Assembly: GCA_964583975.1 (NCBI GenBank) | Contig: CAZOXU010000003.1 | Span: forward strand, 7,805-71,804 | Direction of reading: 5' to 3' | Source: an uncultured Planctomycetales bacterium | GTDB lineage: Bacteria; Omnitrophota; Gorgyraeia; Zapsychrales; Fredricksoniimonadaceae | Length of the DNA stretch: 64,000 nt | In this document: positions 1 through 64,000 of the stretch, piece after piece | Numbering within the stretch: the first letter of the stretch is position 1 | Layout: each line of letters begins with the position of its first letter | Position numbers and translations under genes: made by a program | Notes under the pieces: generated by a model | The model's database searches: none | What the model saw: only the letters and a program-made list of their open reading frames with translations | Told to the model about the DNA's origin: nothing

Positions 1-613
1 CTTTAAAGGGCAACTTAACCATTTGTTGTTCAACCACAATCTGACTAAAACCTGCTTTTCTTAGCCTCGCTTCGATCTGATAAACATCGACAAAGCGATT
101 CAAATAATCGGTATCAAATCCTGCACGTTCAAGACTGTTAAACAATTCTTCACAAGTTCTTTCTCCAAACAAGGTTGCCTGAAGCAGTCCCCCGTCTTTA
201 AGAACGCGATGCGCCTCGCCAAAAGCCTCTAATAACTCGGGCATCCATTGAAAAGCAAAATTAGAGAACACCACATCAAAACTTTGATCAGCCAAGGGCA
301 TTTGCCTGGCATCAGCCAGAATAAAATTGATATCTTTATAATTGGTTTGCGCCTGTGTGATCATTCCTGGAGAGAAATCCAAGCCTGTCACTTGTGCTTG
401 CGCAAATCGCTGCCTGGCTTGAGCTGATAGATATCCTGTCCCACAACCAATATCCAAAATGTGCGTTGCCGGTTTTTTAGAATCATCAACTTCCTGGATC
501 AGCGAACGAGCAAATTGTTGATGAAGACTCGAAAGCTCATCGTATTGCCCAGCAGCCTGGCTAAAGGATCGGCTAACCTCTTCAGTTGATAAGAAAATTC
601 TCGAGAAGCTCAT
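1..613 (-). CDS. bioC: malonyl-ACP O-methyltransferase BioC (3' part runs off window start)
   Basis: Reverse-strand translation from ATG at 613..611 reads MSFSRIFLSTEEVSRSFSQAAGQYDELSSLHQQFARSLIQEV...ILDIGCGTGYLS (SAM motif I)...LKDGGLLQATLFGERT. This is a class I SAM-MTase of the BioC type. Start overlaps bioH stop. RBS AGAGGAAT upstream. Confidence 0.7.
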   Translation of the reverse strand, partial: MSFSRIFLSTEEVSRSFSQAAGQYDELSSLHQQFARSLIQEVDDSKKPATHILDIGCGTGYLSAQARQRFAQAQVTGLDFSPGMITQAQTNYKDINFILADARQMPLADQSFDVVFSNFAFQWMPELLEAFGEAHRVLKDGGLLQATLFGERTCEELFNSLERAGFDTDYLNRFVDVYQIEARLRKAGFSQIVVEQQMVKLPFK

Positions 614-1382
614 TATATTCCTCTGGCTTAGTTAAAAATGGCAGATGTCCACAACCGGCAATAAAATCAAGCCTGGCATTGAGCGCATGTTCTTGGATCC
701 AGTCCATGATTTGTCTTGGACACAAATAATCTTCTTCTCCAGTGATGTATTGCACAGGACAAATCAACGATGATAGCCGATCGCGCAAATCCGTGGTTTC
801 TAAAATCTTTAAAAACGACTGCAAGGCTTCGCGCTGTGGCAGCGGATCGGTAGCTCGTAAATCCTTAACCTTCTGATACGAAGGCAAACCTCTCTCCTTA
901 ACCGTAAAAAGCGAACGAAAGAAAATATCCAAGATCGACGCGTAATCACCTTCAAACTGATGCGAGAGTTTGCGGATATTATCAATATCAAGCCCAGCGG
1001 GATATGAGTCACTGCGGGCAAACTTAGGTAATGAGCCTACAAAGCTAATGCGAGAGACCCGCTCGGGATTAAGTCGATAGAGTTCCATCGCAACCAAACC
1101 ACCAAAGGAGCTCGCCACGATATTTAAATGAGCGATCTCAAGAATATCTAAGAGCTCACGCAAATCCTGGGCCATGCCTTGTAAAGTGACAGGCTGCCAC
1201 GAACTGCCTCCATGACCAGGCAGGTCGACTACGATCACAGAATAATGTCGATCTAAAAAGGCTTTTTGATTCGCCCACCAACGCACACTAGCGCCAAAAC
1301 CATGAATAAATAAAATAGCTTCGCCTTGACCAAAGGTCTCGTAGTGCCACTTAATACCTGAACGTGCTGTAAAATGATGCAT
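582..1382 (-). CDS. bioH: pimeloyl-ACP methyl ester esterase-like alpha/beta hydrolase (BioH-like)
   Basis: ORF 582..1505. Chosen start MHHFTARSGIKWHYETFGQGEAILFIHGFGAS (ATG 1382..1380) matches the BioH N-terminus and HGxG oxyanion region. GxSxG nucleophile motif present as SSFGG. Located between bioF and bioC. Confidence 0.6.
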   Translation of the reverse strand: MHHFTARSGIKWHYETFGQGEAILFIHGFGASVRWWANQKAFLDRHYSVIVVDLPGHGGSSWQPVTLQGMAQDLRELLDILEIAHLNIVASSFGGLVAMELYRLNPERVSRISFVGSLPKFARSDSYPAGLDIDNIRKLSHQFEGDYASILDIFFRSLFTVKERGLPSYQKVKDLRATDPLPQREALQSFLKILETTDLRDRLSSLICPVQYITGEEDYLCPRQIMDWIQEHALNARLDFIAGCGHLPFLTKPEEYNELLENFLIN

Positions 1383-1564
1383 GCTTAATCCTCTTAATGA
1401 TTCTAAGAACTTAGTTAGCATTTTTAAAGCGACTCTTGTCCCGACAATCTGCGTCGCTGATTCAGAAATACAGTCCGCAGGACGTTGTATTTCTGAAGGC
1501 ACCAAAAAACCTGCCTGCCGGCAGGCAGGGATTGGCGGAAAAAGACAAGCGGAGCGTAAAAATA

Positions 1565-2719
1565 CTAACTAAGTTCTTTTATAGCATCCAAAAGCTTATC
1601 CAAATCTCCCTGTGTATGCGTGGCCATGACCGTTACTCTCAATCGCGCCGTATTGACTGGCACGGTTGGCGGTCGAATGGCTTGCACAAAAATTCCTTTA
1701 AATCTCAAAGCTTCCGACACAGCCAGTGCTCGAGCTGCATCTTTCAATACCACTGGAATAATCGGAGTTGAGGAGTCCAGCGTATCAAAACCCAAATTCT
1801 TAAGACCTTGCCGAACATACTGCGCATTGTCTAAAACCTTCTGCCTGCGGTTGTCCTCTTGCTGAATGATATCGATAGCCTTTGAAGCTGCTGCGGCCAA
1901 GGCTGGCGGCAGAGATGTTGTATAAATAAAACTGCGTGCATGATTCACCAGATAATCGCAGAGCACCTTCGAGCCAGCCACATAAGCCCCATAACATCCA
2001 GCAGCCTTTGAGAAAGTTCCCATTTGAATATCGATCTTACGACTTAGGCCTTCTTCTTCAACCAAGCCTGCCCCGGTATTACCTAACACACCAAAGGCAT
2101 GAGCTTCATCGGTCATCACGTAGCACTGATAATGTTGAGCTAAGGCCACAATTTCTTTAAGCCTGGCTCGGTCGCCATCCATACTAAACACCGAGTCAGT
2201 CACAATCAGACGCTTTTTAAACTTAAGACTATCTTGCAAGGCTGCTTCGAGCGACTGCAGATCATTATGCGCATAACGTTTGAATTCGGCTCGGCTTAAG
2301 AGAATCCCATCAATAATCGAGGCATGATTGAGCCTATCTGAAAAAACAATATCTTCCCTACCAAACAAGGCTGGAATAATTCCAACATTGGCCATATAGC
2401 CACTGGAAAAAACTAAGGCTGCCTCGGTATTTTTAAACTTGGCAATCTTGCTCTCGAGCTGATGATGTGCCTGCATGCTGCCACACACCAATCGCGAAGC
2501 CCCGCTTCCAAAGCCGTCTTGACCAATCGCCGCTTTGGCAGCCTCTTTGATTCTTGGATCATCAGCGAGCCCCAGATAATTGTTCGAACAAAAATTAATG
2601 AGCCGCTCGCCTTCAATCACAATTTCGCGTGATTGAGAACCTTGCACCTCACGCAAGACCCGTAACATGGATTGGGATTCTAAAGCTTTTAAATCATCGG
2701 CTAAAATAGAATCGTTCAT
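1565..2719 (-). CDS. bioF: 8-amino-7-oxononanoate synthase
   Basis: 384 aa. PLP-dependent aminotransferase class II; lysine motif TFSKAAGCYGAY. Start ATG overlaps birA stop (ATGA). Confidence 0.85.
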   Translation of the reverse strand: MNDSILADDLKALESQSMLRVLREVQGSQSREIVIEGERLINFCSNNYLGLADDPRIKEAAKAAIGQDGFGSGASRLVCGSMQAHHQLESKIAKFKNTEAALVFSSGYMANVGIIPALFGREDIVFSDRLNHASIIDGILLSRAEFKRYAHNDLQSLEAALQDSLKFKKRLIVTDSVFSMDGDRARLKEIVALAQHYQCYVMTDEAHAFGVLGNTGAGLVEEEGLSRKIDIQMGTFSKAAGCYGAYVAGSKVLCDYLVNHARSFIYTTSLPPALAAAASKAIDIIQQEDNRRQKVLDNAQYVRQGLKNLGFDTLDSSTPIIPVVLKDAARALAVSEALRFKGIFVQAIRPPTVPVNTARLRVTVMATHTQGDLDKLLDAIKELS

Positions 2720-3669
2720 ATGTGTCGCACATCTCCGGCCATTTTCTTAATTATTTTTCCGTTGGCTAATCGAATAAGCAGCCCACCATCACTATCAATA
2801 TCCGTGGCCTTGCCTTCTAAGTTGCTGCTGCCTTCAATAATACGCACGCGCTGCTTTATAGTGGCAGAGTTCTTACGGACATATTTTAAAACATCGTCAA
2901 ATCGGCCTTTGAGTATTCGGGCGTACCAGTGTTCTAAAGACCTTAGAATTTCTTGAAAAAGCTCGATGCGATTCACGCTATGATGGGTCACATTTTTTAA
3001 AGAAGTAGCTGTATCGAGGATTTGGCTAGCTGTAGCATTCACATTAATCCCAAAACCCACCACCACAAAGGTTACCTGGTCTGCCTCGGCGCGCAGCTCG
3101 GTTAAAATACCAGCTAGTTTCTTGCCTCCTAGCATCAGATCATTGGGCCATTTGATTAAAGGTTTAAGTCCAGTCACCTTCTTGATAGCCTCGGCAATGG
3201 CAACTGCTGTCATGAGTGTCAAACGTGACATTTGATCGGTACTTAATTTAGGACGTAGAATAATTGAACAGTAAATACCCTTGCCCTTAGGTGACACCCA
3301 AACCCTGCCTAGCCTGCCTCGGCCCTTGGTCTGTCCCTCGGCACACACAACCGTTCCCTCAGGCGCGCCTTGCATGCCTAATCGAAAAGCTTCATCCATG
3401 GTCGAAGGTAGACTGTCAAAGGCATAAACCTTCTGCCCGATCGAATGGGTGTTTAATTTGAATTGAATTTCATGGGCTGATAAAAGATCAGGGGCTGCAA
3501 CTAGCTGATAGCCTAGGTGGGGAACAGCTGCGATCTCATAACCGTGGGACCGCAGATCCTGCATATGCTTCCAAACAGCAGCTCTCGACATATTAAGCTG
3601 CTGACTAATCTCTTCTCCCGAAACATACCCTTCGGTTTGTTTTAAAAATTGGATGATCCGCTCTTGCAT
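2716..3669 (-). CDS. birA: bifunctional biotin-[acetyl-CoA-carboxylase] ligase / bio operon repressor BirA (with N-terminal HTH)
   Basis: 317 aa. N-terminal winged HTH (VSGEEISQQLNMSRAAVWKHMQDLRSHGYEI). Ligase motif GRGRLGRVW. Immediately follows desulfurase stop. Confidence 0.85.
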   Translation of the reverse strand: MQERIIQFLKQTEGYVSGEEISQQLNMSRAAVWKHMQDLRSHGYEIAAVPHLGYQLVAAPDLLSAHEIQFKLNTHSIGQKVYAFDSLPSTMDEAFRLGMQGAPEGTVVCAEGQTKGRGRLGRVWVSPKGKGIYCSIILRPKLSTDQMSRLTLMTAVAIAEAIKKVTGLKPLIKWPNDLMLGGKKLAGILTELRAEADQVTFVVVGFGINVNATASQILDTATSLKNVTHHSVNRIELFQEILRSLEHWYARILKGRFDDVLKYVRKNSATIKQRVRIIEGSSNLEGKATDIDSDGGLLIRLANGKIIKKMAGDVRHI

Positions 3670-3670
3670 C

Positions 3671-4810
3671 TTACTTTCGCATTTTTTCTACAATTAACTT
3701 CAACTGCTGCAAGAAATAATCTACATCTTCTTGGGCGCTCCATCGACCTAGGCTCACACGCAAACTTCCTAAAGCCATCTGATCTGACAATCCCAAGGCC
3801 TTAAGCACATGCGAGGGCTCTAAAATTCCACGCGAACAAGCTGACCCCTGAGAAACGGCAATACCTACCATATCAAGAGCCACAACTAATTGTTCGCCCG
3901 TAATGCCTTCAAAACAAAAATGGGCGTTATTGGGCAGGCGCTGTTTGCGATGTCCATTAAGCAGCACGCCTGTGATATTCTTCAGTACAAAATCAATGAT
4001 ATGGTCTCTTAAAACAACTTGCTTCTGGGCTTCAGAATCCATCGTCTGCTTGCAAAGTTCAATGGCGCGTGCCATCCCCACAATACCTGGTAAATTCTGC
4101 GTGCCTGCCCTTCTGGAAGTTTCCTGATCCCCTCCATAAAGCCTTGGTTCAATCGTTAATCCTTCTCTAACAAATAAAGCGCCTATGCCTAAGGGGCCGT
4201 AAAATTTATGGGCTGAGAGCGAGAGTAAATCGCAATTGATGTGTCGAATATTCACAGGAACATGCCCTACACTTTGAGTTGCATCAACCAAAAAACACAC
4301 ACCACGAGCTCGTGTGACCTCGCCTATCTCTTCAACTGGCTGGATAACGCCAATTTCATTATTAGCATGCTGCACAATGACTAAAATCGTATCTTCTCTA
4401 ATTAAATCGATAACTGATTTGGGTTGGATAACACCATAAACATCAGGTTGGACAAAGCTCACTTCAAAACCTAATTTGGAGAGGCGTTTGGATGGTTCAT
4501 TGACACTGGCATGTTCGATCGCTGAAACAATGACATGACGGCCTTTACTAAACAAACTTAAAGCCAGTGTCAAAATTGCCTGATTGTTGGATTCTGTGGC
4601 TGCGGAAGTAAACACAATCTCGGAGGGCTTGGCTCCTATAAAATCAGCGAGTATTTTACGGCTATCTTCGATGGCGCTATGGGCCCTTCGACCAAAACTA
4701 TGGGGACTAGATGCATTGCCAAAACGGTCAAAATAAAAAGGTCGCATGGCCTCAACAACTTGAGGATCAGTTGGGGTGGTAGAAGCATAATCTAGGTAAA
4801 TGTCGTCCAT
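3671..4810 (-). CDS. cysteine desulfurase (NifS/IscS family, class V aminotransferase)
   Basis: ORF 3671..4984. Start trimmed to MDDIYLDYASTTPTDPQVVEAM (ATG 4810..4808) because the longer N-extension would overlap tRNA-Ala. PLP lysine motif SLSAHKFYGPLGIGALF; SxxC(S)xG region SQGSACS. Confidence 0.8.
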   Translation of the reverse strand: MDDIYLDYASTTPTDPQVVEAMRPFYFDRFGNASSPHSFGRRAHSAIEDSRKILADFIGAKPSEIVFTSAATESNNQAILTLALSLFSKGRHVIVSAIEHASVNEPSKRLSKLGFEVSFVQPDVYGVIQPKSVIDLIREDTILVIVQHANNEIGVIQPVEEIGEVTRARGVCFLVDATQSVGHVPVNIRHINCDLLSLSAHKFYGPLGIGALFVREGLTIEPRLYGGDQETSRRAGTQNLPGIVGMARAIELCKQTMDSEAQKQVVLRDHIIDFVLKNITGVLLNGHRKQRLPNNAHFCFEGITGEQLVVALDMVGIAVSQGSACSRGILEPSHVLKALGLSDQMALGSLRVSLGRWSAQEDVDYFLQQLKLIVEKMRK

Positions 4811-4819
4811 AGGGTTTAT

Positions 4820-4848
4820 ATAATAAATATTCGTTTGCTTATTGTCAA
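4820..4848 (-). promoter_or_regulatory. sigma-70-type promoter of the nifS-birA-bioFHC operon: TTGACA (4848..4843) - N17 - TATTAT (4825..4820)
   Basis: Read on minus strand: ttgacaATAAGCAAACGAATATTtattat, 17-nt spacer. Leaves almost no leader before ATG at 4810, so either leaderless or an alternative start. Confidence 0.4.
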
Positions 4849-4873
4849 CTAAGTTAGGGGTCGGTGGTTTACA
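4842..4873. promoter_or_regulatory. candidate BirA operator (bioO-like) TTGTCAAC-N16-GGTTTACA overlapping the -35
   Basis: Imperfect inverted repeat resembling the TGTAAACC-N14-16-GGTTTACA BirA box. BirA here carries a DNA-binding N-terminal domain. Confidence 0.4.
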
Positions 4874-4908
4874 TATGCCCTTTGGGTCGTTGTGTGCCTG
4901 TCTGCTGG

Positions 4909-4937
4909 TTGACAAACCAGATGGGCAATGGTATATT
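4909..4937 (+). promoter_or_regulatory. sigma-70 promoter for tRNA-Ala: TTGACA (4909-4914) - N17 - TATATT (4932-4937)
   Basis: Near-consensus hexamers with 17-nt spacer, about 14 nt upstream of tRNA 5' end. Divergent from the bio operon promoter. Confidence 0.55.
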
Positions 4938-4950
4938 GGCGTCTCTATTT

Positions 4951-5024
4951 GGGGTTGTAGCTCAGTTTGGGAGAGCGCCTGCATGGCATGCAGGAGGTCA
5001 GGGGTTCAATCCCCCTCAACTCCA
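4951..5024 (+). tRNA. tRNA-Ala (anticodon GGC)
   Basis: GGGGTTGTAGCTCAGTTTGGGAGAGCGCCTGCATGGCATGCAGGAGGTCAGGGGTTCAATCCCCCTCAACTCCA. Anticodon loop ATGGCAT as in E. coli alaW/X. G3:U70 pair present. CCA not encoded. Confidence 0.85.
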
Positions 5025-5034
5025 TTCTACTTCG

Positions 5035-5085
5035 CTCAAATACTTCGTATTTGAGCTTCGTAGAAACAAGCCCTCTGTTTCTACG
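5035..5085 (+). other. two tandem stem-loops after tRNA-Ala (first with UUCG-type loop)
   Basis: ctcaaatacTTCGgtatttgag and cgtagaaacaAGCCCTCtgtttctacg. No U-tract follows, so probably processing or stability elements rather than an intrinsic terminator. Confidence 0.35.
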
Positions 5086-5109
5086 TTAAGCAATGTAATT
5101 AAGAGGGCT

Positions 5110-5361
5110 ATGTATTTTGTTTATATTTTTAAAAGCTTAAAAGATTCCACACGTTACTATATTGGCATTACTTCTAATCTTGAGAAAAGATTAGCTGAAC
5201 ATAACGCAGAAGAGAGCACTTACAGTAAAAGATACGCACCCTGGGAAATAGAAACTTATATTTCCTTTAGAAATGAAACATTAGCATTTAGTTTTGAGCA
5301 GTATTTAAAAGCCGGATCTGGTGTGGCTTTTTTGAAAAAAAGATTTCTTCCTAAAATGTGA
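5110..5361 (+). CDS. small GIY-YIG nuclease-superfamily protein (UPF0213/YhbQ-like)
   Basis: 84 aa: MYFVYIFKSLKDSTRYYIGITSNLEKRLAEHN... carries the GIY...YIG motif plus the conserved Arg/Glu. RBS AAGAGGG 4 nt before ATG. Confidence 0.7.
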   Translation: MYFVYIFKSLKDSTRYYIGITSNLEKRLAEHNAEESTYSKRYAPWEIETYISFRNETLAFSFEQYLKAGSGVAFLKKRFLPKM

Positions 5362-5420
5362 CACGCTTTGCAGAGCTTGCTGCTGCGAAGCTAAAAGCGA
5401 AAGCATTTTAGCGAAGCAGA

Positions 5421-5507
5421 GCTGGGATGGCGGAACTGGTATACGCGCTGGTCTCAAAAACCAGTAGCTTCACGGCTGTGAGGGTTCGATTCCCTCTCCC
5501 AGCACCA
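5421..5507 (+). tRNA. tRNA-Leu (anticodon CAA), type II with long variable arm, CCA encoded
   Basis: GCTGGGATGGCGGAACTGGTATACGCGCTGGTCTCAAAAACCAGTAGCTTCACGGCTGTGAGGGTTCGATTCCCTCTCCCAGCACCA. D-arm GGCGGAA..GGTA.ACGC typical of Leu. Anticodon loop CTCAAAA. Confidence 0.8.
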
Positions 5508-5552
5508 ATAACCTTGGTTTTCATCTAAAAAAATGTTACACTTTTCTTAGAT

Positions 5553-5879
5553 ATGAAAAAACTCATCTTATTTCTCTTACTAATTACCTTTTTATCTCCT
5601 CGCCTGGCTTTTTGTGAAATAACTCCTGCTGCCAAAGAACAAGTCGAGGCTGCTCAAGCTCAAATGATGAATGATCCAGAAATCATGAGTGATATCCAAG
5701 AAATGATGAAGGATCCTGAAATGGTCAAACTTTTAACCGACCCAGAGTTGATGAAGAAAGTTACTAGCCACGATCTTGAAGCCATTGCCAAAGACCCTAA
5801 GGCCCAAGAGCTCATGAGAAATCCCAAAATGCTCGAGCTCATTCAAAAAATGCAGAGCAAGGTCTCTTCCCAACAATAA
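5553..5879 (+). CDS. secreted protein with STI1/DP-like repeats
   Basis: Signal peptide MKKLILFLLLITFLSPRLAFC. Repeated DPE(I/M)M...(L/M)M motifs (MMNDPEIMSDIQEMMKDPEMVKLLTDPELMKKV). Confidence 0.55.
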   Translation: MKKLILFLLLITFLSPRLAFCEITPAAKEQVEAAQAQMMNDPEIMSDIQEMMKDPEMVKLLTDPELMKKVTSHDLEAIAKDPKAQELMRNPKMLELIQKMQSKVSSQQ

Positions 5880-5889
5880 TTAATTCTTT

Positions 5890-6924
5890 TTATTTTTGAT
5901 GCTGATGTCTTAACTGCCCACAGGCAGCAGCTACGTCGCGGCCGCGTGGTGTACGGATGGTGGCATGGATCCCAGCCTCTTCTAAGCTGTCTTTGAAAGC
6001 ATTCATAGCCTTGCCCGAAGGGGTCTTGTGGTCAAATTCTGAGACAGGATTGTAAGGAATTAAATTCATCTTGCAGACCAAGCCTTTGAAAGCTTTCTTT
6101 AAACTCTCAACTGCTTTGGCTGTACAAGTAACATCTTCGATCAGGATGTACTCAAAGGTCAACTGACGTTTGGTTGCTTTGAAAAAATCGTGGCAGGCTG
6201 CAATTAATTCATCAAAAGGATATTTACGATTAACCGGCATGAGTGTGTTACGTGATTCATTATCATATCCATGCAAGGAAATGGCCAATTCAATCTGCAG
6301 CCCTTGCTGGGCTAATTCTTTGATCTTAGGTACCAACCCAACGGTGGAGACAGTAATATGGCGCGCCCCAATATTAATCCCCTGATTGGAATTAATAATA
6401 CGTATGGCTCGCATGAGATTCTCAAAGTTATCCAAAGGCTCGCCTGTACCCATAAACACAATATTGGTCAGTGGTCGCTTATGCTTAAGGGCCTCTTCTT
6501 TCACATGAAGCACTTGAGCCACAATTTCTGCACAGGTCAAGTTTCTCGACCATCCACCGATACCGCTGGCACAAAACTTGCAGCCGAATTTGCATCCTGC
6601 TTGAGTAGAAATACAAGCTGTAGTGCGTGTGGCTGTAGGAATCAATACGCTTTCGATCTTTTCGTGATCATGTAGATCGAATAAGAATTTAGTAGTGCCT
6701 TCTTTGGAGATTTGCTTCTCAGCAATAGTATTAGGCTTAAAATCAAAATCGATTTTTAATCGGTCTCTGACGGATTTAGGGATATTGGGCATATCATCAA
6801 AAGACCACACGCCCTTTTGATAAATCCATTGGGCCACTTGTTGGGAGCGAAATGTTTTTTCACCGATGGATTCAAAATAACGAGCTAACTCTTCGAAGGA
6901 AAGATTGAGGATATCCTGCTTCAT
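5890..6924 (-). CDS. rlmN: 23S rRNA m2A2503 / tRNA m2A37 methyltransferase RlmN (radical SAM)
   Basis: 344 aa. CKFGCKFCASG radical-SAM cysteine triad. C-terminal catalytic Cys region. Confidence 0.85.
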   Translation of the reverse strand: MKQDILNLSFEELARYFESIGEKTFRSQQVAQWIYQKGVWSFDDMPNIPKSVRDRLKIDFDFKPNTIAEKQISKEGTTKFLFDLHDHEKIESVLIPTATRTTACISTQAGCKFGCKFCASGIGGWSRNLTCAEIVAQVLHVKEEALKHKRPLTNIVFMGTGEPLDNFENLMRAIRIINSNQGINIGARHITVSTVGLVPKIKELAQQGLQIELAISLHGYDNESRNTLMPVNRKYPFDELIAACHDFFKATKRQLTFEYILIEDVTCTAKAVESLKKAFKGLVCKMNLIPYNPVSEFDHKTPSGKAMNAFKDSLEEAGIHATIRTPRGRDVAAACGQLRHQHQK

Positions 6925-7874
6925 TTTTTCTCAACAAACTGGCCGACACTGCGGAATTTCTCGTAACGTTTTTCTAAAAGTTTATCGGTGGAGAGATTGC
7001 TTAACTTCTTGATATTCTTTAAAAGACTGGCCTTTAAAGTTTCAGCGGCCTCTTCATGATTACGATGGGCCCCACCCATAGGTTCAGCTACAATTTCATC
7101 AACCACGCCATGCTTAATCAAATCTTCCCCATGGAGTTTCAAAGCCTTGGCTGCTTCAGGGGCTTTTAAGGAACTACGCCAAAGGATTGAGGCGCAACCT
7201 TCAGGAGAAATTACTGAATAGTAAGCATGTTCTAAAATCAGCACTGTATCAGCCACACCAATCCCTAAGGCGCCACCGCTTCCACCCTCACCAATAATGA
7301 CCGCTACAACAGGTGTCTCGATATTCGACATGTCACGCAAGTTCTCAGCAATGGCCTGGGCTTGCCCGCGCTCTTCAGCTCCAATGCCAGGATAAGCTCC
7401 TGGAGTATCAATCAAGCAAACAACAGGCACATGGAATTTTGCTGCCATTCTCATTAAACGCATGGCTTTGCGGTAACCTTCAGGATGCGCACAGCCAAAA
7501 TTACGTTGCACATTTTCCTTAGTATCGCGACCTTTTTGATGGCCAAAAATCATAACCTTCACTCCATCAATCTTGGCAAAACCTCCGACAATCGATAGAT
7601 CATCAGCAAACAAGCGATCGCCATGCAATTCTAGAAAATCATCGCTCATCATCTTGATGTAATCTAAGGTGTAAGGCCGGCCAGGGTGACGGGCAATCTG
7701 CACTCTTTGCCAGGCGGAAAGATTCGAATAAATATCATTCTTTAATTTTTCTAACTTGGTTTCTAGACGCTTGATCTCTGGCTCGAGGGTCACTTTCTTA
7801 GAACCCATTTTGCGAAGATCATTAATCTTATTTTCAAGTTCAAGAATAGGTTTTTCAAAATCTAATTTGCTCAT
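6921..7874 (-). CDS. accA: acetyl-CoA carboxylase carboxyltransferase alpha subunit
   Basis: 317 aa, full-length AccA-like. Stop overlaps rlmN start. Confidence 0.9.
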   Translation of the reverse strand: MSKLDFEKPILELENKINDLRKMGSKKVTLEPEIKRLETKLEKLKNDIYSNLSAWQRVQIARHPGRPYTLDYIKMMSDDFLELHGDRLFADDLSIVGGFAKIDGVKVMIFGHQKGRDTKENVQRNFGCAHPEGYRKAMRLMRMAAKFHVPVVCLIDTPGAYPGIGAEERGQAQAIAENLRDMSNIETPVVAVIIGEGGSGGALGIGVADTVLILEHAYYSVISPEGCASILWRSSLKAPEAAKALKLHGEDLIKHGVVDEIVAEPMGGAHRNHEEAAETLKASLLKNIKKLSNLSTDKLLEKRYEKFRSVGQFVEKK

Positions 7875-7876
7875 CT

Positions 7877-8707
7877 TTACTCCTGAATTGTTACCTTTGT
7901 TCCCATAGGTAGAAGATCAAAAAGCTCCTCGACATCCGCGTTGACCATACGCACGCAACCTGCTGTAGCGTTTTCACCAATCATATCTGGATGAATAGTC
8001 CCATGAATACCATAATGCGGGTCAGTATCAAATCCCATCCAACGCGAGCCTAATTCATTTTCTGGACTCTCAGGTGGAACAGGTTGGCCGCCTGGCTTAA
8101 ACCAAACAGGGTTGGCAATCTTAGAGGCAATTTTAAAAACCCCTGTGGGAGTAGCATTGTCTTTTTTATCTTTGCCAGTCGACACCCGATAGATTTTCAC
8201 AACCTCATCATTGGATTTAAGAACCATGGTATTTTGTGATTTACTGACGAAAACGGAAAATGGAGCTTTCCAAATGCGTAAATTCTCACCAACCCTGATC
8301 ACATCACTTTTTAGATTGTTACTTCTTTTGATTAATTCCTTGGTTGTATTATATTTCTTGGAAAGTTTGCCTAAAGAATCTCCAGGCTGCACTTGATATA
8401 CTTCGGTTTGAGGGGTAGGGGTTTTAGAAAATATGATGCCGATATTTAGATCACCTAATCGCTTTTGGACATCTTCAATCTTATCGTAATCAGGATGTTC
8501 GGCAATAATTTTACTTAAGGCTTCTTTGACTTTTAATTCCTCACCCTGGGTTTCATACTGCTGGGCTTGATCTAATAATTCTCTGACAGGCACTGGCGCT
8601 TGAGAAGATAATGACGCTCCACCATGCTTTATGACGTTAGCAACAACAAGGCCAATGGTGGCCAGTAAAATAACCGCAACAATAATAATGATCCATTGTT
8701 TTTTCAC
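7877..8707 (-). CDS. LysM-domain L,D-transpeptidase (YkuD family)
   Basis: N-terminal TM/signal. LysM (YQVQPGDSLGKLSKKYNTTKELIKRSNNL). Catalytic HGT...ATAGCVRM. Confidence 0.8.
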   Translation of the reverse strand: MKKQWIIIIVAVILLATIGLVVANVIKHGGASLSSQAPVPVRELLDQAQQYETQGEELKVKEALSKIIAEHPDYDKIEDVQKRLGDLNIGIIFSKTPTPQTEVYQVQPGDSLGKLSKKYNTTKELIKRSNNLKSDVIRVGENLRIWKAPFSVFVSKSQNTMVLKSNDEVVKIYRVSTGKDKKDNATPTGVFKIASKIANPVWFKPGGQPVPPESPENELGSRWMGFDTDPHYGIHGTIHPDMIGENATAGCVRMVNADVEELFDLLPMGTKVTIQE

Positions 8708-8723
8708 AAGCGCCTCCTTGAAC

Positions 8724-9182
8724 TTAATACAAAATTAGGGTGCAAATGATTCCAAATACAAAACCTGCCAGAACCTGTATGGGGGTGTGTCCCACTAGTT
8801 CTATAAGTCTTTTTTCTTGAAGATGCCCCATCCAAATGTCATCCATCATTTTATTAAGAATGGTAGCTTGTTGGCCAGCTGCTCGCCTGACTCCCTGCGC
8901 ATCAAACATAATGACAAGGGCAAACACAGAAGATATGGCGAACATAGCTCCATCAAATCCATCTTGTAACCCTACCGCTGTAGCCAAGGCTGTTACTCCA
9001 GCCGCATGACTCGAAGGCATTCCTCCTGTACCGATAAACCAACGAAAATTAAACTTCTTCTCCCTAATAACCCCCAAAATAACCTTGGTTGATTGAGCAA
9101 ATATCCAAACCAGCAGGGTTATGAAGAATATACGATTATGTAGGAATTCTCTGGCAAAGGAATGTGTTGTCTGCAGTTCCAT
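8724..9182 (-). CDS. divergent PAP2-family membrane protein (DUF212/YuiD-like)
   Basis: 152 aa, multi-TM. GGMPSSHAA phosphatase motif 2. Confidence 0.6.
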   Translation of the reverse strand: MELQTTHSFAREFLHNRIFFITLLVWIFAQSTKVILGVIREKKFNFRWFIGTGGMPSSHAAGVTALATAVGLQDGFDGAMFAISSVFALVIMFDAQGVRRAAGQQATILNKMMDDIWMGHLQEKRLIELVGHTPIQVLAGFVFGIICTLILY

Positions 9183-9383
9183 TAGTGCAATCTAATAAAA
9201 TATGACCCTTTCGCTTACGCTTCAGGGTTAACACTGAGTTTATTCGAAAATGTTGACGATAATACCTTAATTTGTTAGCCTGTATTATATCTTTGCTCCC
9301 CCAAAAAGCAAGGATTGGTTTCTTCAAGCTCCCCCCTTGTAATCCTAAAATTATCTAACTCCCCGTAAAATCTGAGGTTACGT

Positions 9384-10895
9384 ATGCTTGCCAAATCTTT
9401 TAGTTTTGCCCTGGCCGGGCTCGAGGCCTACTGCGTTACCATTGAAACCGACATAACCGATGGTCTTCCCCTAGTAACCATCGTTGGCCTGCCTGATAAT
9501 GCAGTCCGAGAAAGCCGCGAGCGAGTCAGGCTGGCCATTAAAAACAGCTCCTTGGGCTTTCCATCAGGACACCTAACCATCAATCTTGCCCCAGCTGATA
9601 TTAAAAAAGAAGGTCCGTCGTTTGATGTGGCCATTGCCTTAAGCGTGCTAGCCAGCAATGAACAAATCTCCTATGAATCCTTACGCCATTACGTTTTTTT
9701 AGGTGAGCTAGCACTCGATGGCAGCATCCGACCTATCAACGGAGCCCTTCCTATTGCCTTGGCCTGTGATCCTAAAGTATTTAAAGGTCTGATCGTTCCT
9801 GCAGCCAATGCCAAGGAAGCAGCCCTGGCTAATACGGTTAATATCTATGCTGCTAATTACCTTAAAGAAATTGTCCATTTTCTTTCTAACCCAGAGAGTA
9901 TAAAGCCAACCCCCTGCGAAGGAATAAATCTGCTTAATGAAAAAAGACGCTATCCCTTGGACTTTGCTGATGTCAAAGGCCAAATCCATGTCAAACGCGG
10001 TCTCGAAATTGCCGCGGCAGGCGGACACAACGTGCTAATGATCGGGCCACCAGGAAGCGGCAAAACCATGTTAGCCAAGCGCGTGCCCTCCATCTTACCT
10101 GATATGACCTTAAGTGAGGCCCTGGACATTACCAAGATCTATTCGGTGATGGGGCTTAACACCAAAGGCATTGTCACGGCTCGACCTTTTCGCTCGCCTC
10201 ATCACACAGCCTCGGATATTGCCTTGATTGGTGGCGGTTCAAACCCCAAACCCGGTGAAGTCAGCCTAGCCCATAACGGTGTTTTGTTTCTTGATGAATT
10301 AGGTGAATTCTCCAGGCATGTGCTGGAAGTTCTTCGCCAGCCCTTGGAAGATCATTGGGTAACCGTCTCCCGAGCCAGTCGAACGCTTCGCTTTCCAGCC
10401 GGCTTCATGCTGATTGCCGCAATGAACCCGTGTTTTTGTGGGTGGCTCATGAGCTCCCAGAGACGATGTCAATGCTCGCCAAACGATATCCAAAAATATC
10501 TCGCCAAAATTTCTGGCCCCATGCTTGATCGCATTGACCTACATCTACAAGTGCCAGGCCTTAAAACGCATGAGATGCTCCATGCTCCTTTAACTGAAAG
10601 TTCTAGTGAGATTAAACAACGGACAGCTAAGGCACGAAAGTTACAACAACGGCGTTTTAACAACACTAACGCCCACATGAATTCCGAACAATTAAAACAA
10701 TATTGTGCGCTTGATGAAGCTGCTCGCGAGCTCCTTAAAAAAGCGATTGATACGCTAGGTCTTTCGGCCCGCGCCCACGATAAGATTCTAAGAGTGGCTC
10801 GAACAATTGCGGATTTAGCAGACAGAGAAAACATCCAGCCCGAACATATTGCAGAGGCGATCAGCTATCGGGCGTTGGATAGGATACATCAATGA
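9384..10895 (+). CDS. comM: YifB/ComM family Mg-chelatase-like AAA+ ATPase
   Basis: 503 aa. N-terminal Lon-like domain. Walker A GPPGSGKT. C-terminal helical domain. Confidence 0.85.
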   Translation: MLAKSFSFALAGLEAYCVTIETDITDGLPLVTIVGLPDNAVRESRERVRLAIKNSSLGFPSGHLTINLAPADIKKEGPSFDVAIALSVLASNEQISYESLRHYVFLGELALDGSIRPINGALPIALACDPKVFKGLIVPAANAKEAALANTVNIYAANYLKEIVHFLSNPESIKPTPCEGINLLNEKRRYPLDFADVKGQIHVKRGLEIAAAGGHNVLMIGPPGSGKTMLAKRVPSILPDMTLSEALDITKIYSVMGLNTKGIVTARPFRSPHHTASDIALIGGGSNPKPGEVSLAHNGVLFLDELGEFSRHVLEVLRQPLEDHWVTVSRASRTLRFPAGFMLIAAMNPCFCGWLMSSQRRCQCSPNDIQKYLAKISGPMLDRIDLHLQVPGLKTHEMLHAPLTESSSEIKQRTAKARKLQQRRFNNTNAHMNSEQLKQYCALDEAARELLKKAIDTLGLSARAHDKILRVARTIADLADRENIQPEHIAEAISYRALDRIHQ

Positions 10896-11353
10896 GAAAA
10901 CCTTCTCGGAAGAATTTAAGATTGAAAAATTGGGATTATTCTTCGGCAGGATATTATTTTGTAACCATATGCACACAAAATCGTTTTCCATATTTAAAAA
11001 ATCCTGACATAAACAATATACTCCATCAAACGTGGTGTGAATTAAAACAGAAATATGACAATATTGTGTTGGATGAATTTATCATCCTGCCCAATCATAT
11101 TCATGGAATCATTATCATCGTAGGGGCGGACCTATGTGTCCGCCCACAATTAGGGTCGACCCCTACGTTGGGCGAAATGATCCGTTGGTTCAAAACAATG
11201 ACCACAAATTATTTTATTCACGGGGTAAATAAATCTGGATGGAAACCATTCTTGGGTAGATTATGGCAACGCAATTATTACGAACATATCATCCGTAATG
11301 AACGATCTCTTTACGACATGCGACGATATATCACACATAATCATATGGAATAA
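10892..11353 (+). CDS. REP-associated tyrosine transposase (RAYT; IS200/IS605-like Y1 HUH transposase)
   Basis: 153 aa. HUH motif LPNHIHGII. Catalytic Tyr region WQRNYYEHIIRN. ATG overlaps comM stop (ATGA). Confidence 0.7.
   Translation: MRKPSRKNLRLKNWDYSSAGYYFVTICTQNRFPYLKNPDINNILHQTWCELKQKYDNIVLDEFIILPNHIHGIIIIVGADLCVRPQLGSTPTLGEMIRWFKTMTTNYFIHGVNKSGWKPFLGRLWQRNYYEHIIRNERSLYDMRRYITHNHME
11120..11166. repeat. REP-like palindrome GTAGGGGCGGAC..GTCCGCCC..GGGTCGACCCCTAC embedded in-frame in the RAYT gene
   Basis: Perfect outer inverted repeat GTAGGGG/CCCCTAC and inner GGGCGGAC/GTCCGCCC. Encodes VGADLCVRPQLGSTPT, inserted between the HUH motif and the downstream conserved helix. Confidence 0.6.
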
Positions 11354-11368
11354 TTACCGTTGAAACAA

Positions 11369-11404
11369 AAAAGAGGTTATCGGTATTAGCGATAACCTCT
11401 TTTT
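11369..11404. terminator. bidirectional intrinsic terminator hairpin (AAGAGGTTATCG-GTATTAG-CGATAACCTCTT + T-run)
   Basis: 12-bp perfect stem flanked by A-run and T-run, between convergent genes (RAYT on plus, coiled-coil gene on minus). Confidence 0.7.
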
Positions 11405-11419
11405 AATTATAACCGTCTT

Positions 11420-14392
11420 CTACGAAGCGTTTTGAAGAGATTGGATCTTTTGTGTTAAATCTTGGACTTTTTTATTAAGAACCGTGATTTGCTTGCTCAG
11501 TTCTTGGGCTTGATCATTTTTATTCTTGGCTGCATCGCGGGCTTGTTCTACTTCTTTTCTAGCATCAGCCAGTTGTTGCTTTAAATCTTCTAAATTTCTC
11601 TGGTCTTTTTGAGCTGGCGTTAAGGCAACAGGCTTATTTTTTTCTTCTAACTGCATCTTAAGCCGGGCAATCTGCTTATCCTTGTAATAAATATCTTCCA
11701 TCAATTTTTCTATTTTAGCTTGGGTCTCTTTTAATTCTTTTTGGCGCACGCTATTGGTTAATTTATCTTGTTTCAACTGTTCAATTTGTTCATTGCTTTG
11801 CTTAAGGGAAGACTTTAATTCCTCAACTTCCTTAGTCGCTGACTTTACAAAAAGCTTGGTCTGTTCTACCTCAGACTGATCTACTGAATTCTTTAAACGT
11901 GTTTCTGCAACGGTCAACTTTTCTTGCAACTCTTCTAAACGCTTAGTTTGCTTGGTTAACTCTTCTTGGCTCACCGAATTCTTTAATTTTTGCTGAGCTG
12001 CTGCAAGTTTGTCACCAATCTCACTGAGTTCTGCTTTTTTATTGTCTAATGAAGCATTCAATAACGCCAACTGCTGATTCTTATCGCGTAATTCTTGAGT
12101 TTTTTCTGAAGATTTCTTCTCTAGTTCAAAGAAGAAAGCTTGTACCTTCTTTAAATCTTTGGTTTTTTGATCAATATCATCTTGGGCGGTCTGCAAATCA
12201 CCTTGCAACTTATTGATTTCCAAAACTCTGTCCTTGATTTGCACGTCTTTATCATCCATTTTTTGTTGATAAACATCTAACATGCTCTCTAACTGAGTCG
12301 CCTTGTCTCGGCTTTCTTGTAATTGTTTTTGCAAGCTTTCAACTTCTCCCTGCTTGTTGCCAACTTCCTTTTTAAAATTCTCCAGCTGACTATCATTTTT
12401 ACTGTTTAAATCTTGCCAATACACAACCGTCTTTTGCAATTCGTTTCGATAACGATCTGTATTATCTCGGTGCTTGATAGCTAATTGCAGCAGCAAATCG
12501 CATTTCTCAGCAGCTAAATCTTCTAAAATGCGATACTTAGATAGTAATTGATCTTCTAATTCCCCGCGTTCTTTCAGGCGTTGATATTCACTGACAATGC
12601 CTTTTAGATTTTCAATTTGTGCAGATAGACCTTTAATATTCTCCTGAAGATGTTTAACCATCCCCATATAGCTAGACTTGTCTTGCACATCTTTTTGTAG
12701 TTTAGATATCTGTGTATCTTTCTCTTGCAGATCTTTATCTTTAGCAGCCATTTGTCCTGTTAAGGATTTAATGGTCATTTGCTGCTTCTTATTTTGCTCT
12801 TGATATTCTTTTAAATCTGCTTGGGCTTGTTGCAATTGCTGTTTTAATTCGACAATGTTGCCCTTAATCCGGGTAAGATCTTCTAAATCTTTAAGCGCAG
12901 GTCTTTCTTGAAGTTGTTTTTGTAAGTCAACAACCATAGTGCCTTTTTCCTGCAAATCTTTTTCCTGAGAAGTTATTTGAGCGCTCAGGGCTTTAATGGT
13001 TGCTGTTTGCTTCTTAATATGCTCTTGATATTCCTTAAGATCTTCTTGTGAGTTTTGCAATTGATATGTTAAGGCTGCAATATCGCCTTTGACCTTAATT
13101 AAATCATTTTCTTGTGCATCCACATCTGCCGCGCGTCTTTTAGCAGCAGCTAACTGTCCTTTAAGATCAACGATCTTTTCACGAATCTGATCAAATCCCT
13201 GATTATAGTTGTCATAATTAGCACGCAGGTCTGTAACTTTCTGTCGGGTTTGAGTAATATCTTCATTAAGCACATTCATTAACTGTTGTTGGTTGACAAG
13301 TTCTTTTTCTTTGCCGGCAATCGCCTTGTCTTTTTCTTCAATTTGTCGTTGGGCTACAGACAATTGATCTTGGGCAGCTGCCAAATCTTTTTTAATTTGG
13401 ACCACATTGGCTGGCTCGGGTTGATTGGCTAATTGCTCATCTTTCTGGGCAATGATCTTGTCTTTATCAGCGATTTGCTTTTGTGCTTGCTGTAATTGTT
13501 CACGGGCAGCAGCTAAATCCCCTTTATACTGGGCGATCATCTGGTCTTTTTCGAGTAACAACTTTTCTAGCTCGCTAATTTTCTGGTCTTTTAAAGCTAA
13601 GGAAGCCTGATACTCACCAACACTTTTGATTTGAGCTTTTAAATTAGCAATGGTCTGTGCAACTTCTTCATTATCCGTATTTTTTGCGTTGTTATTTACG
13701 ACAGGTGCCGGCGATGCTTTGGATTGTTCGTAAAGCGCCTGTAATTTCTGCAATTGTTCCTTGGTATTGGCTAACTGTTCTTTATAGGAAGCAAGTTCTT
13801 GATACTTTTCTGAAAGAAATTTAATTTTAGAAACCAACTCTTCTTTTTGATTATCTAATCCTTCAACTAATTGCTGGGTCTGGGTGTTTGCAGTGGCTGG
13901 CAAATTCTTTAAACCTTCAACGTCCTTGGTTAACTTAATGACTTCATCAAATAAGTGTTCTAGCTTATCAATGCGAGCTCTTAAAAACGCTGTTTCTTCA
14001 TTACGGTGCATCATGCTGCGGTTACGTTCATCTAATTTTTGGCTATACTTCTCAAGTATTTCTTTTAGTTGGCTTAAGGTATTAACGGCAATGACCCAAT
14101 CGCCTGGTTTTCTCACCCCCGCATCGCGCACCACATTCTGCTGCATTCTTGAAATTGTTCCGATCAAAGCTGAATTTTCTTGGGCCAATTCACGAGCAAT
14201 AAGTTCTTCATCACGAAGGGTTCGTTCTTGATTAAGGGCATCTTTTTTTAACTGAACAACTTCATTATTTAACTCAAGAGCTCGCACATAAATCGGTGGA
14301 GCTTGGATAATCTCTGTAGCCGCCAAAACATTGGCAGGCACTGTATTTAACAAAAATAAAACTGATAGGGTACTATGAACAATTCTCTTCAT
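11420..14392 (-). CDS. secreted giant coiled-coil protein (990 aa)
   Basis: Signal peptide MKRIVHSTLSVLFLLNTVPANVLAA. Almost entirely heptad-like E/K/Q/L-rich sequence. Confidence 0.7.
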   Translation of the reverse strand: MKRIVHSTLSVLFLLNTVPANVLAATEIIQAPPIYVRALELNNEVVQLKKDALNQERTLRDEELIARELAQENSALIGTISRMQQNVVRDAGVRKPGDWVIAVNTLSQLKEILEKYSQKLDERNRSMMHRNEETAFLRARIDKLEHLFDEVIKLTKDVEGLKNLPATANTQTQQLVEGLDNQKEELVSKIKFLSEKYQELASYKEQLANTKEQLQKLQALYEQSKASPAPVVNNNAKNTDNEEVAQTIANLKAQIKSVGEYQASLALKDQKISELEKLLLEKDQMIAQYKGDLAAAREQLQQAQKQIADKDKIIAQKDEQLANQPEPANVVQIKKDLAAAQDQLSVAQRQIEEKDKAIAGKEKELVNQQQLMNVLNEDITQTRQKVTDLRANYDNYNQGFDQIREKIVDLKGQLAAAKRRAADVDAQENDLIKVKGDIAALTYQLQNSQEDLKEYQEHIKKQTATIKALSAQITSQEKDLQEKGTMVVDLQKQLQERPALKDLEDLTRIKGNIVELKQQLQQAQADLKEYQEQNKKQQMTIKSLTGQMAAKDKDLQEKDTQISKLQKDVQDKSSYMGMVKHLQENIKGLSAQIENLKGIVSEYQRLKERGELEDQLLSKYRILEDLAAEKCDLLLQLAIKHRDNTDRYRNELQKTVVYWQDLNSKNDSQLENFKKEVGNKQGEVESLQKQLQESRDKATQLESMLDVYQQKMDDKDVQIKDRVLEINKLQGDLQTAQDDIDQKTKDLKKVQAFFFELEKKSSEKTQELRDKNQQLALLNASLDNKKAELSEIGDKLAAAQQKLKNSVSQEELTKQTKRLEELQEKLTVAETRLKNSVDQSEVEQTKLFVKSATKEVEELKSSLKQSNEQIEQLKQDKLTNSVRQKELKETQAKIEKLMEDIYYKDKQIARLKMQLEEKNKPVALTPAQKDQRNLEDLKQQLADARKEVEQARDAAKNKNDQAQELSKQITVLNKKVQDLTQKIQSLQNAS

Positions 14393-14403
14393 GGGGATTA
14401 TCC

Positions 14404-14904
14404 TTATTGTGTGAGGTCTTTTTGTCCTTCGGCGATCTGACTCCTTAAGGCAGCTACTTGACTTTTAAGTTCACCAATGGATCGATCAGCTTCTTGAAGA
14501 TCATTTTTCAAATCTTCATTATTGTAGGTAGATTTAGTTACTTCTTGGGTTGCTTCTTTTTTAGGTTGTTCTACTATCTTCTTAACCACTCCCTTTGGGG
14601 TTACCATAATCGGTGCTGAAGCAATCACAGGATTAGTAGGCATAGGTGGAATCACAATTTGCTGTCCCTTGGCATTCAATTTCTTAGCATAGCTTCTGGC
14701 TGCGGAATTGGCTGGATCCATGGCTAGTATTCTCGAGAATATGGTAGCAGCTTGGGCGTAATCACCTCGATCATACACTGCCTGAGCATACTGGTAAAGT
14801 TGGGTGACTGCCAAGGATCGCATCGAACCTTGGTCTTGAGCAGCATTAACTGTAAAAGGAATTAATAAAAGGATAAGGACGATGATGGGAAATATTTTTT
14901 TCAT
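14404..14904 (-). CDS. secreted TPR-like / coiled-coil protein (166 aa)
   Basis: Signal peptide MKKIFPIIVLILLLIPFTVNA. TPR-like YAQAVYDRGDYAQAATIFSRILAMDP. 11 nt upstream of the coiled-coil gene (probable operon). Confidence 0.6.
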   Translation of the reverse strand: MKKIFPIIVLILLLIPFTVNAAQDQGSMRSLAVTQLYQYAQAVYDRGDYAQAATIFSRILAMDPANSAARSYAKKLNAKGQQIVIPPMPTNPVIASAPIMVTPKGVVKKIVEQPKKEATQEVTKSTYNNEDLKNDLQEADRSIGELKSQVAALRSQIAEGQKDLTQ

Positions 14905-15012
14905 AATTATAAACCGTTGTAAATAAATAACTTATGTTATTCTTGGTTAATGAGAGTTAGTTGATGTTTTTATCAAACTTGAGGAAGTATAACATCCCTG
15001 ATAGCCAAATGC

Positions 15013-15060
15013 AAGTAGGGGCCCTGTGTGGTCTTCCACTATAAAGATAAGCCCTACGGC
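15013..15060. repeat. REP element (GTAGGGGCC...GCCCTAC)
   Basis: gtaggggccctgtgtggtcttccactataaagataagccctacgg. Same GTAGGGGC/GCCCTAC termini as the mutS-flanking REPs. Confidence 0.5.
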
Positions 15061-15064
15061 AGGA

Positions 15065-17839
15065 TTATTTTCTATTTTTATCTTTTGAAGTATCCACCTT
15101 CTCACTCATTTTCTTTTTAATCTTGGTAAAACTAACTGTGTTCGTCTTGGTGCTTTTTTGCACAATCTTTTCTGGAGACTTGATGGGTTGTGGTGAAGCA
15201 TTTTTAAGAGTACCCGTGCCAGGAGTAGTCGAACCAGAAGTAAAGCTTGCTCCAGAGCTTGATCCACCCGATTCTGGGCCAGGACCAGAGCCAGAACCAG
15301 AACCCGAGCCAGAACTTGAACCAGAACCCGAGCTAGAACTTGAACCAGAACCCGAGCCTGAGCCTCCCGAAGGATTGCTAATCACATAATTAAAGCTTTG
15401 CGGTGTTGTTCCTGCCCATGTCCTTATCTTAATATTGTAGGTGGTCGCAGGAGCATAATTGGGCGCATGTAAAACAATGCTCGTTGGAGAGACTGAGTGA
15501 ACATATAGCATGTCAAGGTTATATTGCCGGCCCATGTAAGTCAATAACACATTGTTCCAATTATTAGTATATTCACTTAAATTTCCCAAATTCACTCCTG
15601 TGATCGTGATATAAGCTTCGACACCTGCAACGCCTGTCGTAGAGCTTATACTTGTCAAAGATGGTAAATAAGCGGGGTCTTGATTAACCACAAGATTGAC
15701 TGCCGCACTTATTTGTCCACCTGGATTTTCAACAAAAACATTATATGTCCCAGCAAAAAACTGGGCTGGGAACATGAAATCTATTCGGCCAGGATTAACA
15801 AAAGTCACCTTATTACTATCAACATAAACTGAACCCACATTCGGCAAAGTAAGTTTTACCTTGGCTGCAGGATCTAAATTAGCACCCTCAATATGAATAG
15901 GGATTTCCTGAAGACCATTTTGAATATTATTAGGAACAAGACCATTGATGGTTGGTGGAGTACTGCCAGAAGAACTATACTCATACACACCCGCATCAGG
16001 CAAACCAACACGTGGGTTCCCCTTCAAATCAGTCGCAGGAGCCACAGCACTTAAACCCACATCAATATTGGGACTGGTAGGCATTGGAGCAAAGTTATAA
16101 AGCCAGCTCGTCATTCGATAGTTTATATTGAAATCTGCAAATTGCGGATCACCCAAGACATTGTTTCTAAATTGAGGTCGGTAGGATTGATTCTGCATAT
16201 CAGCTAAATCATATCCGTAAGCATTCGGACACCACGAGAACGTATGCGGACCGCTTGTAGCCCCCACCCCCGTATCATTACAGACTAACATGCCTGCTTG
16301 GTCATGTCCGACGGCATGAGAGTCTCGATAAAAAACATTATTTTCTATATGAAATTCTTGCAAATCATTAACAAATCCCAATCCATACCCAAAACGAATT
16401 GGATAATTACTTTGCGAGCGCATAATATTATTCTTTATTTCAAAATTTTCGTGAGAATAAGGAATTGGCAGTGCTTCTCCATGTTGAATATTGATAGCCG
16501 AATATTCCCCCCCGCCACCATTTTGCCCATTTGTCCCACTTAAACCCAAAAGAATATTATTAATGATCTTAATATTCTTAAGTGGCCGCTGCATAGACAT
16601 TCCATCTTCATTCCAAAAAGTAAGAGCATTTCTTCCAACGTTAAAGATTAAGTTGTTTTCAATAAGCATATCTTGAGTTCCATTTTTAACCTCAATGCCT
16701 TCCCAGGCAGTTCCCCAAATCATATTTCCCTTGATAATAACATTTGTGCCATCGCGCAAATGAATACCGTGACCTCCTTCGTGACCACAATAATTTAATC
16801 TGCTATTTTCAACTTTAAAATATGTGTCGGTGGCATTTAAAGGATGACCAAAGGCAGGGTACATATTTCCATTTTTATATAAACAATGCTCGTAGCCTGT
16901 GTCATGAATAGTAATATTATCTAATGTAACGTAATGACGTTGATATCCCCCTGTCCAAAACATGCCCCATCTGTCACCATTTCTAAATTCACTGTTTTTT
17001 ATGGTGACATGAGAAAAATTATCCCCCATTAATGCCACCCGATAAACCAAATGCTGCGAATCATACCTGCCATCAAATTCAAAACCATCAATAATGACAT
17101 GTTGTGTGGTGGGTGTAATACCAAATATATTATCTACGTTTGCTAATCCTGGCTTAAAAATGACCCGCTTGCCTGGTTCATTCATAATAACAATGGGCCT
17201 CTCTTGTGTTCCCTGATAACCTACCGAATAAGTTCCAACTCCTGGTGCCCAACCGTAATGAGAAAGAGTATTTAATCCCCCAGAAGTGTTTGTAACAAAA
17301 TATGTCCCTTCCAGATAAACTATAACATCTCCTGGTAACACGACAGCAGGCCCATAATAGGGTGTAGGAACGCTATTTAAATATGGCAGGTTAATATTAT
17401 TTGGTTGTGCCGTGCTATTATTCCCATTGGGTGAAACAAAGAAAACATTACCGATTTCATGGGTATAACCAATATCATGCAAATAATTTTTAAAATTCTG
17501 AATGTTGGTAAATGAACCATAGCGAGCAGTTACTGAAGCCGGTGTATTAATAGTCGAATCATTATCATTAGCATCAGGAGCCATGTGCTCGGGATTAGGA
17601 TTGACATTGAAAAGCGGAGTAATCACACTCCCATCTCGATTACCTGTGCTGATATATCCATCGCCATCATTATCTGTATTAAAAACATCGGTATGCCCTT
17701 TTCCTAAATAGGGGAATTGCGTAGCGAAAGCCTTCTTAGCCCCACCCATACTTAAAAGAAGTGCAGCTAAAATGATCAGTAGATATATTTTTATATTGGT
17801 ATTATTTTGGATATGAAATATTGCCATAGTTCTGTACAT
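15065..17839 (-). CDS. secreted right-handed parallel beta-helix repeat protein with C-terminal Gly/Ser linker and Lys-rich tail
   Basis: 924 aa. N-terminal signal/TM. Many NxxxG/asparagine-ladder beta-helix repeats (NNLIFNVGRNALTFWNEDG...IINNILLG). 60-aa SG(S/G)n linker. KKxK tail. Confidence 0.7.
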   Translation of the reverse strand: MYRTMAIFHIQNNTNIKIYLLIILAALLLSMGGAKKAFATQFPYLGKGHTDVFNTDNDGDGYISTGNRDGSVITPLFNVNPNPEHMAPDANDNDSTINTPASVTARYGSFTNIQNFKNYLHDIGYTHEIGNVFFVSPNGNNSTAQPNNINLPYLNSVPTPYYGPAVVLPGDVIVYLEGTYFVTNTSGGLNTLSHYGWAPGVGTYSVGYQGTQERPIVIMNEPGKRVIFKPGLANVDNIFGITPTTQHVIIDGFEFDGRYDSQHLVYRVALMGDNFSHVTIKNSEFRNGDRWGMFWTGGYQRHYVTLDNITIHDTGYEHCLYKNGNMYPAFGHPLNATDTYFKVENSRLNYCGHEGGHGIHLRDGTNVIIKGNMIWGTAWEGIEVKNGTQDMLIENNLIFNVGRNALTFWNEDGMSMQRPLKNIKIINNILLGLSGTNGQNGGGGEYSAINIQHGEALPIPYSHENFEIKNNIMRSQSNYPIRFGYGLGFVNDLQEFHIENNVFYRDSHAVGHDQAGMLVCNDTGVGATSGPHTFSWCPNAYGYDLADMQNQSYRPQFRNNVLGDPQFADFNINYRMTSWLYNFAPMPTSPNIDVGLSAVAPATDLKGNPRVGLPDAGVYEYSSSGSTPPTINGLVPNNIQNGLQEIPIHIEGANLDPAAKVKLTLPNVGSVYVDSNKVTFVNPGRIDFMFPAQFFAGTYNVFVENPGGQISAAVNLVVNQDPAYLPSLTSISSTTGVAGVEAYITITGVNLGNLSEYTNNWNNVLLTYMGRQYNLDMLYVHSVSPTSIVLHAPNYAPATTYNIKIRTWAGTTPQSFNYVISNPSGGSGSGSGSSSSSGSGSSSGSGSGSGSGPGPESGGSSSGASFTSGSTTPGTGTLKNASPQPIKSPEKIVQKSTKTNTVSFTKIKKKMSEKVDTSKDKNRK
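15255..15370. repeat. GGYTCNGAR-type simple repeat encoding (SGSG)n linker
   Basis: ccagaacccgagccagaacttgaaccagaa... repeated units. Antisense reads PEPEPE. Confidence 0.7.
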
Positions 17840-18072
17840 ATTTTTGCCTCCTAAAACCTTTTTAATTCAAGACGACTCTAGTTCAAATATATCATCTCAA
17901 GGAGTGAATAACAAGGCTTTGAACCCCCAACTGAGAAAACGCTTCCTGATAGATAAAATATATGTAATATGCTCATATTAAATAAGTTATAGAAAGTACT
18001 AAAATATCTGAAATGTTAAATTCATATAAAGATTTAATTTATCGAGAAAATGATCCGTTCTTTTTCTTGCAT

Positions 18073-18135
18073 GTAGGGGCCGGCCTCTGTGCCTGCCCTT
18101 TTGATTATTGGGCAACCACGGAGGGTTGCCCCTAC
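18073..18135. repeat. REP doublet (REPIN-like): GTAGGGGCCGGCCTCTGTGCCTGCCC - spacer - GGGCAACCACGGAGGGTTGCCCCTAC
   Basis: Two REP units in inverted orientation upstream of mutS. Confidence 0.65.
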
Positions 18136-18183
18136 ATTTTTCTAATTTACCTAAATTAATTTCTATGTTATAAAGATGCGCTT

Positions 18184-20700
18184 ATGGAAACAACCCCCAT
18201 GCTTAAGCAGTACCATGAAATCAAATCCCGACATAAAGATGCGATCGTTTTTTTTCGTCTAGGTGATTTTTATGAAATGTTCTTTGATGATGCCAAGGAT
18301 GCTTCGTCTATTCTTGATCTGGTCTTAACTTCTCGCGGGCAGGATGCCAGTCGAGTTCCCATGTGTGGCATACCTTATCATGCCTGCGAAGGGTATATCT
18401 CCAAACTGATCAAGGCTGGCCGTAAAATTGCCATCTGTGAGCAAGTGGAAGACCCTGCTGTGGCCAAGGGCATTGTCCGACGCGATGTGATTCGGGTCAT
18501 TTCAGCTGGCACATATCTAGATGAAGAAACCCGGACCCGCTACCTGCTTTCTCTATATATAGGCAAAAATGGGCTAGGCTTTAGCTTTTGCGATAATACC
18601 AGTGGCGTTCTCTGGGCCAATGAAGTAACTAATTCCAGGATCGCCTTAGAATCAATCTCTAAACTGGCCATTTACGAATGTGTTTATCCAGCAGCCCAGG
18701 AAGAACAGATTCGTTCTTTATTTGCCCACCCTCTTTTGAAACTTAAGAATGTTACCCTAAGCCCCATGGAAGACTGGCATTTTCATTTTGATGCCGCTAA
18801 CCAAAATCTCTGCGCCCACTTTGAAGTATTAAATCTCAATGGTTTTGGATTAGAAAATAAGAATTCGGCCATTGCCTGCGCCGGTGCTCTCTTAGAATAC
18901 TTACGCACAGCCAACAAAACTCCTTTGAAACATATTCACCGCATGGCTCTTTACACGGCCGATGATTATGTTTTTATCTCTCCTGCAGCACACTATGGAC
19001 TAGAACTTGAAGAAGTTTTAAAGACCTTGGATCTAACGCAGACATCTATGGGGCATCGCTTATTTCGATTTTGGATGTTTCATCCGCTTAAGAATATCCA
19101 GGCGATTGCTGATCGTCAAAGCGCCATCCAAACACTCAATAAGGCAAAAACCCGTAATAAAATCAACGAATGCTTGCAAAATATGCCTGATTTGGAAAAA
19201 GCACTATCAAGAATCAGCTGTGGCTGCTGCAGCATCAAAGATATCTTAAACCTACGTAATGGACTTTTACGTGGGCCGCTAATCCAAGAAAACCTGACAC
19301 CCATGAATCATCCTCTGTTAATGGTGCATGATTTAACGGCCTTACGCGATCTTTTAACACGCACCATCGATCCTGAAACTCCTTTAGCCAAACCTGAAGG
19401 AAAAATCATTCTACCGGGCATCGATAAAGAATTAGATGAATTACGCAATCTACAAGATAACAGCCGCACCTGGCTAGCTAATTATCAGGCTGAAGAAATT
19501 CGACGCACAGGGATCAATTCTTTAAAAGTTGGTTTTAATAATGTCTTTGGCTATTACCTGGAAATTACCAAGACCCATCAAAAGTCTGCCCCGGCTAATT
19601 ACATCCGTAAACAAACCCTGGCAAATGCTGAACGCTATATCACCCCTGAACTTAAAGAATATGAGGAGAAATTCCTTACAGCCCAGGATAAAATTTTAAG
19701 TATTGAACGGCGAATCCTTAATTCCATAGAAAAAGCCATTCTTTTAGAAGTCAATCAGCTACATGCCTATGCTTCACAAATTGCTCACCTGGACTGTCTG
19801 TTGTCTCTTTGCACTTTGAGTCAACGGCCAGGTTATGTCTTTGCTCAAGTCAATGATTCCATGACCATTGATATCCGAGATGGTCGACATCCAGTGGTGG
19901 AAAAGACCGTAACTGAAAATTTTATTGCCAATGACACCTTGCTCGATGATACCGATAATCATTTGATCATCTTAACCGGTCCTAATATGGCTGGCAAAAG
20001 TACCTACATTCGCCAGACGGCCATTTTAGTTCTAATGGCTCAGATGGGCGCACCGATTCCGGCTGGCTCGGCCACGATTGGTTTGGTTGATAAAATCTTC
20101 ACCCGCATCGGCGCTCATGATGATATTGCCAAAAACCAAAGCACATTCATGGTGGAAATGACCGAGGCTGCTGATATTCTCAATAATCTGACAGCCCGCT
20201 CGCTAGTAATTCTTGATGAAATCGGACGTGGAACTTCCACCAGCGATGGGCTCTCCTTGGCCTGGGCCTTGGCAGAACATTTCCAGAAGCAAAAAGCCCG
20301 CACGTTATTTGCCACCCATTTTCATGAACTAGTGGCTCTAGCCGATAGACTCCCTGGAATTAAAAATTACAACGTGGCTGTGAAAGAATGGCGAGATCAA
20401 ATTATATTTATGCATAAGATTGTGGCTGGTGGCTGTGATGATTCCTACGGAATTTATGTGGCTAAACTGGCTGGTATTCCAGAAAGCGTGATCAAGCGTT
20501 CAAAAGCAATCTTAAGTGAATTAGAACTTGGGAGCACAACGCCAATAAAACGGCATGAACGACAGATTGATCTGTTTACACCTCATTCTGATCCTGTATT
20601 GGAAGATTTGCGCTCGGTTGTGGAAGCCATTGATATCAACAATATAACACCGCTAGATGCGTTAAAGAAATTGGATGAGATAAAACGCAAATTAACGTAG
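18184..20700 (+). CDS. mutS: DNA mismatch repair protein MutS
   Basis: 838 aa. N-terminal mismatch-binding domain. Walker A GPNMAGKST. Walker B/DE, C-terminal HTH. Stop codon TAG forms the first bases of the downstream REP. Confidence 0.9.
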   Translation: METTPMLKQYHEIKSRHKDAIVFFRLGDFYEMFFDDAKDASSILDLVLTSRGQDASRVPMCGIPYHACEGYISKLIKAGRKIAICEQVEDPAVAKGIVRRDVIRVISAGTYLDEETRTRYLLSLYIGKNGLGFSFCDNTSGVLWANEVTNSRIALESISKLAIYECVYPAAQEEQIRSLFAHPLLKLKNVTLSPMEDWHFHFDAANQNLCAHFEVLNLNGFGLENKNSAIACAGALLEYLRTANKTPLKHIHRMALYTADDYVFISPAAHYGLELEEVLKTLDLTQTSMGHRLFRFWMFHPLKNIQAIADRQSAIQTLNKAKTRNKINECLQNMPDLEKALSRISCGCCSIKDILNLRNGLLRGPLIQENLTPMNHPLLMVHDLTALRDLLTRTIDPETPLAKPEGKIILPGIDKELDELRNLQDNSRTWLANYQAEEIRRTGINSLKVGFNNVFGYYLEITKTHQKSAPANYIRKQTLANAERYITPELKEYEEKFLTAQDKILSIERRILNSIEKAILLEVNQLHAYASQIAHLDCLLSLCTLSQRPGYVFAQVNDSMTIDIRDGRHPVVEKTVTENFIANDTLLDDTDNHLIILTGPNMAGKSTYIRQTAILVLMAQMGAPIPAGSATIGLVDKIFTRIGAHDDIAKNQSTFMVEMTEAADILNNLTARSLVILDEIGRGTSTSDGLSLAWALAEHFQKQKARTLFATHFHELVALADRLPGIKNYNVAVKEWRDQIIFMHKIVAGGCDDSYGIYVAKLAGIPESVIKRSKAILSELELGSTTPIKRHERQIDLFTPHSDPVLEDLRSVVEAIDINNITPLDALKKLDEIKRKLT

Positions 20701-20759
20701 GGGCAACCCCCCGTGGTTGCCCAATAATTAAAAGGGCAGACACAGGGGCCTGCCCCTAC
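20697..20759. repeat. REP doublet, reverse-complement arrangement of the upstream doublet
   Basis: GTAGGGGCAACCCCCCGTGGTTGCCC - spacer - GGGCAGACACAGGGGCCTGCCCCTAC. Together with 18073..18135 forms an inverted pair bracketing mutS. Confidence 0.65.
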
Positions 20760-20773
20760 GAATTGGAAACAAA

Positions 20774-22543
20774 ATGCCCGTAAAAATATTACCCCCCGAA
20801 GTCATTGCTAAAATCGCCGCTGGTGAAGTGGTTGAACGTCCAGCTTCGGTAGTCAAAGAATTGATTGAAAACTCAATCGATGCCGGGGCTAAAGCAATCG
20901 AGATCCATTTAAAAGATGCTGGTAAGGAATTGATCCATATTAAAGACGATGGCTGCGGGATCGCTAAAGAAGATCTTGAGCAAATTTTTCAGCGTCATGC
21001 CACAAGCAAACTTCGATCGATTGATGATTTAGAAAAGCTCGCTTCGATGGGATTTCGTGGTGAAGCTCTTTACTCTGTTGCTGCTGTCTCAGACATCATC
21101 TTACGCAGTAAGGTCACTTCCAAGGACGGCTGGGAAATACATTTACAAGGCAGCAAGCGCCTAGAGCTCAAACCAACTGCTCTGTCTGGCCCTGGCACAG
21201 AAATCAAGATCACCCAGCTTTTTTTTAATACACCGGCCCGTCGTAAATTTCTTAAAAGCACTACCTCTGAAATGCAGCAGATTTTTAATGTGGTTTTCCC
21301 TTATACGCTTTTGTATCCCCAAAAACATTTTGTGTTAACTCACGCTGGTAAATCTATGTTGGATGTCAGGCCTGCTATCTGCGCTGTTGATCGTATGGCT
21401 GAAGCTCTCAATCTGGAGAGCCGTGATTTGATCGAAGCCACCCAGGATTTTGCTGATCTCAATGCCCAGGTGCGCATGCTCTTAAGCAATATCAATGTGC
21501 AGCGCCCACGCCGGGATTTGCAGTTTATCTTTGTGAATAATCGCCCTGTAGAGAACAAAAACTTGAGCTTTAACATTAATGATATTTATCGTTTGATTCT
21601 GCCGCCTGGGGTTTATCCGGCCTTTGTCTTAGATATACAAATTGATCCAGCAGAAGTTGATGTGAATATTCACCCAACCAAACGTGAGGTGCGTATTCGC
21701 CAAGAATCTAGATTAGTCTCGTTTGTACGTCATATGACTGAGTACACGCTTCTGCAGCAAGGACAAGCTAAGGCACTCACCAGTTTACCAGTTAATCCTT
21801 CGTGGATCAGTGATACTACACCAGCCCAGAACATTACGTCCCCTGAACAAATCGTCTTTGATCCCACAGGAGAACAAGCTTCCTTTTCACCCAGCTCTTA
21901 CTCAACGTCTGGGCGTAACTTTGAAGCCAGTCACTGGCAAAGCGCTGTTCCTCAGGACCTTTTTAAATCATCGGATAATTTACACAACAAATTTGCGAAA
22001 GCGCGCTACGTAGGGCAATTCATCAACAAATATCTGATTTTTGAAGCTGATCAATCGTTATTTTTAGTCGACCAGCATGCAGCGCAAGAACGTATTATGT
22101 TTGAAAAATTCCAGAATCAAATTGAACAAGGAAAGATAGAAATTCAACCGCTTCTAACACCCGTTTTGCTTAAACTGTCTGCTTCTGAAAAAATCGCTTG
22201 GGAAGAGTCAGGTGAGAAATTAAAAGAAGTAGGGATTGAAACGTCGCTGTTTGATGACGATACACTGGCCATCCAAACTCAGCCTGTGCTTCTTAAAAAG
22301 ATTGATATTACTGTTCGAACACTTCTTGCTGGCGATGCTATTAGCCGCTGTGATCGTGCCACTATCGCTAGGCGTGCTTGCAAGGCCTCTATTGTCACAG
22401 GTGATCGACTGGATAGCACGCAGGCTGATTATCAACGTCGCCAACTTCTAGCCTGTCACGATCCTTTCACCTGTCCACACGGCCGACCCACGGTTGTAGA
22501 AATCAAAGAATCCTTTCTGGATCGACAGTTCTTACGGACATAA
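20774..22543 (+). CDS. mutL: DNA mismatch repair protein MutL
   Basis: 589 aa. GHKL ATPase N-terminus (ELIENSIDAGA, DDGCGI). C-terminal dimerisation domain; no endonuclease DQHA(X)2E(X)4E motif seen, though DQHAAQERIMFE is present, so it may be endonuclease-proficient. Confidence 0.85.
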   Translation: MPVKILPPEVIAKIAAGEVVERPASVVKELIENSIDAGAKAIEIHLKDAGKELIHIKDDGCGIAKEDLEQIFQRHATSKLRSIDDLEKLASMGFRGEALYSVAAVSDIILRSKVTSKDGWEIHLQGSKRLELKPTALSGPGTEIKITQLFFNTPARRKFLKSTTSEMQQIFNVVFPYTLLYPQKHFVLTHAGKSMLDVRPAICAVDRMAEALNLESRDLIEATQDFADLNAQVRMLLSNINVQRPRRDLQFIFVNNRPVENKNLSFNINDIYRLILPPGVYPAFVLDIQIDPAEVDVNIHPTKREVRIRQESRLVSFVRHMTEYTLLQQGQAKALTSLPVNPSWISDTTPAQNITSPEQIVFDPTGEQASFSPSSYSTSGRNFEASHWQSAVPQDLFKSSDNLHNKFAKARYVGQFINKYLIFEADQSLFLVDQHAAQERIMFEKFQNQIEQGKIEIQPLLTPVLLKLSASEKIAWEESGEKLKEVGIETSLFDDDTLAIQTQPVLLKKIDITVRTLLAGDAISRCDRATIARRACKASIVTGDRLDSTQADYQRRQLLACHDPFTCPHGRPTVVEIKESFLDRQFLRT

Positions 22544-22553
22544 ACCGCATTTA

Positions 22554-22582
22554 TTGACATGCCCCAACCAAAATTGTAATAT
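22554..22582 (+). promoter_or_regulatory. sigma-70 promoter TTGACA (22554-22559) - N17 - TAATAT (22577-22582)
   Basis: Consensus -35, 17-nt spacer, good -10, about 75 nt upstream of the small membrane-peptide operon. Confidence 0.5.
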
Positions 22583-22658
22583 TATTTCCATCAATCAAGG
22601 AATCCCCTTCCTTTAGAAACATACTATCAAACCTCCCCGAAATATCACAGGAATCCAC

Positions 22659-22847
22659 ATGATTAAATTTAATCAAAATCAAAAATTAGAATTAAGCAAA
22701 GCTATTTTTAACTTCGGAAACATTCTTGGTGGGACATTAATTGTAAATGAGGCTGTTTCAGGAAATCTAACTCTGTCCGGTTGGGTTTTTGGAGTGTTTT
22801 GTTTTGCAGCAATCTTTACAACTGCTACAATACTCATTAAAGACTGA
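22659..22847 (+). CDS. small hydrophobic membrane protein (62 aa)
   Basis: MIKFNQNQ... followed by two predicted TM helices. Confidence 0.4.
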   Translation: MIKFNQNQKLELSKAIFNFGNILGGTLIVNEAVSGNLTLSGWVFGVFCFAAIFTTATILIKD

Positions 22848-22859
22848 AAGGAGACCCTT

Positions 22860-22964
22860 ATGAAACCTGGTGTAGAATTAATTTATGGTTCTTTAACCTT
22901 CGTTGTTATGATTATGGTCTTTATCGTTATGAAATACAGCGAATCAGACACTCCCAAAAAGTAG
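22860..22964 (+). CDS. 34-aa single-TM peptide (not in ORF track)
   Basis: Strong RBS AAAGGAGA 7 nt upstream. MKPGVELIYGSLTFVVMIMVFIVMKYSESDTPKK. Starts 13 nt after the previous stop. Confidence 0.4.
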   Translation: MKPGVELIYGSLTFVVMIMVFIVMKYSESDTPKK

Positions 22965-23007
22965 GGATCGATCTGATTATGTTATAGGCAGATACCTGGT
23001 CTTGACT

Positions 23008-23367
23008 CTACGCTTCCTTCGGCCACCAGTGGCTTCTGATTTGATCTGCACAAGTTCTGGATAAATACTGACTGATTTCTTGCTTATCATCATCTTTGAT
23101 TCTACTAAATTCCATACCATAAAAATAACGTCCTTCAATTTCTTTATTCCAACGCACCTGGGCTTGAATATTTAGAACAAGATCGTCTTTTAAGTCTAAC
23201 AGCACATCAAACACATAAGCATCAGGTAATGGTTCTTTAGAGGAAATCTTAATTCCTTTTAAATTCATGTCCTCAATACAGCATTTTCGTTCCCATTCAT
23301 GTTCTCTTATTTTCATTTTTGCTTTTTCACCTATTTGCCAACGGGGGATTTGGCGAAGTTCAGTCAT
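23008..23367 (-). CDS. PilZ-domain-like protein (c-di-GMP binding family)
   Basis: 119 aa. RxxxR-like IPRWQIGEK and D/NxSxxG-like EDMNLKGIKI motifs in the right order and spacing. Confidence 0.4.
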   Translation of the reverse strand: MTELRQIPRWQIGEKAKMKIREHEWERKCCIEDMNLKGIKISSKEPLPDAYVFDVLLDLKDDLVLNIQAQVRWNKEIEGRYFYGMEFSRIKDDDKQEISQYLSRTCADQIRSHWWPKEA

Positions 23368-23410
23368 TTGCGACTCCTTTCTTAGGTACTCTAATTATAG
23401 TTAATTTTTA

Positions 23411-26400
23411 CTACCTTCTATAGTTGATTCTAAGAAATCCTCTGAGCCATACCCAGAGCCAAAAATAAAATCTACCGATCTTTTGAAGAATCTCTTCTAA
23501 TCTATTGGTCTCTGCCAAGGGCAAGATAGTATCCACTAGTGGCTCTAAAGATAACTGCTGTTCATCGTTGCTCCTTTGAAAAAATCTACTTTCACCATTG
23601 TTCATTCGATTTTCTCGATAATTCACTATTCTATTTTCTTCAATGGCGCTAGGATCCGCCAGCAGTGTACGTATGGCATCAAAAAACATCCCGTGGCCAA
23701 AGACAATGATTGTTTTGCCTGGATAAGATGCATTTAATTCATCAATAAATCTCTTGGCGCGAATAAGCAAGGCAATAAAATTCTCCCCACCCTCATAGGC
23801 TGCGGTCGCATCCATCAAAACCAATCGATCATAAACTTTCTTTGGCCCTGTCGGCAGCTCTTTGATGGCTACATTTCCTGCAACACCGATATTCATTTCT
23901 TTAATCCCCTGGTGGACAATGATCTGATGCTGTGCGATACCAGATAAAGTTAAAAATGCCTGGGCTGTCTGTAATGCTCTGCCCAAAGGTGAACTAATAA
24001 TCACTACCTTCTTTGCAACAATAGCTTGTCGATACTTTTGCCACAACCGTTGTGCCAAGAATCCAGCTTGGCTATGCCCCGTTGCATTTAAGCCATTAAA
24101 TTTAGGATCATCCTGGGCACCTTGCAGACAATGCTGAAAATTCGCATCAGTTTCACCATGACGAGCAATTTCTAAATCAAAATTAATTTTTAGGTTGCCT
24201 TTTGATCTTAGACGACCAGTTAATGGATTTATTTCAAGCAAATCTTCCATTTCTTCCAAAGTTTGCCACTTCCACCCGTTGGTTAAATCAAAACGAAGGC
24301 CAGGACCATAAGGCTTGAAACCCATTTTAGCAAGATTATCTCCTGCCTTTGAGGTCAAGCGTACGATCCAAGCTACGCTAAATCCGCGTCCTGCTAAAAA
24401 TGGAAACAACATGCACTTAAAATATTTCTCCATAAAACGCCAATCTAATTCTCCTCTACGGCTTCTTAACTTCCCATCACTGATAATGGCTTTATCATCC
24501 TTTCTTGTAATATGAATGAACATTATTGCATCGAGGCTTGATTGAGAATCAGAACGAAGCACAAAGGTTAAATAATTCTGATTATTGCTTACAATTCCTA
24601 AGGTAAAACCCCTTAATGATTTGGGAACCAAGTTCTGTAAAATCCATTGTTGAGGATCAGCATCGGTGATCTGCAAGCTCAGATTATGACGAGAATGTCG
24701 CAGATCTTGTGAAGCGGCTCCGACCCAGGCATTATGAGGATCTGGAACTTGATTAATGTCTAGGTAGTGAGATTGTTCTTCGATTGAGAGTGCTGCGTAT
24801 TCTTCAGGAGTAATTAAATGCCAAATGGGTTGATTCTCATCTGTGACAAATCGGGTTTTCTTAACCCATTTAGGCTTTTCCTTCAAGCCTGATTTTTGAT
24901 TCATCCATTGAATGACCGCCTGGATCTGTTCAATAAACTGACCTCTCTTTGTAAGAAATTTTCGCGCATTTTTCTTTATAAACTCTTTATGTCTAGATAG
25001 ATTCAAATGACCTAACTTAAAATGCGCCACAAATTGATCCACACACATACGTTGCGTAAAGGCAATTTCAAATCTTTGAGCGCCCTCACGAACAACTAAT
25101 AACGGCGCGTGCGCCAAACGCCGCTTAACCAAAACAACTGGGTCGTTCTTCTCTCCAATGATTTGCCAATAACGAAAACCCAGTAATGTACGACGCAATT
25201 TAACCTGGGGCTCATGATTAAAATGAAGCTCTACGTTATATTCTTTAAGCCAAGGGAGTTGAAAGACGCCTTTTCTGATTCTAAAAGGTGCGACATCTTC
25301 AAAACCTTTCGGAGGCATTAAAAATAGCGTGATATTATCAGATATTCTTCGACGTAAAGGACGGATGGATGAAGCAATCTTAGGAAAATTCTCTTTTTGA
25401 ATTTCTAAACAGTACTCTGCTCCTTCTCCAAAAAACACCGCATATAGAATCCAATTTAGAATATTAGCGACACCCAAAACAACAAACAATACAAACAATA
25501 CGTTAAGATCCCCATACAAATAAATGCCATAACCAATCGCAAAACTTGCTAAATGCACAAAATTGTCAAACAACGTGTAGACATTCACTAACACATGGCT
25601 GATACTGGCAAAGCCTCTCTTGACACTTTTAGGTGAATACTCAATCTCTCCCCAGTCGATTTCAGTAATTACTTCATGATAAAACTCATGTGTAACATCG
25701 AGAATAATGTCCCAAACAAGCAAAACAATAAAATAGGCGCTTGCACTTAAGGCAAACCAATATCCTGCGGACCAATGACCTTCAAAAGAACTTCTGGGAA
25801 TTGCTGCATAATTAATAGCCACAAGAATGATTTCAACAAGTGCATACACCAGAATAAAATTCTTCATATTCCTCAGTACTCGTAAATTAGCAACCTTACG
25901 CGGATAAAGACTTCCCTCTGGCTCAGAACTTCGACGATCTCTCCTATCTTGAGCAAATTTAACAGCCAACCTGGAAGACATTGGGCAAATGAACAATGCA
26001 ATTAATATGGATAAGACATGATTGTTTAAGATTTCATATGAAGCTAATACCCCTAATTCTTGCGCTTCATTTAAAATCATCGGCAGGAAAACTCCTTGTA
26101 AAATCGAACCGAAGAAAGTACCTGTTAAATAAAATAAAACGCTATTTCGATATACTTGAGAAAATCGCATAGCTGCAAAGAAATATCTGACTTGTAAAAC
26201 AAAACTCAATTTCTCATGCTTGTAAACAAAGGCGTCTAAGCCTTCTGAAGAAGACAAACCATCTTCGATATCTTCTCGACCATTAATATTTGAAAACTTG
26301 TGATTAGGAAGAAGTACGTTGATTCGGTTAAAAACTTTTAGAAATTGACTCTTAAGCTCTTCTAAAGGAATCTGCCCATTTTCATGCACCAAATTAACTA

Positions 26401-29400
26401 CTTTAAAGATTATTGTCCTAGGTGTAGATTCTTTAATATTCTCTGATAGAAATTGATCTGGCAGACGTCTTAAATCACTATTTTTGTCCCTATAAAATAC
26501 GACTTCTCGTTGTTGTTTGCTATCCAACACCTTGATCAGCGCACCTACACGCCAAGTGTTCTCATCTTGAGGATAAATCACCACATAAACCTTAGACTGT
26601 GGGGTGCTAAAGGTTAATCGATCCTCAAAATTCTCTAAACCTATTAATCGATTATTGTATTCATGACGATTGGCCTCATTCCAAAGTAGCGGAAATTCAT
26701 AAACGGGCAATTCTTTAACATGCTCTTCCACTTCCTCTTCATCATCCCCTTGTATTTTTTTATTACTTAGTCCCAGACCTATTTTTGATTTTAACCCAGC
26801 ATAAAACAAGAAAATTAATGCAAGACTAACCAGCAGACCAGCAACTATTAAAGGAATGGCATAAGGTCTATGATCACTTTCCTCATCATCTTGATTCTCC
26901 CGATTACTTAACTCTTGTTGTTCATTGACTTTATTATTGGGATTTTGTCTGTGGGGTAAGTCGAAGGTAAAGTTTGTTTCTTGAGTAGATCTTGAAGAAG
27001 TAATACCAGGTGCTGCCGTAACAATTGTTTGTGCTGAAGCGGATTGTACGGCAATGCTTAAGAATACAAACAACAGAACTACGGATCTTGTACCTGCTTT
27101 TAAAATTTGCGCAAATGCACCTCCATCCGTACCACCAGTACTGCTCGCTGGACCGCCAACTAAGAGAGGCTCACCATCTGGTGTGGCATCATCTCCTTGC
27201 CAATCTTGTGCATCTTCTTGGGGCACATCTCGATAGTCTGTGCTATTAGTTATAATTAAGGCATCAAGGATTCCTTCGGCACTCTGATCTTTATCTAGTT
27301 TTGAAAATGTCTTTGGATATTCTTCTCTGAAAATCTCTAATTCGGGTCTCTCCTTAATGCTTTTCTCTAACCGACCGTCTTTGATGGGAATGACCGAAGA
27401 TAAATGTACGCCAAAAATCTTATCCAAGCCTACCAGATACGCCGCATGTCTTACCATATCCATAAGATTAGTCTGTTCCGCATCCCGCTGAGAACGTAAC
27501 ACTGTTGTATGGCCAATCCAGAATCCTTCATTAGTGTATTCTTCCAAGGCGTTTTGCATCTTTTTACGACCATTGAGCATAAAAGCACTCAAAAGGAGTC
27601 TGCCTTCATCCTTATTACGTTTCATCCATCGCTCAAAATTTTCTCCTTTTAACGTCGTGTTATCATCAAAAAGAATGACTGTAGCCTTTGTTTTCATTCT
27701 AGCTTGTTTAACGCCATCCCAAAATTTAATGGCCTGCGTAATAATAGGACGCCTTCTGTAATAATCTCCCATATGCTCTGGTGCGCGCTTTTCTCTTGCA
27801 TCGTCCTCTAGTTCAGAAATCTCAAACCACACTTTGAAAGCAATCTTACGATCATTGTTTAAGAAAACTTCAATCTTCTCTAAAGCATCTTCTATGCTTT
27901 TAGAAGCTCCTCTGGCAAAAAGATACTCAGCTAAGGTTCTGATAGCTCCTACATCGATTGTAATGGCCCATTGTTTAAAAGCATCTTCACCTTGGCCCAT
28001 CTGTTCTAACCAATCTAAATAGAAATCCCACACTTTAGGAAACTCATTGTAGTACGCAAGTCTCTCATTAATTTGCCAATCCTTAGGAATCCAATCAAAA
28101 TAAAAGATTCCACTTTTATTGTCTAAAACCACAAATCGATGTTTTCTGGCTTTTTTCACCAGATGATTCACTGGATCTTCCCAAGCTTGAATTTCAGGAT
28201 AGGTCTTGGGCTTGATAGCTTGCTGCAAACTGTCACTCCTTCTAACAAACTCACGTTGTTCTATCGCATCTTCAATAATATCTTCTGAACTCCTTTGGGG
28301 AAACTGTATCTTAGTAGCCCCTTCTTTGGCAGCAGCTTCTTTCTTGGGAGGAAACATAATATCTCGTCCTGCTTGAGAATGTTCTTTCCAAGAGCCTACG
28401 AAAGCAAGGATTCTCTGGTTAATATGAGGATGTTGTCTAAATCTAGACAAGTGCTGATAAACATACATCTCAAATGCATCTCTTGCTTTCTCCTCAAATG
28501 AACATTGATCGAGTTTATAAGCTAAGACCTTGTAAATCTTCTGGATCAGTTTTAGATGTACTCGATGGTATTGCAAATTTCTCGCATTTTGAATTGTAAT
28601 CGATTCTTCTAACACGATCAGTCTTAAAAGCCAGTACCACATCGCTTCGGATGGTTGTTCAAGAATATTGAACATATATAAAGGTGAGGCTGGTTTAATC
28701 TTATCAACATTAAAAACCAATCGTAGGATCATTTTCTCAAATCGATCTGCATCTTCTTGTGTTAAACGTACATATGATTTTCCAAAGTTTTCTATGGCCC
28801 AAAATAGAAGATATGCGTTGGAAGTTGTGAATGTCTCGGGTCTTTCATATAAAAGCGCAATCAAAGCATAAATATAATGTTCCAATCTTTTAAAGAATGA
28901 CTTGGCCAAATCTTTTCCCCTCAAAACCAAGTCATTGTGATTACTTAACATTCTTAAAGGGTCCCACTCAATGACTGTCTTAAGCTTCTTAGCTATGTCT
29001 TCACGGACCATAATGCTCAAGGAAGGATCAACACGACTGATAGAAAGTTCTATTTCTGGTCTTTTTTGATGAGACTTTTCATCATCCGCTCCGACAAAAC
29101 AATTCTTCATATCTTTCAATCGGTAAATTGGCAAAGCCTTACCATTATTAGCTTGGGCAGACTCTTCTTTAAAAACCACGTGATACACCATTGATCCTTC
29201 TTGGGTTTCCCCAACCTTCTTAACATAAATTTGTCGTGCAATGTCCAGCCAATTGCGTCCGATAAGTTTCATGGCTTCTGAAATATTATAAATGCTCTGG
29301 CCATTCCAAATTCTAGGCTCAAGTCTCCCTGAGATATCCTCAGCTATCCCCATAAATCCTAAATCTTCTAAAGCAGCTATTAAACAATTGACCGTATCTG

Positions 29401-32400
29401 TTGAGCTGGCCTCACTTTTGGATGGTTGGCCTCTATTTAAACTTTTTGAATTCGATGCTTCAGGAATACCGATCATATATTCCCCAAAGAAAGGATCATT
29501 GCGAATAAGTTCTAGAATTCTTAAAACATCTCTAAATGGTATGTCTGCACCTTCAGCGAGACTTCGTTCGGTTGCGAAATCCCCGTTCACAAGCATGAGA
29601 CGCAGAATTCCTTCTGCTGCTGTCTTGTCGTCTTCTGAAAAACTTTCTAAGATTCTGGCAACCACTTCTAAAACACGCTCAACAAATCTTTCTGGCATAG
29701 GCTCACGTCCATCACCACGATTTAGCTCTGCATGCCTGAACTTTCCAAACAAAATTTGGAAATGGTTATACGTGACTCGCCTAACATCTTTGAACCAAAA
29801 TTGCTTTCGAACGTCTCTCGGATTTAATCCAGCCTCCTTTAGAAAATTGTCCCAAGATCCAAATTCACGGATAACTTCGATAACAATTAATTTCCCATCC
29901 AAACGAATGTTATGCATTTTTCTATCTGCTATAGAACCTAAGAACACTGCGCTATGCTGCTTCATGGCATATGAAGCAAGAGCCACCTGTCCTTGTGCTA
30001 AGGTTTGGATAATTTCAATTAACTCTTGATATCGAATATGTTTTCTAGATTCGGCTTTTGCCTGAGCCCAGGAGGTAAAAAACTTCTTTGAGACAACTAT
30101 TTTATATAAAGCCTTGCCGCTAACTGGCTGTTTAAACAATTTTGTTAACACAGCTTTAACCTTACCCTCTGGATCACCCTTAATGATACTAGGGCATAAA
30201 TAGAGTGGATCTAATTCTTTAGAAATTGCACCGATGGCCTTTAAGATTTTATTCTTTGACCACCGAATAGTCTTTGGAGCTTTTCGTATGTCTTTAGGAT
30301 TAAGTCCTAACTGTTCCAAAAACTTATCCCAAGATTTAAAAATACGTCCCACAGCTAAATAAACAGAATTAGTGCTAACTTTCTTAAGTTTATATCCATG
30401 TTCTTCTAGATAGGCTTTAATTAAAATCTTTAATTGATCGTTCTTATTCTTCTTAAACTCATATAAATTTAATTGAGCATTCTGTGATACTAAATACCTA
30501 CCAATATTAATAAGTAGCTCGTGTGTCCAGAGTTGCTGATGTGGCTTTTTAATATCTTTTTGATATTCGATTTTTTCTTGGGCAAGTGCTGTATTCACAG
30601 CTTTTTCCCAAGAACAAAGTTCTTTATTGTGGCGAGAAGCTTGATACAAAGACAAACCATTAAGTGGTTTTTCAAAATGCTTTGTTAAAACATCTTTTAC
30701 CTGTACCTCCTTACAAATAAAAGTGTTATTCAAAGAACTCAAACCTAACTGCGTACGTATAACCACAATTGCTTCAAGAATCTTCTGGGTGGTCCAAAAT
30801 TTCTTCCTTCCTTTCTCTTGTGCTCCGACCCAGGCATTTTGTGGATCAGGAACTTGGGTAATATCTATGTAGTGGATTTGTTCTTCGGTTGAGAGTGCTG
30901 CGTATTCTTGAGGAGTGATTAAGTGCCAGATGGCTTCGCCTTGGTCCGTCTTAAATCCAGTCAATTTGACAAATTTAAGCTTATCCTTTAATCCACTTTG
31001 ATTCTCTATCCATCGAATAACAGCATCAATCTGTTCAACAAACTGTCCGCGATTTCTGACAAACTTACGAGCACCGCTATCTCTAAATGCTTGCTGTCTT
31101 GTTTTATTAAGATGTTCTAAACCAAAGCTCGAAACATAGCGATCAACGCAAGTCGAAACTACAGAGGATGCAAAACGCCATTCCTCTGGCGTATTAATGT
31201 TTAAAACATCATCTTTTTCTGTTGAACAATAAAAACTAGCCATGCCAAAACCAATCATCCCCTTCCATCTTGCTACCCTTTGATTGATTCTACCCATTGC
31301 CAAAGGATCCTCGGGCAACAAAGGACGAGGATCATCAGATGTTTTGTTAGGTTGTAAAAGTGATCTTATTTTATGAAAAAGATTCTGCAGACGATAAGCC
31401 CAGCGACTCACAATAAATACACCCGTCCAAATTTCATCAATCTTTTCAAGTTGATGCGCATCATAACTGGTGCCATTAGGTAGGGTAATTTTTTGATTGG
31501 TCGAACGTAAATAATCAATCTCGCTTTGGGCAATGGTAAATTCAACTTCTTTCCAAGAATTGCGTACGACACGATCTTCTCCATGTGGATGCGAAACAAC
31601 TGTACTTAAAGCCATAAACGGTGGTGAACGGCCTGAAGAATTAAAAGCACTGTGCTCTATGAAATTGCGTAATGTTTCCTGGCTACGAATAATCGTGTCG
31701 CCAGGAGCAACTACAATTCGCTTGGCCGAAGTTGGAATAGCTCCTTTAGCACTAAATAAGGCATTGCTAACGCCCATTTTAGCAGTTGTAACAAAAACAT
31801 TGCCAGAGCCGCTAATTGCCTCTTCAAAAACTCGATGGTATTGAGGTCTAACTACACTAATTGTTCTAATACCTATTTGAGCTGCTGTGCCATTGATATA
31901 AGAAATCAGGGGCTGGCCTCCCACAGGAATCAATGGCTTAGGCAGATTAAAACCTAGGGATTGGATTCGTTTACCTTCACCTGCAGCCAAACGTATAACA
32001 ACCCAGTCTTGAGGATCAATCTCTTGCTTCTTATCTTCTTCAAAGGCATGGCGCAGGTCTTCACGGGACAATTTACCGAACTTCATACAGCTGAAATTCA
32101 AAACGACGTTATTATTCTTTCTTTTAGCATCTTTTAATCTTTGTCGATCTCCTTTGTGTTCTAGTGCAATGCCCCCTAATTCCCATATAAAAAATATTAA
32201 ACCTACAATGATTTTGGAAAATATGCTTTCCCGATGACCTTTTTCAAGAGGAGTAAAAGAACGATAAAATACATTGGCTATTCTCGTAATAAGGCTGGCC
32301 CTATGGTACAAGAATAAATCTGCTTCAATTCCCCATTCAGACAAATATTCCAAGCTCTGTCCCTCTAAGATCACGATCTTCTTGGTTTTATCGACAAGAA

Positions 32401-35400
32401 ACGTTCTTGCATCACGCAGATAATCTTCCCAGACCGCATAACTATTCGTAAGATTTAAAACTTTGATCTCATTAGCTGGAATACCAGACAGACCGCTACT
32501 GAGAATCTGGGATAATGTTGATTTTCTCGTTCCTCTTTCTCCTGCGATTACAATCACATACGGTCTTGTTATTTGATCCTCAGATATGGATATTTTCCTT
32601 ACACCATCAAGTATCCTGTCGCGGATATTGCGCAGAATCATGAGTTGGTCATCCTTATTATTAAATCGGTGATGAATGTAGGTGGTGATCACAAAGGCGA
32701 AACCTTGCCGGAAACCGAATTGCGGGAAGAATAAAATAGCTAAATAATTAAACAAAGTAATAAACAAAATATTATGCCATGGTGGTGGCTGAGGAGCATT
32801 TTTCGTACGCACAAAATGCAATGCAAAAAACACACTCCATGTGACTAGTGTTGCCAACCATACTGGCCATACGATCATGAGCACTAGATTTGCGCTCCAA
32901 CCTAATACTTGCTCAATCCAGGCTTGATGCTTACGATTAACACCCAATCGGTCTAATACAACTGTCAGCAATGGGATCATCCCACCTGTTGGTTGATCTT
33001 CTTGAGAGTTTTTGATTAAATTTCTCCAATCGATCCCTTCACTTTCAGCAATAGATGTCAAGAATACCGATACTCGTCGTCGGTTTATAACAGTAGAGGT
33101 GACATCATCATTATAAAAAACCCTGTCGTTATTTATCTTCAACAATCTTTTGATCATCGTTTTCGATAGTCTTTTTAATCCATGTCTCACACTCAGCGCT
33201 TGGAATATAATTTCCAATTGTGAGCCTGACAATCGAACAGAAGATTCATCAATAGCATCTGCTCTCCTTACATGCTCAGCAAAATCTTCCTCTGTTTTCT
33301 CAACAGCTGGAATTTCTTCACCCACCATCTCTCGCCAATTAATTCTTAAATGTTCTGCAACTAAAATCACAAATGCGCAGATGTATTGCAATTTTTCTAA
33401 AGAAATACCTAGAGAACGGACAAAAGCTCTATCAACGACAAGTTGAGGCACGCCTAAAATGTAAGCAATCATTGATCGCTGCAAGAATTTGAATTTTGTC
33501 ACAGCATTAATGCTTTCAAGAATTCGTTCTAACTGAACAGGTTCTAAGATAGGAGTTTTGGGTGCTCTTTCGCGTGCTGGCTTAACAAACGTTCTAAAAA
33601 ACTTAACCAATTCCATTCTTTGTTGGGACGCTCTTTTAGCTGAAGGCCACAAACATGGACTTAAGCTTTCAATAGTAGTTTTATAAAATTGAATAAGCCT
33701 GAGACGGAATTCTTTGTACTTTTCTCCCGTTGTATCAGACTCTATTTCCGACAACATTTTCTCATTGATGCCTATCCTGTGAGCGATATCCTTATTTTTC
33801 AAAGATTTATCAAACAAAAGCTGAACAAAAGATCTTATGAAAAATAGCTCTATTCCTCTTAATGAGTTGTTTTCAATGATATCTTCATCAGCTTTCTCAA
33901 GACCTAAAATCCTCTTCCAAGGAATACGATTGGTTTCAGTGAGAGCGATCAGGGTTTGTGTGACGCGTTTTTGACGTTCTAATACTGCAGCAGGTCCCTT
34001 ATCCTTAATATTCGTCAAAAGATACGTTTGTACTCCTGCATGTTGGGCTATATCAGCCTGGGTCAAGCCTGCTTCCATGGAAAGAACCTTAAATAAAACA
34101 ACAAGCTGTTCTTGAGTAAATACCAACACTGGAACTTGCGCCTCTACTTCCTTTTCCAATTCATCTAATATCCCCATCCACCTTAGACGAACTTCTTCTC
34201 CGGCTTGATATAAATCTTTTGCATTCTCTGTGCGTCGAACACCAGCAGAAGAATATCCTAATTTTTCAGCCATATAATCAGTTGATACATATCGCAAAGT
34301 CTGTTTTATTTTTAAACGGCGTTCTCTTAATTTATTTCCATCTTGTACCACCACCTTAGGTGATTCTGCTGCAATTGAGACGACCGATACTGCTTGAAGT
34401 TGAGTAGGCAAAATTTCAGTAACCTTTCGGGAAACTAAGGCTTCTTCCTGCTGACGAATTCTATCTTGTTCAATATGTTGTAATTCCCTGATTCTTACTA
34501 AGATTCCTTTTTCTCTTAATAAACTCTCTAAAACGTGATCATCAGAGATCTGTAATATCTGCTTAAACATATCCCAATCAAACCTGGCTTCATCGGTAAA
34601 GATGCCAATCAAGACTTCAGGAGTAAATTGGTGCGGATCTCGATGGTCGCGTTTTCGTTGCACGTCCTGATGGGCTGCTCGTTGTCGACCTTCGCGTTGG
34701 TTTTTCTTCCATGTGGCACCAACCAAATCATTCGAACCTATCATTCCACGATATTGAGAAAATGGAAGGTAGCCATTCTTTGCGCTTCGGCTATAAATCA
34801 TATGCCAACGATTTTGGCCTACTTTGCGAATATAAATGTGCTCCATATCTAGTTTTAATCTTGTAAAAACATCGATGACCTTAAAGAAATTCAAATAATA
34901 CTTCTTACCTTCTATGGTAATGGAGAAGTGTTTGAGATAGGTCAGCGCTTTGTGATTAGCATCTTTAACTTTTTGACTCTTCAATACTAAACAAAGTGCT
35001 TCATAAGCACAGTTTTGTTCATACATTTTCTCTTTTTTCTTATCGGCAACTATTTTCTCTTGCTCTAAAACTTGATCGATATTAGGAATCTTTGCTCGGC
35101 CGCTTTTCATAAGCTCCCAAGCTTGTAGTTTTAACCACTGGGCATCGGCTTTATTGATAATCGTTCCATTGCATACAGCCACTAAATAAGCTTCTGGCCA
35201 ATCTCTTTGGGCAGCTACATCAGCCAAACTGTACCCATACTCCCTAAATGTTCTGGGAACCCCTCTTAAATCCATAGCATCAAATTCTTTATAATCAATA
35301 GTTGGTACAAGACCTGTGGGAGCTGCCTTAGGTTCTGTTTTGATCTCTTCTTTAGGTTTTACCTTGGGCTTAAGTATCACAACAGACTTTTTGATATCAG

Positions 35401-38400
35401 GCTTTTTATCAGCTTTGGGTTGAGGTTCAGTAGGCTCACGTTTACGTTGAACCGATTTTGGTTTAGGTACTCTAGGTGGTTGTGGACGAGGGAATTGTGG
35501 CCTTAAACTCAATTGCTGTGAATCAGCCGCTGGATTAGATTCATCAGTCCTCTTGGCTCTACCCAATATAATATCCTCCAAAGCTTCCTTGATGCTTTTA
35601 AGCAGAGCTTCATCTCGCACAAAATTATTAATCAAATTCCTTATAGAAAAATCTGGTACATTTAAGCGTCTAGCAACACGCGTAAGCATCTCACCCTGTA
35701 AAAAAGGTTTTAATTCAGGACCTGTCTTGATCCTTATAATTTCATCTAAAGAAATTCTATCGGCACCGATCCAGGCATTGCGGGGGAATTGGTCGAATGG
35801 GATTGCATCTTTCAAATCATTCTGACTTAAATTAATCCTAGAAAGATCCTGACAATACGTAACGTGAAAATGATTTATGATTATTTGATGATCAAAAGTC
35901 TCAAGCAAGGTGGGTTTGTAATAAAGAATACCGGTAGATAAAATGACTACAAAATGCTGCGCATCATCGCGCCTGATTTTATACAGCTTTAGCTGACTAC
36001 CAAATGTCTGCTGCATTGCGTCCCAAGCGAATCCTGATAACATCAAGACCCTCTTGTTACCATCTTTAAGGGTCACAATATTGATCTGATCTACCGGAAT
36101 CTTGGCCTGATAATGTCGGACGATTGTTCGGAGCTCTGGCTCGGTCACATCAATTCTTTGATGCACTGCCTGCGTGTATGCCATTACCTGACAATTCTGA
36201 TACAACAAAGCCAAAACATCTAAACCATCTAAGTAATGATCAGGGATTCTTTCTACCGCATCGATATTCTGTGCACCTATAAACGCACGCGCTGATTGAT
36301 CGTCTTTTATATTTTGATAAGTATCCCACAGTGAAATGTACATATACTTATTGGCTAAATCCGTATGATAAAGAATTCCCTTCTCAAATGTTAAAGGATT
36401 AATGGTGATAAACACTTTGCGGGCGATTTCTTCGGTCAATACATCTCCTACTTTCTCAAAAACCTCGATGATATCGTAAATGACGCGATGGTTATAGCTA
36501 TGAGCCGTAACCTTTTCCCTGATTTTCTGGGCAATGTCTGTGTATCCCAACTGCTCCAAAACTACTTCCAAGCAATTTTTGAGCGGCAGCCATGTTGCTG
36601 GAGCTTCCAAAAGATACAAGGCTGTCTTTTTGTTTGTGTCCGGATAAACTCTACAGGGACAATCAGCCGCTGATAAAATCTGCGTAATTACCTTTTGCAT
36701 ATCACCCGTGCTATTGAAACGGTTCCTCAATAAAACTTTCCCTCCTTCTTTTAATACCAATGGTAAATCTCGTACAAACTGGACTAAATCTTCTGCATAA
36801 AAATCTACCTGCCATCGCGAAGCATATCCTGCATATGGCCGGCGTTGTGTTATGTACTGGTCTAATTTATGTGCAAGCTCACTGCCTTGCGCATACTCGG
36901 GCATGGCCCACAATATTCGGTCAAACTTATTCCAAACGCCGCTTTGGATAAACTCAGAAGGATACAAACCTGTCTGTGCTTCGACCATGAATCCGCCAAT
37001 GCGTGCAGATACTTTTATATTGGCTGTTTCTAATGAATTACGCGCCAGAACATGAACAGGTCTATCCATATGTAAAGATGCCAACCAGACATTAATACCG
37101 AAGCCTGGCTCGATAGCCAAGACATCCCCACCCGTAACAAAATCAAATGATTCTGGATAATTCTGATCCTTTCCTATCCAACGAGATTTAAAGCTCGAAG
37201 GTGGCAATACTGTTGGGAAGATGGGAAACATCATGCGGTGTAGGCTAGTGGATGAAGCGCTTGCCTTGAGATGCTCATAACCCTGGGCATCAAATTCCTG
37301 CATAGTAACTAACGACGTTTTTTCATCATATTCGACATATACAAAAGGTTTTCGCTTGCCTCCAATGGGGAAAATAATTTGGCCTAAAGACTTATCCTGG
37401 ATATATTGCGCAATGATGCTTTGGTCGCTGGCATACTGCTGAGCTAAGGCTGCCCATTGCTTGGCTGCGCCAAGTCTCATGGAAGAAATTTCAACATAAT
37501 AAGGACTTAAATCAAAATAATGAGGGTATTCATGATGTTTTCCAAGCAGAAGCTCCCTGAGCAGAGATTCACAGAGAACAGGAAAGACAGCAAGCAATCG
37601 ACCATCCGATGAGAACAATAAATCAAAAGAATCAACTTCTTTCGAGTATCCAAAATCGGATAACTCGTTATGTAACAACTGGATTCCTGTGGGAGGTCGA
37701 GGAGGATACAACTTCTGCTCAACCTTCATACGTACCACCATCTCACCAGCAGACATATTTTCTAGACCCAATGTTTTGATCAATTCAGCCGCGACACTTT
37801 CACCCCAAGCTTGATACAAGGCTGGCACAGTCTCTGGAAAACTACGTACAGTCTTAGTAAAACGGTACAAACCTATTTGATAATTACGTCCATTCTTAAT
37901 CTTAACCGATGCTACCTCCTTCATATCAAAAAGATACTCTTCAGCCAAATCTTTAAGAACTTTCTCGCCACGCCGCGGAAAAATTAAATAGATCTCACCT
38001 TTGTCTCGTAGAAATATGGGAGCTGTTTGAAGGAATCGACGTAAAGTCCTATAGTCACTATCAACAATCGCCATATCAAAATACGACAATGGTATGGCGC
38101 CATTTTCATTAGGGTACCATGGCGGATTCCAAAGGATTCGATTAAATCGCTCTCCTTCTTTAACTGGCGCAAAAAGATCACCTTCGCGAACTTCAACCAT
38201 CGTAAAATTACTTAACAAAGCAGCAGCCTCAGATACAGATCTTGGATTAATGTCTATTGCTACATACGTTACATCTTTAGATTGTGTTTGTGTAGCCATC
38301 GACTTGGTTAATTCACCTGAACCTGTACCCATTTCTAACACATGTTCGCCCGGTTGAATCAATGAGGCTAATTGCCTTTCTACAAGTCCAATAATATGAG

Positions 38401-41400
38401 GATCAGCCCGTAACACTGAATCATTGTTCTTTAAAAAGAAATCGGGTTGTTCAATTAAATCAGCGAGTTCTTCAACAGCGCTTTTCTTGTGCAAATGCTT
38501 CATACCACGCTGGCGCACCAGGAAGCTAGTAATTTCACTAGCCAAGAAATCTAAATCTTTTTTACTTAATTCCAGACTATTAAGCTCAATAAAGTTACGT
38601 TGCACAGTTTCATCTCCTGGAGCGTGTAAAAATCTTTCTTTAAATCCTTTTCTTAACTTCAAAAGCTTTAATCTTAAATTCTGCAAGCGTTGATCCCACT
38701 TATAATCCGGCCACAGTTCGTACAGATTACGTAAAACTTTTCCTTTTTTCGATGAATAAAACAATAGCAGCGGCACCAAGTAATCTTCGACATTGTGATA
38801 TCCGATTTGTTCGCCCAAATCTACCAACACCGCTCGACCATCTCTTAGATTACTATCAAAGAATTTCTGAGGAATATGCAGCTCATCAAACATAATAAAG
38901 GATTGCTCAAGCATTTGCTTTGCTACCTTCCCTATCTCTGGAGCCCTCCACACCTCTGGATACTTCATAACAACATTTCCACGATGGAGATCATATGGTG
39001 CGACAAAATCTTTTGTTTTTCCCTTATTTAATTCAAAGAAAACATTCATCAGAAGAACAAACACTTTATCGGCAAAAACCGGATCGATGTATTTAGTCTT
39101 TTGAATTTCTCGAATAGGTCGTCCATCAATTAATTGTTCTAATGAGACAATATAATGAGGCCCTTGGATAGGTTGAGTGCGGACCTTTCCAAATTTACCT
39201 TTTTTCTTCTTCTCGACGTAAATAACCTTTGAGATTCTGGGAACTAAGCCACTGTGTTCCAGTCTTTGGTGGGCCTCGAGCTCTCCTGGCTCATACAATG
39301 GCAAACCACGCCTTACGTCAGTTTTAATTAAAAGTTCAAATGTATAGTTCAAACCCTGATCATTCCGTAAAGTAACTGCATAAACGTCTTTGCGCATTCC
39401 GTACCCATGTAACCCCAGACCAACATATACAGTTCCCATAATATTAGGATTCTGCAGAATACTTTCGAGACGATCTTGGAAAACACCACGACCAAACTGA
39501 AGAATATGTGTAACTAACTCTAGAGCAAGGCTAGTGTCTTTTGTAACGTCTTTTAGGTCGATATCCCTAACAATTTTGAAACTGCCTATCGGGCGGGGTT
39601 CATCTGGAGGCTGACCTTTAGACTCCTCCGCCCCGATGTAATCTGTTAAAGGAAGATCGGTAAGCAATTTATTTGGCTCATTCCAAACATTTTTATCCCA
39701 CGATGTTGCATGCAGCCTGCCATTCTGAAATGTCATAACATAAATCCTCTGCAATAATTTAGGCGCATGATTTTTTAAAAACTCGACTATAAAATAAACT
39801 TGAAAATACGGATGCCCATCAATGACTCGCACATTTCGCAGTTCGTTTGAATAGATATATTTATAAAATCGGCGTGCAAGATCATCGGATACTTTCATCA
39901 ATATCTTAAATACACAGTTTCGGCAATTACGCCACTCTTGCGAATCTTCCTCAGGTTCTAGATTATCACTCGTTGTTCTTATATCTAAATATCCGTCATC
40001 TAACAAATCCCCATCATATTCATCTGAGGTGATTGCAGCCGGGTTCGTGCTTCTTTCAACAACATCTATTGGCCGTATAATTAGGTAAGGTTTTTCTATA
40101 GAATTATTATTGAGTAAACGAACAACTAAACTTTCAATCAATTCAAGTCCTAAGAATAAGATAAAAAGTATGAACCCTCCTATAACATAGGTAGAAAGGA
40201 CAAATTGGAAAGGAAAGATCGATGGGGGAAGAGGTTCCAAATATATCCAATCGTTCAATATGCTCAATACAACAATACTTATCGCTACAGGTTCTGCCTG
40301 TATCTTTTTACCCCAAATAAGAAACAAGCTAGATATAACTCCCACAATAGCTATAGGTAAAACCATGTTGGGCCATATCCAGAAAACTCTTTCAGGGACA
40401 GTGACCAAAACGATGTTTTCACTACGAAAATCTATGAGTTTATCAGTCCCTAGAACTATGGCCCCTACTAATAACGATTGAATAGTCGCAATAATGAGGC
40501 GATGTAAAATCTTAAGATCCTTGATACTCTTTTCAACATGAAATGTGTTAAGGAATGCTTGCCACCACAAATTAACCTTCCAGGGGAATAGTTGCGGCAC
40601 GCCACTTTGCTGATAGATGTGATAAGCTAGACCGAAACGCTTACCAAGCTCCTTTTCTTCTTGAATCGTGTGATAATAAGTCTGTATGACCGCAACAAGA
40701 CATAGAGCAAATAATAATACATTAGGATATATTAAAACCATCGACCCCATCATCAACGTCTGTAAGAAATATTGTGGATGGCGCACTAGTTGATATGGTC
40801 CATAGGTGATCGGTTGACCTTTATCAATACGCATTCCTTCTTGGCGGGTTTTTGAAAACCATCGATTAAGTTTTACTAAGGCTGCTGTACTTAAAACCAT
40901 TAACGACATGCCAATAGTAAAGGTGCTCCAATTAAATCCTTGTAAAATTCCTAGACTGGAAGATTTTTCTAACGGCAAAGCCATTAAAATCCCACTCGAC
41001 ACTTTTTGGTTTCTGTCCGGCGGGCCGCGCTGTGAGGCAGAATCCCCTACCCCTGTCAAACCAGAATAACTTCTATGTGTAATTCTTCTTTTTAATACCG
41101 CTAGAATAGAGACCTTTAAAGCCCTCCATGTAATTAGGGCCATTAATCCCAAAGACCAATGTTGAATTTCGAAATTGTTGCACCTGATGATTTGCTGCAA
41201 CATTCTTCTTATTTCAGAAGAATCAGAAATGGTTGAACTTTTAAACTCTACCTTTGTTGCAAAAATTCCAAGCACTCCTGGTTTCCTTCTTAAGAGTGAC
41301 TCGGGCAGGCGTTCCGGAAAGAATTTTTTCCAAAGAGGACGGTATCCAAAAATTGCCATGTCACCTTTGAGTATATTAAAAATCTGAGGAAGCTCGTCTA

Positions 41401-44400
41401 ACCCTGTCTTACGTAAAAATCTACCTATTCGTGTAGCTTGTCCTTTTCGTGGGCCTTTTTGAATCAAGGTAATAAATTTGTATATCTTAAATTTTTTCCC
41501 CAACAAACCTACTCGTCTTTGGGTAAAGAGGATCTTCTTTTCTTCGGAAAATACGAGGATGGAAACAGCAACAACAATCATCAATGGAAGTATAAAAATA
41601 AAAGCTATGCTACCAACGATTAAATCAAACGCCCGCATATTCAAAGGTTGCAAGTGTTCTAAAAACCAACGCCTAGCTTGTTTTAATTGAGAGAATGCGA
41701 AGAAATATAAATAAAGCAAACCTGCCCCTACTCCATAAGCCAAGATATCAAACCAATCAAAAACCATTCCCATATCATTTGGTTCACGAAAAGACGTCAG
41801 AGGCATTAAAACTTCAATGAGGCTACTTATAAATAGTGAAAGCAAGGTTATTTGTACTGCAGAAAGTTTTACATCAAGAATCCAATCCCACAAATATATC
41901 ACCATAGCAAGTAAGAACGGTAAAGAAACATCTGGCAATGAACCATTGAGGATGCCATCTACTTGTGTAATTTCAAAATTACTCTGGCGAAAATTCATAC
42001 CCCAAGCAGAGAGCCACAAGAATAATCCTGACAACAAGAAAAGTTCAATGAATTTATTCAGCCAATCTTTTCTGTGCGGATGCGCATATCTTGCAATAAT
42101 TCCCCAAAGAATCACAATTCCCAAAATTGCCCAAGTGGAACCCTCAAGATCAATGACATAAAAATATTCCTGAGCCAAAGCATTGCTTAAGATAAATCCT
42201 AGCAAGAGCATTAAACTTACGATTCCTACAAGAAAAACAACCGAAACAGATCCGACTTCAGCACAGCGATCTGTCGACTGAAGCCTGGCAATTGTCCTTT
42301 TAATCCACCAAACTCTTAGAAATGCCGGAGGATGTGATGTTTGCAAAATGTTTTCTTTGAAATAATTTCCTATCGTATCGGTTACATCGTAACCTGCTTC
42401 ATAAGCATAGGTAGCTCCCCAATAATCCGCCCTTAACTCCTTAAACCAACAGACCAACAATTCAGCGAAAACGATAGGAATCAATAAAACAATAGGGATC
42501 CCTAAATACCAAGCTATCATTGAAGCTAACGGAACGAGGAAAGGAAACGGAATAAGTGCTTGAGACATGTTACGAACAATTTTAAAGAATCTGTTTTCTT
42601 GCAAAGCATTGTTTCTAAAAGCGGTTTCTCTGAGATGAGCAATTTCATGGCCAAAAACAAAAGCATGATCTTTCTCACCCCTTTGCTTCATGTCATCTTG
42701 ATCCAGGGTAATTAATGCAGGTATACAATAATAAATCTGACTTCGTTGACCATAGCCTAATACGAATGGTACTTCTTCCAGGGGTTGATACGCCTTTGCT
42801 GCAGCATGTACGTTATCAAATATTCTTAAGATTGTTTGATCCTCAATGACTTCATATGTAGATGGGTTCTTAGATTTGAATGGATAAAAGAAACATCGTG
42901 CAGCGGCATACACAGCCATGCCGACCATGATTAAATCGTCAACCACAGAAAGCAGAACTATTTGGAAGCCCATGGCGATCCCTAATGACATGGATGGGAT
43001 AAGACGAATGTCTATCTTATTTTTATAGTACCTCTGTGTAAGCTTCGTCAGCAAAAATATCACAATACCGTAGGCAAACACATAAAAAATAAAATGAGGA
43101 TGGCGTTCTTGAAATGTTTGAGAAGATTTAAAGGTAGCCTTTATTGCAGACCACCGATTTACTAAATGCGCAGGAACATTTATGAGAAATTCTTCAACTT
43201 GCGGTTTGATTTTAACGATGAGATCTTTGAAGCTATTTAATTGTTGCTGAGTAATATCAGCATTCAATTTATTAATATACTGCGCTAGAAATGTTCTTAT
43301 CGCATCGCTATGCGCGAAACCACCAAACCCAACCGAAGCTTTCCTTCTAACATCAAAGAATGGATTGTTAGGATAAATTTCTTCTGTTGGCCAATTTAAA
43401 GGAAACTTTTTAAAGAACTCATCCCAAGTTAACCGTAATAAACCAACCCACTCATATGTTTGCTCTTCCTTTACTCTAAAAACAGGGGACCCGCTATCAC
43501 CACAAAACACAACCAGCGTTGAGAAATAAACTAATTTATGATATGTTTCATCGGTATGAGCTTGATCGAGAACAAATCCTTCAGGTAATTGTTTTTCTTC
43601 TTTGGCCATGACCCGACCATAACGTCCTTCCAAAAGAGAATCAGAAGGAATATGGATCCTACCCCACACTAAATTATTGGATATTAAATCAAACTCATAC
43701 GACTTAGATCTCAAATTCTTGATGGCTAGGGCAGCATCTGAATCCGCGATTTGATAAAATAAAACGATCGGATCTTCATCTTTAACCTTAGGTGCCAAGG
43801 AAAATGTGATACCCTTTGGCATAGGAACATCGTCTTGTGTTCGTAATAAAGACAGATCTCCTTGGGCTTTATCAAACTCATTAACTACTACAAACGTATG
43901 CCAGTCGTTCTTATCCGTACTGCCACGTTTTTTCTGCTGAACTAATTTAAAATCCTTCTCACATTTAGAGCAGACAACATGATACTCCGTTAGAAAAAGA
44001 TTATCAGCTATTTGAACGGCCCTACCTATTGAATATTCTGAATCAACATCATAAAGCAGCCCGCTAATATCAGCTTGGGTAAGTGAGTCTTGAGAATTTA
44101 AGATGCTTTGTAAATCTCGCAAATGGGATTGTTTTTGTCTAAGAGTTAAAGTAATCGCAGGTGCAGCAGCACTTTCAATCTGTGCTGATCTTCCCATCAT
44201 TGGTGGATGCTGAGCAAAAGCTGGAGCTGAAGCAAAACAAAGAACGGTCAAAACCCCTAGCCAGGCTTGACGCAAAGCATTATTGGTAGTACCCTTAATT
44301 ATATGATTAAACCATCTGCAGGTTACGTCTCTAATATCAAAAAAGCCATTGCTAAACTTCCCCCGAAAGAACGTGTTCAATTGATTGACTCTTTGCAAAG

Positions 44401-47400
44401 AGAAAGTTGGGCTCAAAGATTTAAGCAGCTTCTCAAACGCATCAATGCCCGCTTTGCCAAACATCCCCTGTCTGCTAAAGAGCTCAATAAAATTATTGAA
44501 GACGCTCGGGAAGAATATCATGCTAAAGGCAGTCGTTGATACTAATGTCCTCGTTAGTTCGCTTCTAAAAGGTACGACTGCTAGAAATATCATCGCCACA
44601 CTCACCCTCAATAAATTTACTCTTGTACTCAGCGAAGATATTTTTGAAGAGATTGTATTTACCTTACGAAAACCTCGATTAGCAGAATTTATTCCTGAAT
44701 CAGATATAATTGTGCTGTTTGCGTTACTGCACCAACGTAGTTTATTTGTTAAACCGAGCAACATTGTTAACATTTGCAGAGACAAGAAAGATAATAAGTT
44801 CCTGTCTTGCGCTTTAGCGGCTAAAGCTGACGTTATCGTCAGCGGAGATAAAGATCTGCTCGTGCTTAATCCCTTCGAAGGTATTGCAATTATTTCTCCT
44901 ACAGAATTTCTGATCATGCTGTACAAGGTTTGAATCCGAACTATCGCTTTTTTATTCCATGGCGTCCAGTCTTTGAGTGGAACAATGAAGGTTCCCAGAA
45001 ATGGACCAAACAAACGCCAAAGGTAAGCTTCTTCATATAAGAAAACAACCTGGCCTGACCAATTCAAATGAACAGCTTTGGGAGGAATTGCCCCTAAATT
45101 TTGTTTAAACCGTATAGGAGAAACAAGACAGAAGAATATAAAATGCACCATATATAAGCCAAAAAATATAAAAGCAAAATGTCCTACTATCGGTAAATAA
45201 AAATTAGTGAGGAATAAAACCATTAGTGATGGCAAGGCAATTATAAGACTTGCAAATTTATTGATCATTAAAAGAGCAAAAATCCAAGTGTCGTTATATT
45301 TAGATGGATTTTGCTTAAGATATTCCCCCCATGAAAGCGATCTAGTAGGCACATTTCTCTTCTCCCAAATCATCCAATAGACTGTTAACAGCGATAATGC
45401 CATTCCCAATGTAGTAAAGCCCACCGTGCTTCCACTAGCTACCAAAGCCGCTGATCCAATAATTCCTATTGGCAGAGCTGCGAATGTAAAACCACCTTGG
45501 GTTGATTGAGGGGTTGGATCTTTTTGAAGGTTTTGGACAGTCGGTCTTTGGGTCCATTGTTTTAATTTATTCCAGACAAGTGAAGCTCTAGCCTGCCGCA
45601 AGGCACCTTCCACCCTTTCTTTTAAATGTTCCAGCAACAGTCTGACATAAAGCTCCTCAGGGTGTTGAACAGCAGCTAATTTCACAGTATTAATCAAATA
45701 ATCTTCAACCACGCTCGAAGCATCGATCTTACCGATCAGAAGATTTGCTTCATCTAAACGGCGCAAAACCTTGCCCACTAAAAGTTCTCTGTTCTCTGGA
45801 TTTTGATCTACTTCCTCTAAGCGGCGCTGGGCGACATCAAGCAATTGCTCAGCCCAAGTTAAACGATTTTCATCAGAAGATCGTATCTCCTGCCGAGCTA
45901 AATCAAGCAAGGCCCCATGTTGCAAAGCAATCCCAGCATTGGCAATTTTTACCGAGTTGATATTGGCGCTTAATAAATGACTTGGTGTAATGAAAGAAAT
46001 GTCTGCTTTTCTAGTGAAACGTGTGTAATTCGAATATGAAAAAACACTAACTGGAAGATCAAGATCGTAAACGCCTTTAGGTTCTTTCATTGCTCCATCA
46101 ACAACAATGACTAGATCTAAATCCGGAGGGAATTCACGGAAACCATAAATATAGCTTCCCAAAACATAAATACTCCACACTTTCACATTAGGACCGATAT
46201 GTTTATAAGCCATGTCTTGAGCCCATTTGACAAGCACATCAGAATTAATACTATTAAGTCTCTCCACAAAAATAGTCTTGGCCCCGTCACTAAATGGGCC
46301 GTAAATAGTTTGGTTGATCTGTTGCAAATATTCCGGGGGCATCAAACGTTTAAAACGAGGATCTAATACCATCGGTTTAAATTGCCTTTGCCGTCGAGAT
46401 ATCCAAGTTAATTCAGATAACTGCGCAAGTGTCAAGTCATAGCGCCTGGCCAACAAACTTCGTACTTTTTGTACAGAAAGTCCACTATTACCCGATGCCT
46501 GCTCCCGACCCACTAAAATGGCAGCGACACTACGCAAATCTCCTTCAGTCAGCCAGAAAATCAGTTCATCATTAATTCTTGTGGTTAGGGCTGGATTATC
46601 TAATGTTGTTCCAGCTAAACCATGAAGAAGTGAAATAGCTATTTCACCTGGTGATTTACGACGAGATCGATAAAGAAATCCTAGAACTTTATCAAGATCT
46701 CTTTCAAGAAACGATTTTGGAAAATCTAAATACGCTGGGAATGTAAGAAATTCTTTGGTGTGCGAAGAGTTGCGCAAAAATTCTTTGATCTTACGTGTGA
46801 TGCGGACAATCCAAAACCAGTGTCTAGAGAATTCAAAACGGGATGAGTTATCTTCAATCAATTTAAACTTTGCTGTTCTCCAACCAATCCAATGCGCCAA
46901 CCAACTCACAAGACTTCCAATACGATGTTGGAAAATAATGCTTAAGAAGATTGCAAGAATGAGCACGGCATCAACTAATCGTGTGGATATTCCCAGAAAA
47001 GGTGCCGACAGCCCACTGAAGAATCCACCAATACCAAGGACCGTCAAAATCTTAGAAACAACTCTATTGTGAGAATCCTGGGAATCTGCTTTTTGCAAAA
47101 ATTCACTCATACTATCATCGGTGCGGATCCATATATCTAAAGAATCAACACCTTCGGTCAGTACGAATGTTACACTTACATTATTGTGTTCTTCATTAAT
47201 ATAATAGTTGACCCATGGCGGGATGTAACTCTCTCCATTGATAAGAATCACTGGCAGACCTTTAGGATCAGAACGAGGTTGATCTTCTTTTACTACCTGC
47301 CCCACATAACTTATTTTAAGGTCTAAATGATGCCTATCTTTTCTATCTATAACAAACAGATTAAGTTCGCCGTCTTTGTCTAAATAAAACACCCCTTCAT

Positions 47401-50400
47401 TATATGGATTGATGGCACACCCAATGGTTTGCCGTTTCTCTAAATGAATCGTGGTCCTAGCTAAACCTTTAGAAGAAGCCTGTAATTTGATTGTCTTAAG
47501 ATGCGGCTTGGGACGCTGTAAAATTCTTTGCTGCAACATTCCCGATTCAAAATCAATAATAGAACCTCGTCCCCACAAATAGGACAAAGTAATTTCCCAA
47601 TAAATAAATAATAAGTTGTGTGCATAAACGATAGCCCAGACATACTTGGTACACCCCGTAAAGAAATCTACGAAGAATAAAAAGTTTAATACAAGCACAA
47701 TAGAGGCATTGGCCATTACTCCCACAAGCGCTTTAAGACCATGGACCTTCCAGGGCATACCATGAAATAAACCAACCCCGATTCGCTTCCAACCATAATC
47801 ACTGCGTCGCCCATTTTCTGGCCCCACAACAAACTGTGCTAAATGATTTGGAATAAGGGCTGCTATAAATAAAATCTGTATGGTAAAAATTTGTAGGGAA
47901 CTTGAATTTCCTAACATCATAGGTAGATTAGCGACCATGGAGGTAGCTTGTTTCCTATTGCGTCGAGTCTTCACTGAAAACCAAGCATACACAACTAAGA
48001 AAATAAGCCATCCCCAAATCCATACTTCAGCCCAATTCCTTACTAACCAATCCCATAAGTTACTTCCCCATCCAGCTGATGCCAAAACGGTTATACCAAC
48101 GATCCCCAAAGGTAGGGCTGCAAATATAAAAACATGCATTTTAAGATAATATCTCAATAAATATAGGCTTAATGCTGCAACGCTAAGCAGGATAATGCTA
48201 GTATTGCTCCAGAAATTATTGCCATCTGCTTCAAGCAATCCTACCCAGGCCTTCTCAGGATTAGGAACTTGCTTAATATCTATATATTGGCTTTTTTCTT
48301 TGGAACTCAGTGCGGCGTACTCTTGTGGGGCAATTAAATGATAAATAAATTGACCATCCTCTGTTTTAAATTCAGTAAGCTTGACGTATTTGAGTTGATC
48401 TTTTAAACCACTTTGACTCTCCATCCACTGAATAACTGCTTGTATCTGTTCAACATGCTGATTAAGAGCGTGCACAAATTTACGCGCACCCATTTTATTT
48501 AAAATCTCATGTCGTTTTTGGTTTTGGTTCTCTAGCCCAAAGACCGTAACGTACCTATCTACGCACATGGGTAAAGATAAACGTGGAGTTAAAGCTATAA
48601 ACCTAGCAGGATCCATCGACAAAGACCTGGCTGCATCCGCATTTAACGGCAGGATTATTGATATTTGGCTTGCCCTTCTTGGCTCGCTTACAATATGAAG
48701 CTTTCCTTGATATAAAAACTCCGCAACCATTCGGGCCGCTTGCAAACCAGTTCCAGCACCATAAGCAAAACCCTGAGCCATTTGTCCTCTAAAGCCATAA
48801 TTCCCTAAACTCAATTTTTCATTCTGGTCAATCCCAATGCCAGTATCTGCAACTGTAATAATTACAATTCCATCATGTTTTTGTAAGCTAATGGCAACTG
48901 TTGAATTTACTAAAGAATATTTAATGGCATTGTGAATCACTTCTCCAATTACAACGTCCTTTAAATTAAGTTCGCCATCTTTAGATTTGATAAAAATCTT
49001 CTGATCAGGAAGATCCATCTTTAAAGTGATGTTTTTGCTTTTAGCAAAGCCTCCTAGATACGTCCCTTGAACCAATTGCATAATCAATTCATTTAAATCC
49101 AAGAGGTTTTCTGTAATATCGCAAGCCGTGCTAGTGGCTGTGACTTTGGACTGATTAAAATTAGCGCCTGACACTAGTTTTTCTGGTTCTTCACTCTTTA
49201 CAAACGGCTTAAACGATAAATACTTCATAGCCCAGAATGTCAAGACAGCCGAAGCGATATGGACCCAGAAATTAATGTATAAACTTTCACCTTCAAGGAT
49301 TCGAGTGCGGAAATTGTCCTTGGTCTTACCCATCTCAACCAAATTAGCCAAGATCCACAGGAAGCTAGCAACGCTCAAACGGATCATCAGTGAACGTCGT
49401 TTTGATTGCTTATCCGTTCCATTAAGGTTTAAATCTTTGCCCTTACGCATAAACCCGAACACAGATATAAGATAGAAATATCCGGTAAGGGCTGGAATAC
49501 TTAAAATCCTTAAATACTGTGCATTAAACTGACTCCACAAGCTTCCATCAGCATCCATACGTTTAAAATAACGGAGGAAACTGTTATTAATGAGATCCCA
49601 ATTACCAACGATATCTTTGCGAATAATAACAAGAATGGTTAAGGCTATAGCAGAAACGAAAGAAATTACCGTTGGCCAATAAATAAACGGACGTGTTTTT
49701 ATCAAAGACTGCTTCTGATAGAACTGTTTATAAAATACATACCCACCTAAGACAACAGCATCCAAAGCCAACATGACAAACATCAGATTCTCATAAATAA
49801 ACGGCCTAGCAATGGTGGATATTGGGGTCACCAACCACGTTATTGTAGTTAGAATGCCCAGCAATGCCATTCGTAGAGCCCAAGGCATCTTTAAAATTTG
49901 CGGTTCTTTGTAATCTACAGATTTTTGTGCTAGAAACACACTACGAATACGGCGAACATGTGGAGCATCAATTTCCTCACGCTTAACTTCCCGATGGATC
50001 GCCTGAATATTTTCAAAACCAATCTTCTTTAGCATTCCTGGAATTCGTCTGGCAGATTGACGATTGGTGCGGCTTACCCAACGTGGCGGAAGAATATTGG
50101 TGATAATAATCCATCCGCCGGGCTTCAATTCATTAAACGCATGGCGATAAGCCGCTCTTACTCTTGACCAACGTTCAAACCAAATGTATTTAAGCCAATT
50201 AAAAAGCTCTACTACAGGCCCTTCAATAGAATGATATAGGTTTGTATTAATGAGCTGCAACCATGACAGTGGATCATTCCATCGTGGCTGTGCATTCCAA
50301 GCTACAAAATCACTGACTCGATGAAACACAACAGCATTACTGCCTGGATATTCTTCTTTAGGAAACCAACGTTTTTGGGTAGCTACATCAATACCAGTCC

Positions 50401-53400
50401 ATCCATACTGGATTTCAGTATCATCAGTACCAAATAATCCATCGTCCCATCTTTCCGTTCTATACTCAAATGCCACATGACGATGCTCGCTAGCCCCTGC
50501 AGCCTTCAAACCTCGGTAAGGCGAACCATTTTGCCCTGCTCCAACTTCCGTGACTACCCCGCCATTGATCTGAATCTTCTGTCCAATCAATTCAAACAGA
50601 GCATCTTCATGTTCATTTCCACTGACACCTGTTGAAAATTCACCTAATAGCTCCTTTGCTTGAGCCAATTCTTCTTTACTCCATCCTTGATCTAAATCTG
50701 GACGAAGTTTGAAATCTTCAATTTGTCTAATGAGATACAAATCATTAAATAAATGAATGCCAATAACAATCAGAGCAGTAAGGCTAAAAGGTTGGGTGAT
50801 TAAAATATACGGTAATAATGGCAGGGCAAAACGAAGTGCAGAGATTATGTCATTCCCGAATGCTTTTATCGGGAATCTAGTGCCTGGATCCCCGATTAAG
50901 ACTTTCGGGGATGACAATAAGTTTCCTCTCTTCTCTATATAGACATGCCAATAACCGAGGCCTAAAGCAACCAGCGCAAAGGTTGCATAGGATAAGCCCC
51001 ATGGCAATGCTGCATTTAACCCAAGGGCGATAGCTACTAACGCTGGTGCCTCTAAGAACAAGACACTTAACAATCCAATGACTGGTTGTTGAATATAAAG
51101 ATACATTAAACTTGATGGCGCTTGGGGGGCCTCTCGAACAACAGTCTGTGCCGGAAGGTGGGCTGGCGCTGGTTTTTCTGCTTTAAAAACACTTTTAATA
51201 TATTTCAACACCCACATCAACGCTGTTGCAACAGCAATTCTCTTTTGCTTCTTAAACATTCTTAAGAATATTGCTGCTGATAACATGAGTGTTCGAATCA
51301 AGGTTTTTGGCATAATGACCAGAAACTTCAACTGACCCCAGACTCCTTTAAAATCTCCACCCTCTGTTATAAATTTCACAAGGCGCTTGAATTCTCTTGG
51401 ATAAAATTCTTTGGCTAATGACCAAATTAAGGAAGGTTGATTATTAAAATCTGCTTTGGTATCAGACAATTCATCAGAAATTTGTAAAAATAACATGAAA
51501 TCGTTTCCAAATTCGACGTCCTGTACTTTGTCCTGTGGAAAACGACCTGCAAAAATATTCTCTAATTCCAAAAGACCACCAAGACGCGTTTTCGCTTTTA
51601 GAATCTCCCACATTTTCTCTACAGTTGGATATAATCCGCTTTCTCGCTCTAGAATGTACGACTCAAATAATTCTTGTGAGACTCTAAGCAAAATATCGCG
51701 TAACTTCTTTGTATCAATTTCGTCCTGCGGCATTTGCACTAAAATCTGGTTGGCCTTGTTTTCAAAATCTTCAACAATCTCTGCTCGATCTCGTTTATCA
51801 TCTTTTGCAACCAATGGAGCTTCGATTTCCTGTAATTGCCTTTGAGTTACACCCTTACTTATTAAAAGACTAGATGGAATCACTGGGAATCGACAAAAAA
51901 GCCGAGACTCAGCAAGAATACCCTTCACTTCATCCAAAGATAATTTATGTCCGAATGTGTCTAAAACTACATCTCCTGTGCGCACATATTGGGTCCAAAG
52001 AATCATCAGTAAATCAAATCTAGACTGCTTCACTATATTTAAATCAACACTCAGCATTTTTACCGCAATATATCCAAAAATACGTGTGGTTGAGTTTACC
52101 TTAATTCCATAACCGCTCCCGTCTTGGGTATCTCTTTTACCATTCATCCAGATTTCTCTAATAAGTTTGAGAAAACTAAATCGACGATCTGAATTTTTCT
52201 GTATTAACCAAAACATGTAAACAAAGATACTAATTACTAAGAAGGCTATTGCGCCCCATACCCAATACCCTGAAAGAACAACCCATGGATAAGCTAACCA
52301 TACCCCAAATACCAAAATACCAACAGTTGTAAGGAATGCTGATAAGACATGCCCACTTTGCGCATTGTTTAACTCAACCCCATCGTTTGTTGCTGTCAAA
52401 TCATGGGCAGGTTGTTCTGGGGTTTCTGGCTTCTTGAGAATTAAGATTGTTGATTCTTTTATTAAGAATTTATACCCGAATTCCTTTTGGATAATTAATA
52501 GAGCCCGCTCTAACTGAGCAATCATCCGGATGACATAAAATTTATCAACCAGTTCCTGAAGTATTTTGTGTTTCTTTATTTCTAATTCTATGACCCCATG
52601 CTCTAAATATGGTAGAAGCACTTCATAAATATCATGCTTTTCTAATTCCGCTATCGACCCAGGTGCTTTTAAGCTTCCCTTTTTACGACGATCGGAAATC
52701 CATTCTTTAATATTAGCGATTTCCTCAATATCAAATAAAAGCGAGGGAGGTTCTTTCTTTGCTTTGGCAGGTCTACCGCCAAGTAAAGTTAAATTTAATT
52801 TCAAAGACTTTGCCCGAGAAAAGATAGCAGTAGGAGTAACACCAAAATATTTCGCTAATTGTGAAGCAGTGGGTGGTTGTTCTTTCGTACTAAATAATTT
52901 ATGTGCCTTACGGAATTTAGATACGGTCAACGTTTTTCTTCCAGGGCTTAACTTTAACCGCAATTGTTTTGCTTTGTTAATTACTTGCTTACCAGTGATC
53001 TTTAAAACTGTAGCCAATTCAAAAGCCGTAGGAGCTTTTGCGGATTTCATTAGTTTCTGATAGGTCTCTCTAAATTGTTTTTTCGACACCTTTTCAGTCT
53101 CAGACCTTAGTTTTAATCGAAGAGCATCCGCACGCTTCATAACGGCTCGGTACTTCAAACCAGTAGCTTTGGCTAATTCTCTTCCCGTTGGCAACCGAGC
53201 TCCATCTATCAAACTCCTATAAATAGCGCGGAATTGTTTCTTAGGCAAAACTTTACGCATCGGAGTCAGTTTTAATTTCAAGTCTTTGCTTCGTTGGCGC
53301 ACAACGTCTGGGGACAATTTAAGCTTCCTAGCCAATTCATCTTTATTTGGTTGCTTGCCTTGGCTTGATAAGTCTTTATAGGCAGCAATAATATCCTTAT

Positions 53401-56400
53401 TACTTATGACCTGTTTTTTGTCTCTTACAGGAAGCTGCAATTCATTTAGTCTTTTATTAACAGCTTGGCGGCTAATTGATAACTTATTCATTAGATCTCT
53501 TTTTGTTGGCAATCTTTCTCCAACGCGTAACTCTTGATAGGCTGAAATAAAAACTGATTTACTGACTAGGTAACGTTTAAATAATCTCTTAAATACTAAT
53601 AAATTATGCCGTACATGTACTTCGATGGCCGCCTCTAAGGCTAATTCTCGACTTTTTGTCTTCTGGAATACTTTTTGGAAGGCACGGTTTGTGCGGGTAA
53701 CCAAATCACGTAGTTGTTTTTTATCTGCTGCGGTCAAATCTTCAACAACAAGATTTTTCGGATCGATTTTCTTGTCCTTATGCAACGTTACTAGCGCATC
53801 TGGTGGCGGCAAATCAGTAGATTGACGAATGAATCTCTCTTCCTCCCTGGCGGCTTGGAAAATAAAATCTCTCACAGTACCTGTTTTTATAGCTTTAAGT
53901 AATCGGGGCAAGAATTCAATATTCATACCCGCAACAGCTGACTCACTCTTTAAAATTTCTTTTCTCTTCGCAAGAAGCTCTTTAAGCAATTGAAGTCTAG
54001 CAAGTCTGTTTTTTGCAGCAATTCTACTAGCTAAATCTGCTTGCGCTTGCCTTGCCATCTGACGTTCATGTTCTTCTTGAAGCTTTTGTGCCTTCTGCAA
54101 TTGGCGTTCAATGCGTTTAGATTCTTTTTCAATGGCAGAATCCTTTCTGGACTTTCTTTCCTTAGAATGCTTCTGCTGTGCTCTAGCCATTCGTCTGGCT
54201 TCTTTTTCTTGTGCGTCTTGCATTTTTTGTTGTTCTTTTTCTTTGCGCTTGGCTTCTTTTTGTTGTGCCTTCAGTATTTCTTGCTGTTGTTTTGCTAACT
54301 GACGAGCTTGTTTTTCTTGGGCAAGTCGTTCATTGCGGGCAATTGAAATTACCGATTTTGTGTGCATTTGCGAAGGAATATTTTGGGTTAAATTGATCAA
54401 TAGCCTCTTACCCTCGACATCTTTAATCGGATTACCCTCTGCATCAGCAATGAAAATAGCCCAGGTTCCAACGCCATTAACAAAACGCACATCAACTATG
54501 GAATCAGGATAATCACCAACGATCACTTCTATTCCAGCGAATTTAAGTCTTCTTCCTGTTAACTTTCGGTTAGGATAAATAAAATCTTTTAGAGTTTCTC
54601 TTAGATTAGTTCTGCCAATATCCGCTACCATTTCAACCAGTTCCCCTAAAACAAATGAATCAGGGGTTGTTGCAGGCTTTGGAGCATAAACAGGGTTTAA
54701 CTCTATGGCTCTGCCTGTGCTCAATGATACGGTTGTTTTAAATAATAGGCGCTTAGGTGTGACTTTAAGAATATTTTTAACAAGCACCCGGCCATTATTT
54801 TCACCAAAAAAGGCGATCGATTCTTTGCCGCCAAAAGTCAAATACCCAGCCCCATTCAATTTCTGACCATAAAATTCCATGTGCTTGGTTACCAAATGGT
54901 ATTCCTCATCAACAACGTAATTAAGATAGCAGGAAACAAATTTAGCTTTCTTGTTATCCCAAACCAAAGCAAAGCGTTCATTTAAATCAGATGTTAATGA
55001 CCAAATTTTAATAACTAAGCCATCTCTAAAATAAATAAGGACACGTTGATTTCTATAAGCTTCCAGGCGTCCCCAAGACTTTTGTTCTTGACGATTGGGC
55101 ATTGAACCATCTACCAACATGCGACCGCCGCCAAAACGTAGATTACCAATAGGATCAAGCTGCGTCTCCAATACGACATCACCAAAGCTCAAGAGCTTCT
55201 CACGTTGCAAGCTTCCAGCATAGACATGCAGCACCTTACCTGAGTAAGCTTGCATGATCCTAAAGAACGGATAAACCTTACCGGTTTTGGTCATCTTAAT
55301 TCTAACGGGTAAACCTTCAGACATTTCAAGTTCATAATTCTCGTTGCCATGCGCTGTAAACTTCCCTAAATATTTTCCTACGATAAGCTTACCGCTGAGC
55401 GTCAAACGTCCAGTAATGATCACATGCCCAAGCGCTTTAAGTTGATGCTCGGTTGGATTAGACGGTAAATTTCCTAAAGCAATCTTCTTTAATGAATTCT
55501 TCGTAGGCGTAACCCAAGGAGAGTTCTTGTTATGTCGAAGGGCCATTGCCTTCTTGATATCTTCCTCAAGAGCTTGATATTGAGGCAGATTGCCCGATAG
55601 ATCCTCAACCTTTAGCTTCTTAGCTGCCATCCCCATCATGCCCTTACCTTCTCGCCAAACGTTTAAGTTATGTTTCAAATGCACGATAATAGCGGCCAAA
55701 TAACCCCCAACCCAGAAACCTTTCAATCGCCCTATTTTATATGCTTCTGTTGCACGAGCGGCTAAGTCTGTAAGTTGCGTTAAACATTCGTTTTGTTCTG
55801 TGGCAGATAATTCATCGACTTTAACCCAACCTCTCTCAAAAATAAGCACTTCAGAATCATGGCCCTGTATAAATTTCAAATCTCCATTAATTGTATGTGC
55901 GCGCAACTCCTCTACTACGGCCGCCATCATCCAAATAAGAATACCGAGATTGTATCGACCAACGCCAACTCTTGATGCTAAATTGTATAACCACTTCCAG
56001 CGTGACTGCAGACCAGCGACATGACGTGGGCCATAATGCATCTTTGTCTGTGTATTAAATCTCAACCCTGCAATACTCATTAAAAAGAACGTTATTGCCA
56101 TCAAAATTAGGGATAGCGCCCTATTATTAGACGTAAATGTCATTCCCGAATGCTTTTGTCGGTAATCTAGAACCTGAGTGACTGGATCCCCGATAGAAAC
56201 TTTCGGGGATGACAATAATAGGGCGCTGTCCCCTATTTTTTGAATTACTTTCCCAATCGGTTTAGGATTATGTGTCCGATAAAAATTACGCAAACGTTCT
56301 ACGGTCCACTGGTAAGGAGATTGGATGAGCTCTACATCGATATTGGTTTTGAGTAATTGCAATAAACCTGGTCCAACTATATCATTATCAAAAATCAATA

Positions 56401-59400
56401 ATACCTCTATATGTCCAGCAGCTCCTTCAACTTCTACTGCAAATCTTTTATAGCTCACTTGGGCTTGCTCATCTTGTGCGATCTTAAATTCCCTGGCGTC
56501 TTGAGGGTCATTAATTCCTTGCCTTAATAAAGCGTATCGCTGCTCTTTTCCTTCTTGATCCTTGATGACTAAATAAGGTCTAACGCCAATCGGCTTGATC
56601 TTTATGAAATCAAATAAGAATCCTTCCCAAACTCCTTCGGCATAAGCATAGAATTTCTGGTCAAAAATGGTCTTTAGAATTCCTTCCTCGGGCATATTCT
56701 TACACGTAATAACCACTAATACTTCGTGCCCCTTGTTATCACCAACACGATACATGCTTTGATTGTCTGCAGTCTCTACCATCTCCAATAAACCCCCACT
56801 ATTTTCGACAATGAACATGCCCACCTTGCTGAAATATTGGAAGTTTAATTCATCCATTAGTTGACGGAATCTTGGATATTTCTTAGCATCATCCCCCACC
56901 AAAATATCTATTAGTTCACCGAGCTTTTCAGCCAAATCAACAGAACTTTCCTTAGCTAAATCAATTAAATCATCACGCAATTTTTGGACTGTTGCCAAAT
57001 CTTCATTGACTTTACTTATTTGCTTGGAAAGTTCCTCTTGGGCAGCCAGCGATGCTTGCACGGCTTTTTCATAATCTTCTCCCGCATGGCCTTCGGCTGC
57101 CAGATGCTTGGCCTTATCTAATTTCTTATGTGCTTCTTTTTCTAATTCTTTAGCTTTGGTGAAACTTACTGAGGGGTTTTTAAACATTCGGAAATCTTTT
57201 ACCAACTTATCAACGAGTTTGACTACTTGAGCAGCTCGCTCATGGTAGGCAATGATGTCTTTGATTTCTGTGGAATCATAAGGAACCCGGCCAAAACTCA
57301 AACGGCGGGAAATGGCCTCAGGTGCTGAGCAAGCACTTAAGAAAAATGCAAAAAATAGGCTAATCAATGCCATCAGACTCCAAGGCATTGATCCAGATTG
57401 TGCTGATGCTTGGGCTTCTTTAACAGTATGGGCTTTTAATTTTTGCCACACCATGCTCGCACGAGTGAAGACCAGAGCAATTTTTAAATCTTGATAATAC
57501 GCTTCTAAGATTTCACGGATTTGTTCATCAGAATAATATCCATCTAAATATCGAATGGTTTCACTGAAATAGAGATGTTTTATAGCTGGTAGAAGCAAAG
57601 CTGAAGATGGGTCAATGCCTATGAGAAGAAGGTTTGCTTCCATCATCCGACGAGCTGATTTCGAACGCAAGGTCAAAAAATCACCTTCATCGCTTGTTGG
57701 GTTTTCTTTCGTGATACTCATAGCACTCTTCGCATCCTTAAGAAGCTCCGCTGCCGTGACCACATTATTATCAGAATGTTTGCGAATTCCCGTCATCGGC
57801 CAATCTCGCAGACCGTCTGCTTTTAAGAAAACACCAACATTAGCGATGATGGTTAAATGATGGGTTTTCTTTGCCAATGACTCAGCAGTCATAAAAAGAA
57901 TGTCCGCACGAGATGTATGCAAGGCATACTCACCATTAAAAATTCTCCTGTTTAATGGCATAATTCTTACTTTTAGGGTGTCTTGTAAATTAATCCCTTC
58001 AACAATGACTTCAATATCAAGATCTGCTGGAGATTGTTTAAACCCATAAACAAAACTTCCTACCAAAATAATACTAACGATACGGCCTTGGCGATTGGTA
58101 TGTTTATACAGCTCTTGGGTCAACATTTCTCTTAAAGCTTCTACATCAATCATTTCAACGCGTTTAACAAATTCAGCAATTTGTTGATTGTCCATTCTTC
58201 CATAAATCGTACGTTGTCTGATTTGCTCTGAATAAGAGGGCGACGGTCCAGCTTCTGCAAATTCTTCTAATAAGCGAACATATTCTAATTGGGTCAGTTT
58301 ACTAAAGGCCGGAGATTTAACCCATTTCATTAATGAACGAATTTCGTCACGGCGTTTCTTGTTAACGTTTTTATCATCAGATTTTACAAGTTGAACGTAA
58401 TAATCTTGCACCATAGGCACATAAGATTGGGCTCCTTCCCCTTGTGATGCTCCGGCGATGATAACCGCCCAGGCACGCCAATTATTCATTCGTAACCAAG
58501 CTATTAATTCTTTCTTGATTTGACCATTGATTGATTCATCTTCAACAAAGCTATAGCTTAAGCGGAAAAGGTCTTGCAACCTTGCATCGGTAGCTAAAAA
58601 TCCGAATCGACGGGCACGTTGCAATTTTTTAAGGAGTTTAGGAATCTCTTTAACTTTGAAAGCTTGTAGATTTTCAGGATATTTTGCTCCACCCAAGAAT
58701 AATCTTGTTTCAGATGATAAATGACGCCAATTATCAAGTAGTTGTTTGAGCTTGTGCACTATTCCAGTTATTTGGTAAATAGTAATTATGACAACCGTCA
58801 GTATCCCAATGTCAATTAATGCATAAAGGACACCTTTCATTCCTTCTGCCTTTTGCAAGATAAGGAAAAATGAACTTTCAAGTAGTGTGGCTGCTAGAAA
58901 CAATAGTACTGCTGGGACAGAAATCATGGCGCGAACCTTAGGTAAACTAAAATACGGTCGTTCTTCGCGAAGCAGAATGTCGATTTGCTCATCAGGATTA
59001 ACTAGTACTACCGTCACCTTATTTTTTGGTTCCAGATATAGCTGAAATAGGTTTGGAATATGTTCCCCTTTCACCTGAGCAACGGGAACATAATCACCTG
59101 TTGTCCCCTGATTACTTGGCACAGTAAAATCAATTCTTCGTCCTTCATGGGGAATGACAAATGGCGTCTCAGTATCAAATTTAATACCCTCACCTAAATC
59201 GCGATATTCCTGCATCACACATAATTGTCCTGCTTGATTAAAATAGACAATTACGTCATTTTTGTGGTTAATCAAACGAATTCTCAGGGTTTCTTTCCTA
59301 TTGAGATTAATGCGATAAATACTCGCTGGAAATTCCTGAACGCGCACCTGAAGGGCATCGAAAGTTAATGCAGCACTTGATTTTCTTCTAGGATGTCCTG

Positions 59401-62400
59401 GTTCATATGGAACTCGATAAGTAATAACACCTTCTTTATTAATGATTTCAGTAGGTATTTGGGAAGCTGCAAATCTAATCCATGTACCTCTTCGGGGAGA
59501 AAATTCTGTGACAGCCACATCTTGAGGATCAATGGACAAGCGTTGTTCTTCATAACGCATCGAGAGTTTTTGTTGATACCAATCTCCTAAGAAATTAATT
59601 AAATCACCTTCGTTACTGTAGACAGCTATCAAAACTTCAAAGACAATCATGCCAAGATTTAAGGCTGCCAAAAACTCTGCTAATCGAGGCGCAATAACAC
59701 CTTTCGATAGAACATCAATAATAATAGCAGCCAATATATTACCCATAAACCCGGCTAGGGCCCGTATGCCCTTAGTTTCCCACGGCATGCCGTAGAACAA
59801 CCCTTTTAAAATGCGCCCAACGCCATAATCACGTCTGCGTCCTTGATCGGGTCCGGCAATCAAGTGGCCAAGTTCGTGAGGAATAATAGCTGGGCTCAAA
59901 ACAATTCGTGCAATCCAATTCCCCCACCAACCACGACCTATATGCTCAAATAAACTGGCTGCTAGCGATGGTGTCGGTGCCAAAGAAGTATTAGAAGCAG
60001 CGGCAGACCGAGTTTCAGGTTTTTTTAGAATTTTCACCTCAAGTTGGGTTACTTCAAACTCATACCCATGTCTTTGCTGAATAATCCCTAGAGCCTTCTG
60101 TAATTGGGGATAATTACGAATTATAAGGAATTGATCTCGCAACATATTAAGTATGCTGCTTTTTAACGTTTCTACCGGCATTCTTTCTACGTACATCAAA
60201 AGAAGCTCAATATCATGTTCTTCTAATTCCAGTAGTGAACCTTCAACCTTCAAGCTGCCCTTATTCCTACGATAATCAATCCAATATTCAATATCAGGAA
60301 CTTCTGACGCTTCAAATAAGAGTGAAGCTGTACTGCTTATAGGTTCTTTAGCAACAACAGTGGTGCTTAGAAGAGAATCTGTTGCATGGGGCTTAATCTC
60401 AGGAACAAGGATTTTAGTTACATATTGTTTCATCTTCAGCCTAGTTTTTCTTTTGGGTATAACAATTGGCTTAGGCTGCTGCTTAGGCAGAACCACAGAT
60501 TCTTGACCTTTTAATCGCAAAACTAATCCCAGAACCTTGCTACGAACGCGTACAGCTTTAATTTTCATTCGTAATTTATCAGCGAGTTGACGGGCTGAAG
60601 GGGGAACTCCTTTGTTTTGTATCATCAAACGCTTATAGGCCATGCCAAAAGACTTTCGCGAAACTTCTTTTCTAGAAAGGCGTAATTTCAAGCCTAATAA
60701 ATTGGCTCTGCGACGAACCCTGACTTCAGTGATCTTAAGTTCTTCGCCCATGGCTTTAGGCGTAGGGTATCTATTCTTTTGGGACTTTAACCGTGTATAA
60801 ACCTCTTTATATTTCTCGTCAGAGACATGATTTCTAGCTGGACGAAGTCTTATTCCTAACGCTTTATAGCGTTGCATAAAGGATTCATATGATAGGACAA
60901 GCGCTCTGGCCATCTGTCGTCCGGTTGGAAGCTGTCCTTTGTGTGTTTTCTTAAATATCCTGTATGCACGTTTTATTTCCTTGTCTGAGACTGTCTTTTT
61001 TAAAGGTTTGAGTTTTAAATTCAATGCTCTGCTTTTCTTACCTACCCATTCTTGAGACATTGTAAGGATCTTCGCCAGCTGAATAGAAGTAGGCGCTCTG
61101 CCCTTATGTCGTCGTTTGAATTCACGGTAAGCAGCTCTGAAATCTTTTGCTTTAACTGGAGACCGTCTTTTTCCACCTAACTTTAATTTGAGTTCTTTGG
61201 CTTTGCGGGATGCTGCCTTGTGTGTCATGCCAACCGAATCAGCCAGTTGCTTTAAAGTGGGGATGCTCTTACCCTTCGACAATGCACGATAAGAGGTTAG
61301 AAATTCTTTCTTGGTAACTCTATGTTTGAAAGCTAAATAATTGTATTTGGCATGAACTTGAATAGCTGCTTCAAGGGCTTGTTGGCGATTATTGGTCTTT
61401 TGGAAAACTTTCTGGAAGGCACAATTGGTTCGCTGAACTATTTTAAGTAATTGTTTTCGATTAGTAAATGTCAGTGCTTGGATTTGCAACGACTTTGGAT
61501 TAATTTTGCGGCCTTGATGCAATTTAATCAACGCATCAGGGGGCGGCAGATTCGTTCTTCGACGAATAAACGTCTCTTCTGTCCTGGCTTCTTGAAGCAG
61601 AAACTCTCTTAATTTACCCGCTGCCATGGCTTCTTTCAGCTGAGGCAAACGTAAGGGATTTAAACCAAGCGCAACTGCTTGACTATCTCTATCTACATTA
61701 AACTGAATAATTTCTGCACCGCCAGTCTCATCTAGATCTTCAACATCATCATTCATTCGAGAAGCTCCACGCAAAACAGTGTCCAGCAATGAGGCATCTT
61801 GATTAGAATCTTCCTCTTCTTGACCTTTTAAAAAGTATTCTTTTAATTTTCGTAATGCTCGATCTTCAAGCTGCTGGATCCGTGATCGTCGAATTTCTGG
61901 ATAAAATCTCTCGCTGATTTGTTTAAAAGTTAATGGATGGGTTCTAAAATACCTTAAGAAAATAATATTAGCTTCCCTCTCACTTAAAATCTGAAAAAGC
62001 CTTCTCTTCCAGGCACTATTCAAGTCTTCTAAATCACTTCGCACAAAATCATCCTTACTTCGAGGGTCTGCCACACGATCTTCAAAGCCCCTATGATCGC
62101 CTTTATTATCCATCCAGCCTTTATCTGAAAATAATTTCACCCTTTGGCGTTCTTTACGAGACTTAGTAATGACTTCATTAAATTCCTTACGAATCCACCA
62201 TTCTGCATAGGCTGCAAAACCACTGTTTTTCTTTAACATCTCTAGGTCGCTAGCTTTTTGGGAGGCTCGAAACAGTCCTAGATTACCTGCTAGAATCAAT
62301 TCCATGCTCGAGATTCCAACACGATAAGCACTAGCAAAATATCCATATTTATTAGCGATATAAATGACATACGGAAGGTTGGCATTAACCAAACGAGTAA

Positions 62401-64000: not shown

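Follow-up and report, generated by a model that had tools for sequence, protein, structure and literature searches.

A predicted BirA operator overlapping the promoter of a desulfurase-led biotin operon in Omnitrophota

Genes and promoters of the divergent region

The window, i.e. the whole 64-kb stretch of DNA that was analysed, contains a spacer of 139 bp (4811-4949) which separates two divergent genes. Its left boundary is set by a minus-strand gene with the first codon at 4810, reading MDDIYLDYASTTP, and its right boundary by a tRNA gene. The coordinates of the genes and of the regulatory elements discussed below are given in Table 1.

Table 1. Features at the divergent spacer and in the biotin gene cluster (window coordinates).
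Feature	Position	Strand	Remarks
Class I (NifS/IscS-like) cysteine desulfurase, nifS	4810..3671	-	379 aa; PF00266, 290 bits; first gene of the operon
birA, class II biotin-protein ligase/repressor	3669..2716	-	HTH_11, BPL_LplA_LipB, BPL_C; TIGR00121, TIGR00122
bioF, 8-amino-7-oxononanoate synthase	2719..1565	-	TIGR00858, 509.9 bits, above the cut-off of 426
Terminator-like hairpin	1529..1503	-	CCTGCCTGCCGGCAGGCAGG then T6; after bioF; 8-bp G+C-rich stem
BioH-like alpha/beta hydrolase	1382..582	-	start as in the gene call of contig L081; AGAGGA before the start
bioC, methyltransferase	613..1	-	cut by the window edge
Predicted BirA operator	4876..4840	-	ATA-TGTAAAC-C-N15-A-GTTGACA-ATA
Distal half-site TGTAAAC	4873..4867	-	part of the predicted operator
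Proximal half-site GTTGACA	4849..4843	-	contains the nifS -35 hexamer
-35 hexamer TTGACA of the nifS promoter	4848..4843	-	inside the promoter-proximal operator half-site
-10 hexamer TATTAT of the nifS promoter	4825..4820	-	17-nt spacer from the -35; ends 9 nt before the ATG
tRNA promoter TTGACA-N17-TATATT	4909-4937	+	-35 4909-4914, -10 4932-4937; upstream TG
tRNA-Ala(GGC)	4950-5025	+	right boundary of the spacer

The minus-strand gene encodes a protein with the class-V fold, the PLP lysine (in the motif SAHKFYGP) and the catalytic cysteine loop (SQGSACS) of cysteine desulfurases. Because its scores stay below the NCBIfam equivalog cut-offs both for NifS (TIGR03402, 454.9 against 530.75) and for IscS (TIGR02006, 377.7 against 643.2), the protein can be assigned only at the level of the class I family. 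The birA gene starts 1 nt after the nifS stop codon, and bioF overlaps the birA stop by 4 nt. An exact-protein look-up of BioF led to a 4,153-bp Logan contig (L081), which encodes an identical BioF, supplies the end of bioC and the start of bioD, and places bioD directly after bioC. The spacer between bioF and bioH is 188 nt long, has a folding z-score of -6.2 relative to shuffled sequences and is mostly absent in relatives; it contains the terminator-like hairpin as well as a weak promoter-like site and a Shine-Dalgarno sequence upstream of bioH. The original prediction had treated nifS-birA-bioFHC as a single operon. This holds for nifS-birA-bioF, given the 1-nt gap and the 4-nt overlap, while the inclusion of bioH and bioC is less certain in view of the hairpin after bioF. 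The transcript may thus comprise nifS-birA-bioF, with bioH-bioC-bioD being reached by read-through or from the weak internal promoter.

Both promoters in the spacer were found at the positions originally given for them, and each matches 11 of the 12 sigma-70 consensus positions. When both strands of the 64 kb were scanned, these two were the only sites with at least 11 matches; about 1.8 such sites are expected anywhere in the window, and the two observed ones lie in the same 139-bp spacer, each in the correct orientation. Hexamers and spacing (17 nt, within the 16-18 nt usual for such promoters) are of the sigma-70 type in both cases and are conserved in relatives. An Rfam scan of the window found two tRNAs only, and no riboswitch or leader RNA.

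The candidate operator in the window and in relatives

On the coding strand of nifS the box reads aTGTAAACC-N15-aGTTGACAA, which is a match of 15/18 to TTGTAAACC-N15-GGTTTACAA and the best one in the window for TTGTAAACC-N12-18-GGTTTACAA. Seen from the plus strand, TTGTCAAC at 4842-4849 is followed, after 16 nt, by GGTTTACA at 4866-4873. The published BirA consensus is TTGTAAACC-[N14/15]-GGTTTACAA (PMC545781), and the E. coli bioO operator, read directly from the MG1655 genome, is TTGTAAACC-N16-GGTTTACAA; the window site is an inverted repeat of this bioO type (TTGTAAACC-N14-16-GGTTTACAA). A weight matrix derived from 26 sites of related genomes, none of them from the window, gives the window site 35.0 bits, compared with a maximum of 21.8 bits over 20 shuffles. 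A second operator was not found in the 64-kb window, where the next distinct match reaches only 13.1 bits. A near-palindrome at 58359-58389 was considered as a second site and rejected, as it scores 8.4 bits and lies inside a giant ORF. Taken alone, the 8-mer TGTAAACC is not significant in the window (1 found, 1.9 expected). The BirA-box candidate of the original prediction, placed there over the -35, was correct to the base. The box and the two promoters are therefore confirmed as observations, and the sequence comparisons support an interpretation of the box as a BirA operator.

The putative repressor is encoded two genes downstream of the box. The N-terminus of this BirA carries a winged helix-turn-helix domain (HTH_11, E-value 7.7e-17; TIGR00122, E-value 1.8e-16), and in the alignment the recognition-helix residues S28-R29-A30 (Ser-Arg-Ala) are conserved, all three of which are required for DNA binding in E. 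coli BirA (PMC5640590). Since the protein also aligns over its full length to the class II BirA structures of E. coli and S. aureus (1BIA, 3RIR), the locus encodes a class II BirA with a DNA-binding winged helix.

Desulfurase homologues were searched in 185,579 species genomes. The closest ones belong to Candidatus Omnitrophota MAGs, some of which are labelled Planctomycetales, and share at most 63% amino-acid identity with the window protein. The loci L082-L091 came from a scan of metagenomes for which a BirA alignment served as the query. Of the 24 closest loci about 20 retain the order nifS-birA, many of them continuing with bioF-bioH-bioC, and the operon of the closest relatives reads nifS-birA-bioF-bioH-bioC-bioD-bioA, with mnmA behind it. 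A TPR gene is inserted in the L082 operon, and bioD is fused to bioA in L083 and L087. A tblastn search with Omnitrophota BioB gave no bioB in the window, and none in the 10 kb on either side of birA in the closest relatives. A biotin operon led by a desulfurase, which had been called an unusual arrangement, was confirmed, but other Omnitrophota have it too, and it represents a conserved trait of the phylum.

The motif ATTGTAAACC-N14(13-15)-GGTTGACAAT is found upstream of nifS in thirteen relatives (L001-L006, L009, L016, L017, L082-L084, L087), in which box and promoter precede nifS-birA-bioF and the following genes and the -10 lies 17 nt after TTGACA (18 nt in L082). Boxes upstream of other bio genes, by which the original prediction was to be judged, were looked for in the relatives and are present as well. 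In L085, which has no nifS, the box-promoter cassette lies directly upstream of birA-bioFHCD, and in L011, L021 and L086 it lies between birA and bioB-bioF. In seven further loci (L007, L008, L010, L012, L013, L015, L018) the cassette is located between birA and a gene for a BtuB-like TonB-dependent receptor; in L090 and L091 it follows the end of birA, and the contigs stop before the next gene. No box stands in front of nifS where this gene comes after a larE-like one and birA is not followed by bio genes; in all, nifS is without a box in at least eight loci in which bio genes do not follow.

Over the 1.53 Mb of fetched loci, all weight-matrix matches of at least 20 bits adjoin birA or bio genes. 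The association is exclusive in these loci: the 26 sites, together with one further site in L086 which is not among them, are without exception neighbours of birA or bio genes. Exact matches to TGTNAAC-N14-20-GTTNACA number 17, while about 0.3 are expected by our calculation; one-mismatch matches elsewhere (about 11) occur as often as chance predicts. As the pattern used to gather the related sites was taken from the published consensus, their similarity in sequence arises partly by construction, and it is their location which represents independent evidence.

Within the 26 related sites GT.AAAC and GTTGACAAT (position by position, G-T-x-A-A-A-C and G-T-T-G-A-C-A-A-T) are nearly invariant, while spacer and flanks diverge. 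The half-sites are separated by N15 in the window, as in L002 and L084, and by N14 in most relatives. Position 4, the variable one, is A in the distal half of 20 of the 26 sites, and the proximal half has the base which yields TTGACA in 25 of 26. The -35 itself is TTGACA in 24 of the 26 sites, TTAACA in L085, and TTGACG in the L086 site outside this set; 25 of the 28 tabulated promoters have a -10 hexamer 16-18 nt behind it. Since BirA tolerates either base, as can be seen from delta-proteobacterial sites, this consistent asymmetry of the two half-sites most probably reflects selection that keeps a consensus -35 within the operator.

The nifS transcript and alternative readings of the box

Between the nifS -10 and the desulfurase ATG (4810..4808) there are only 9 nt, ATAAACCCT, which do not include a Shine-Dalgarno sequence. 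The stretch from the -35 to this ATG holds no in-frame ATG, GTG or TTG, and in alignments the N-terminal MDDIYLDY coincides with residue 1 of the orthologues. Shine-Dalgarno sequences are used by other genes of the window, for example bioH (Table 1). In relatives the same distance is 9 nt in L003, L004 and L006 (the -10 of L004 being TATTAT at 9 nt, as in the window), 7 nt in L016 and L084, and 6 nt in L005, L082 and L087b, while in L001 it is 7 nt to a second ATG. All in all, the distance is short in 10 of 14 nifS promoters, nine at 6-9 nt plus the second ATG of L001, and five receptor promoters show 6-7 nt from -10 to ATG. Longer leaders with GGAG(G) Shine-Dalgarno sequences are found in L002 and L017, and L009 and L083 have long leaders too. 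The transcription start would thus fall at or within a few nucleotides of the A of the desulfurase ATG, and the best reading of these distances is a nifS mRNA that is leaderless or has a leader of 1-4 nt. As 9 nt is at the long end for a truly leaderless start, a leader of 1-4 nt is equally possible. A start far upstream is unlikely because the spacer has only 139 bp and ends at the divergent tRNA gene. The nearly leaderless desulfurase gene of the original prediction is in line with the 9 nt in the window as well as with the 6-9 nt in most orthologous promoters.

The tRNA-Ala promoter, also part of the original prediction, is conserved in L002, L006, L009, L016 and L017, where a tRNA-Ala(GGC)-tRNA-Leu(CAA) pair is divergent from nifS; in L001 the pair is divergent as well, at a distance of about 4 kb, and in L003 and L004 it is co-directional with nifS. 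Every divergent copy in the relatives has TTGACA-N17-TATATT or TATAGT. The distance from operator to tRNA promoter is about 30 bp in the window and up to about 150 bp among the relatives. Because this distance varies and because the tRNA -35 has no distal half-site at the right distance, a control of the tRNA promoter by BirA was rejected, and the two promoters appear to be independent of each other. The tRNA promoter, 60 bp away, would then be a constitutive one which merely shares the short spacer. An inverted repeat formed by 4842-4849 and 4908-4915 was also rejected as a separate element, since it consists of two extended -35 boxes (8 nt) facing apart.

Desulfurase genes are often controlled by Fe-S-sensing regulators. 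As the first gene downstream of the box codes for a desulfurase, the box could be the site of another regulator, such as an Rrf2/IscR-type sensor of Fe-S clusters or cysteine, its likeness to a BirA site being a coincidence. We consider this very improbable. The box is also found in front of bioB-bioF and birA-bioF operons without nifS (L011, L021, L085, L086), whereas nifS has no box in the eight or more loci without following bio genes; the box goes with the biotin genes and birA and not with the desulfurase, which argues against a regulator of Fe-S or cysteine metabolism. Moreover, the half-sites are those of the BirA consensus and no Rrf2 gene is adjacent. Hardly more convincing is a reading in which the conserved sequence is nothing but a strong promoter, with a -35 and an upstream element and with no repressor involved, so that the distal TGTAAAC would be UP-like or a product of chance. 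It is true that GTTGACAA in the proximal half makes a perfect extended -35, and that this 8-mer recurs as the -35 of the tRNA promoter. The tRNA promoters, however, share this -35 without having TGTAAAC at a fixed distance from it, while upstream of the biotin-associated promoters GT.AAAC is present in 26 of 26 sites at a fixed distance of 15-17 nt, although the encoded proteins are only about 50% identical and the spacer is free to vary. An invariant distal half at a fixed distance, combined with a free spacer, points to a dimeric DNA-binding protein and not to an A/T-rich UP element. As a whole, the observations are best explained by 4840-4876 being an operator of the bifunctional biotin ligase/repressor BirA, and we regard this prediction, which draws on sequence conservation and on the analogy to known BirA systems, as quite likely to be correct.

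A different question is why a desulfurase should be the first gene of such an operon. It might be a dedicated supplier of sulfur or Fe-S clusters, regulated by biotin demand, which rebuilds the sacrificial cluster of BioB, and not a general desulfurase that merely happens to come first. The passage of PMC8300815 which cites Kiyasu 2000 describes that BioB destroys its own [2Fe-2S] cluster with each turnover and that NifS/IscS stimulates BioB in vitro. In agreement with a dedicated enzyme, nifS is translationally coupled to birA-bioF and stands under the predicted BirA box in 14 loci, and nifS-birA-bioB-bioF are contiguous in L011, L021, L024 and L086. Nevertheless we find a dedication to BioB rather doubtful, since the 64-kb window has no bioB and, in the closest relatives, none is found up to 10 kb from birA, and since the adjacency of nifS and birA persists where only the receptor gene follows and nifS has no box. 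The neighbouring genes mnmA (tRNA 2-thiolation), located after bioA in L082 and L083 and after the receptor gene in L012 and L015, and the larE-like sulfur transferase gene likewise point to general sulfur trafficking. For these reasons a general sulfur-trafficking desulfurase which shares the autoregulated promoter of BirA seems more likely than a BioB-dedicated enzyme. The sulfur-donor link suggested originally is speculative and is weakened by the synteny.

Proposed regulation and comparison with known systems

By analogy to BirA of E. coli and S. aureus, BirA would hold biotinyl-5'-AMP and dimerise under conditions of ample biotin and scarce unbiotinylated carboxyl-carrier protein. The dimer would bind the half-sites TGTAAAC and GTTGACA, covering roughly -66 to -30, and should exclude RNA polymerase because the proximal half-site is itself the -35 hexamer. 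This would repress nifS-birA-bioF and, as far as they are reached by read-through, bioH-bioC-bioD (plus bioA, as in the relatives). The predicted BirA control is secure for nifS-birA-bioF and less certain for bioH-bioC-bioD due to the terminator-like hairpin. As BirA would act on its own operon, birA would be autoregulated. With rising biotin demand the adenylate would be consumed and BirA would leave the DNA, so that the near-consensus promoter could fire. Such a negative autoregulation would guarantee the basal expression that is needed for the essential ligase as well as for a housekeeping desulfurase.

The mechanism proposed here is the textbook one of bioO/BirA, seen in a new lineage and with a design that is, judged by the related loci, conserved across the uncultivated phylum Omnitrophota. 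At the sequence level the window site has every feature by which members of the bioO/BirA class are recognised. It shares with E. coli the inverted TTGTAAACC-type half-sites, a BirA of class II whose N-terminus forms a winged helix, and an operator which overlaps promoter elements and so implies repression by occlusion; the corepressor logic, i.e. dimerisation driven by biotinyl-5'-AMP, is assumed to be the same. The bioO operator lies between bioA and bioBFCD and serves two face-to-face promoters, whereas there is a single unidirectional promoter here, and the half-sites are separated by N16 in bioO as opposed to N15 in the window and N14 in most relatives. Unlike in E. coli, birA is part of the operon which it is predicted to regulate, the first gene encodes a cysteine desulfurase and the mRNA is probably leaderless. 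Among Proteobacteria an autoregulation of birA has been reported only for Desulfovibrionales (PMC5343134).

BirA sites have also been predicted for delta-proteobacteria, from comparative-genomic reasoning like that used here (Rodionov et al. 2004, PMC545781). These are found upstream of bioB, bioF and bioW and follow the variant TTGTcAACC-N14-GGTTgACAA, with which our sites have the TGTcAAC/GTTgACA half-site and the N14 spacing in common. In delta-proteobacteria the C/G variant is present in both halves, while in Omnitrophota it is confined to the promoter-proximal half, where it coincides with the -35. Further, the delta-proteobacterial sites (PMC545781) are located 63-182 nt upstream of the start codons, so that the genes have leaders, unlike the probably leaderless nifS of the window.

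Pairs of desulfurase and thiouridylase genes of the YrvO-MnmA type are known from Bacillus. The Omnitrophota loci resemble them in having a class I cysteine desulfurase in the neighbourhood of mnmA, but here birA and the putatively BirA-regulated genes lie between the two.

In the literature searched we found no paper on BirA sites in Omnitrophota, on a BirA-regulated desulfurase or on leaderless mRNAs in Omnitrophota, and likewise none on a TonB-dependent biotin receptor. Going beyond the operator itself, one could imagine that the BirA regulon of Omnitrophota reaches into sulfur mobilisation, with a desulfurase induced by biotin demand in order to rebuild the Fe-S cluster of BioB, and that the cassette-driven BtuB-like TonB-dependent receptor is an outer-membrane biotin importer of biotin-auxotrophic relatives. 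We put this forward as a tentative idea which is more probably wrong than right.

Omnitrophota have hardly any cultured members, and for this phylum the locus provides a concrete regulatory element, consisting of a predicted operator, a promoter, a probable leaderless start and the putative repressor. It also indicates that both the sigma-70 consensus and the BirA code are valid there. Published surveys describe the biotin pathways of Omnitrophota as 'uniformly partial' (bioRxiv 10.64898/2026.06.07.730766). The conserved cassette could be used as a marker for biotin-related genes in these genomes. In this way the TonB-dependent receptor emerges as a candidate for binding biotin at the outer membrane, and sulfur mobilisation as possibly tied to biotin demand through regulation. 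Its value lies in annotation and in the hypotheses it offers on the vitamin dependence of these host-associated nanobacteria.

BirA boxes at a putative receptor gene

Studying the loci of the Omnitrophota relatives reveals a second place for the predicted BirA operator. In seven of them (L007, L008, L010, L012, L013, L015 and L018) the box lies immediately past birA and is followed by an ORF of ~600 aa, and two further contigs (L090 and L091) also carry it past birA and end short of the next gene. The product of this ORF is a BtuB-like TonB-dependent receptor, its match to TIGR01779 (98 bits) being well under the cut-off, and the gene is usually followed by one for a conserved 96-aa protein. 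Judging from sequence, the receptor gene would be read from the same predicted combination of BirA box and promoter, in Omnitrophota without adjacent biotin synthesis genes. This arrangement is a candidate outer-membrane biotin uptake system; our literature searches found no comparable biotin uptake system.

L087 harbours two near-identical copies of the operator-promoter cassette, which have the spacer in common and differ at two bases. One is located upstream of nifS and the other upstream of a 554-aa ORF, whose sole match is a weak, PMT_2-like one. The regulatory cassette seems to have been duplicated recently.

Coordinates of features in the window and in related loci
Feature	Sequence	Position	Strand
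~600-aa ORF past birA (example)	L008	8152-10006	
bioD-bioA fusion	L083	14157-16205	
bioD-bioA fusion	L087	13787-15847	
mnmA	L082	16703-17833	
mnmA	L083	16507-17655	
mnmA	L012	10075-11133	
Operator-promoter cassette	L087	6969-7000	
Operator-promoter cassette	L087	8796-8827	
bioF-bioH spacer (188 nt)	window	1383-1564	minus
Palindrome between bioC and bioD	L081	3790-3812	
83-aa GIY-YIG ORF	window	5110-5361	plus
IS200-like Y1 transposase ORF	window	10892-11353	plus
13,519-aa ORF	window	23411-63970	minus

Other features of the window

Within the structured bioF-bioH spacer lies a hairpin, CCTGCCTGCCGGCAGGCAGG, with T6 after it. Between bioC and bioD, just outside the window edge, L081 (a 4,153-bp contig with an identical BioF) has a palindrome that is nearly the same, CCTGCCTGCCGGTAGGCAGG. 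Both may represent a dispersed element, small and palindromic, that also serves as a terminator.

The GIY-YIG domain ORF lies between tRNA-Ala and tRNA-Leu; the gap between these genes is ~490 nt in L006 and L016 too, and 6-200 nt in the remaining relatives. An IS200-like transposase is also encoded. About 63% of the window is taken up by a single unbroken ORF, in which 9,000 aa scanned against Pfam gave a sigma-70 region 4-like HTH, a nucleotidyl-transferase and a C-terminal histidine phosphatase domain, and no others. Its size agrees with the reports of "very long proteins" in Omnitrophota.

Gene neighbourhood and sulfur transfer

Two relatives encode bioD and bioA as a single fusion protein of ~685 aa, and in L082 they are two unfused genes. 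Downstream of BirA-regulated genes we found mnmA (tRNA 2-thiouridine synthase), and nifS, where it has no box, lies downstream of a gene for a larE-like PP-loop sulfur transferase (L007, L008, L010, L012, L013, L015, L018 and L024). Because of these two neighbours, the conserved frame resembles a cluster for sulfur trafficking that has birA and its target genes inserted in it.

Follow-up and report, generated by a model that had tools for sequence, protein, structure and literature searches.

Can a gene that encodes a REP-processing enzyme carry REPs within its own reading frame, and what would keep them there? The question is raised by an ORF on the plus strand at 10892-11353 of the 64,000-nt stretch of DNA analysed here, which we refer to as the window. 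The first-pass annotation had described this ORF as a RAYT whose coding sequence contains a REP-like palindrome, and had suggested either that a REP had inserted into its own transposase or that the palindrome is a self-recognition hairpin. In this work we have investigated the family of the encoded enzyme, the structure of the palindrome and its relation to other REPs, and the state of the same segment in homologous genes.

The enzyme and its family

The ORF encodes a protein of 153 aa, which we regard, from its Pfam and NCBIfam matches, its homologues and an AF2 model, as a RAYT / TnpA_REP-like Y1 HUH enzyme resembling subclass 2.4. Residues 20-149 match Pfam Y1_Tnp (PF01797) with 29.6 bits (cut-off 23, E 8e-7). 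The top NCBIfam match is REP_Tyr_transpos (NF047646; E 1.7e-18), whose 66.9 bits lie under the cut-off of 80; we take this model to have been built mainly on proteobacterial RAYTs. A comparison of the RAYT profile with the PDB gave 4ER8, the E. coli TnpA_REP, as the sole sequence match, and together these results confirm that the enzyme is of the RAYT type. The AF2 model (pLDDT 88) also has 4er8_A as its top fold match (E 1.4e-7, TM 0.66), and the IS200/IS605 TnpA proteins, which share the HUH-Y1 fold, follow at ranks 2-30 of the fold search. Membership in IS200/IS605 itself was rejected, as the NCBIfam IS200 model gave 20.7 bits (E 3.6e-4) against a cut-off of 55.

The sequence search returned 6622 homologues, and the signature WQRNYYEH / WFKTMTTN is common to all of the best 120 of them. 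The HuH motif (codons H69-I70-H71, 11096-11104, plus strand) lies within NHIH (N68-H71), opposite HMH of 4ER8, and both H69 and H71 are invariant in an alignment of 35 homologues (A1). The first conserved element beyond the REP-encoded loop is helix αC (L93-H115 in the AF2 secondary structure, 11168-11236, plus strand), which begins with LGEMIRWFKTMTTNY and in which W99, F100, K101, T102 and T105 are conserved in A1. Further along, the block W125-Q126 ... E131-H132 ... R135 (11264-11296, plus strand) aligns in the profile alignment with W94/Q95/E100/H101/R104 of the E. coli TnpA_REP, which are its contacts of the GTAG foot (PMC6006769). The putative catalytic Tyr, Y146 (11327-11329), and the putative metal ligand N150 (11339-11341) form the motif YITHN(H) (11327-11341, plus strand); A1 shows no variation at Y146 and almost none at N150, and the two stand opposite Y115 and N119 of 4ER8, residues whose roles have been described for the E. 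coli enzyme (PMC6006769).

The REP-associated Y1 HUH enzymes to which the ORF appears to belong have been divided into subclasses, and the best fitting one is TnpA_Y1 subclass 2.4, which is Group 4 of the RAYTs of Bertels et al. 2017. The subclass is already known from the literature for the in-frame REPs inside tnpA_REP that are its hallmark (Quentin, Siguier, Chandler, Fichant 2018, BMC Genomics 19:475, PMC6006769); the window gene is a further example of this peculiarity and, taken alone, changes little. The NHIH and WQ motifs match the subclass patterns NH[IFV]H and WQ (Table 1, PMC6006769). Like other members, the window gene has an insertion of frame-keeping, GT[AG]G-footed REPs between β3 (HuH) and αC, the length of which is variable in the subclass; the REP stem base is GGG/CCC with the 'double foot' of GTAG...CTAC ends, a conserved C-terminal extension is lacking, and the spread over many phyla is patchy. 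The distance from H71 to Y146 is 75 aa, where the subclass has a median HuH-to-Y distance of 88 and most subclasses have 58-67 aa (PMC6006769). The subclass pattern further includes 8 inserted aa where αB ends. There are also several departures from the norm. With 153 aa, the protein falls short of the mean of 194, and where the subclass pattern is YIxNNP its Y motif reads YITHNH: the Y, the I and the second N are unchanged, whereas the first N and the nearly invariant Pro, both present in the closest homologues (YIRNNP, YINNNP in A1), are replaced by His, and the protein stops 7 residues past the Tyr. In addition, the right REP is 12 nt short, the start codon overlaps the stop of comM/yifB and, unlike at most subclass 2.4 genes, the flanks are devoid of REPs for 1 kb. 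Omnitrophota, probably the phylum of the host and the group of the closest named relatives of the neighbouring comM/yifB product, is not among the phyla named as typical for the subclass (PMC6006769).

The E. coli TnpA_REP (subclass 2.2 / Group 2, REPtron) shares with the window protein the fold, the HuH, the Tyr with an Asn four residues on and the aligned GTAG-contact residues, and its substrate is a GTAG-footed ssDNA hairpin. The two proteins are only 20% identical, only the E. coli protein carries a C-terminal extension, and the E. coli gene is flanked by REPs but contains none. Moreover, the stems of E. coli REPs are bulged and the bulge is required for activity (PMC8266576), whereas the stems in the window are perfect. 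The TnpA proteins of IS200/IS605 elements (IS608, ISDra2) likewise recognise subterminal ssDNA hairpins by means of a 5' guide tetranucleotide. The window RAYT differs from them in having no IS ends, in being present as a single copy in the window and in the third metal ligand of the Y motif, which is Asn here and Gln in IS200/IS605 TnpA.

The internal element and other REPs in the window

The palindrome is a GC-rich element (11120-11166; 62% GC, compared with 33% in the rest of the RAYT ORF) which lies in frame right behind the HuH strand and ends in GTAGGGG ... CCCCTAC. Its description as a 47-nt perfect nested palindrome was too generous: only a stem of 8 bp, which encloses a 6-nt loop, is perfect, and the outer arms are 82% complementary across 17 nt. 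Its placement in frame after the HuH strand was given correctly, but it is not beside the helix of the catalytic Tyr, since it lies about 55 residues upstream of Y146, with helix αC and strand β4 between them.

Folding and covariation define a left REP at 11120-11145 (plus strand), with a GTAG foot (11120-11123) followed by GGGCGGAC-CTATGT-GTCCGCCC, the perfect stem and its loop. It conforms to the GTAG-type definition of a 5' GT[AG]G foot and a G+C-rich hairpin with three G-C pairs at its base. The hairpin (11124-11145) has a predicted DNA folding energy of -9.9 kcal/mol (z -4.7), and none of 200 shuffles folded as well. The left REP is translated as V77-G-A-D-L-C-V-R-P85. After an AT-rich spacer, ACAATTA (11146-11152, plus strand; ACAATCA in the relative L081), the length of which varies widely among homologues, there follows at 11153-11166 what an alignment with L081 (A2) and folding identify as the remnant of an inverted right REP on the minus strand: GGGTCGACCC and a CTAC foot, which is GTAG on the minus strand. 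The 10-nt remnant folds no better than shuffles (z -0.9).

Alignment shows the segment to be extra with respect both to REP-less homologues and to the E. coli TnpA_REP, as had been proposed. The net gain is about 9 residues, rather than about 12, as there are 16 residues from the strand to 'LG..WFKT' here and 7 in REP-less homologues. In the AF2 model the element-encoded residues V77-T92 form neither helix nor strand, with pLDDT values under 50 at residues 81-87. The peptide VGADLCVRPQLGSTPT is a by-product of the element and is predicted to form a disordered loop at the surface.

Two inverted REPs with a short spacer are also the arrangement of REPINs (Bertels and Rainey 2011, PMC3116915), and the REPINs described so far go with Group 2 and 3 RAYTs (PMC5581495). 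Unlike these, the internal pair lies inside an ORF, and its halves have different stems which pair mutually only via the 7-nt termini; it folds as two separate hairpins, of which the right one is truncated, and not as one long REPIN hairpin. The window also holds two intergenic pairs that are REPIN-like in this respect, each folding as a single long hairpin. The first, a head-out pair at 18073-18135 with the sequence GTAG-GGGCCGGC..GCCTGCCC / GGGCAACC..GGTTGCCC-CTAC, has a DNA fold of -19.9 kcal/mol (z -5.6); the second, its inverse, is found at 20697-20759 (-20.1 kcal/mol, z -4.3). The GTAG of this second pair includes the TAG stop of the ORF 18184-20700.

How closely is the internal element related to these pairs? 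It has the GTAGGGGC/GCCCCTAC termini and the architecture in common with them, and the window contains GTAGGGG 11 times, compared with 2.9 occurrences expected. The likeness to the genomic REPs noticed at first thus holds for the termini but does not extend to the stems, which are CNGGC and CAACC in the intergenic pairs and CGGAC and TCGAC inside the gene. The intergenic stem types are typical of another RAYT subgroup; a second RAYT that would match them was not found in the 64-kb window, nor was the internal stem type seen there again. Within 1 kb on either side of the ORF (9892-12353) no GT[AG]G-footed hairpin was detected outside it, and a REP is present in the corresponding flanks at 31 of 75 homologous loci. 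A scan of 9000-22000 with Rfam gave only sub-threshold miRNA- or snoRNA-like matches, all on the two intergenic pairs, and these are chance resemblances to the hairpin shape. The palindrome is a genuine REP. Outside the window, over 120 metagenome stretches contain the exact 26-mer of the left REP, and in 78 of the 84 occurrences examined there is no RAYT nearby. The stop-free frames across the metagenome copies have a median of 134 codons, probably owing to the G+C-rich contigs; what is claimed for these copies is the lack of a neighbouring RAYT, not an extragenic position.

Inheritance and conservation in homologues

For a survey of homologous genome loci we used a strict definition of a REP, with a GT[AG]G foot and a perfect stem of at least 7 bp inside the ORF. 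At least one internal REP was found in 58 of the 75 loci and at least two in 37, at the same position and in many phyla. About a quarter of the homologues are without an internal REP and still have the catalytic motifs. The loop and stem type of the REPs co-vary with the αC subgroup of the RAYT, and in 20 loci the stem of the internal REPs recurs in the flanking ones. In L081, the closest relative for which DNA is available (72% aa identity), the left REP is identical to that of the window gene and the right REP is intact, reading GGGTCGAC-ACACAG-GTCGACCC-CTAC. Alignment A2 places a 12-nt gap in the window gene, and the absent nucleotides are one arm and the loop of the right REP; from the alignment, we attribute this loss to a deletion between GGTCGAC direct repeats. 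Judged from these loci, the internal REP pair was inherited with the gene lineage and not newly inserted, and a recent or private insertion is not supported.

The window gene and L081 differ at 1 of 47 positions in the element and at 95 of 409 elsewhere (p 2e-4). At third codon positions there are no differences among 15 in the element and 50 among 137 elsewhere (p 0.003), and the element therefore has no synonymous change with respect to its nearest relative. This conservation could stem from recent gene conversion instead of selection. A wider set, consisting of 73 distinct homologous segments picked by GT[AG]GGG alone, was examined for covariation. Pairing was observed in 92.3% of their cells; the corresponding values were 78.1% for shuffles and 32-57% when the partners were slid. 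Changes on both sides of a pair were counted in 91 cells where 25.8 were expected, and none of 500 shuffles reached 91. Because the stems differ by such compensated changes, and because two reading frames are in use for the right REP, with 28 cases of each (giving ..PL or ..APT), we conclude from this comparison that the DNA, and not the peptide, is the conserved thing in the internal element. The family pattern matters modestly, as a rare case of a coding gene with a nucleic-acid structure that is conserved independently of the peptide, and in which the encoded enzyme presumably has this conserved structure as its substrate.

Some other stretches of the RAYT gene are likewise free of substitutions in comparison with L081.

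Possible roles of the internal REPs and the comM junction

We favour, with a probability of roughly three in four, the reading that the element is an in-frame head-out REP pair (GTAG-hairpin ... hairpin-CTAC) in the β3-αC loop of a subclass 2.4 RAYT, and that its REPs are live cognate sites, because the GTAG-contact residues and H69, H71, Y146 and N150 are all present. As ssDNA, the left REP would form a GTAG-footed hairpin of the type which this class of enzymes binds and beside which it cuts, and by analogy the window RAYT may bind or cleave its own internal REP. The biochemistry of cleavage at GTAG and CT/CA concerns groups 2 and 3 (PMC8266576), and neither that paper nor PMC6006769 reports any for subclass 2.4. 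A dispersed family that matches the internal REP is not evident in the 64 kb, where the only other REP pairs belong to another stem subtype. The divergent Y motif, the NCBIfam score under its cut-off, the absence of a GTAG-footed REP from the flanking 1 kb and the crippled right REP also count against the favoured reading. The remoteness of the loop from the active site may be why the internal REPs are tolerated, and they might be kept intact by selection at the DNA level or by exchange with other REP copies. Perhaps the most likely benefit would be the joint inheritance of enzyme and substrate as one unit. The window protein, a 153-aa member that is apparently intact and has one perfect internal REP, offers a convenient test object.

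Could the pair go beyond this and be a selected cis-element? It might serve for autoregulation via a hairpin in the DNA or mRNA, for switching the gene off by self-cleavage or excision, or as a seed copy after horizontal transfer. Constraint on the DNA that includes synonymous sites, compensated stems in 73 distinct segments, the persistence of the head-out pair across phyla and the co-variation of REP type with protein subgroup are all consistent with such a role, as is the patchy, transfer-like distribution of subclass 2.4 (PMC6006769). However, a quarter of the homologues dispense with an internal REP while keeping their catalytic motifs, and the window gene itself has a truncated right REP. 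In the view of Quentin et al., the insertions lie in a peripheral loop and are likely neutral (PMC6006769), and exchange with other REP copies could keep the hairpins perfect without any benefit. We therefore regard this role as possible and put it forward only tentatively. Slightly more doubtful still is the proposal that the in-frame REP pair is no mere passenger but a component favoured by selection, which would make the RAYT self-contained and enable it to seed REPs after transfer or to sense and limit its own activity. If this were true, the presence of a RAYT at the 3' end of comM in two Omnitrophota genomes, and of a hairpin (L082:5551-5578) that may be a REP footprint at the empty comM site of a third, would reflect a REP-guided, site-preferring movement of the gene.

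It is unlikely that the element acts at the RNA level, as a stabiliser, pause or processing site in a comM-RAYT mRNA, a role that has been proposed for REPs that are transcribed. The hairpin would form in RNA too, the RAYT is probably transcribed together with comM, and an influence of REPs on the fate of mRNA is known from other bacteria (PMC3733652). On the other hand, the GTAG feet of the pair are on opposite strands, which fits recognition of DNA on either strand and not of one transcript; the stems have few G-U pairs, and the element has no match in Rfam.

We consider it very improbable that one of the genome's own dispersed REPs jumped recently into the transposase gene of this genome alone and kept the frame by chance. 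Such an event would explain a GC-rich element in an AT-rich gene and the termini and two-hairpin layout shared with the pairs at 18073 and 20697, and there are precedents for REPs inserted into other genes (PMC3733652). Those insertions and the Rickettsia palindromic elements (Di Nocera et al. 2013, PMC3733652) resemble the element in being palindromes that leave the frame unbroken; they add 20-30 residues, presumably in tolerant loops (PMC3733652). They are scattered over sites and unrelated genes, whereas here position and orientation are conserved family-wide and the product of the host gene is itself the REP-processing enzyme. A private insertion is at variance with the same codon position in L081, with its identical left REP, and in most homologues across phyla, and with internal stems that are unlike the intergenic ones.

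Just as improbable is selection for the peptide, a Cys/Arg/Pro-rich loop (GADLCVRP...) in contact with metal or DNA, with the palindrome as a side effect. It is true that the sequence VGADLC/RVC/RP ... G.H.G.PL / ...APT recurs at the same position in most of the 35 homologues of A1, with VGADLCV(C/R)P as a common motif, and that one of the three reading frames observed for the left REP accounts for 52 of 56 cases. Against this, the two equally frequent frames of the right REP yield unrelated peptides (..GSPL and ..SAPT), the alternation of Cys and Arg follows the silent third base of the Ala codon on the other side of the stem (pair 9-22: GC 33, AU 28), and the inserted length ranges from 0 to more than 45 residues, including tandem duplications. 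The loop is predicted to be disordered, and most of the examined copies of the 26-mer have no RAYT gene near them. The DNA of homologues is also palindromic; the same peptide encoded by non-palindromic DNA, which the first-pass annotation had named as a contrary outcome, was not found. Lastly, a chance palindrome was rejected, and hardly merits consideration: short inverted repeats are common in the region (15 pairs in 551 nt), but no shuffle folds as well, GTAGGGG is enriched, and the covariation across homologues and the metagenome copies of the 26-mer speak decisively against it.

The gene upstream (9384-10895, plus strand) encodes a comM/yifB-family Mg-chelatase-like AAA ATPase, with matches to Pfam Mg_chelatase, ChlI and Mg_chelatase_C and to NCBIfam TIGR00368 (628 bits, above the cut-off); its closest named relatives are from Candidatus Omnitrophota. 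At the junction (10881-10895, plus strand) a Shine-Dalgarno-like AGGA (10881-10884) stands 7 nt before the ATG, and the start of the RAYT does overlap the comM stop, as annotated, in the sequence ATGA (10892-10895), of which TGA (10893-10895) is the stop codon. It is probable from this arrangement that the RAYT is co-transcribed with comM/yifB and that its translation begins at the overlap, and the two genes may be translationally coupled. In a related genome (L084) a RAYT lies at the same comM spot with a TAATG overlap; in four other relatives, in a survey that started from ComM relatives, no RAYT was found beside comM. The link to comM is not a feature of the RAYT family, because a tblastn search with ComM in 81 RAYT loci returned nothing. 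A scan for consensus promoters and terminators gave counts no different from those in shuffles and missed a hairpin at 11372-11400. This hairpin belongs to an inverted repeat with 14-nt arms (11372-11405; 93% complementary in a repeat search), which is followed by a T run and lies between the convergent RAYT and 990-aa genes; it is a probable bidirectional terminator and is not GTAG-tagged.

The REP element inside the RAYT gene

The window carries, at 10892-11353 on the forward strand, a RAYT-type Y1 HUH gene of 153 aa which matches Pfam Y1_Tnp above the cut-off; its top NCBIfam match is REP_Tyr_transpos (E 1.7e-18), with 66.9 bits, lower than the curated cut-off of 80. The only PDB sequence matched by a profile of 35 homologues was E. 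coli TnpA_REP (4ER8), and the alignment between them is interrupted exactly past the HuH strand and picks up again at the WQ block. In this alignment Y146, the catalytic Tyr, falls on E. coli Y115, and N150, the third ligand of the metal, on N119; W125, Q126, E131, H132 and R135 align with residues of 4ER8 that contact the GTAG foot (roles according to PMC6006769). We regard the family identity of the gene as established and, as judged from sequence, its catalytic and GTAG-contacting residues as intact. The AlphaFold model (pLDDT 88) has 4er8_A as its best PDB match (TM 0.66). Since the model leaves residues 77-92, between a strand (69-76) and a helix (93-115), without secondary structure, and pLDDT falls below 50 at residues 81-87, the segment encoded by the element is probably a disordered loop immediately past HuH, about 55 residues upstream of the catalytic Tyr.

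The element itself occupies 47 nt (11120-11166) and reads GTAG-GGGCGGAC-CTATGT-GTCCGCCC-ACAATTA-GGGTCGACCC-CTAC, that is, a left REP (11120-11145), a spacer (11146-11152) and the remnant of a right REP (11153-11166). Its G+C content is 62%, compared with 33% in the remaining ORF, and GTAGGGG occurs more often in the window than expected (11 against 2.9). The first-pass annotation had described a perfect nested palindrome. This observation was largely correct, in that there is a GTAG-footed REP with a perfect 8-bp stem, but it was overstated: only this stem and its 6-nt loop are perfect, whereas the 47 nt as a whole are imperfect and fold as DNA into two separate hairpins. The left hairpin reaches -9.9 kcal/mol as DNA (z -4.7 against shuffles); the DNA fold of the right-hand 10-nt remnant did not rise above shuffles (z -0.9).

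Conservation of internal REPs among homologues

We found 6622 homologues of the window RAYT. Most of the 35 that were aligned, which come from many phyla, share, in the same place, 'VGADLC/RVC/RP ... G.H.G.PL' or '...APT', in a segment ranging from 0 to more than 45 residues, with tandem copies in some. At the DNA level 80 genome loci were sampled, and the HuH-to-WFKT segment could be extracted in 75 of them. Counted strictly, with a GT[AG]G foot and a perfect stem of at least 7 bp required, at least one REP lies within the ORF in 58 of these 75 loci and at least two in 37. On the coding strand, the first REP nearly always has GTAG as its foot and the last CTAC, so that the two form an inverted, head-out pair whose spacer varies.

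Is it the DNA or the peptide which is conserved here? To avoid circularity, segments of 27 nt were picked by GT[AG]GGG alone, with the 3' arm disregarded, giving 73 distinct sequences. Pairing cells amounted to 92.3%, compared with 78.1% in shuffles and 32-57% with slid partners, and 91 cells were changed on both sides against 25.8 expected, a number reached by 0 of 500 shuffles. Three variable stem positions alternate among GC, AU and CG pairs, and the Cys/Arg alternation in the peptide arises because, through this pair switching, it mirrors the silent base of an Ala codon. For the right REP two reading frames are used, each in 28 cases, and the resulting peptides are unrelated; for the left REP three are used (52, 3 and 1 times). 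These patterns show that the conserved thing is the DNA rather than the peptide. A role of the internal hairpin at the RNA level is possible but disfavoured, as the GTAG feet are conserved strand-symmetrically. Compared with L081, the closest relative for which DNA is available (72% amino acid identity), the element differs at 1 of 47 nt and the gene elsewhere at 95 of 409 (p 2e-4), and at third codon positions there are 0 differences in 15 within the element and 50 in 137 outside it (p 0.003). Further short stretches of the gene are likewise without change, and a divergence as low as this could also result from conversion by another REP copy. Selection on the peptide was rejected on the evidence.

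In L081 the corresponding stretch is GTAGGGGCGGACCTATGTGTCCGCCC-ACAATCA-GGGTCGAC-ACACAG-GTCGACCC-CTAC. The left REP there matches that of the window without a difference, and the right one is complete; by comparison, 12 nt are missing from the window, consistent with a deletion between GGTCGAC direct repeats. It had been suggested that a REP inserted into its own transposase. The REP does lie within its own transposase gene, but the homologues and L081 share its position, so that a recent and private insertion was rejected; the REP is inherited with the gene and is not peculiar to that of the window. A chance palindrome was likewise rejected.

A third REP in L081 (L081:1022-1051), GGGTGGCC-GCAA-GGCCACCC-CTAC, encodes the last nine codons of its RAYT and adjoins the TAA stop; the window RAYT stops earlier, without this tail. 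In L030, L072, L028, L031 and L016-like loci from other genomes the inter-REP spacer is often enlarged where REP arms or short units have been duplicated in tandem (for example 'ENADLRVCPENADLCVCP', 'QPLGEQ' six times, 'GQPREINN' three times), and the internal loop resembles a small growing repeat array.

REP type, published subclasses and possible function

Exact copies of the 26-mer that makes up the left REP were found in more than 120 stretches of metagenome DNA, which is a lower bound. Among the 84 occurrences in the 80 stretches examined, five lie within a RAYT gene and one next to one, no RAYT was detectable on the same metagenome piece for the other 78, and a head-out partner lies within 120 nt in 33. 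In the genome loci the REP type tracks the alphaC motif of the protein: WFKT goes with 6-nt loops (CT.... or CC....) and the common stems CAGAC, CGAAC, CGGAC and CGCAC, AFKS with 5-nt loops (12/12) and mixed stems, and RFKS with CC.... loops (16/19) and the common stems CAGGC and CAACC. Flanking and internal REPs have a stem in common in 20 loci. The window RAYT belongs to the WFKT type and has CGGAC/CTATGT, matching the expectation for its subgroup, and on sequence grounds we consider the left REP a genuine REP of the fitting type.

Quentin, Siguier, Chandler and Fichant (2018, PMC6006769) described TnpA_Y1 subclass 2.4, equivalent to Bertels Group 4, by NH[IFV]H, WQ, YIxNNP and a variable beta3-alphaC insertion; they modelled the insertions in a peripheral extension and reported 'double foot' REPs. 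The window RAYT resembles this subclass in its HuH, WQ, insertion and internal REP, but differs in its Y motif (YITHNH) and in having 0 flanking REPs within 1 kb. An in-frame REP is thus ordinary for subclass 2.4 and already published. As we read that description, three points go beyond it, as increments and not as a new class: the head-out arrangement of the pair, its independence of the reading frame and the way in which REP type varies with the subgroup of the protein. In-frame REPs are also known from unrelated genes (Di Nocera et al. 2013, PMC3733652). Our full-text literature search found no later papers on internal REPs.

As Corneloup et al. (2021, PMC8266576) showed, enzymes of groups 2 and 3 recognise GTAG and the hairpin on single-stranded DNA and cut close by, at CT or CA. 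We infer that the left REP would form a single-stranded-DNA hairpin, bound and cut beside by the encoded enzyme, and that internal REPs would persist as still-working REPs within a tolerant loop. That they benefit the gene, for example by co-inheritance of enzyme and substrate or by self-regulation, seems to us rather unlikely.

The comM junction and other REP-like elements

Upstream of the RAYT lies an ORF for a YifB/ComM-family AAA ATPase (9384-10895; TIGR00368, 628 bits). The two genes overlap by ATGA (10892-10895), with AGGA 7 nt upstream of the ATG; the overlap supports co-expression of the RAYT with comM in the window's genome. A functional link between RAYT and ComM is not supported: the closest homologues of the window RAYT have neighbours other than comM, and comM was near the RAYT in 0 of 81 RAYT loci. 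The window ComM shares 71-76% identity with named Candidatus Omnitrophota MAGs, and the organism is probably in or near this group. The order YkuD/LysM, DUF212, comM, coiled-coil gene, mutS is conserved, and no RAYT follows comM in loci from three relatives (L082, L085, L086) or in the contig of a further relative (P0123). L084, from a second Omnitrophota genome, has a RAYT of 181 aa directly past comM (L084:5524-6069; TAATG stop/start overlap), with an internal head-out pair of another type (L084:5793-5848; 8-bp stems, 3-nt loops). Since the two RAYTs share 45% identity and the ComM proteins 75%, common descent of these insertions is uncertain. Could the 3' end of comM have been targeted repeatedly? 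In L082, from a related Omnitrophota genome with the same synteny, the RAYT-empty site is a spacer of 41 nt that separates comM from the convergent coiled-coil gene, and it contains a GTAG...CTAC 'double-foot' hairpin, GTAGGGAACAGGCAAGCCTGCTCCCTAC (L082:5551-5578), either the trace of a RAYT/REP unit that has been lost or a REP of independent origin at this site. In the window, an inverted repeat with 14-nt arms followed by TTTTT and lacking a GTAG foot (11372-11405) separates the RAYT from the convergent 990-aa coiled-coil gene (11420-14392); it was not picked up by a simple terminator scan and is probably a terminator shared by both genes.

The 64-kb window holds no second RAYT. It does hold a 63-nt head-out REP pair (18073-18135) and an inverse copy of it (20697-20759), both with stems CNGGC and CAACC, the RFKS-type combination; hairpin 20701-20722 is identical to an internal hairpin of L050, a locus from another genome. 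The element had been said to have the same termini as the genomic REPs, which holds for termini and layout but not for the stems, because the intergenic ones are RFKS-type and that in the gene is CGGAC. The two pairs flank ORF 18184-20700 (N-terminus METTPMLKQYHE; MutS domains in the syntenic L082 gene), the TAG stop of which is part of the second pair's GTAG foot; an ORF with a MutL-like N-terminus (20774-22543) begins 14 nt past it. Between ORFs 14404-14904 and 15065-17839, GTAGGGGCCCTGTGTGGTCTTCC...AAGCCCTAC (15015-15058) looks like a decayed REP pair with foot and loop retained and stems gone. A G+C-rich island in AT-rich surroundings (40991-41062; at least 65% over 40 nt), with CCCCTAC at its end (41044-41050), may be another degraded REP.

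Follow-up and report, generated by a model that had tools for sequence, protein, structure and literature searches.

REPIN-like doublets on both sides of mutS in an Omnitrophota genome and their probable origin by independent insertion

Two REP doublets around an intact mutS

Does a mismatch-repair gene that lies between two inverted copies of a hairpin repeat, one of which supplies its stop codon, carry a genetic device, or has it merely been caught between mobile elements? The question arises in the window, the whole 64,000-nt stretch of Omnitrophota DNA analyzed here, for which an earlier note had proposed that recombination between the repeats acts as a mutator switch. We consider it quite probable that the doublets are REPIN-like elements that landed independently in tolerant spots, and that the bracketing of mutS is incidental, with no device acting on the gene.

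Doublet A (18073-18135) reads GTAGGGGCCGGCCTCTGTGCCTGCCC-TTTTGATTATT-GGGCAACCACGGAGGGTTGCCCCTAC, that is, a CGGC/AGGC-type unit, an 11-nt AT spacer and an AACC-type unit. Doublet B (20697-20759), with the structure GTAGGGGCAACCCCCCGTGGTTGCCC-AATAATTAAAA-GGGCAGACACAGGGGCCTGCCCCTAC, is of the same REPIN family but oppositely oriented, the AACC-type unit coming first, and occupies the junction between mutS and mutL. Neither near-palindromic feature is assigned to a strand, each being a head-to-head dimer of GTAG-tagged REP hairpins with the GTAG outside and an 11-nt spacer between the units. Both doublets lie exactly where the earlier note had placed them, and their mutual reverse complementarity, which it had also described, amounts to 58 identical positions out of 63 (10 of 11 in the spacer) when doublet A is compared with the reverse complement of doublet B by our own count. 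In a repeat search, A and B came out as the longest inverted pair between 9 and 24 kb, the 66-nt arms showing 91% complementarity. The pattern GTAGGGGC-N14-GCCC with an 8-bp stem is matched by all four A/B units and by a unit within the transposase gene described below. In the window, GTAGGGGC occurs 8 times versus 0.72 expected, a number reached in none of 100 shuffles, and the full REP-unit pattern is found 6 times versus 1.44 expected; the copies across these 64 kb comprise two intact doublets, one decayed doublet and one intragenic copy. Two further GTAGGGGC 8-mers, at 40461 and 41724, fall inside a giant gene; neither forms a hairpin, and we attribute both to chance or to coding sequence.

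As RNA, each doublet folds into a single long hairpin, at -40.6 kcal/mol for A (z -6.1) and -40.0 kcal/mol for B (z -6.0); folded as DNA, doublet A reaches -19.9 kcal/mol. Rfam matched a doublet with microRNA precursor models alone, all below threshold, which is attributable to a generic long hairpin. Together with the dimer architecture and with empty sites in relatives (see below), the single-hairpin fold bears out the earlier description of the repeats as REPIN-like, and we assign doublets A and B to this non-autonomous mobile repeat class, associated with RAYT (TnpA_REP) Y1 HUH transposases. With GTAG-REP head-to-head dimers (Di Nocera et al. 2013, PMC3733652) and REPINs (Bertels and Rainey 2011, PMC3116915, PMC3337134) they share a GC-rich palindrome whose foot carries GTAG, two inverted units with GTAG outside that fold as one long hairpin, a heterodimeric build in which two stem types are joined by a short, conserved spacer, a location by ORF 3′ ends where TAG is used as stop, and presence or absence at orthologous sites between relatives. 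The host, in contrast, belongs to a phylum outside those surveys.

The bracketed gene mutS (18184-20700, + strand; 838 aa, NCBIfam MutS 919 bits) is intact and contains all five MutS domains. Its final codons are AAA TTA ACG TAG, with the TAG formed by bases 2-4 of the doublet B GTAG, so that the stop does fall within the REP, as had been noticed earlier; the MutS C-terminus KRKLT* nevertheless equals in length and residues that of lineage L124, where the stop is TGA. Likewise intact, mutL (20774-22543, + strand) begins 73 nt 3′ of mutS. Between doublet A and the mutS ATG, and hence inside the A-B bracketed segment, lies a promoter-like element (18146-18174, + strand; TTTACC, 17 nt, TG-T-TATAAA), whose -35-like hexamer is located 10 nt downstream of doublet A and whose extended -10-like motif spans 18166-18174. 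The sequence TGYTATAAA is conserved upstream of mutS in five lineages (the window, L124, L121, L208 and L129) and, judged by sequence, is a putative promoter; a consensus promoter scan did not list it because that scan accepts only -10 hexamers with T in position 6. The doublet B hairpin begins 1 nt ahead of the mutS stop and is followed on the + strand by CGAATTGG. It thus lacks the sense-strand U-tract that, next to a GC-rich hairpin, characterizes an intrinsic terminator, and transcription may therefore read through into mutL.

Empty sites in relatives and the borders of a 3.1-kb insertion

Comparison with related lineages separates the two doublets. The mutS-mutL gap of 73 nt in the window contrasts with 7, 14, 2, 15, 2, and 16 nt in P0002, P0005, P0008, P0004, P0010, and P0012, respectively, and the junction measures just 2-16 nt in seven related lineages, indicating that doublet B is a lineage-specific insertion. 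Relatives with an empty mutS-mutL junction and an empty site between the divergent promoters upstream of mutS are both found. Order and orientation of mutS and mutL are the same in 11 of 11 related lineages, represented by about 16 contigs. In L208, another member of Omnitrophota, a REP dimer of a different subtype occupies the identical position at the mutS stop codon, with a gap of likewise 73 nt, which could mean target preference or selection instead of neutrality. GTAG REPs are located at mutS borders in L129, L153, and L196/L199 as well. The closest relatives are P0002 and P0003, at 87% identity.

Doublet A forms the right terminus of a 3.1-kb insertion (15015-18135, no strand assigned), which begins with GTAGGGGC and finishes with GCCCCTAC according to both alignment and direct reading against L124. 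For the latter, L124 positions 9930-9965 were compared with window positions 15005-15020 and 18130-18150. The insertion is lineage-specific and separates two divergent promoter-like blocks whose distance in L124 is only 8 nt. Its left terminus is a decayed doublet (15015-15058, no strand assigned; GTAGGGGC...GCCCTAC), which kept the GTAGGGGC head and the GCCCTAC tail and lost the stable fold (z -0.9). This element had been listed as a single REP at 15013..15060; it is indeed REP-related, yet a decayed doublet and not a single unit. It lies 6 nt past the stop of a 924-aa gene, directly adjoining the -35-like hexamer in the promoter-like element of a small TPR gene.

The cargo of the insertion is this beta-helix/TIG-domain gene (15065-17839, - strand; 924 aa, Pfam Beta_helix and TIG), which is bracketed by REP elements just as mutS is. 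The gene is missing at the orthologous position in L121, L124, L125, L208, L209, and the P0010 contig. The P0003 contig does contain it, and the flanking gaps there of 121 and 208 nt, compared with 160 and 344 nt here by length alone, hint at a beta-helix gene with fewer or no doublets. A homologue search with the 924-aa protein yielded three distant matches with a best identity of 37%, a small number that is probably due to the low-complexity tail of the protein. At the inter-promoter site of L208, we found unrelated GC-rich palindromes, suggesting that this spot is generally permissive.

A RAYT-type transposase gene and REP units across phyla

A candidate source of mobility is encoded upstream of the insertion. 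The gene at 10892-11353 (+ strand, 153 aa), the start of which overlaps the comM stop (ATGA), matches Pfam Y1_Tnp with 29.6 bits (cut-off 23); NCBIfam REP_Tyr_transpos scores 66.9 bits and thereby misses its cut-off of 80, and the IS200 model scores far lower (20.7 bits). Residues H69, H71, and Y146 are invariant in the family alignment, and the family profile retrieves E. coli TnpA_REP (4ER8) as its sole match in the PDB (E 4.6e-6; E 0.05 with the single sequence). W125, Q126, and R135 align with W94, Q95, and R104 of 4ER8, whose roles in GTAG contact are taken from PMC6006769. The protein stops 7 residues after the catalytic Tyr and has no C-terminal extension. Located upstream, the gene ends 6.7 kb from doublet A, in line with the RAYT at 7 kb that the earlier note had reported, and it is absent from the orthologous junction in L124 and the P0010 contig.

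The gene itself harbors a REP, again as previously claimed: an in-frame doublet at 11120-11167 (+ strand; GTAGGGGCGGACCTATGTGTCCGCCC-ACAATTA-GGGTCGACCCCTAC) encodes VGADLCVRPQLGSTPT directly after HIHGIIII, the HUH motif, in a hypervariable insertion region of the family. RAYT homologues display a hypervariable REP-encoded region at the corresponding place, and such an in-frame doublet inside the gene is a hallmark of TnpA_REP subclass 2.4 (PMC6006769). We assign the open reading frame to the RAYT-type Y1 transposases and describe it, from its sequence features, as apparently subclass-2.4-like, a likeness judged from the published description. Subclass 2.4 (Quentin et al. 2018, PMC6006769) is equivalent to RAYT group 4 (Bertels et al. 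2017, PMC5581495), with which the gene has in common the Y1 HUH core, the lack of a C-terminal extension, a patchy distribution over multiple phyla, a REP stem foot of three G-C pairs, and "double-foot" GTAG...CTAC forms. It differs in being short, in scoring below the NCBIfam RAYT cut-off and in having no flanking REPs; GTAG REPs are found neither in 1-11119 nor in 11168-15014, and the hairpin downstream of the gene is an ordinary AT-rich, bidirectional terminator-like one. In comparison with E. coli TnpA_REP (PDB 4ER8) and its REP/BIME elements, HuH motif, catalytic Tyr and GTAG-contact residues are conserved, whereas overall sequence similarity is low, REP stems and loops differ, and the E. 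coli gene contains no internal REP. The stem of the internal REP is of GGAC type, unlike those of doublets A and B. GTAG REP dimers together with a subclass-2.4-like RAYT occur in Omnitrophota.

The REP unit and its dimer architecture are widespread, recurring in at least 120 loci from more than 15 phyla when genome contigs are scanned with a general doublet pattern. Among the 260 units listed from these at least 120 loci, stem positions 9-11/20-22 are paired in 94-96% by several pair types, and the unconstrained loop and stem positions C12, C13, G17, T18, and G19 are 87-92% conserved; the hairpin is hence conserved across phyla with compensatory changes. The combination of AACC-type and AGGC-type units was found at no fewer than 9 loci in several phyla, so that nearly the same two-unit heterodimer is shared by many phyla, and a spacer-specific pattern produced 0 matches in the metagenome contig collection. 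Locally, the stretch from the RAYT gene to the giant gene fully contains 5 intergenic gaps measuring 30 nt or more, and 3 of these carry a REP element.

The REPs at mutS borders in L208, L129, L153, and L196/L199 raised the idea of a recurrent hot spot at mutS. A MutS-based metagenome scan, which returned mostly distant MutS proteins (40-46% identity) and two Omnitrophota-like loci, was reused as a control set. In mutS-centered loci, 5 of 10 independent REP sites flank mutS, compared with about 4 expected from the usable gaps, and none of 128 doublets sampled REP-first adjoins mutS or mutL. The hot-spot idea was rejected on these counts.

Possible origins and roles of the bracketing doublets

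In the account that we favor, independent landing in tolerant spots, a RAYT would recognize the GTAG tag and GC-rich hairpin on single-stranded DNA, cut and rejoin it, and copies would survive just where they are harmless. Near mutS, only two places would be tolerant, the spacer of the upstream divergent promoters and the few bases that separate mutL from the mutS stop, and both would have been hit in this lineage by separate events. Doublet B presumably entered the mutS-mutL junction, where its GTAG supplies the stop and leaves the MutS C-terminus unaltered, while doublet A would have ended up at the right edge of the 3.1-kb beta-helix insertion, with a second, since decayed doublet at the left edge. 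Bracketing of mutS would then be a by-product of a local REP cluster near the RAYT gene. As a likely side effect, the -40 kcal/mol hairpin that doublet B forms in the mutS-mutL transcript may reduce translation of MutS, or else shield the mutS portion of the message and uncouple mutL. The enzyme encoded at 10892-11353 may itself have moved doublets A and B; its lack of flanking REPs, its different internal stem and its score below the NCBIfam RAYT cut-off count against a RAYT-based explanation. Moreover, group-4 RAYTs are reported to maintain only modest repeat populations, with about 14 occurrences of flanking 16-mers (PMC5581495), so that two doublets bracketing a single gene would be less expected under an even spread of insertions. 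GTAG REPs are mostly found just 3′ of ORF ends and often supply the TAG stop (PMC3733652), and a mutS between inverted repeats with its stop in a repeat is the expected footprint of a known mobile hairpin-repeat family.

The mutator switch, in which recombination between the inverted doublets would invert or disrupt the mutS segment and so toggle mismatch repair, is unsupported, and we regard it as very improbable, even though 63-nt inverted arms of 92% identity flank the gene and the gene of a Y1 HUH enzyme with the capacity to cleave and rejoin REP DNA lies at a distance of 6.7 kb. Inversion might orphan mutL by parting it from the mutS promoter-like element; that element lies within the segment, however, so it would move along with the gene and mutS would presumably not be silenced. 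RecA-dependent recombination usually needs roughly 23-27 bp of identity, and the longest perfect match between the A and B arms, 18 nt, counts against a recombinational switch. Furthermore, mutS and mutL are both intact, a single mutS orientation is seen in all 11 lineages, and the doublets stem from separate events, A belonging to an insertion that carries another gene. Since each doublet is near-palindromic, "inverted" designates a mere swap in the order of two unit types, and the relative orientation of two such independent insertions is left to chance, with even odds. Invertible promoter or gene switches such as fimS and hin-type invertons likewise have inverted repeats flanking a DNA segment, but here these are dispersed copies of a mobile family, the promoter-like element is internal, a second orientation was not seen, and no dedicated recombinase goes with them: a Pfam scan of 17 of 18 ORFs in the 23 kb outside the giant gene identified no invertase or site-specific recombinase, the Y1 RAYT being the sole DNA-breaking enzyme. 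Stops derived from GTAG REP ends, in turn, have already been described as common (PMC3733652). With respect to the eye-catching arrangement, our result is mostly a clean negative. That the hairpins represent ordinary terminators, or palindromes arisen by chance, is scarcely credible: a consensus scan does flag the second hairpin of A with a T-run (+ strand) and one B hairpin (- strand), leaving B unflagged on the + strand, yet the 58 shared bases include the spacer, the unit and dimer architecture recurs across phyla, orthologous sites are empty in relatives, and doublet B has no U-tract on the mutS sense strand. Integron attC sites were also considered and rejected, as no integrase is present and the attC core does not resemble the GTAG/CTAC feet.

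We judge it unlikely that the dimer at the mutS stop is a selected regulatory insert, kept for tuning expression of the mutS-mutL operon, possibly by making ribosomes stall at the stop, by shielding the 3′ end of the mutS message or by uncoupling mutL. A hairpin of -40 kcal/mol that starts 1 nt before the stop without a U-tract is compatible with such a role. Intercistronic REPs stabilize upstream mRNA in malE-malF, which by analogy also combines a strong hairpin with a two-gene unit, and a similar effect here is conceivable. According to work cited in PMC12306157, E. coli REPs can reduce translation when the distance to a stop codon is below 16 nt, and those within 15 nt resemble doublet B as strong hairpins at the stop of the upstream gene with no U-tract. 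The independent dimer of another subtype at the identical position in L208, again with a 73-nt gap, and the mutS-flanking GTAG REPs in L129, L153, and L196/L199 point in the same direction. On the other hand, seven related lineages have no REP dimer at the junction, mutS borders are not enriched in REPs per usable gap, and REP-first sampling did not place a single doublet by mutS or mutL. The coincidence at the stop codon is moreover expected from survivorship, because in a junction as short as 2-16 nt hardly any alternative insertion position would be viable.

Transposition of the 3.1 kb as a unit, either with the doublets as RAYT ends or as a circle integrated into a resident doublet, is improbable in our estimation, and the narrower claim that 15015-18135 is a REP-bounded cargo element mobilized or integrated via its doublets by a RAYT-type enzyme is likewise doubtful. 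RAYTs are usually seen as domesticated enzymes that move REPINs only; if the cargo reading were true, they could shuttle genes too, and exact bounding of a gene insertion by REP doublets would, if general, link these repeats to gene movement. A second copy of the cassette was not found, the cargo protein has only a few homologues, all of them distant, and the P0003 gap lengths hint that the gene can exist there with fewer or no doublets. Later entry of REPs into the two intergenic spaces newly created by the insertion would account for the same arrangement, and the palindromes of L208 suggest a permissive spot. In favor of cargo transposition, the edges of the insertion are exactly GTAGGGGC and GCCCCTAC, the 8 nt between the conserved promoter blocks have been replaced, and a full-length decayed doublet at one end faces an intact doublet at the other.

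REP doublets around mutS and a nearby RAYT gene

Two REP doublets lie on either side of mutS, doublet A at 18073-18135 and doublet B at 20697-20759, and the sequence read-out confirmed the coordinates in the earlier note exactly. The inverted relation described there likewise holds: 58 of 63 positions of A are identical to the reverse complement of B, 10 of the 11 spacer positions among them, and a repeat search returned A and B as the longest inverted pair of the region (66-nt arms, 91% complementary). Both doublets share the layout GTAG, hairpin, AT-rich 11-nt spacer, hairpin, CTAC. The stems of the two hairpins are unlike, one being GGGC(A/C)GGC...GCC(T/G)GCCC and the other GGGCAACC...GGTTGCCC. 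The GTAGGGGC head is present in eight copies in the window against 0.72 expected, a count reached by none of 100 shuffles, and the full unit pattern GTAGGGGC-N14-GCCC in six copies against 1.44 expected. A and B are head-to-head heterodimers of GTAG-tagged REPs in the terms of Di Nocera et al. (PMC3733652), and REPIN-like in those of Bertels and Rainey (PMC3337134). The predicted optimum of a single-stranded RNA or DNA doublet is one long hairpin, with the units paired with each other; predicted energies are -40.6 and -40.0 kcal/mol for the two RNA folds (z about -6; equally stable shuffles 0/200) and -19.9 to -23.8 kcal/mol for DNA. A REP element is also present where a single REP had been proposed (15013-15060), yet it is not single but a decayed doublet (15015-15058) that retains head and tail and has lost its fold (z -0.9).

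The 153-aa ORF at 10892-11353 passes the Pfam Y1_Tnp cut-off of 23 (29.6 bits). It scores 66.9 bits with NCBIfam REP_Tyr_transpos, below the model cut-off of 80 and well above the 20.7 bits of the IS200 model. Its family is very large (6,419 database proteins at E < 1e-10), several members being called RayT by their sources, and the sole solved-structure match of a profile of 20 members is E. coli TnpA_REP (4ER8, E 4.6e-6), to which the HuH motif, the WQ...EH...R segment and the YI..NP tyrosine all align. Immediately after the HUH motif, the family alignment displays a hypervariable region opening with a near-invariant VGA, in which runs such as VGADLCVRP and GQTRGSAPT are translated GTAG REP hairpins. 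In the window this region is an in-frame doublet (11120-11167), bearing out the reported REP copy inside the RAYT gene. The in-frame REP is a feature already in the literature: for Quentin et al. 2018 (PMC6006769), TnpA_REP subclass 2.4 is marked by REPs inserted in frame between HuH and Y, by REP stems built on three G-C pairs and by "double-foot" GTAG...CTAC forms. This subclass corresponds to the RAYTs that Bertels et al. 2017 place in group 4 (PMC6006769; PMC5581495).

The RAYT start and the comM stop share the sequence ATGA (10892-10895), and the RAYT gene is probably expressed by read-through from comM. The enzyme would recognise GTAG plus a hairpin on single-stranded DNA, as the E. coli enzyme does (PMC3733652). 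Two relatives, L124 and P0010, have the comM junction without RAYT, and L124 carries a "double-foot" REP (GTAGGGAACAGGCAAGCCTGCTCCCTAC, 6221-6248) exactly at this junction, which suggests an old REP/RAYT site at which the gene was gained or lost. In the P0012 lineage (L209 1226-3692; L210 1-2467), a large serine recombinase gene adjoins a shortened comM homologue of 290 aa, an arrangement suggestive of an integrative element within comM.

Separate insertions at the two borders of mutS

The mutS gene (18184-20700; 838 aa; NCBIfam MutS, 919 bits) is followed by mutL (20774-22543), and MutS homologues with 59-78% identity carry the source names Candidatus Omnitrophica or Omnitrophota. We compared the locus in ten further lineages, from gene tables or DNA. 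In all ten, mutS has the same direction as mutL and diverges from a small TPR-like gene, with a PilZ gene and a giant gene downstream on the opposite strand. The giant gene of the window is one ORF of 13,519 aa lying whole within it (23411-63970, minus strand), and the syntenic genes after mutL and PilZ in relatives have called products of 8,785 to 39,654 aa.

The mutS-mutL gap is mostly 2-16 nt in the compared lineages: 7 nt in P0002 (MutS identity 87%; gene table), 15 nt in P0004 (80%), 14 nt in P0005 (79%), 2 nt in P0008/L124 (79%) and in P0010 (77%; gene table), and 16 nt in P0012 (73%). It is 119 nt in P0003 (87%; gene table), 73 nt in P0009/L208 (78%), containing a different REP dimer, and 65 nt in L129 (65%), containing an unrelated palindrome; MutS identity is 66% in L128. 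In the window the gap is 73 nt, of which 63 are doublet B, which is thus a lineage-specific insertion. As the earlier note had it, the mutS stop lies inside the repeat, TAG being bases 2-4 of the doublet B GTAG. In L124 mutS ends K R K L T TGA, 2 nt before the mutL ATG, and in the window the same residues are followed by TAG-GGGC..., so that the MutS protein is unaltered and its stop now lies within the repeat. According to Di Nocera et al. [quoted passage not shown] Among 128 doublets of other genomes, 29 have a terminal GTAG whose TAG ends a frame of 100 codons or more; this crude count is an over-estimate in GC-rich DNA.

Doublet A is part of a different event. L124, L121 and L208 share two conserved blocks in the intergenic DNA from which the TPR-like gene and mutS diverge: GAAGTATA...GTCAAG, which on the opposite strand is TTGAC-N17-TATACT, and the mutS-proximal TGYTATAAA, preceded by TTTACC 17 nt before it in L124 and the window. 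The blocks are 8 nt apart in L124 (CAAG ctgaccaa ATTTTTGCC), whereas the matching flanks of the window are split at 15015 (CAAG|TAGGGGCC...) and 18135 (...GCCCCTAC|ATTTTTCTAATTTACC); we therefore read 15015-18135 as a single 3.1-kb insertion. It starts with the decayed doublet, ends with doublet A and carries as cargo a 924-aa beta-helix/TIG gene (15065-17839, minus strand). Six other lineages lack this gene here, and the P0003 contig alone shares it. The neighbouring TPR-like gene is orthologous (46% identity to its L124 counterpart). With doublets at both ends of the insertion, the beta-helix gene is REP-bracketed like mutS, and three consecutive intergenic regions around the two genes hold REP elements. 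A gene insertion exactly delimited by REP doublets is the one thread of some novelty. It is compatible with REP-mediated gene movement and equally with later colonisation, in which REP doublets entered the new intergenic space after the insertion.

The extended -10-like TGYTATAAA (TGTTATAAC in L129), at 18166-18174 in the window, is kept in five lineages (also L124, L121, L208 and L129) at 9-44 nt before the mutS ATG, though the intergenic DNA has otherwise diverged; it would make the mutS mRNA of the window nearly leaderless. Non-GTAG GC-rich palindromes occupy the same permissive site between the divergent promoters in L208 (9860-9945) and the other, the mutS-mutL gap, in L129 (8520-8575).

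Recombination, chance and insertion preference

The earlier note had proposed a mutator switch, with recombination between the inverted doublets inverting or disrupting mutS. This hypothesis finds no support. Efficient RecA-dependent exchange in E. coli requires about 23-27 bp, and exchange between diverged repeats is suppressed by mismatch repair itself; the longest perfect identity between the arms is 18 bases. Pfam scans of 17 of the 18 ORFs that the window has besides the giant gene detected neither an invertase nor any other site-specific recombinase, mutS and mutL are both intact, and mutS was inverted in none of the ten further lineages. Since each doublet approximates its own reverse complement (67% self-identity), "inverted" says no more than which of the two unit types comes first. 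Between doublet A and the mutS ATG, moreover, lies the conserved promoter-like element (18146-18174), which would travel with an inverting segment, so that inversion would at most orphan mutL. Rare RAYT- or REP-mediated rearrangements may nevertheless occur in the population.

Rather, the bracketing of mutS is incidental. Five gaps of 30 nt or longer are fully enclosed by the RAYT gene on one side and the giant gene on the other, and three of them contain REP elements. When three out of seven successive intergenic positions are filled, at least one adjacent pair is expected in about 70% of cases by our own arithmetic, so the bracket is not locally beyond chance. REPs do recur at mutS elsewhere: L129 has a GTAGGG-headed hairpin upstream of the gene and L153 one downstream, and in L196/L199, from an unrelated 60% GC genome with an Oscillospiraceae-type unit, GTAG REPs lie on both sides. 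In L196 (L199 likewise), these are a double-foot unit about 85 nt before the mutS ATG (5886-5915) and a head-to-head dimer 11 nt past the mutS TAA (8610-8714). In a second Omnitrophota lineage (L208 12553-12608, GCA_015233165.1), a REP dimer of another subtype with 9-bp stems and 3-nt loops takes the position of doublet B, and its GTAG provides the mutS TAG stop; the identical position is a mild curiosity. Independent REP sites flank mutS in 5 of 10 cases against about 4 expected (mutS-centred loci, few usable gaps), and none of the 128 doublets of a REP-first sample adjoins a mutS or mutL gene. On these counts, mutS borders as a general REP attractor were rejected. The best explanation of the recurrence is that insertions near mutS are harmless only in the inter-promoter spacer and at the stop-to-start junction, where REP copies would survive.

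Doublet B places a strong predicted hairpin, without a U-tract, in the mutS-mutL transcript from one base before the stop. Intercistronic REPs can shield upstream mRNA. By analogy, doublet B may lower MutS translation or shift the MutS:MutL ratio, and E. coli REPs less than 16 nt from a stop offer a precedent for lower translation (PMC12306157).

Spread of the REP class

The doublets were correctly observed; elements of this kind are known, and the phylum in which they occur here is little studied. A search for the doublet pattern in a single genome of each species yielded at least 120 loci, among them Chloroflexota, Acidobacteriota, Desulfobacterota, Planctomycetota, Bacteroidota, Bacillota, Omnitrophota, Thiomargarita and others, a spread in keeping with published accounts of subclass 2.4 as patchy and transfer-prone in its distribution. 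Across 260 units from the listed loci, the variable stem positions 9-11/20-22 are paired in 94-96%, by several pair types, and C12, C13, G17, T18 and G19, left free in the search pattern, are conserved at 87-92%; the loop consensus C-Y-N-Y-G-T is kept across phyla. The AACC-type plus AGGC-type heterodimer of the window recurs at no fewer than nine further loci of several phyla among the matches listed (L001-L120), with Geobacteraceae, Thermodesulfovibrionales, Phycisphaerae, Latescibacterota, Binatia, Gammaproteobacteria and others as hosts. In another Omnitrophota MAG, a doublet (L091 2350-2425) lies within a frame that runs for at least 2,566 codons without a stop and may be an in-frame REP dimer within a giant gene. 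Candidatus Thiomargarita nelsonii carries three identical tandem doublets with a period of 87 nt (L058 2573-2820).

Follow-up and report, generated by a model that had tools for sequence, protein, structure and literature searches.

The locus and its relatives

The window analysed here, a stretch of 64,000 nt, is dominated by one minus-strand reading frame. It is stop-free from 23414 to 64000, comprises 13,529 sense codons and ends in a TAG codon at 23411-23413; its 5' end lies beyond the window, so that the frame is still unclosed at the edge (64000). The initial annotation had described a frame of 40.6 kb and at least 13.5k codons, open at the window edge, and our count agrees; the 23411 given there as the start coordinate falls on the stop codon's first base. 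A pilZ gene begins 43 nt after this stop (PilZ profile, 1e-10), and beyond it lie mutS and mutL (Table 1). The close named relatives of the MutS protein (59-78% identity) are all annotated as Candidatus Omnitrophica or Omnitrophota, and we therefore place the source organism in the Omnitrophota. We note that a 100%-identical copy of this MutS exists in an NCBI contig. Scanning genome_contigs and metagenome_contigs for exact 40-mers gave no match.

A syntenic giant gene, which the initial annotation had proposed looking for in relatives, is present at the same mutS-mutL-(pilZ) position in six related lineages. L001, L081/82, L083, L086/87, L088/89, L090 and the P0004 contig have giant genes there. 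Complete syntenic proteins measure 39,654 aa (L083; JBGAJA010000002.1) and 17,116 aa (L090; SRR33465452_386), and a further syntenic giant gene has the identifier Ga0209697_10000424. Between the window and L083, amino acid identity is 70-86% from 5.4 to 23.4 kb, and similarity stops at pilZ. At their 3' ends the syntenic giant genes show no detectable similarity to one another, although their MutS proteins are 71-84% identical: the 3' 7 kb is unrecognisably different between such lineages, and the 3' ends differ in their domain sets. The 3' end (2,263 aa) is identical between L081 and L082, which derive from two independent metagenome assemblies.

Table 1. Genes, domains and repeated modules of the locus. 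Residues are numbered on the minus strand from the first codon at the window edge (64000 side), which is aa 1.
Feature	Position	Strand	Residues and remarks
mutS + mutL	18184..22543	+	conserved locus anchor in all relatives
pilZ	23008..23367	-	directly downstream of giant gene
Giant ORF	23411..64000	-	13,529 codons + TAG
Sigma-70 family module, regions 1.2, 2, 4	61835..62506	-	aa 499-722; TIGR02937 above cutoff
wHTH-array block, copy 1	59858..61684	-	aa 773-1381; sigma-r3-like + HTH matches; paralogous to aa 3352-3922
Module A1, PHELGH (HExxH) + TM hairpin	59531..59992	-	aa 1337-1490
Module B1, divergent Pol-beta-fold nucleotidyltransferase	57407..58669	-	aa 1778-2198; GS..YG..D.D
wHTH-array block, copy 2	52235..53947	-	aa 3352-3922
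Histidine-kinase DHp/HATPase_c module	48641..49111	-	aa 4964-5120; profile + PDB matches
Module C1, putative papain-like protease	48173..48619	-	Cys5146, His5221, WVG ending at Gly5254
Module A2	47489..47980	-	aa 5341-5504; HExxH lost (PNHLAQ)
Module B2, Pol-beta-fold nucleotidyltransferase	45515..46720	-	aa 5761-6162
Trypsin-like serine protease module	43472..44017	-	aa 6662-6843; H/D/S in TEYHVV, DLSLLR, GDSGSP; below Pfam threshold
Peptidase M48 module	42305..42679	-	aa 7108-7232; HEIAH
Polyprenyl-phosphate glycosylphosphotransferase (PGT; Bac_transf)	41111..41635	-	aa 7456-7630; DELPQ..KGDM..RP
PEMT/ICMT-like membrane methyltransferase	40631..40912	-	aa 7697-7790; RHPQY
HemK-like SAM methyltransferase	37898..38404	-	aa 8533-8701; WNPPW
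Pfam-dark domain	36722..37738	-	aa 8755-9093; common to giant protein + P0001/P0123
Module D1, putative papain-like protease	36149..36613	-	Cys9143, His9212, FIG ending at Gly9242
GlmU/RmlA-like sugar-phosphate nucleotidyltransferase	31520..31999	-	aa 10668-10827
Module C2, putative papain-like protease (copy modelled)	30755..31204	-	Cys10951, His11026, WVG ending at Gly11059
Module D2, putative papain-like protease	29021..29440	-	Cys11539, His11607, FVG ending at Gly11637
Module C3, putative papain-like protease	24647..25093	-	Cys12986, His13061, WVG ending at Gly13094
Histidine phosphatase (His_Phos_1)	23657..24169	-	aa 13278-13448; RHGETDAN, GHG

Coding signal and continuity

The remaining five frames over the same DNA hold between 529 and 1,249 stops, and at the stop rate of these other frames the logarithm of the probability of an uninterrupted frame (ln P) is about -980. 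Frame 0 gave the best fit to the codon usage of neighbouring genes in 45/45 windows of 300 codons, and the order GC1 > GC2 ~ GC3 held in every one of these 45; sequence between domains was as coding-like as the domains themselves. All three stops, TAA, TAG and TGA, terminate neighbouring genes, so the standard code applies, and an alternative code for the giant ORF was rejected. Searches inside the ORF for exact long repeats, tandem arrays, Rfam families and tRNAs found none, and with zero Rfam matches introns and ribozymes were likewise rejected. Palindromic elements are tolerated in frame. GC content and skew are even, and there is no sign of an assembly join.

We regard it as nearly certain that an Omnitrophota chromosome carries a genuine giant protein-coding gene here and that the region forms the gene's 3' 40.6 kb. 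The metagenome-assembled origin of the sequence, and a mosaic of unrelated enzyme domains resembling fused genes, might suggest an artefact in which ordinary genes were joined or read through, or in which the contig is chimeric. However, zero stops in so many codons, coding-like usage that includes the inter-domain parts, the lack of join-prone repeats, a uniform composition and the giant ORFs found at this locus in at least six independently assembled relatives, two of these ORFs being complete, make such an artefact improbable in the extreme.

Domains and membrane segments

Roughly 12 distinct Pfam families were recognised along the protein, each in one or two copies, and about 80% of its length has no assignable fold. 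The seven catalytic motifs named in the initial annotation all lie where it had placed them, most within domains supported by profiles: HATPase_c (3e-13), M48 (1e-6), Bac_transf (1e-33), PEMT/ICMT (8e-9), methyltransferase (3e-8), NTP_transf_3 (2e-9) and His_Phos_1 (1e-25) were all matched, PDB sequence matches agree with the profile-based calls, and nearly every recognisable domain retains its catalytic motifs. The trypsin-like module is a weaker case: Trypsin_2 scored 20 bits against a threshold of 27.6, with its three motifs in the correct order, and a sequence search of the region against PDB returned no match. The C-terminal half of the Pfam-dark domain looks methyltransferase-like from motifs read by eye; an AF2 model of aa 8740-9110 reached a pLDDT of 33, and a profile of the domain matched nothing in PDB.

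Towards the window edge the protein carries sigma-70 regions 2 and 4, the family model TIGR02937 scoring above its curated cutoff (53.2 bits versus 42.9; model positions 2-164 of 165; aa 533-722), with a Sigma70_r4 profile match (5e-9) and a PDB sequence match to SigA region 2 (3.5e-7). This is no free-standing factor: it is built into a protein at least 13.5k aa long and lies some 700 aa upstream of transmembrane (TM) segments.

Hydrophobic segments counted on the Kyte-Doolittle scale range from 29 to 69 with the threshold chosen, thresholds of 2.0 to 1.5 giving 29-57, so the "dozens" of TM helices first reported hold. The protein is membrane-threaded by roughly 30-55 hydrophobic helices, about one per 250-450 aa. 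A parity test that asks whether cofactor-dependent domains fall on the same side of the membrane gave a result that shifts with the hydropathy threshold. The suggestion that the whole constitutes a surface or envelope machine is at most plausible.

Searches with aa 1-5000 and 8530-13529 returned only three matches, covering 3-7% of the query, in a database that does not contain the window's own protein and perhaps lacks very long proteins, so that the shortage of matches carries little weight. A metagenome scan with aa 5001-8529 gave only HATPase-level matches.

The literature model for giant proteins of this class is that of a single, uncleaved and largely extracellular protein for prey attachment and cell-wall degradation (Kizina, 2022; West-Roberts et al., 2023, 10.1101/2023.11.21.568195), and the downstream pilZ, as in those loci, the many TM segments and the presence of peptidase modules would fit it. 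Profile searches of the 13,529 aa, however, found no glycoside hydrolase, lytic transglycosylase, dockerin, lectin or adhesin, and the sigma-70 module, the histidine-kinase ATPase, the SAM methyltransferases, the NTP transferases and the PGT require cytoplasmic cofactors or partners. We consider a predation effector an unlikely reading of this protein.

Internal paralogous modules

Piecewise BLAST and HMMs resolved four kinds of diverged internal repeat: the wHTH arrays, a membrane module with an HExxH motif (A), a Pol-beta nucleotidyltransferase module (B) and the C/D modules described below. The HELGH region of A1 had no profile match, and a PDB sequence search was also empty; three other long proteins have homologous modules in which PHE[LI]GH is kept. 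Conservation of modules A and B extends to unrelated long proteins, and HMMs of C/D, A and B found no copies in the 91 loci fetched. The modules are lineage-specific and anciently duplicated, and are interspersed among the enzyme and regulator domains.

Five putative protease modules

Modules C1-3 and D1-2 are each about 130 aa long. Across the five copies only five columns are invariant, three of them being a Cys, a His and the Gly of a motif, [FW][VI]G-[A/L], that is found together with the Cys and the His in 5/5; only 0.38% of all residues in the giant protein are Cys. The spacing is 68-75 residues from Cys to His and 30-33 from His to Gly. Every one of these modules closes a cargo block at its C-terminal end; the final block, which carries His_Phos_1, is without one.

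An AF2 model of C2 has a core pLDDT of about 90 and a pTM of 0.72. Its predicted secondary structure has Cys19 at the start of a helix (19-25) and His94 in a strand (91-96); confidence drops exactly at the invariant Gly. The best structural match in BFVD is a Peptidase C7 protein (E 0.07, probability 0.72). Foldseek of module C against PDB gave no match, the C/D copies had no peptidase match in Pfam at E <= 10 (PF03412, Peptidase C39, included), nor had a five-copy profile in PDB, and tblastn of C2 against phages found nothing. We lean slightly towards a papain-like fold for these modules.

Comparison of the C copies gave pN of 0.26-0.36 against pS of 0.58-0.71, and dN/dS of 0.17-0.33 with saturated dS, values that indicate purifying selection at the protein level between them. 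This bears on the possibility that the frame is open for reasons other than domain function, for instance as a fast-turnover collector of captured gene fragments in which the enzyme domains are relics. The dissimilar 3' ends of syntenic giant genes with their different domain sets, the loss of HExxH from A2 and the tolerance of in-frame palindromes would fit such a collector. Against this, nearly all recognisable domains keep their catalytic motifs, paralogous modules show low dN/dS despite the saturation, and A and B are conserved elsewhere, so that we think a collector quite improbable.

The top structural matches, with modest scores, are the cis-cleaving papain-like leader proteases of RNA-virus polyproteins: potyvirus HC-Pro (C6), the arterivirus nsp1 PCPs, hypovirus p29 (C7) and closterovirus L-Pro. 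The likeness extends to a predicted minimal fold in which the Cys heads a helix and a strand carries the His, a spacing of about 60-75 residues between them, a Gly at the presumed P1 some 30-45 residues past the His and at the protease's own C-terminus, and a location closing off the segment that would be freed. HC-Pro has Cys706 and His779, a spacing of 73, and its cis cleavage site is YxG|G (PMC6357015); the corresponding pair in PRRSV nsp1beta is Cys270/His339. In contrast to these proteases, C/D share no sequence similarity with them, reside in a bacterial chromosome, occur as five copies in one ORF, and have a cleavage that is only predicted here. They also differ from Peptidase C39, the bacteriocin-processing family whose known place in Omnitrophota giant proteins is close to the N-terminus, in being internal, repeated and smaller and in lacking a PF03412 match.

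We suggest, tentatively, that the modules may self-cleave. Each would be a minimal papain-like protease cutting in cis just past the [FW][VI]G at its C-terminus, at Gly5254, Gly9242, Gly11059, Gly11637 and Gly13094, and the products would be membrane-anchored multi-enzyme blocks (aa ...-5254, 5255-9242, 9243-11059, 11060-11637, 11638-13094 and 13095-13529). The modules might instead be real Cys/His peptidase-like or binding domains that work in trans or have no catalytic role (docking domains, for example, or C39-like or deubiquitinase-like ones), with a structural [FW][VI]G and no self-cleavage, and we give this a substantial chance, not far short of even. Two observations speak against it: the invariant Gly falls exactly where the confident fold ends and at the distance past the His seen in cis-cleaving leader proteases, and each module ends a cargo block, the final one having none.

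Discussion

Thousands of giant ORFs were catalogued between 2022 and 2026, so another example is no news on its own, and the presence of giant genes at the same locus in six related lineages means that this one is not a new kind. It belongs to the known Archaeovorin-like, "multi-enzyme", membrane-anchored class of Omnitrophota giant proteins, whose type is the 39,678-aa LiM protein of Velamenicoccus archaeovorus (West-Roberts et al., 2023; PMC10066038). The resemblance to Omnitrophota giant genes first remarked on is borne out by the MutS relatives, the downstream pilZ, which follows most such giant genes (West-Roberts et al., 2023), and the syntenic genes. Further points in common are an ORF of tens of kb in an organism that neighbour-gene relatives place in the Omnitrophota, many TM helices, sparse divergent domains including methyltransferases, peptidases, HATPase_c and a sugar transferase, and poor conservation between genomes. 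At 40.6 kb or more, truncated as it is at the edge of the window, the ORF exceeds the uninterrupted 20 kb used as a size criterion by Seymour (PMC10066038); West-Roberts et al. (2023) set theirs at >90 kb. Unlike the Archaeovorin type, the protein has a sigma-70 module and wHTH arrays and its locus is anchored by mutS-mutL, and no SecA_DEAD, C39, S8, HEAT/TPR, GT1/GT5, GH or NUDIX domain was found in the available 13,529 aa, the N-terminal part and the upstream region, where the type has a T2SS-like locus, lying outside the window.

The protein also resembles the Class 1 "multi-enzyme metabolic cluster" proteins and the TM-only topology class of Nielsen and Lui (2026; 10.64898/2026.06.07.730766) in having many Pfam families with none dominant, in its helix density and in its Module-1 content (methyltransferase, HATPase_c), and it is sequence-unique, like the 80% of clusters in their catalogue that are singletons. 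In contrast to that catalogue, the diverged unannotated repeats (A, B, C/D and the wHTH block) are resolved here. Its sigma-like, kinase-like and nucleotidyltransferase modules had been thought unusual for such proteins. This does not hold for the kinase-like one, HATPase_c being a top-20 Archaeovorin domain (West-Roberts et al., 2023) that occurs in 136/779 Pfam-positive long Omnitrophota proteins, with a methyltransferase domain in 137/779. Only sigma-70 goes unmentioned in the two papers whose text was searched for it, West-Roberts et al. (2023) and Nielsen and Lui (2026), the latter with zero matches for sigma factors, processing or cleavage.

What is new in this giant gene is its five small internal modules, which look like self-cleaving cysteine proteases. 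For the question whether giant ORFs yield a single polypeptide or undergo processing, on which West-Roberts et al. (2023) only speculate about C39/S8 domains, the five Cys/His/Gly modules would supply exact candidate cleavage sites, in a small domain amenable to expression and mutation. A genuine giant gene at the mutS-mutL-(pilZ) locus, for whose five modules we propose self-cleavage, is probably the best overall explanation of what we see. A wider proposal, which we put forward as a possibility and a doubtful one, is that such giant ORFs of Omnitrophota encode bacterial polyproteins, and not single proteins, with embedded HC-Pro/nsp1-like autoproteases (five here). If true, a cellular chromosome would be using an expression strategy in the style of viruses. 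The locus itself, fixed beside mutS-mutL-pilZ and yet unrecognisable in its 3' 7 kb from one lineage to the next, would, if this pattern holds, offer a defined system for the turnover of giant-gene modules.

The reading frame and its product

The minus-strand frame that the initial annotation described as stop-free for 40.6 kb and still open at the window edge holds up: 13,529 sense codons precede its TAG without an internal stop and, since each of the five alternative frames across this 40.6 kb is interrupted by 529-1,249 stops, a chance open frame is excluded (ln P ~ -980). The sixteen adjacent ORFs use TAA, TAG and TGA, so there is no recoding in the giant ORF. With neighbouring genes as the codon-usage reference, frame 0 beat the shifted frames in all 45 consecutive 300-codon windows, and the "dark" parts are hence coding-like to the same degree as the recognisable domains. 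GC by codon position follows GC1 > GC2 ~ GC3, base composition is even along the ORF, and no tRNAs, Rfam families or significant tandem arrays were found within it. Copies of Module C, an internal repeat, differ by pN 0.26-0.36 versus pS 0.58-0.71 (dN/dS 0.17-0.33), which indicates protein-level selection and supports translation. The earliest in-frame ATG (63970) is followed by a hydrophobic helix and no start signal marks it; we treat the gene as truncated by the window edge.

Domains were called from the agreement of Pfam, NCBIfam and PDB sequence searches. All seven motifs named in the initial annotation are present in the translation, most of its catalytic domains are supported in these searches, and its dozens of TM helices correspond to 29-57 TM-like segments by hydropathy. 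The trypsin-like match stayed sub-threshold, with TEYHVV, DLSLLR and GDSGSP in correct order, and HELGH had no match in the profile search. About 80% of the protein is unannotated.

Features of the giant protein (aa counted from the window edge, 64000) and of its surroundings (window positions)
Feature	Position	Remark
Giant ORF	64000-23414 (-)	TAG stop 23411-23413
Sigma-70 r1.2/r2/r4 module, complete	aa 499-722	TIGR02937 53.2 bits, above cutoff
wHTH-like sub-repeat block	aa 773-1381, 3352-3922	~600 aa
Module A	aa 1337-1490, 5341-5504	PHE[LI]GH + TM hairpin
Module B	aa 1778-2198, 5761-6162	invariant GS..G..D.D
Palindromic element, two copies	50847-50920 (aa 4361-4385), 56137-56218 (aa 2595-2622)	~74-82 nt
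Histidine-kinase DHp/HATPase_c	aa 4964-5120	Pfam, NCBIfam, PDB sequence
Module C (C1-C3)	aa 5128-5276, 10933-11082, 12970-13118	50-63% identity
[HExxH-TM]-[Pol-beta NTase] supermodule	aa 5788-6197	
Peptidase M48, HEIAH	aa 7108-7232	Pfam, NCBIfam, PDB sequence
Polyprenyl-phosphate glycosylphosphotransferase (PGT), PglC/WbaP-type	aa 7456-7630	1e-33
PEMT/ICMT-like membrane methyltransferase, RHPQY	aa 7697-7790	Pfam, NCBIfam, PDB sequence
HemK-like methyltransferase, WNPPW	aa 8533-8701	Pfam, NCBIfam, PDB sequence
D1	aa 9130-9284	more distant Module C copy
GlmU/RmlA-like nucleotidyltransferase	aa 10668-10827	Pfam, NCBIfam, PDB sequence
D2	aa 11521-11660	more distant Module C copy
Histidine phosphatase, RHG + GHG	aa 13278-13448	1e-25
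tRNA-Ala(GGC)	4950-5025 (+)	
tRNA-Leu(CAA)	5421-5507 (+)	region also conserved in L083
IS200-like Y1 transposase ORF	10892-11353 (+)	overlaps comM end
Coiled-coil protein	11420-14392 (-)	990 aa
Beta-helix/TIG-domain ORF	15065-17839 (-)	924 aa
Inverted-repeat pair	18073-18138, 20694-20759	66 nt, 91% complementary

Published Omnitrophota giants have many TM helices, few divergent domains and poor conservation, with methyltransferase and HATPase_c among their commonest domains; pilZ lies downstream of most of them (West-Roberts et al., 10.1101/2023.11.21.568195), and such proteins fall in the "multi-enzyme" class, with a TM-only topology group, of the Nielsen & Lui catalogue (10.64898/2026.06.07.730766). 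The window gene fits this description in TM content, sparse domains, poor conservation and methyltransferase/HATPase_c content, and is therefore a member of an already described class, as pilZ position, TM helices and domain content agree with the initial likening; an ORF of this kind is nothing out of the ordinary in Omnitrophota. Kinase-like content, singled out as unusual, is not so, HATPase_c being among the commonest domains; the sigma-70 module goes unmentioned in the texts of both papers.

A fixed locus with variable content

The flanking genes are ordinary chromosomal ones (tRNAs, RlmN, AccA, YkuD, DUF212, ComM, a coiled-coil protein, MutS, MutL, PilZ). The MutS query matched an identical (100%) protein encoded on a 216.5-kb NCBI contig, and the named relatives (59-78% identity) are all Candidatus Omnitrophica/Omnitrophota. 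Relatives do carry a syntenic giant gene, a point the initial annotation had raised: mutS-mutL-(small genes, usually pilZ)-giant ORF, the giant on the opposite strand, recurs next to related mutS genes in six other lineages. Two of these giants are complete (L083, 39,654 aa; L090, 17,116 aa); the others reach at least 18,875 aa (L081/L082, 3' ends identical in two metagenomes), at least 8,897 aa (L086/87), at least 5,280 aa (L088/89) and at least 2,717 aa (L001, which is more distantly related).

From 5.4 kb up to pilZ the window matches L083 at an amino-acid identity of 70-86%; synteny then breaks off exactly at the giant-gene end. Over their last 2,263-2,718 aa, the seven giants at this locus have no BLASTP/phmmer similarity to one another, nor to any stretch of the 13.5k aa encoded in the window, and domain sets differ (L083: GT9, methyltransferase, Rce1-like, M50; L081: HTH only; L001: Pkinase, adenylate kinase; window, in the same comparison: His_Phos_1). 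Because this is so although MutS is 71-84% identical among the closer six lineages, the sequences argue for module replacement, and not divergence alone, at the giant locus. Used as database queries, 10,000 of these 13,529 aa gave three matches at 3-7% query coverage, all other long multi-enzyme proteins, a scarcity that is weak evidence, since the window's own protein is missing from the matches and the databases evidently lack it.

Several features of the neighbourhood may be recorded here. The coiled-coil protein (strong AT skew, GC2 0.25) keeps its position in all relatives at only ~40-50% identity; it evolves faster than any other recognisable neighbour and offers a useful standard for gauging the still faster change of the giant gene. 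The Y1 transposase and beta-helix/TIG ORFs are missing from the otherwise collinear L083, and are thus lineage-specific insertions adjoining the giant-gene locus. The inverted-repeat pair flanks mutS on both sides, each arm being palindromic (GTAGGGGC...GCCCCTAC) and resembling a REP-type intergenic element. In L090 (1-5700, Logan SRR33465452_386) comM is truncated and adjoins a serine recombinase plus an SNF2/VRR_NUC cluster; an element seems to have integrated into comM, on the upstream side of the mutS-giant locus.

Internal repeats and a possible polyprotein

HMMER, run in full with aa 5121-6320 on 1.84 billion representatives, matched 12 proteins, all long or fragmentary, and these matches revealed diverged repeats in the giant protein. 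The second window copy of Module A has lost its HExxH; the motif is kept in three unrelated long proteins, and HELGH is therefore not the chance match it might have been. Weak Polbeta/NTP_transf_2/PAP matches in 3-5 of 10 members mark Module B as a divergent Pol-beta-fold nucleotidyltransferase. An uncharacterised unit from which long membrane proteins are built is the [HExxH-TM]-[Pol-beta NTase] supermodule; long metagenomic proteins unrelated to this one also carry it, P0125 (4,388 aa, Logan) three times.

The ORF also holds two copies of a palindromic MITE/RPE-like element (83-90% DNA identity; termini TGTCATYCCCGAA...TTCGGGRATGACA; 13-mer matched 4 times versus 0.11 expected), which was not found among the 91 loci searched. 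An 8-nt indel shifts the reading frame of the second halves between copies, both remaining open in frame, so the element is conserved at the nucleotide level. Its RNA hairpin is predicted at -34 kcal/mol (z -6.3), and a TM helix follows each copy by ~10 aa. It is reminiscent of the in-frame Rickettsia palindromic elements.

The five C/D modules are putative papain-like proteases. Their alignment has only five invariant columns, among them Cys, His and Gly, spaced 68-75 (Cys-His) and 30-33 (His-Gly). In an AF2 model of C2, built from an alignment of its two paralogues only (core residues 17-130 pLDDT ~90, pTM 0.72), the Cys, a residue making up only 0.38% of the giant protein, begins a helix, the His sits on a strand, and the Gly of [FW][VI]G-[A/L] lies exactly where model confidence collapses. 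Foldseek found nothing in the PDB for this model; in BFVD, a Peptidase C7 protein of the hypovirus type ranked first (E 0.07, prob 0.72). Among viral leader proteases, nsp1beta cleaves at WYG|A and EAV nsp1 has C164/H230/G260|G. HC-Pro pairs Cys706/His779 with cis cleavage at YxG|G (PMC6357015), and nsp1beta Cys270/His339 with a C-terminal extension (PMC13512413). Each module closes a cargo block (...HK-C1; A2-B2-S1-M48-PGT-ICMT-MTase-D1; HTH-TM-GlmU-like-C2; short repeat block-D2; TM cluster-C3), and the last block, His_Phos_1, runs to the stop codon without one. Given the invariant residues, the virus-like spacing and the block-end positions, we tentatively propose, while thinking it rather unlikely, that the product is a polyprotein that would cleave itself after Gly5254, 9242, 11059, 11637 and 13094. 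Against this, sequence-profile searches of the C/D modules give no support, structural scores are modest and the alignment shallow, and no C/D copies occur in aa 1-5100 or the other sequences searched.

Implications

What the sequence shows directly is which domains are present and that their motifs are intact. The PGT, sugar-phosphate nucleotidyltransferase, membrane and soluble methyltransferases, phosphatase and membrane-embedded peptidases suggest inner-membrane envelope glycoconjugate and membrane-protein chemistry, in which the role of the kinase, sigma-70-like and wHTH modules would be to regulate or to tether. Their need for cofactors favours a position on the cytoplasmic side of the membrane over one at the cell surface; the published model of an extracellular predation effector stays a live rival, since the TM-parity test is not robust. 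The ORF belongs to a known class; the hypervariability at its fixed locus and the five candidate autoprotease modules offer concrete leads on whether Omnitrophota giants are processed.

Follow-up and report, generated by a model that had tools for sequence, protein, structure and literature searches.

A repeated Cys-His module in an Omnitrophota giant open reading frame as a candidate minimal papain-like autoprotease

Whether the Omnitrophota proteins of 10,000-150,000 residues work as single chains or as pieces is explicitly an open question, to which the locus described here, a window of 64,000 nucleotides, brings residue-level predicted cut sites. One giant open reading frame (ORF) of this window carries a module of roughly 110 residues that recurs at dispersed positions along the encoded protein. 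What is this module, and what might it do to the chain in which it is embedded?

The giant ORF and its module copies

Two genes of the locus matter here:

23411..63970, minus strand: giant ORF of at least 13,519 aa, which holds all three first-noted module copies
23008..23367, minus strand: PilZ-domain gene (PF07238, E 1e-10), directly downstream of the giant ORF

The length of 13,519 aa is a minimum because the frame meets no stop from the ATG at 63970 to the edge of the window, the 30 nt upstream of that ATG remaining open. Above or near the Pfam cut-offs, the giant protein contains Sigma70_r4, HATPase_c, Peptidase_M48, Bac_transf, PEMT/ICMT, SAM-MTase, NTP_transferase, and His_Phos_1 domains, while Trypsin_2 and several HTH families appear below the cut-off only; transmembrane (TM)-like segments are numerous (76 windows with a mean hydropathy of at least 1.6, many of them overlapping). 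The ORF exceeds 10 kaa, has many TM segments along with a tiling of methyltransferase, transferase and peptidase domains, and is followed by pilZ, while the relatives of the MutL protein are from Ca. Omnitrophota MAGs; it is thus an Omnitrophota "giant gene", multi-enzyme or Archaeovorin-like in type. It shares with that class the methyltransferase, glycosyl/sugar transferase, peptidase, and HATPase_c domains (West-Roberts et al. 2023; Nielsen & Lui 2026), and pilZ homologs come after most Omnitrophota giant genes (West-Roberts et al.). No SecA_DEAD domain, which many but not all members of the Archaeovorin-like class have, was detected in the giant ORF. Neither West-Roberts et al. (2023) nor Nielsen & Lui (2026) described the module or a defined cleavage point, and according to the former no cleavage points are known for Omnitrophota giants.

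The earlier note had reported three dispersed copies of the module. All three are real and their motif string was reproduced (aa 5125-5245, 10940-11050, and 12975-13085 of the giant protein), although three proved to be an undercount. They are translated from the minus strand in the frame of this single ORF, and in a chunked self-BLASTP they were 52.8-62.7% identical to one another over 110-125 aa (E 3e-35 to 3e-44). A further two copies are probably divergent members, judged from the comparisons given below, and two more are candidates. In the following list the arrow marks the end of the module:

48239..48565, minus strand: M1 (copy 1), aa 5136-5244; Cys5136 at 48563-48565, His5211 at 48338-48340, Gly5244 at 48239-48241; ...KAWVG↓LLEADG
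30824..31150, minus strand: M2 (copy 2), aa 10941-11049; Cys at 31148-31150, His at 30923-30925, Gly at 30824-30826; ...NAWVG↓AQEKGR
24719..25045, minus strand: M3 (copy 3), aa 12976-13084; Cys at 25043-25045, His at 24818-24820, Gly at 24719-24721; ...NAWVG↓AASQDL
29090..29386, minus strand: D1, probable divergent copy, aa 11529-11627; C11529, H11597, G11627; ...NCFVG↓ADDEKS
36275..36574, minus strand: D2, probable divergent copy, aa 9133-9232; C9133, H9202, G9232; ...RAFIG↓AQNIDA
35765..36193, minus strand: D3, candidate copy, aa 9260-9402; C9260, H9369, G9402; ...NAWIG↓ADRISL
39632..39916, minus strand: D4, candidate copy from a signature scan, aa 8019-8113; C8019, H8087, G8113; ...TDYIG↓AEESKG

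D1 matched a hidden Markov model built from M1-M3 and the homologue P0002 (i-E 0.0075), and is linked to D2 by BLASTP (E 1.3e-6); when D1 and D2 together were aligned against A1 by hhalign, T, H, and G fell in register (P 0.003). D3 begins 27 residues past the end of D2 and has a longer N-terminal half than the other copies; its C-terminal half was matched by hhalign with the His and WIG aligned (P 3.8e-5), and its N-terminal Cys was assigned by eye only. The hhalign match of D4 was not significant.

Additional copies are present in four other Omnitrophota-type assemblies, where they were recovered by HMM or signature only. The syntenic giant ORFs of relatives diverge very fast, and the C-terminal 3,600 aa of the giant protein gave essentially no matches to them by tBLASTN or BLASTP. 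The syntenic giant ORF of one relative, L001, terminates precisely at module position P1 (...NPQEAWIS, followed by the stop codon). Most homologue searches came back empty. An exhaustive HMMER scan of 1.84 billion representatives returned P0002 as the single true match and one false match, P0001, a low-complexity repeat protein; a word-indexed search of 5.8 billion proteins with three profiles yielded no module homologue, and neither GTDB genome contigs nor JGI metagenome contigs gave a match. A search with degenerate DNA encoding P[DN]PxxAWVG found 21 matches, all of them unrelated (mostly the 'APDPHQAWVGASAFAHKAG' enzyme) or out of frame.

The earlier note had also pointed to about 85% nucleotide identity between the second and third copies and to a recent duplication or gene conversion. 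The identity held up and lies above background: the two stretches below are 87% identical, ungapped, over 100 nt, against 27% ± 4.6% (maximum 47%) for random in-frame 100-nt pairs drawn from the same giant ORF, and M2 and M3 are 88% identical over 60 nt of DNA.

30823..30922, minus strand: putative conversion tract, M2 side, from the codon after the His through the Gly codon
24718..24817, minus strand: putative conversion tract, M3 side

Within this tract the same codon is used at 22 of the 27 degenerate codons for identical residues, where codon usage predicts 43% (binomial P = 5e-5), and dS between M2 and M3 is 0.35, compared with 1.74 over the remaining module. Since synonymous sites are also shared there, the comparison of the two sequences indicates a single local gene-conversion tract. 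The reading as recent duplication or gene conversion is supported for M2 and M3, but only over the final ~100 nt, from His to Gly; the rest is anciently diverged at synonymous sites. Outside the tract and in the other copy pairs dS is 1-2.8 (saturated) and dN/dS about 0.17-0.29; the module copies are accordingly old, with purifying selection acting on them.

Conserved residues and predicted fold

Eleven complete copies could be compared, namely the seven of the window plus P0002, L004, L005, and L007b. Although pairwise identity falls to 13-20%, a Cys, a His, and a C-terminal Gly persist in all of them and are the only residues to do so, with the consensus C-x68-79(109)-H-x26-44-[WFY][VIL]G↓A. 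The Cys-His spacing is 68-79 residues in every complete copy but D3, where it is 109; the residue before the His is aromatic or Leu, an Asn precedes the Cys in 6/11 copies, positions P3-P2 are [WFY][VIL], and P1' is Ala in 9/11, with a polar linker after the Gly in every copy. The invariant Gly 26-44 residues past the His has the form of a cleavage site, a motif that speaks for the existence of the site and not for its being cut. The giant protein contains the strict signature C[VL]..H..[WFY][VI]GA five times, where shuffles predict 0.01, and related giants totalling 13.6 kaa contain it twice, where 0.003 is expected.

The copy chosen for modelling, M2, gave a confident AF2 model (pLDDT 91.7, pTM 0.86). 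In it, helix 6-12 opens with the Cys, a β-hairpin contains the His in its strand 78-83, and A-W-V (P4-P2) makes up a strand that is also placed with confidence, which falls past the Gly. The D4 model (pLDDT 80.3), for which the other copies served as input alignment, has the secondary-structure order of M2, with the Cys in helix 8-16 and the His in strand 75-79. The models are consistent with a reduced papain-like fold and a predicted dyad made of a Cys at a helix N-terminus and a His on a β-strand, both residues being present in 11/11 copies. The fold so predicted most resembles papain-like viral proteases that cleave in cis, and the two best-ranked structural neighbours are autoproteases acting strictly in cis. 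In a Foldseek search of BFVD the top match was a Peptidase C7 protein, with a weak score (E 0.078), and a closterovirus replicase was also among the matches; a search of the PDB returned no meaningful match for the module model. An intein or Hint domain, suggested by the Cys at the module start and by the 'HNA' at the end of M3, was rejected: the predicted fold is α+β and not Hint-like, there is no +1 Cys/Ser/Thr at the module end, and the sole Hint match had a probability of 0.10.

Known proteases and alternative readings

The geometry of the module matches that of the viral cis-proteases. In the HC-Pro of TuMV, Cys706 and His779 are 73 residues apart and the site is YxVG↓G, cleavage occurring only in cis because the C-terminus stays locked in the active site (PMC6357015); Bymovirus P2-1 is cut at (Y,F,G)xG↓(A,N,S) (PMC6357015); and in PRRSV nsp1β, Cys270 and His339 are 69 residues apart, Gly383 is the last residue, and nsp2 starts from Ala384 (PMC13512413, PMC5960727). 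HC-Pro and nsp1 are papain-like cores cut down to a helix and two or a few strands (PMC10318531). The potyvirus HC-Pro C-terminal protease domain (MEROPS C6; PDB 3RNV) has no detectable sequence similarity to the module and occurs once per viral RNA polyprotein, whereas the module is found in a bacterial chromosome, five to seven times per ORF, between membrane and enzyme blocks. The arterivirus nsp1β and nsp1α are likewise viral and without sequence similarity, and nsp1β PCPβ (PDB 3MTV), unlike the module, has an extra N-terminal nuclease-like domain and a His-to-Gly distance of 44, compared with 26-33 in most module copies. Closterovirus L-Pro (Cys509/His569 and a G↓G site in BYV; PMC6357015) belongs to C42, whose tandem duplicated members parallel the adjacent D2-D3 pair; L-Pro and the hypovirus p29/p48 proteases (Peptidase C7/C8) are viral, number one or two per polyprotein, and score weakly in structure, as noted above for C7. 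Since neither the Pfam families (E≤10) nor PDB sequences place the module by sequence in C6, C7, C8, C31, C32, or C42, it would at most work like these enzymes and is a member of none.

Among cellular enzymes, the releasing (auto-processing) peptidases of polymorphic toxins, such as the papain-like Tox-PL1 and PLOTU, are, like the module, bacterial and part of very long multidomain proteins, and have been inferred to release downstream modules by autoproteolysis (Zhang et al. 2012, PMC3482391). Of the 'NC...H' signature of Tox-PL1 the module has the N-C in the six copies mentioned and the His in all, but no conserved DxQ and no Pfam Tox-PL match were found, and in place of a toxin/immunity context the cargo consists of a His_Phos_1 phosphatase, housekeeping-type enzymes, and TM blocks. 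Peptidase C39, the double-glycine leader peptidase of bacteriocins, is N-terminal on ABC exporters and acts in trans on leader peptides (PMC10318531); PF03412 gave no match to the module, and the structural score of C39 enzymes (ComA, HlyB-like) was below that of the viral cis-proteases.

A papain-like Cys-His enzyme could also act in trans, the conserved C-terminal WVG being then a structural strand only. Prey or host proteins might serve as its substrates, as might cell-wall peptides (by NlpC/P60- or transglutaminase-like chemistry), ubiquitin-like modifiers in the manner of Josephin, or Gly-Gly leader peptides in that of C39. We regard this as unlikely, given that the two closest structural neighbours cleave strictly in cis, that the Gly shows the same invariance as the Cys and His and is followed by a small P1' residue and a polar linker, that the L001 ORF ends exactly at P1, and that the module is far smaller than trans-acting relatives, with no third catalytic residue found; the Pfam models of C39, NlpC/P60, Josephin, and transglutaminase did not match it even at E≤10.

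The adaptor or docking role suggested by the earlier note would make the module a non-catalytic spacer that orders the neighbouring enzyme blocks, perhaps a pseudo-protease that retains the fold. Its dispersal among unrelated enzyme blocks would suit such a role, as would the lack of sequence matches to any known enzyme family (no Pfam family at E≤10 for any copy with its flanks, no match among PDB sequence profiles) and the terminal copies of L001 and L003, in which the Cys or the His seems to be missing (the Cys in L001). A binding surface, however, would be expected to keep a patch of residues and not a lone Cys, His, and Gly, and the retention of that Cys in a Cys-depleted protein (52/13,519, 0.38%) argues for chemistry. 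Nor is there a consistent neighbour to dock to. The earlier note raised the possibility that the module stands before each M50-like/TM block, but a TM block follows M1 only, where the first hydrophobic segment begins 14 aa past the terminal Gly; M2 is followed by soluble repeats and M3 by the final 435 aa of the giant protein, which carry the histidine-phosphatase domain His_Phos_1, and Pfam gives no M50 domain in the giant ORF. Conservation confined to Cys, His, and Gly, together with a predicted fold nearest to viral cis-proteases, points to an enzyme with its own cleavage site instead of a passive adaptor, and we consider the adaptor role, which these data leave unsupported, improbable. A nucleic-acid- or protein-binding domain of the winged-helix/MerR-like or SAM-like kind, an idea in line with the many HTH-type matches elsewhere in the giant protein, is the least probable reading.

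A predicted bacterial polyprotein

On balance, we think it somewhat probable that the module works as a minimal papain-like autoprotease, cleaving in cis behind its own Gly, and that the giant protein is a polyprotein. The data show the repeat, its selective constraint, the invariance of Cys, His, and Gly, the confidently predicted fold, and the structures nearest to it; from these we infer catalysis, action in cis, and the precise bond that is cut. Purifying selection (dN/dS about 0.2, dS saturated) counts in favour of the autoprotease, and its predicted boundary is supported by the end of the L001 ORF at P1, by the polar linkers after each Gly, and by the HATPase_c domain, which ends 26 aa before the start of M1. 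The latter is the usual C-terminal domain of histidine kinases. A predicted Cys-His dyad would act in a single turnover on the bond after the C-terminal Gly, with the putative consensus [W/F/Y]-[V/I/L]-Gly↓Ala and a polar linker next. With putative proteases at five to seven places, cleavage in the course of translation or shortly thereafter would split the giant into as many as eight pieces, predicted at about 5244, 2869, 1119, 170, 1647, 578, 1457, and 435 aa, and the spent protease would be left at the C-terminus of each piece except the last, as in potyvirus HC-Pro and arterivirus nsp1.

More broadly, we tentatively propose, as a possibility, that the multi-enzyme Omnitrophota giants are true bacterial polyproteins, cut co-translationally at [WFY][VIL]G↓A by embedded cis-proteases like HC-Pro and nsp1. 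They would amount to an 'operon inside one ORF', one chain giving rise to separate membrane and enzyme subunits, an expression strategy that to our knowledge has so far been seen chiefly in RNA viruses. Viral leader proteases of the reduced papain-like kind would then gain a cellular counterpart, possibly a relative. With the module as candidate enzyme for the predicted cuts, the question becomes testable. Should no cleavage occur, the module would still be a new, strongly constrained, lineage-restricted Cys-His domain family. If cleavage is confirmed, a bacterial lineage would join the minimal papain-like autoproteases, a viral-style polyprotein strategy would be established in a cellular organism, and annotation and structure prediction would gain a rule to split giant ORFs into functional units.

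The module repeat and its conversion tract

The three-copy repeat proposed in the earlier note is real: the translations of the module copies M1, M2 and M3 (about 110 aa each; aa 5125-5245, 10940-11050 and 12975-13085) agree with the motif string given for them, and self-BLASTP aligned them at 52.8-62.7% identity (E 3e-35 to 3e-44). All three stretches lie in frame within one minus-strand ORF (23411..63970, 13,519 aa), and no reading was found in their plus-strand translation. The near-identity of copies 2 and 3 over about 100 nt was also borne out, with 87% identity between 30823-30922 and 24718-24817, well above the in-frame background of the same ORF (27 ± 4.6%, maximum 47%). Within this tract the same codon is used at 22 of 27 identical residues capable of synonymous change, against 43% expected (P = 5e-5), and dS is 0.35, compared with 1.74 in the remaining module; its limits are exactly the codon after the conserved His and the conserved Gly codon. 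Outside the tract, synonymous sites are saturated everywhere (dS 1-2.8) and dN/dS is about 0.2, which indicates that the module copies are old and under purifying selection. Of the two events suggested for copies 2 and 3, recent duplication or gene conversion, it is conversion that stands, having homogenised one short tract in copies that are otherwise old.

The giant ORF and its setting

The 13,519 aa are a minimum, because no in-frame stop occurs in the 30 nt (63971-64000) between the first ATG (63970) and the window edge, and the ORF may extend past the window and exceed this length. Its first 39 residues contain a hydrophobic, signal-anchor-like stretch. The flanking genes are an ordinary bacterial chromosome set (mutS, mutL, accA, rlmN, birA), a PilZ gene lies directly downstream, and the nearest MutL relatives come from Candidatus Omnitrophota MAGs (60-75% identity), in five of which mutL is also followed by a very long minus-strand ORF. 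The product has dozens of hydrophobic segments and a patchwork of Pfam families, with Sigma70_r4, HATPase_c, Peptidase_M48, Bac_transf, PEMT/ICMT, SAM methyltransferase, NTP_transferase and His_Phos_1 above or near the cut-offs, and Trypsin_2 and several HTH families below. The gene fits the 'Archaeovorin' or 'multi-enzyme' class of giant genes published for Omnitrophota, pilZ downstream included. Three other genes of the window were recorded:

10892-11353, plus strand, small ORF with a match to IS200-like Y1 transposases (PF01797, E 8e-7) and a 4-nt overlap with the end of the Mg-chelatase/ComM-like gene at 9384-10895
11420-14392, minus strand, large gene upstream of mutS, 990 aa, sole match coiled-coil-type ATG16
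15065-17839, minus strand, large gene upstream of mutS, 924 aa, right-handed β-helix and IPT/TIG domains

Large internal duplications (28-39% identity, E down to 2e-77) occupy the N-terminal half of the giant ORF. In the second pair, the paralogue of aa 1355-2198 sits just downstream of M1, and no module copy precedes aa 1355. These and other internal features are as follows:

~59909-61684 and 52292-53947, minus strand, duplication pair 1 (aa 763-1354 and 3342-3893)
~57377-59908 and 45503-47878, minus strand, duplication pair 2 (aa 1355-2198 and 5365-6156)
~61838-62506 and ~52796-53533, minus strand, transcription-factor-like matches (aa 489-711 and ~3480-3725)
~44201-44278, minus strand, internal signal-peptide-like sequence ...RQAWLGVLTVLCFASAPAFA↓QHPP (aa ~6565-6590)
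~29804-30796, minus strand, tandem repeat of ~170 aa, 30% identity, between M2 and the further module copy D1 (aa 11059-11230 and 11237-11389)

Sigma-70 region 4 is above cut-off in the transcription-factor-like matches, where Sigma-70 r1.2 was also matched, together with winged-helix families (HTH_24 marginally above cut-off; GntR, MarR, HTH_11 and AsnC below); such modules are unexpected inside a giant, membrane- and enzyme-rich envelope protein. The signal-peptide-like sequence, followed ~60 aa downstream by a weak match to trypsin-like peptidases (below cut-off), may be a second processing point, of signal-peptidase type. One unit of the tandem repeat has a borderline match to Pfam HNH_repeat, a homing-endonuclease-associated repeat.

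Further copies, conserved positions and predicted fold

Three copies proved to be an undercount, as the probable or candidate copies D1-D4 lie in the same ORF and others outside the window. Self-BLAST linked aa 9132-9203 with 11528-11598 (the regions of D2 and D1, divergent but probable copies), and an HMM of the three copies and the outside homologue P0002 detected aa 11557-11631 (D1 region); both align with the module over their full length, with weak profile-profile support (P 0.003). Candidate D3, a longer copy, starts 27 residues past the end of D2, and its C-terminal half gave an hhalign P of 3.8e-5. Candidate D4 (aa 8019-8113) was found by a signature scan of the giant ORF; hhalign gave it no support, and AlphaFold2, with the other copies as alignment input, predicted the helix and strand order of the module (pLDDT 80). 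P0002 lies on a contig of 3.2 kb from GCA_035290945.1 and is the one true homologue that HMMER, run exhaustively over 1.84 billion representatives, detected. The top-scoring match of that search (P0001) was rejected as a low-complexity false positive, being 819 aa of ~14 near-identical 58-aa repeats that match the profile only at its ...P.HN..VGLL tail. Copies were also found in the syntenic giant ORFs of relatives, at three loci:

L004, hhalign P 3.9e-4, full length
L005, identified by the signature alone
L007, HMM i-E 0.0027, with a second, partial copy

The 11 complete copies (seven in the window, P0002, and one each from L004, L005 and L007) all share only three positions (Cys, His and a C-terminal Gly), in the layout C-x68-79-H-x26-44-G (the Cys-His gap is 109 in D3). 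The His is preceded by an aromatic residue or Leu and the Gly by [W/F/Y][V/I/L]; Ala follows the Gly in 9/11, and then a polar, often acidic, stretch. The giant protein has just 52 Cys in its 13,519 residues. The strict signature occurs five times in it, where shuffles predict 0.01, and twice in related giants totalling 13.6 kaa, where they predict 0.003; these values are only indicative, the pattern having been partly refined post hoc.

From only five sequences, AlphaFold2 gave a confident model of the module (M2; pLDDT 91.7, pTM 0.86), in which the first helix begins with the Cys and the second strand of a β-hairpin carries the His. The residues A-W-V ahead of the Gly make up a well-placed strand, and past the Gly confidence drops. 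The two best structural neighbours of the model belong to the reduced papain-like 'leader' proteases, a small class of enzymes from the polyproteins of RNA viruses.

Viral leader proteases and the proposed processing of the giant protein

Reduced papain-like leader proteases make a single cut in cis, which falls after a Gly at the C-terminus of the protease itself. TuMV HC-Pro uses Cys706 and His779 for catalysis, separated by 73 residues, and has the site YxVG↓G; after cleavage its C-terminus remains locked into the active site, and this accounts for its strict action in cis. The related bymovirus enzymes cut at xG↓(A,N,S) (PMC6357015). The dyad of PRRSV nsp1β, Cys270/His339, is 69 residues apart, and the protein ends at Gly383, with nsp2 beginning at Ala384. 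Both HC-Pro and nsp1β have been described as papain-like cores pared down to a single helix plus two or a few strands (PMC10318531). The module is of equal size, carries its putative dyad on a helix and a hairpin with equal spacing, and has a Gly-Ala junction. Because of this agreement, it is most likely a minimal Cys-His autoprotease that cuts after its own Gly. The analysis shows a repeat under constraint, three invariant positions, a confident model and the closest structural neighbours of that model; catalysis, action in cis and the scissile bond are what we infer. The resemblance would be one of way of working rather than of family, as no sequence membership was found in viral C6, C7, C8, C31, C32 or C42, nor in C39, nor in the Tox-PL releasing peptidases of polymorphic toxins. 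Autoprocessing peptidases within long bacterial toxins are already known (PMC3482391).

If all seven copies were active, the ORF product would be cut into up to eight pieces of 5244, 2869, 1119, 170, 1647, 578, 1457 and 435 aa, each but the last ending in a spent protease. Three observations are consistent with the autoprotease reading: M1 starts 26 aa past the end of a histidine-kinase ATPase domain, a hydrophobic helix lies within 14 residues of the putative new N-terminus after M1, and the giant ORF of the relative L001 ends exactly at the P1 position (...NPQEAWIS, then stop), where the Cys of the terminal copy has apparently been lost. Two relatives have these syntenic giant ORFs:

L001, 12385-21795, minus strand
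L003, 14860-21885, minus strand

The MutL of these relatives is 70-74% identical, and their giant ORFs have almost no BLAST-detectable similarity to that of the window. Even so, both terminate in degenerate module-like tails, that of L003 (...INRAWVGRIPDNSTSGILY, then stop) with Arg at the His position. No counterpart of the last 435 aa of the window's ORF (His_Phos_1) was found in either.

Cutting of the Omnitrophota giants by C39 or S8 domains was a speculation of West-Roberts et al., who stated that cleavage points in these proteins were not known; cleavage is not a subject of Nielsen & Lui. The chief interest of the autoprotease reading is that it makes a question still open for giant proteins directly accessible to experiment.
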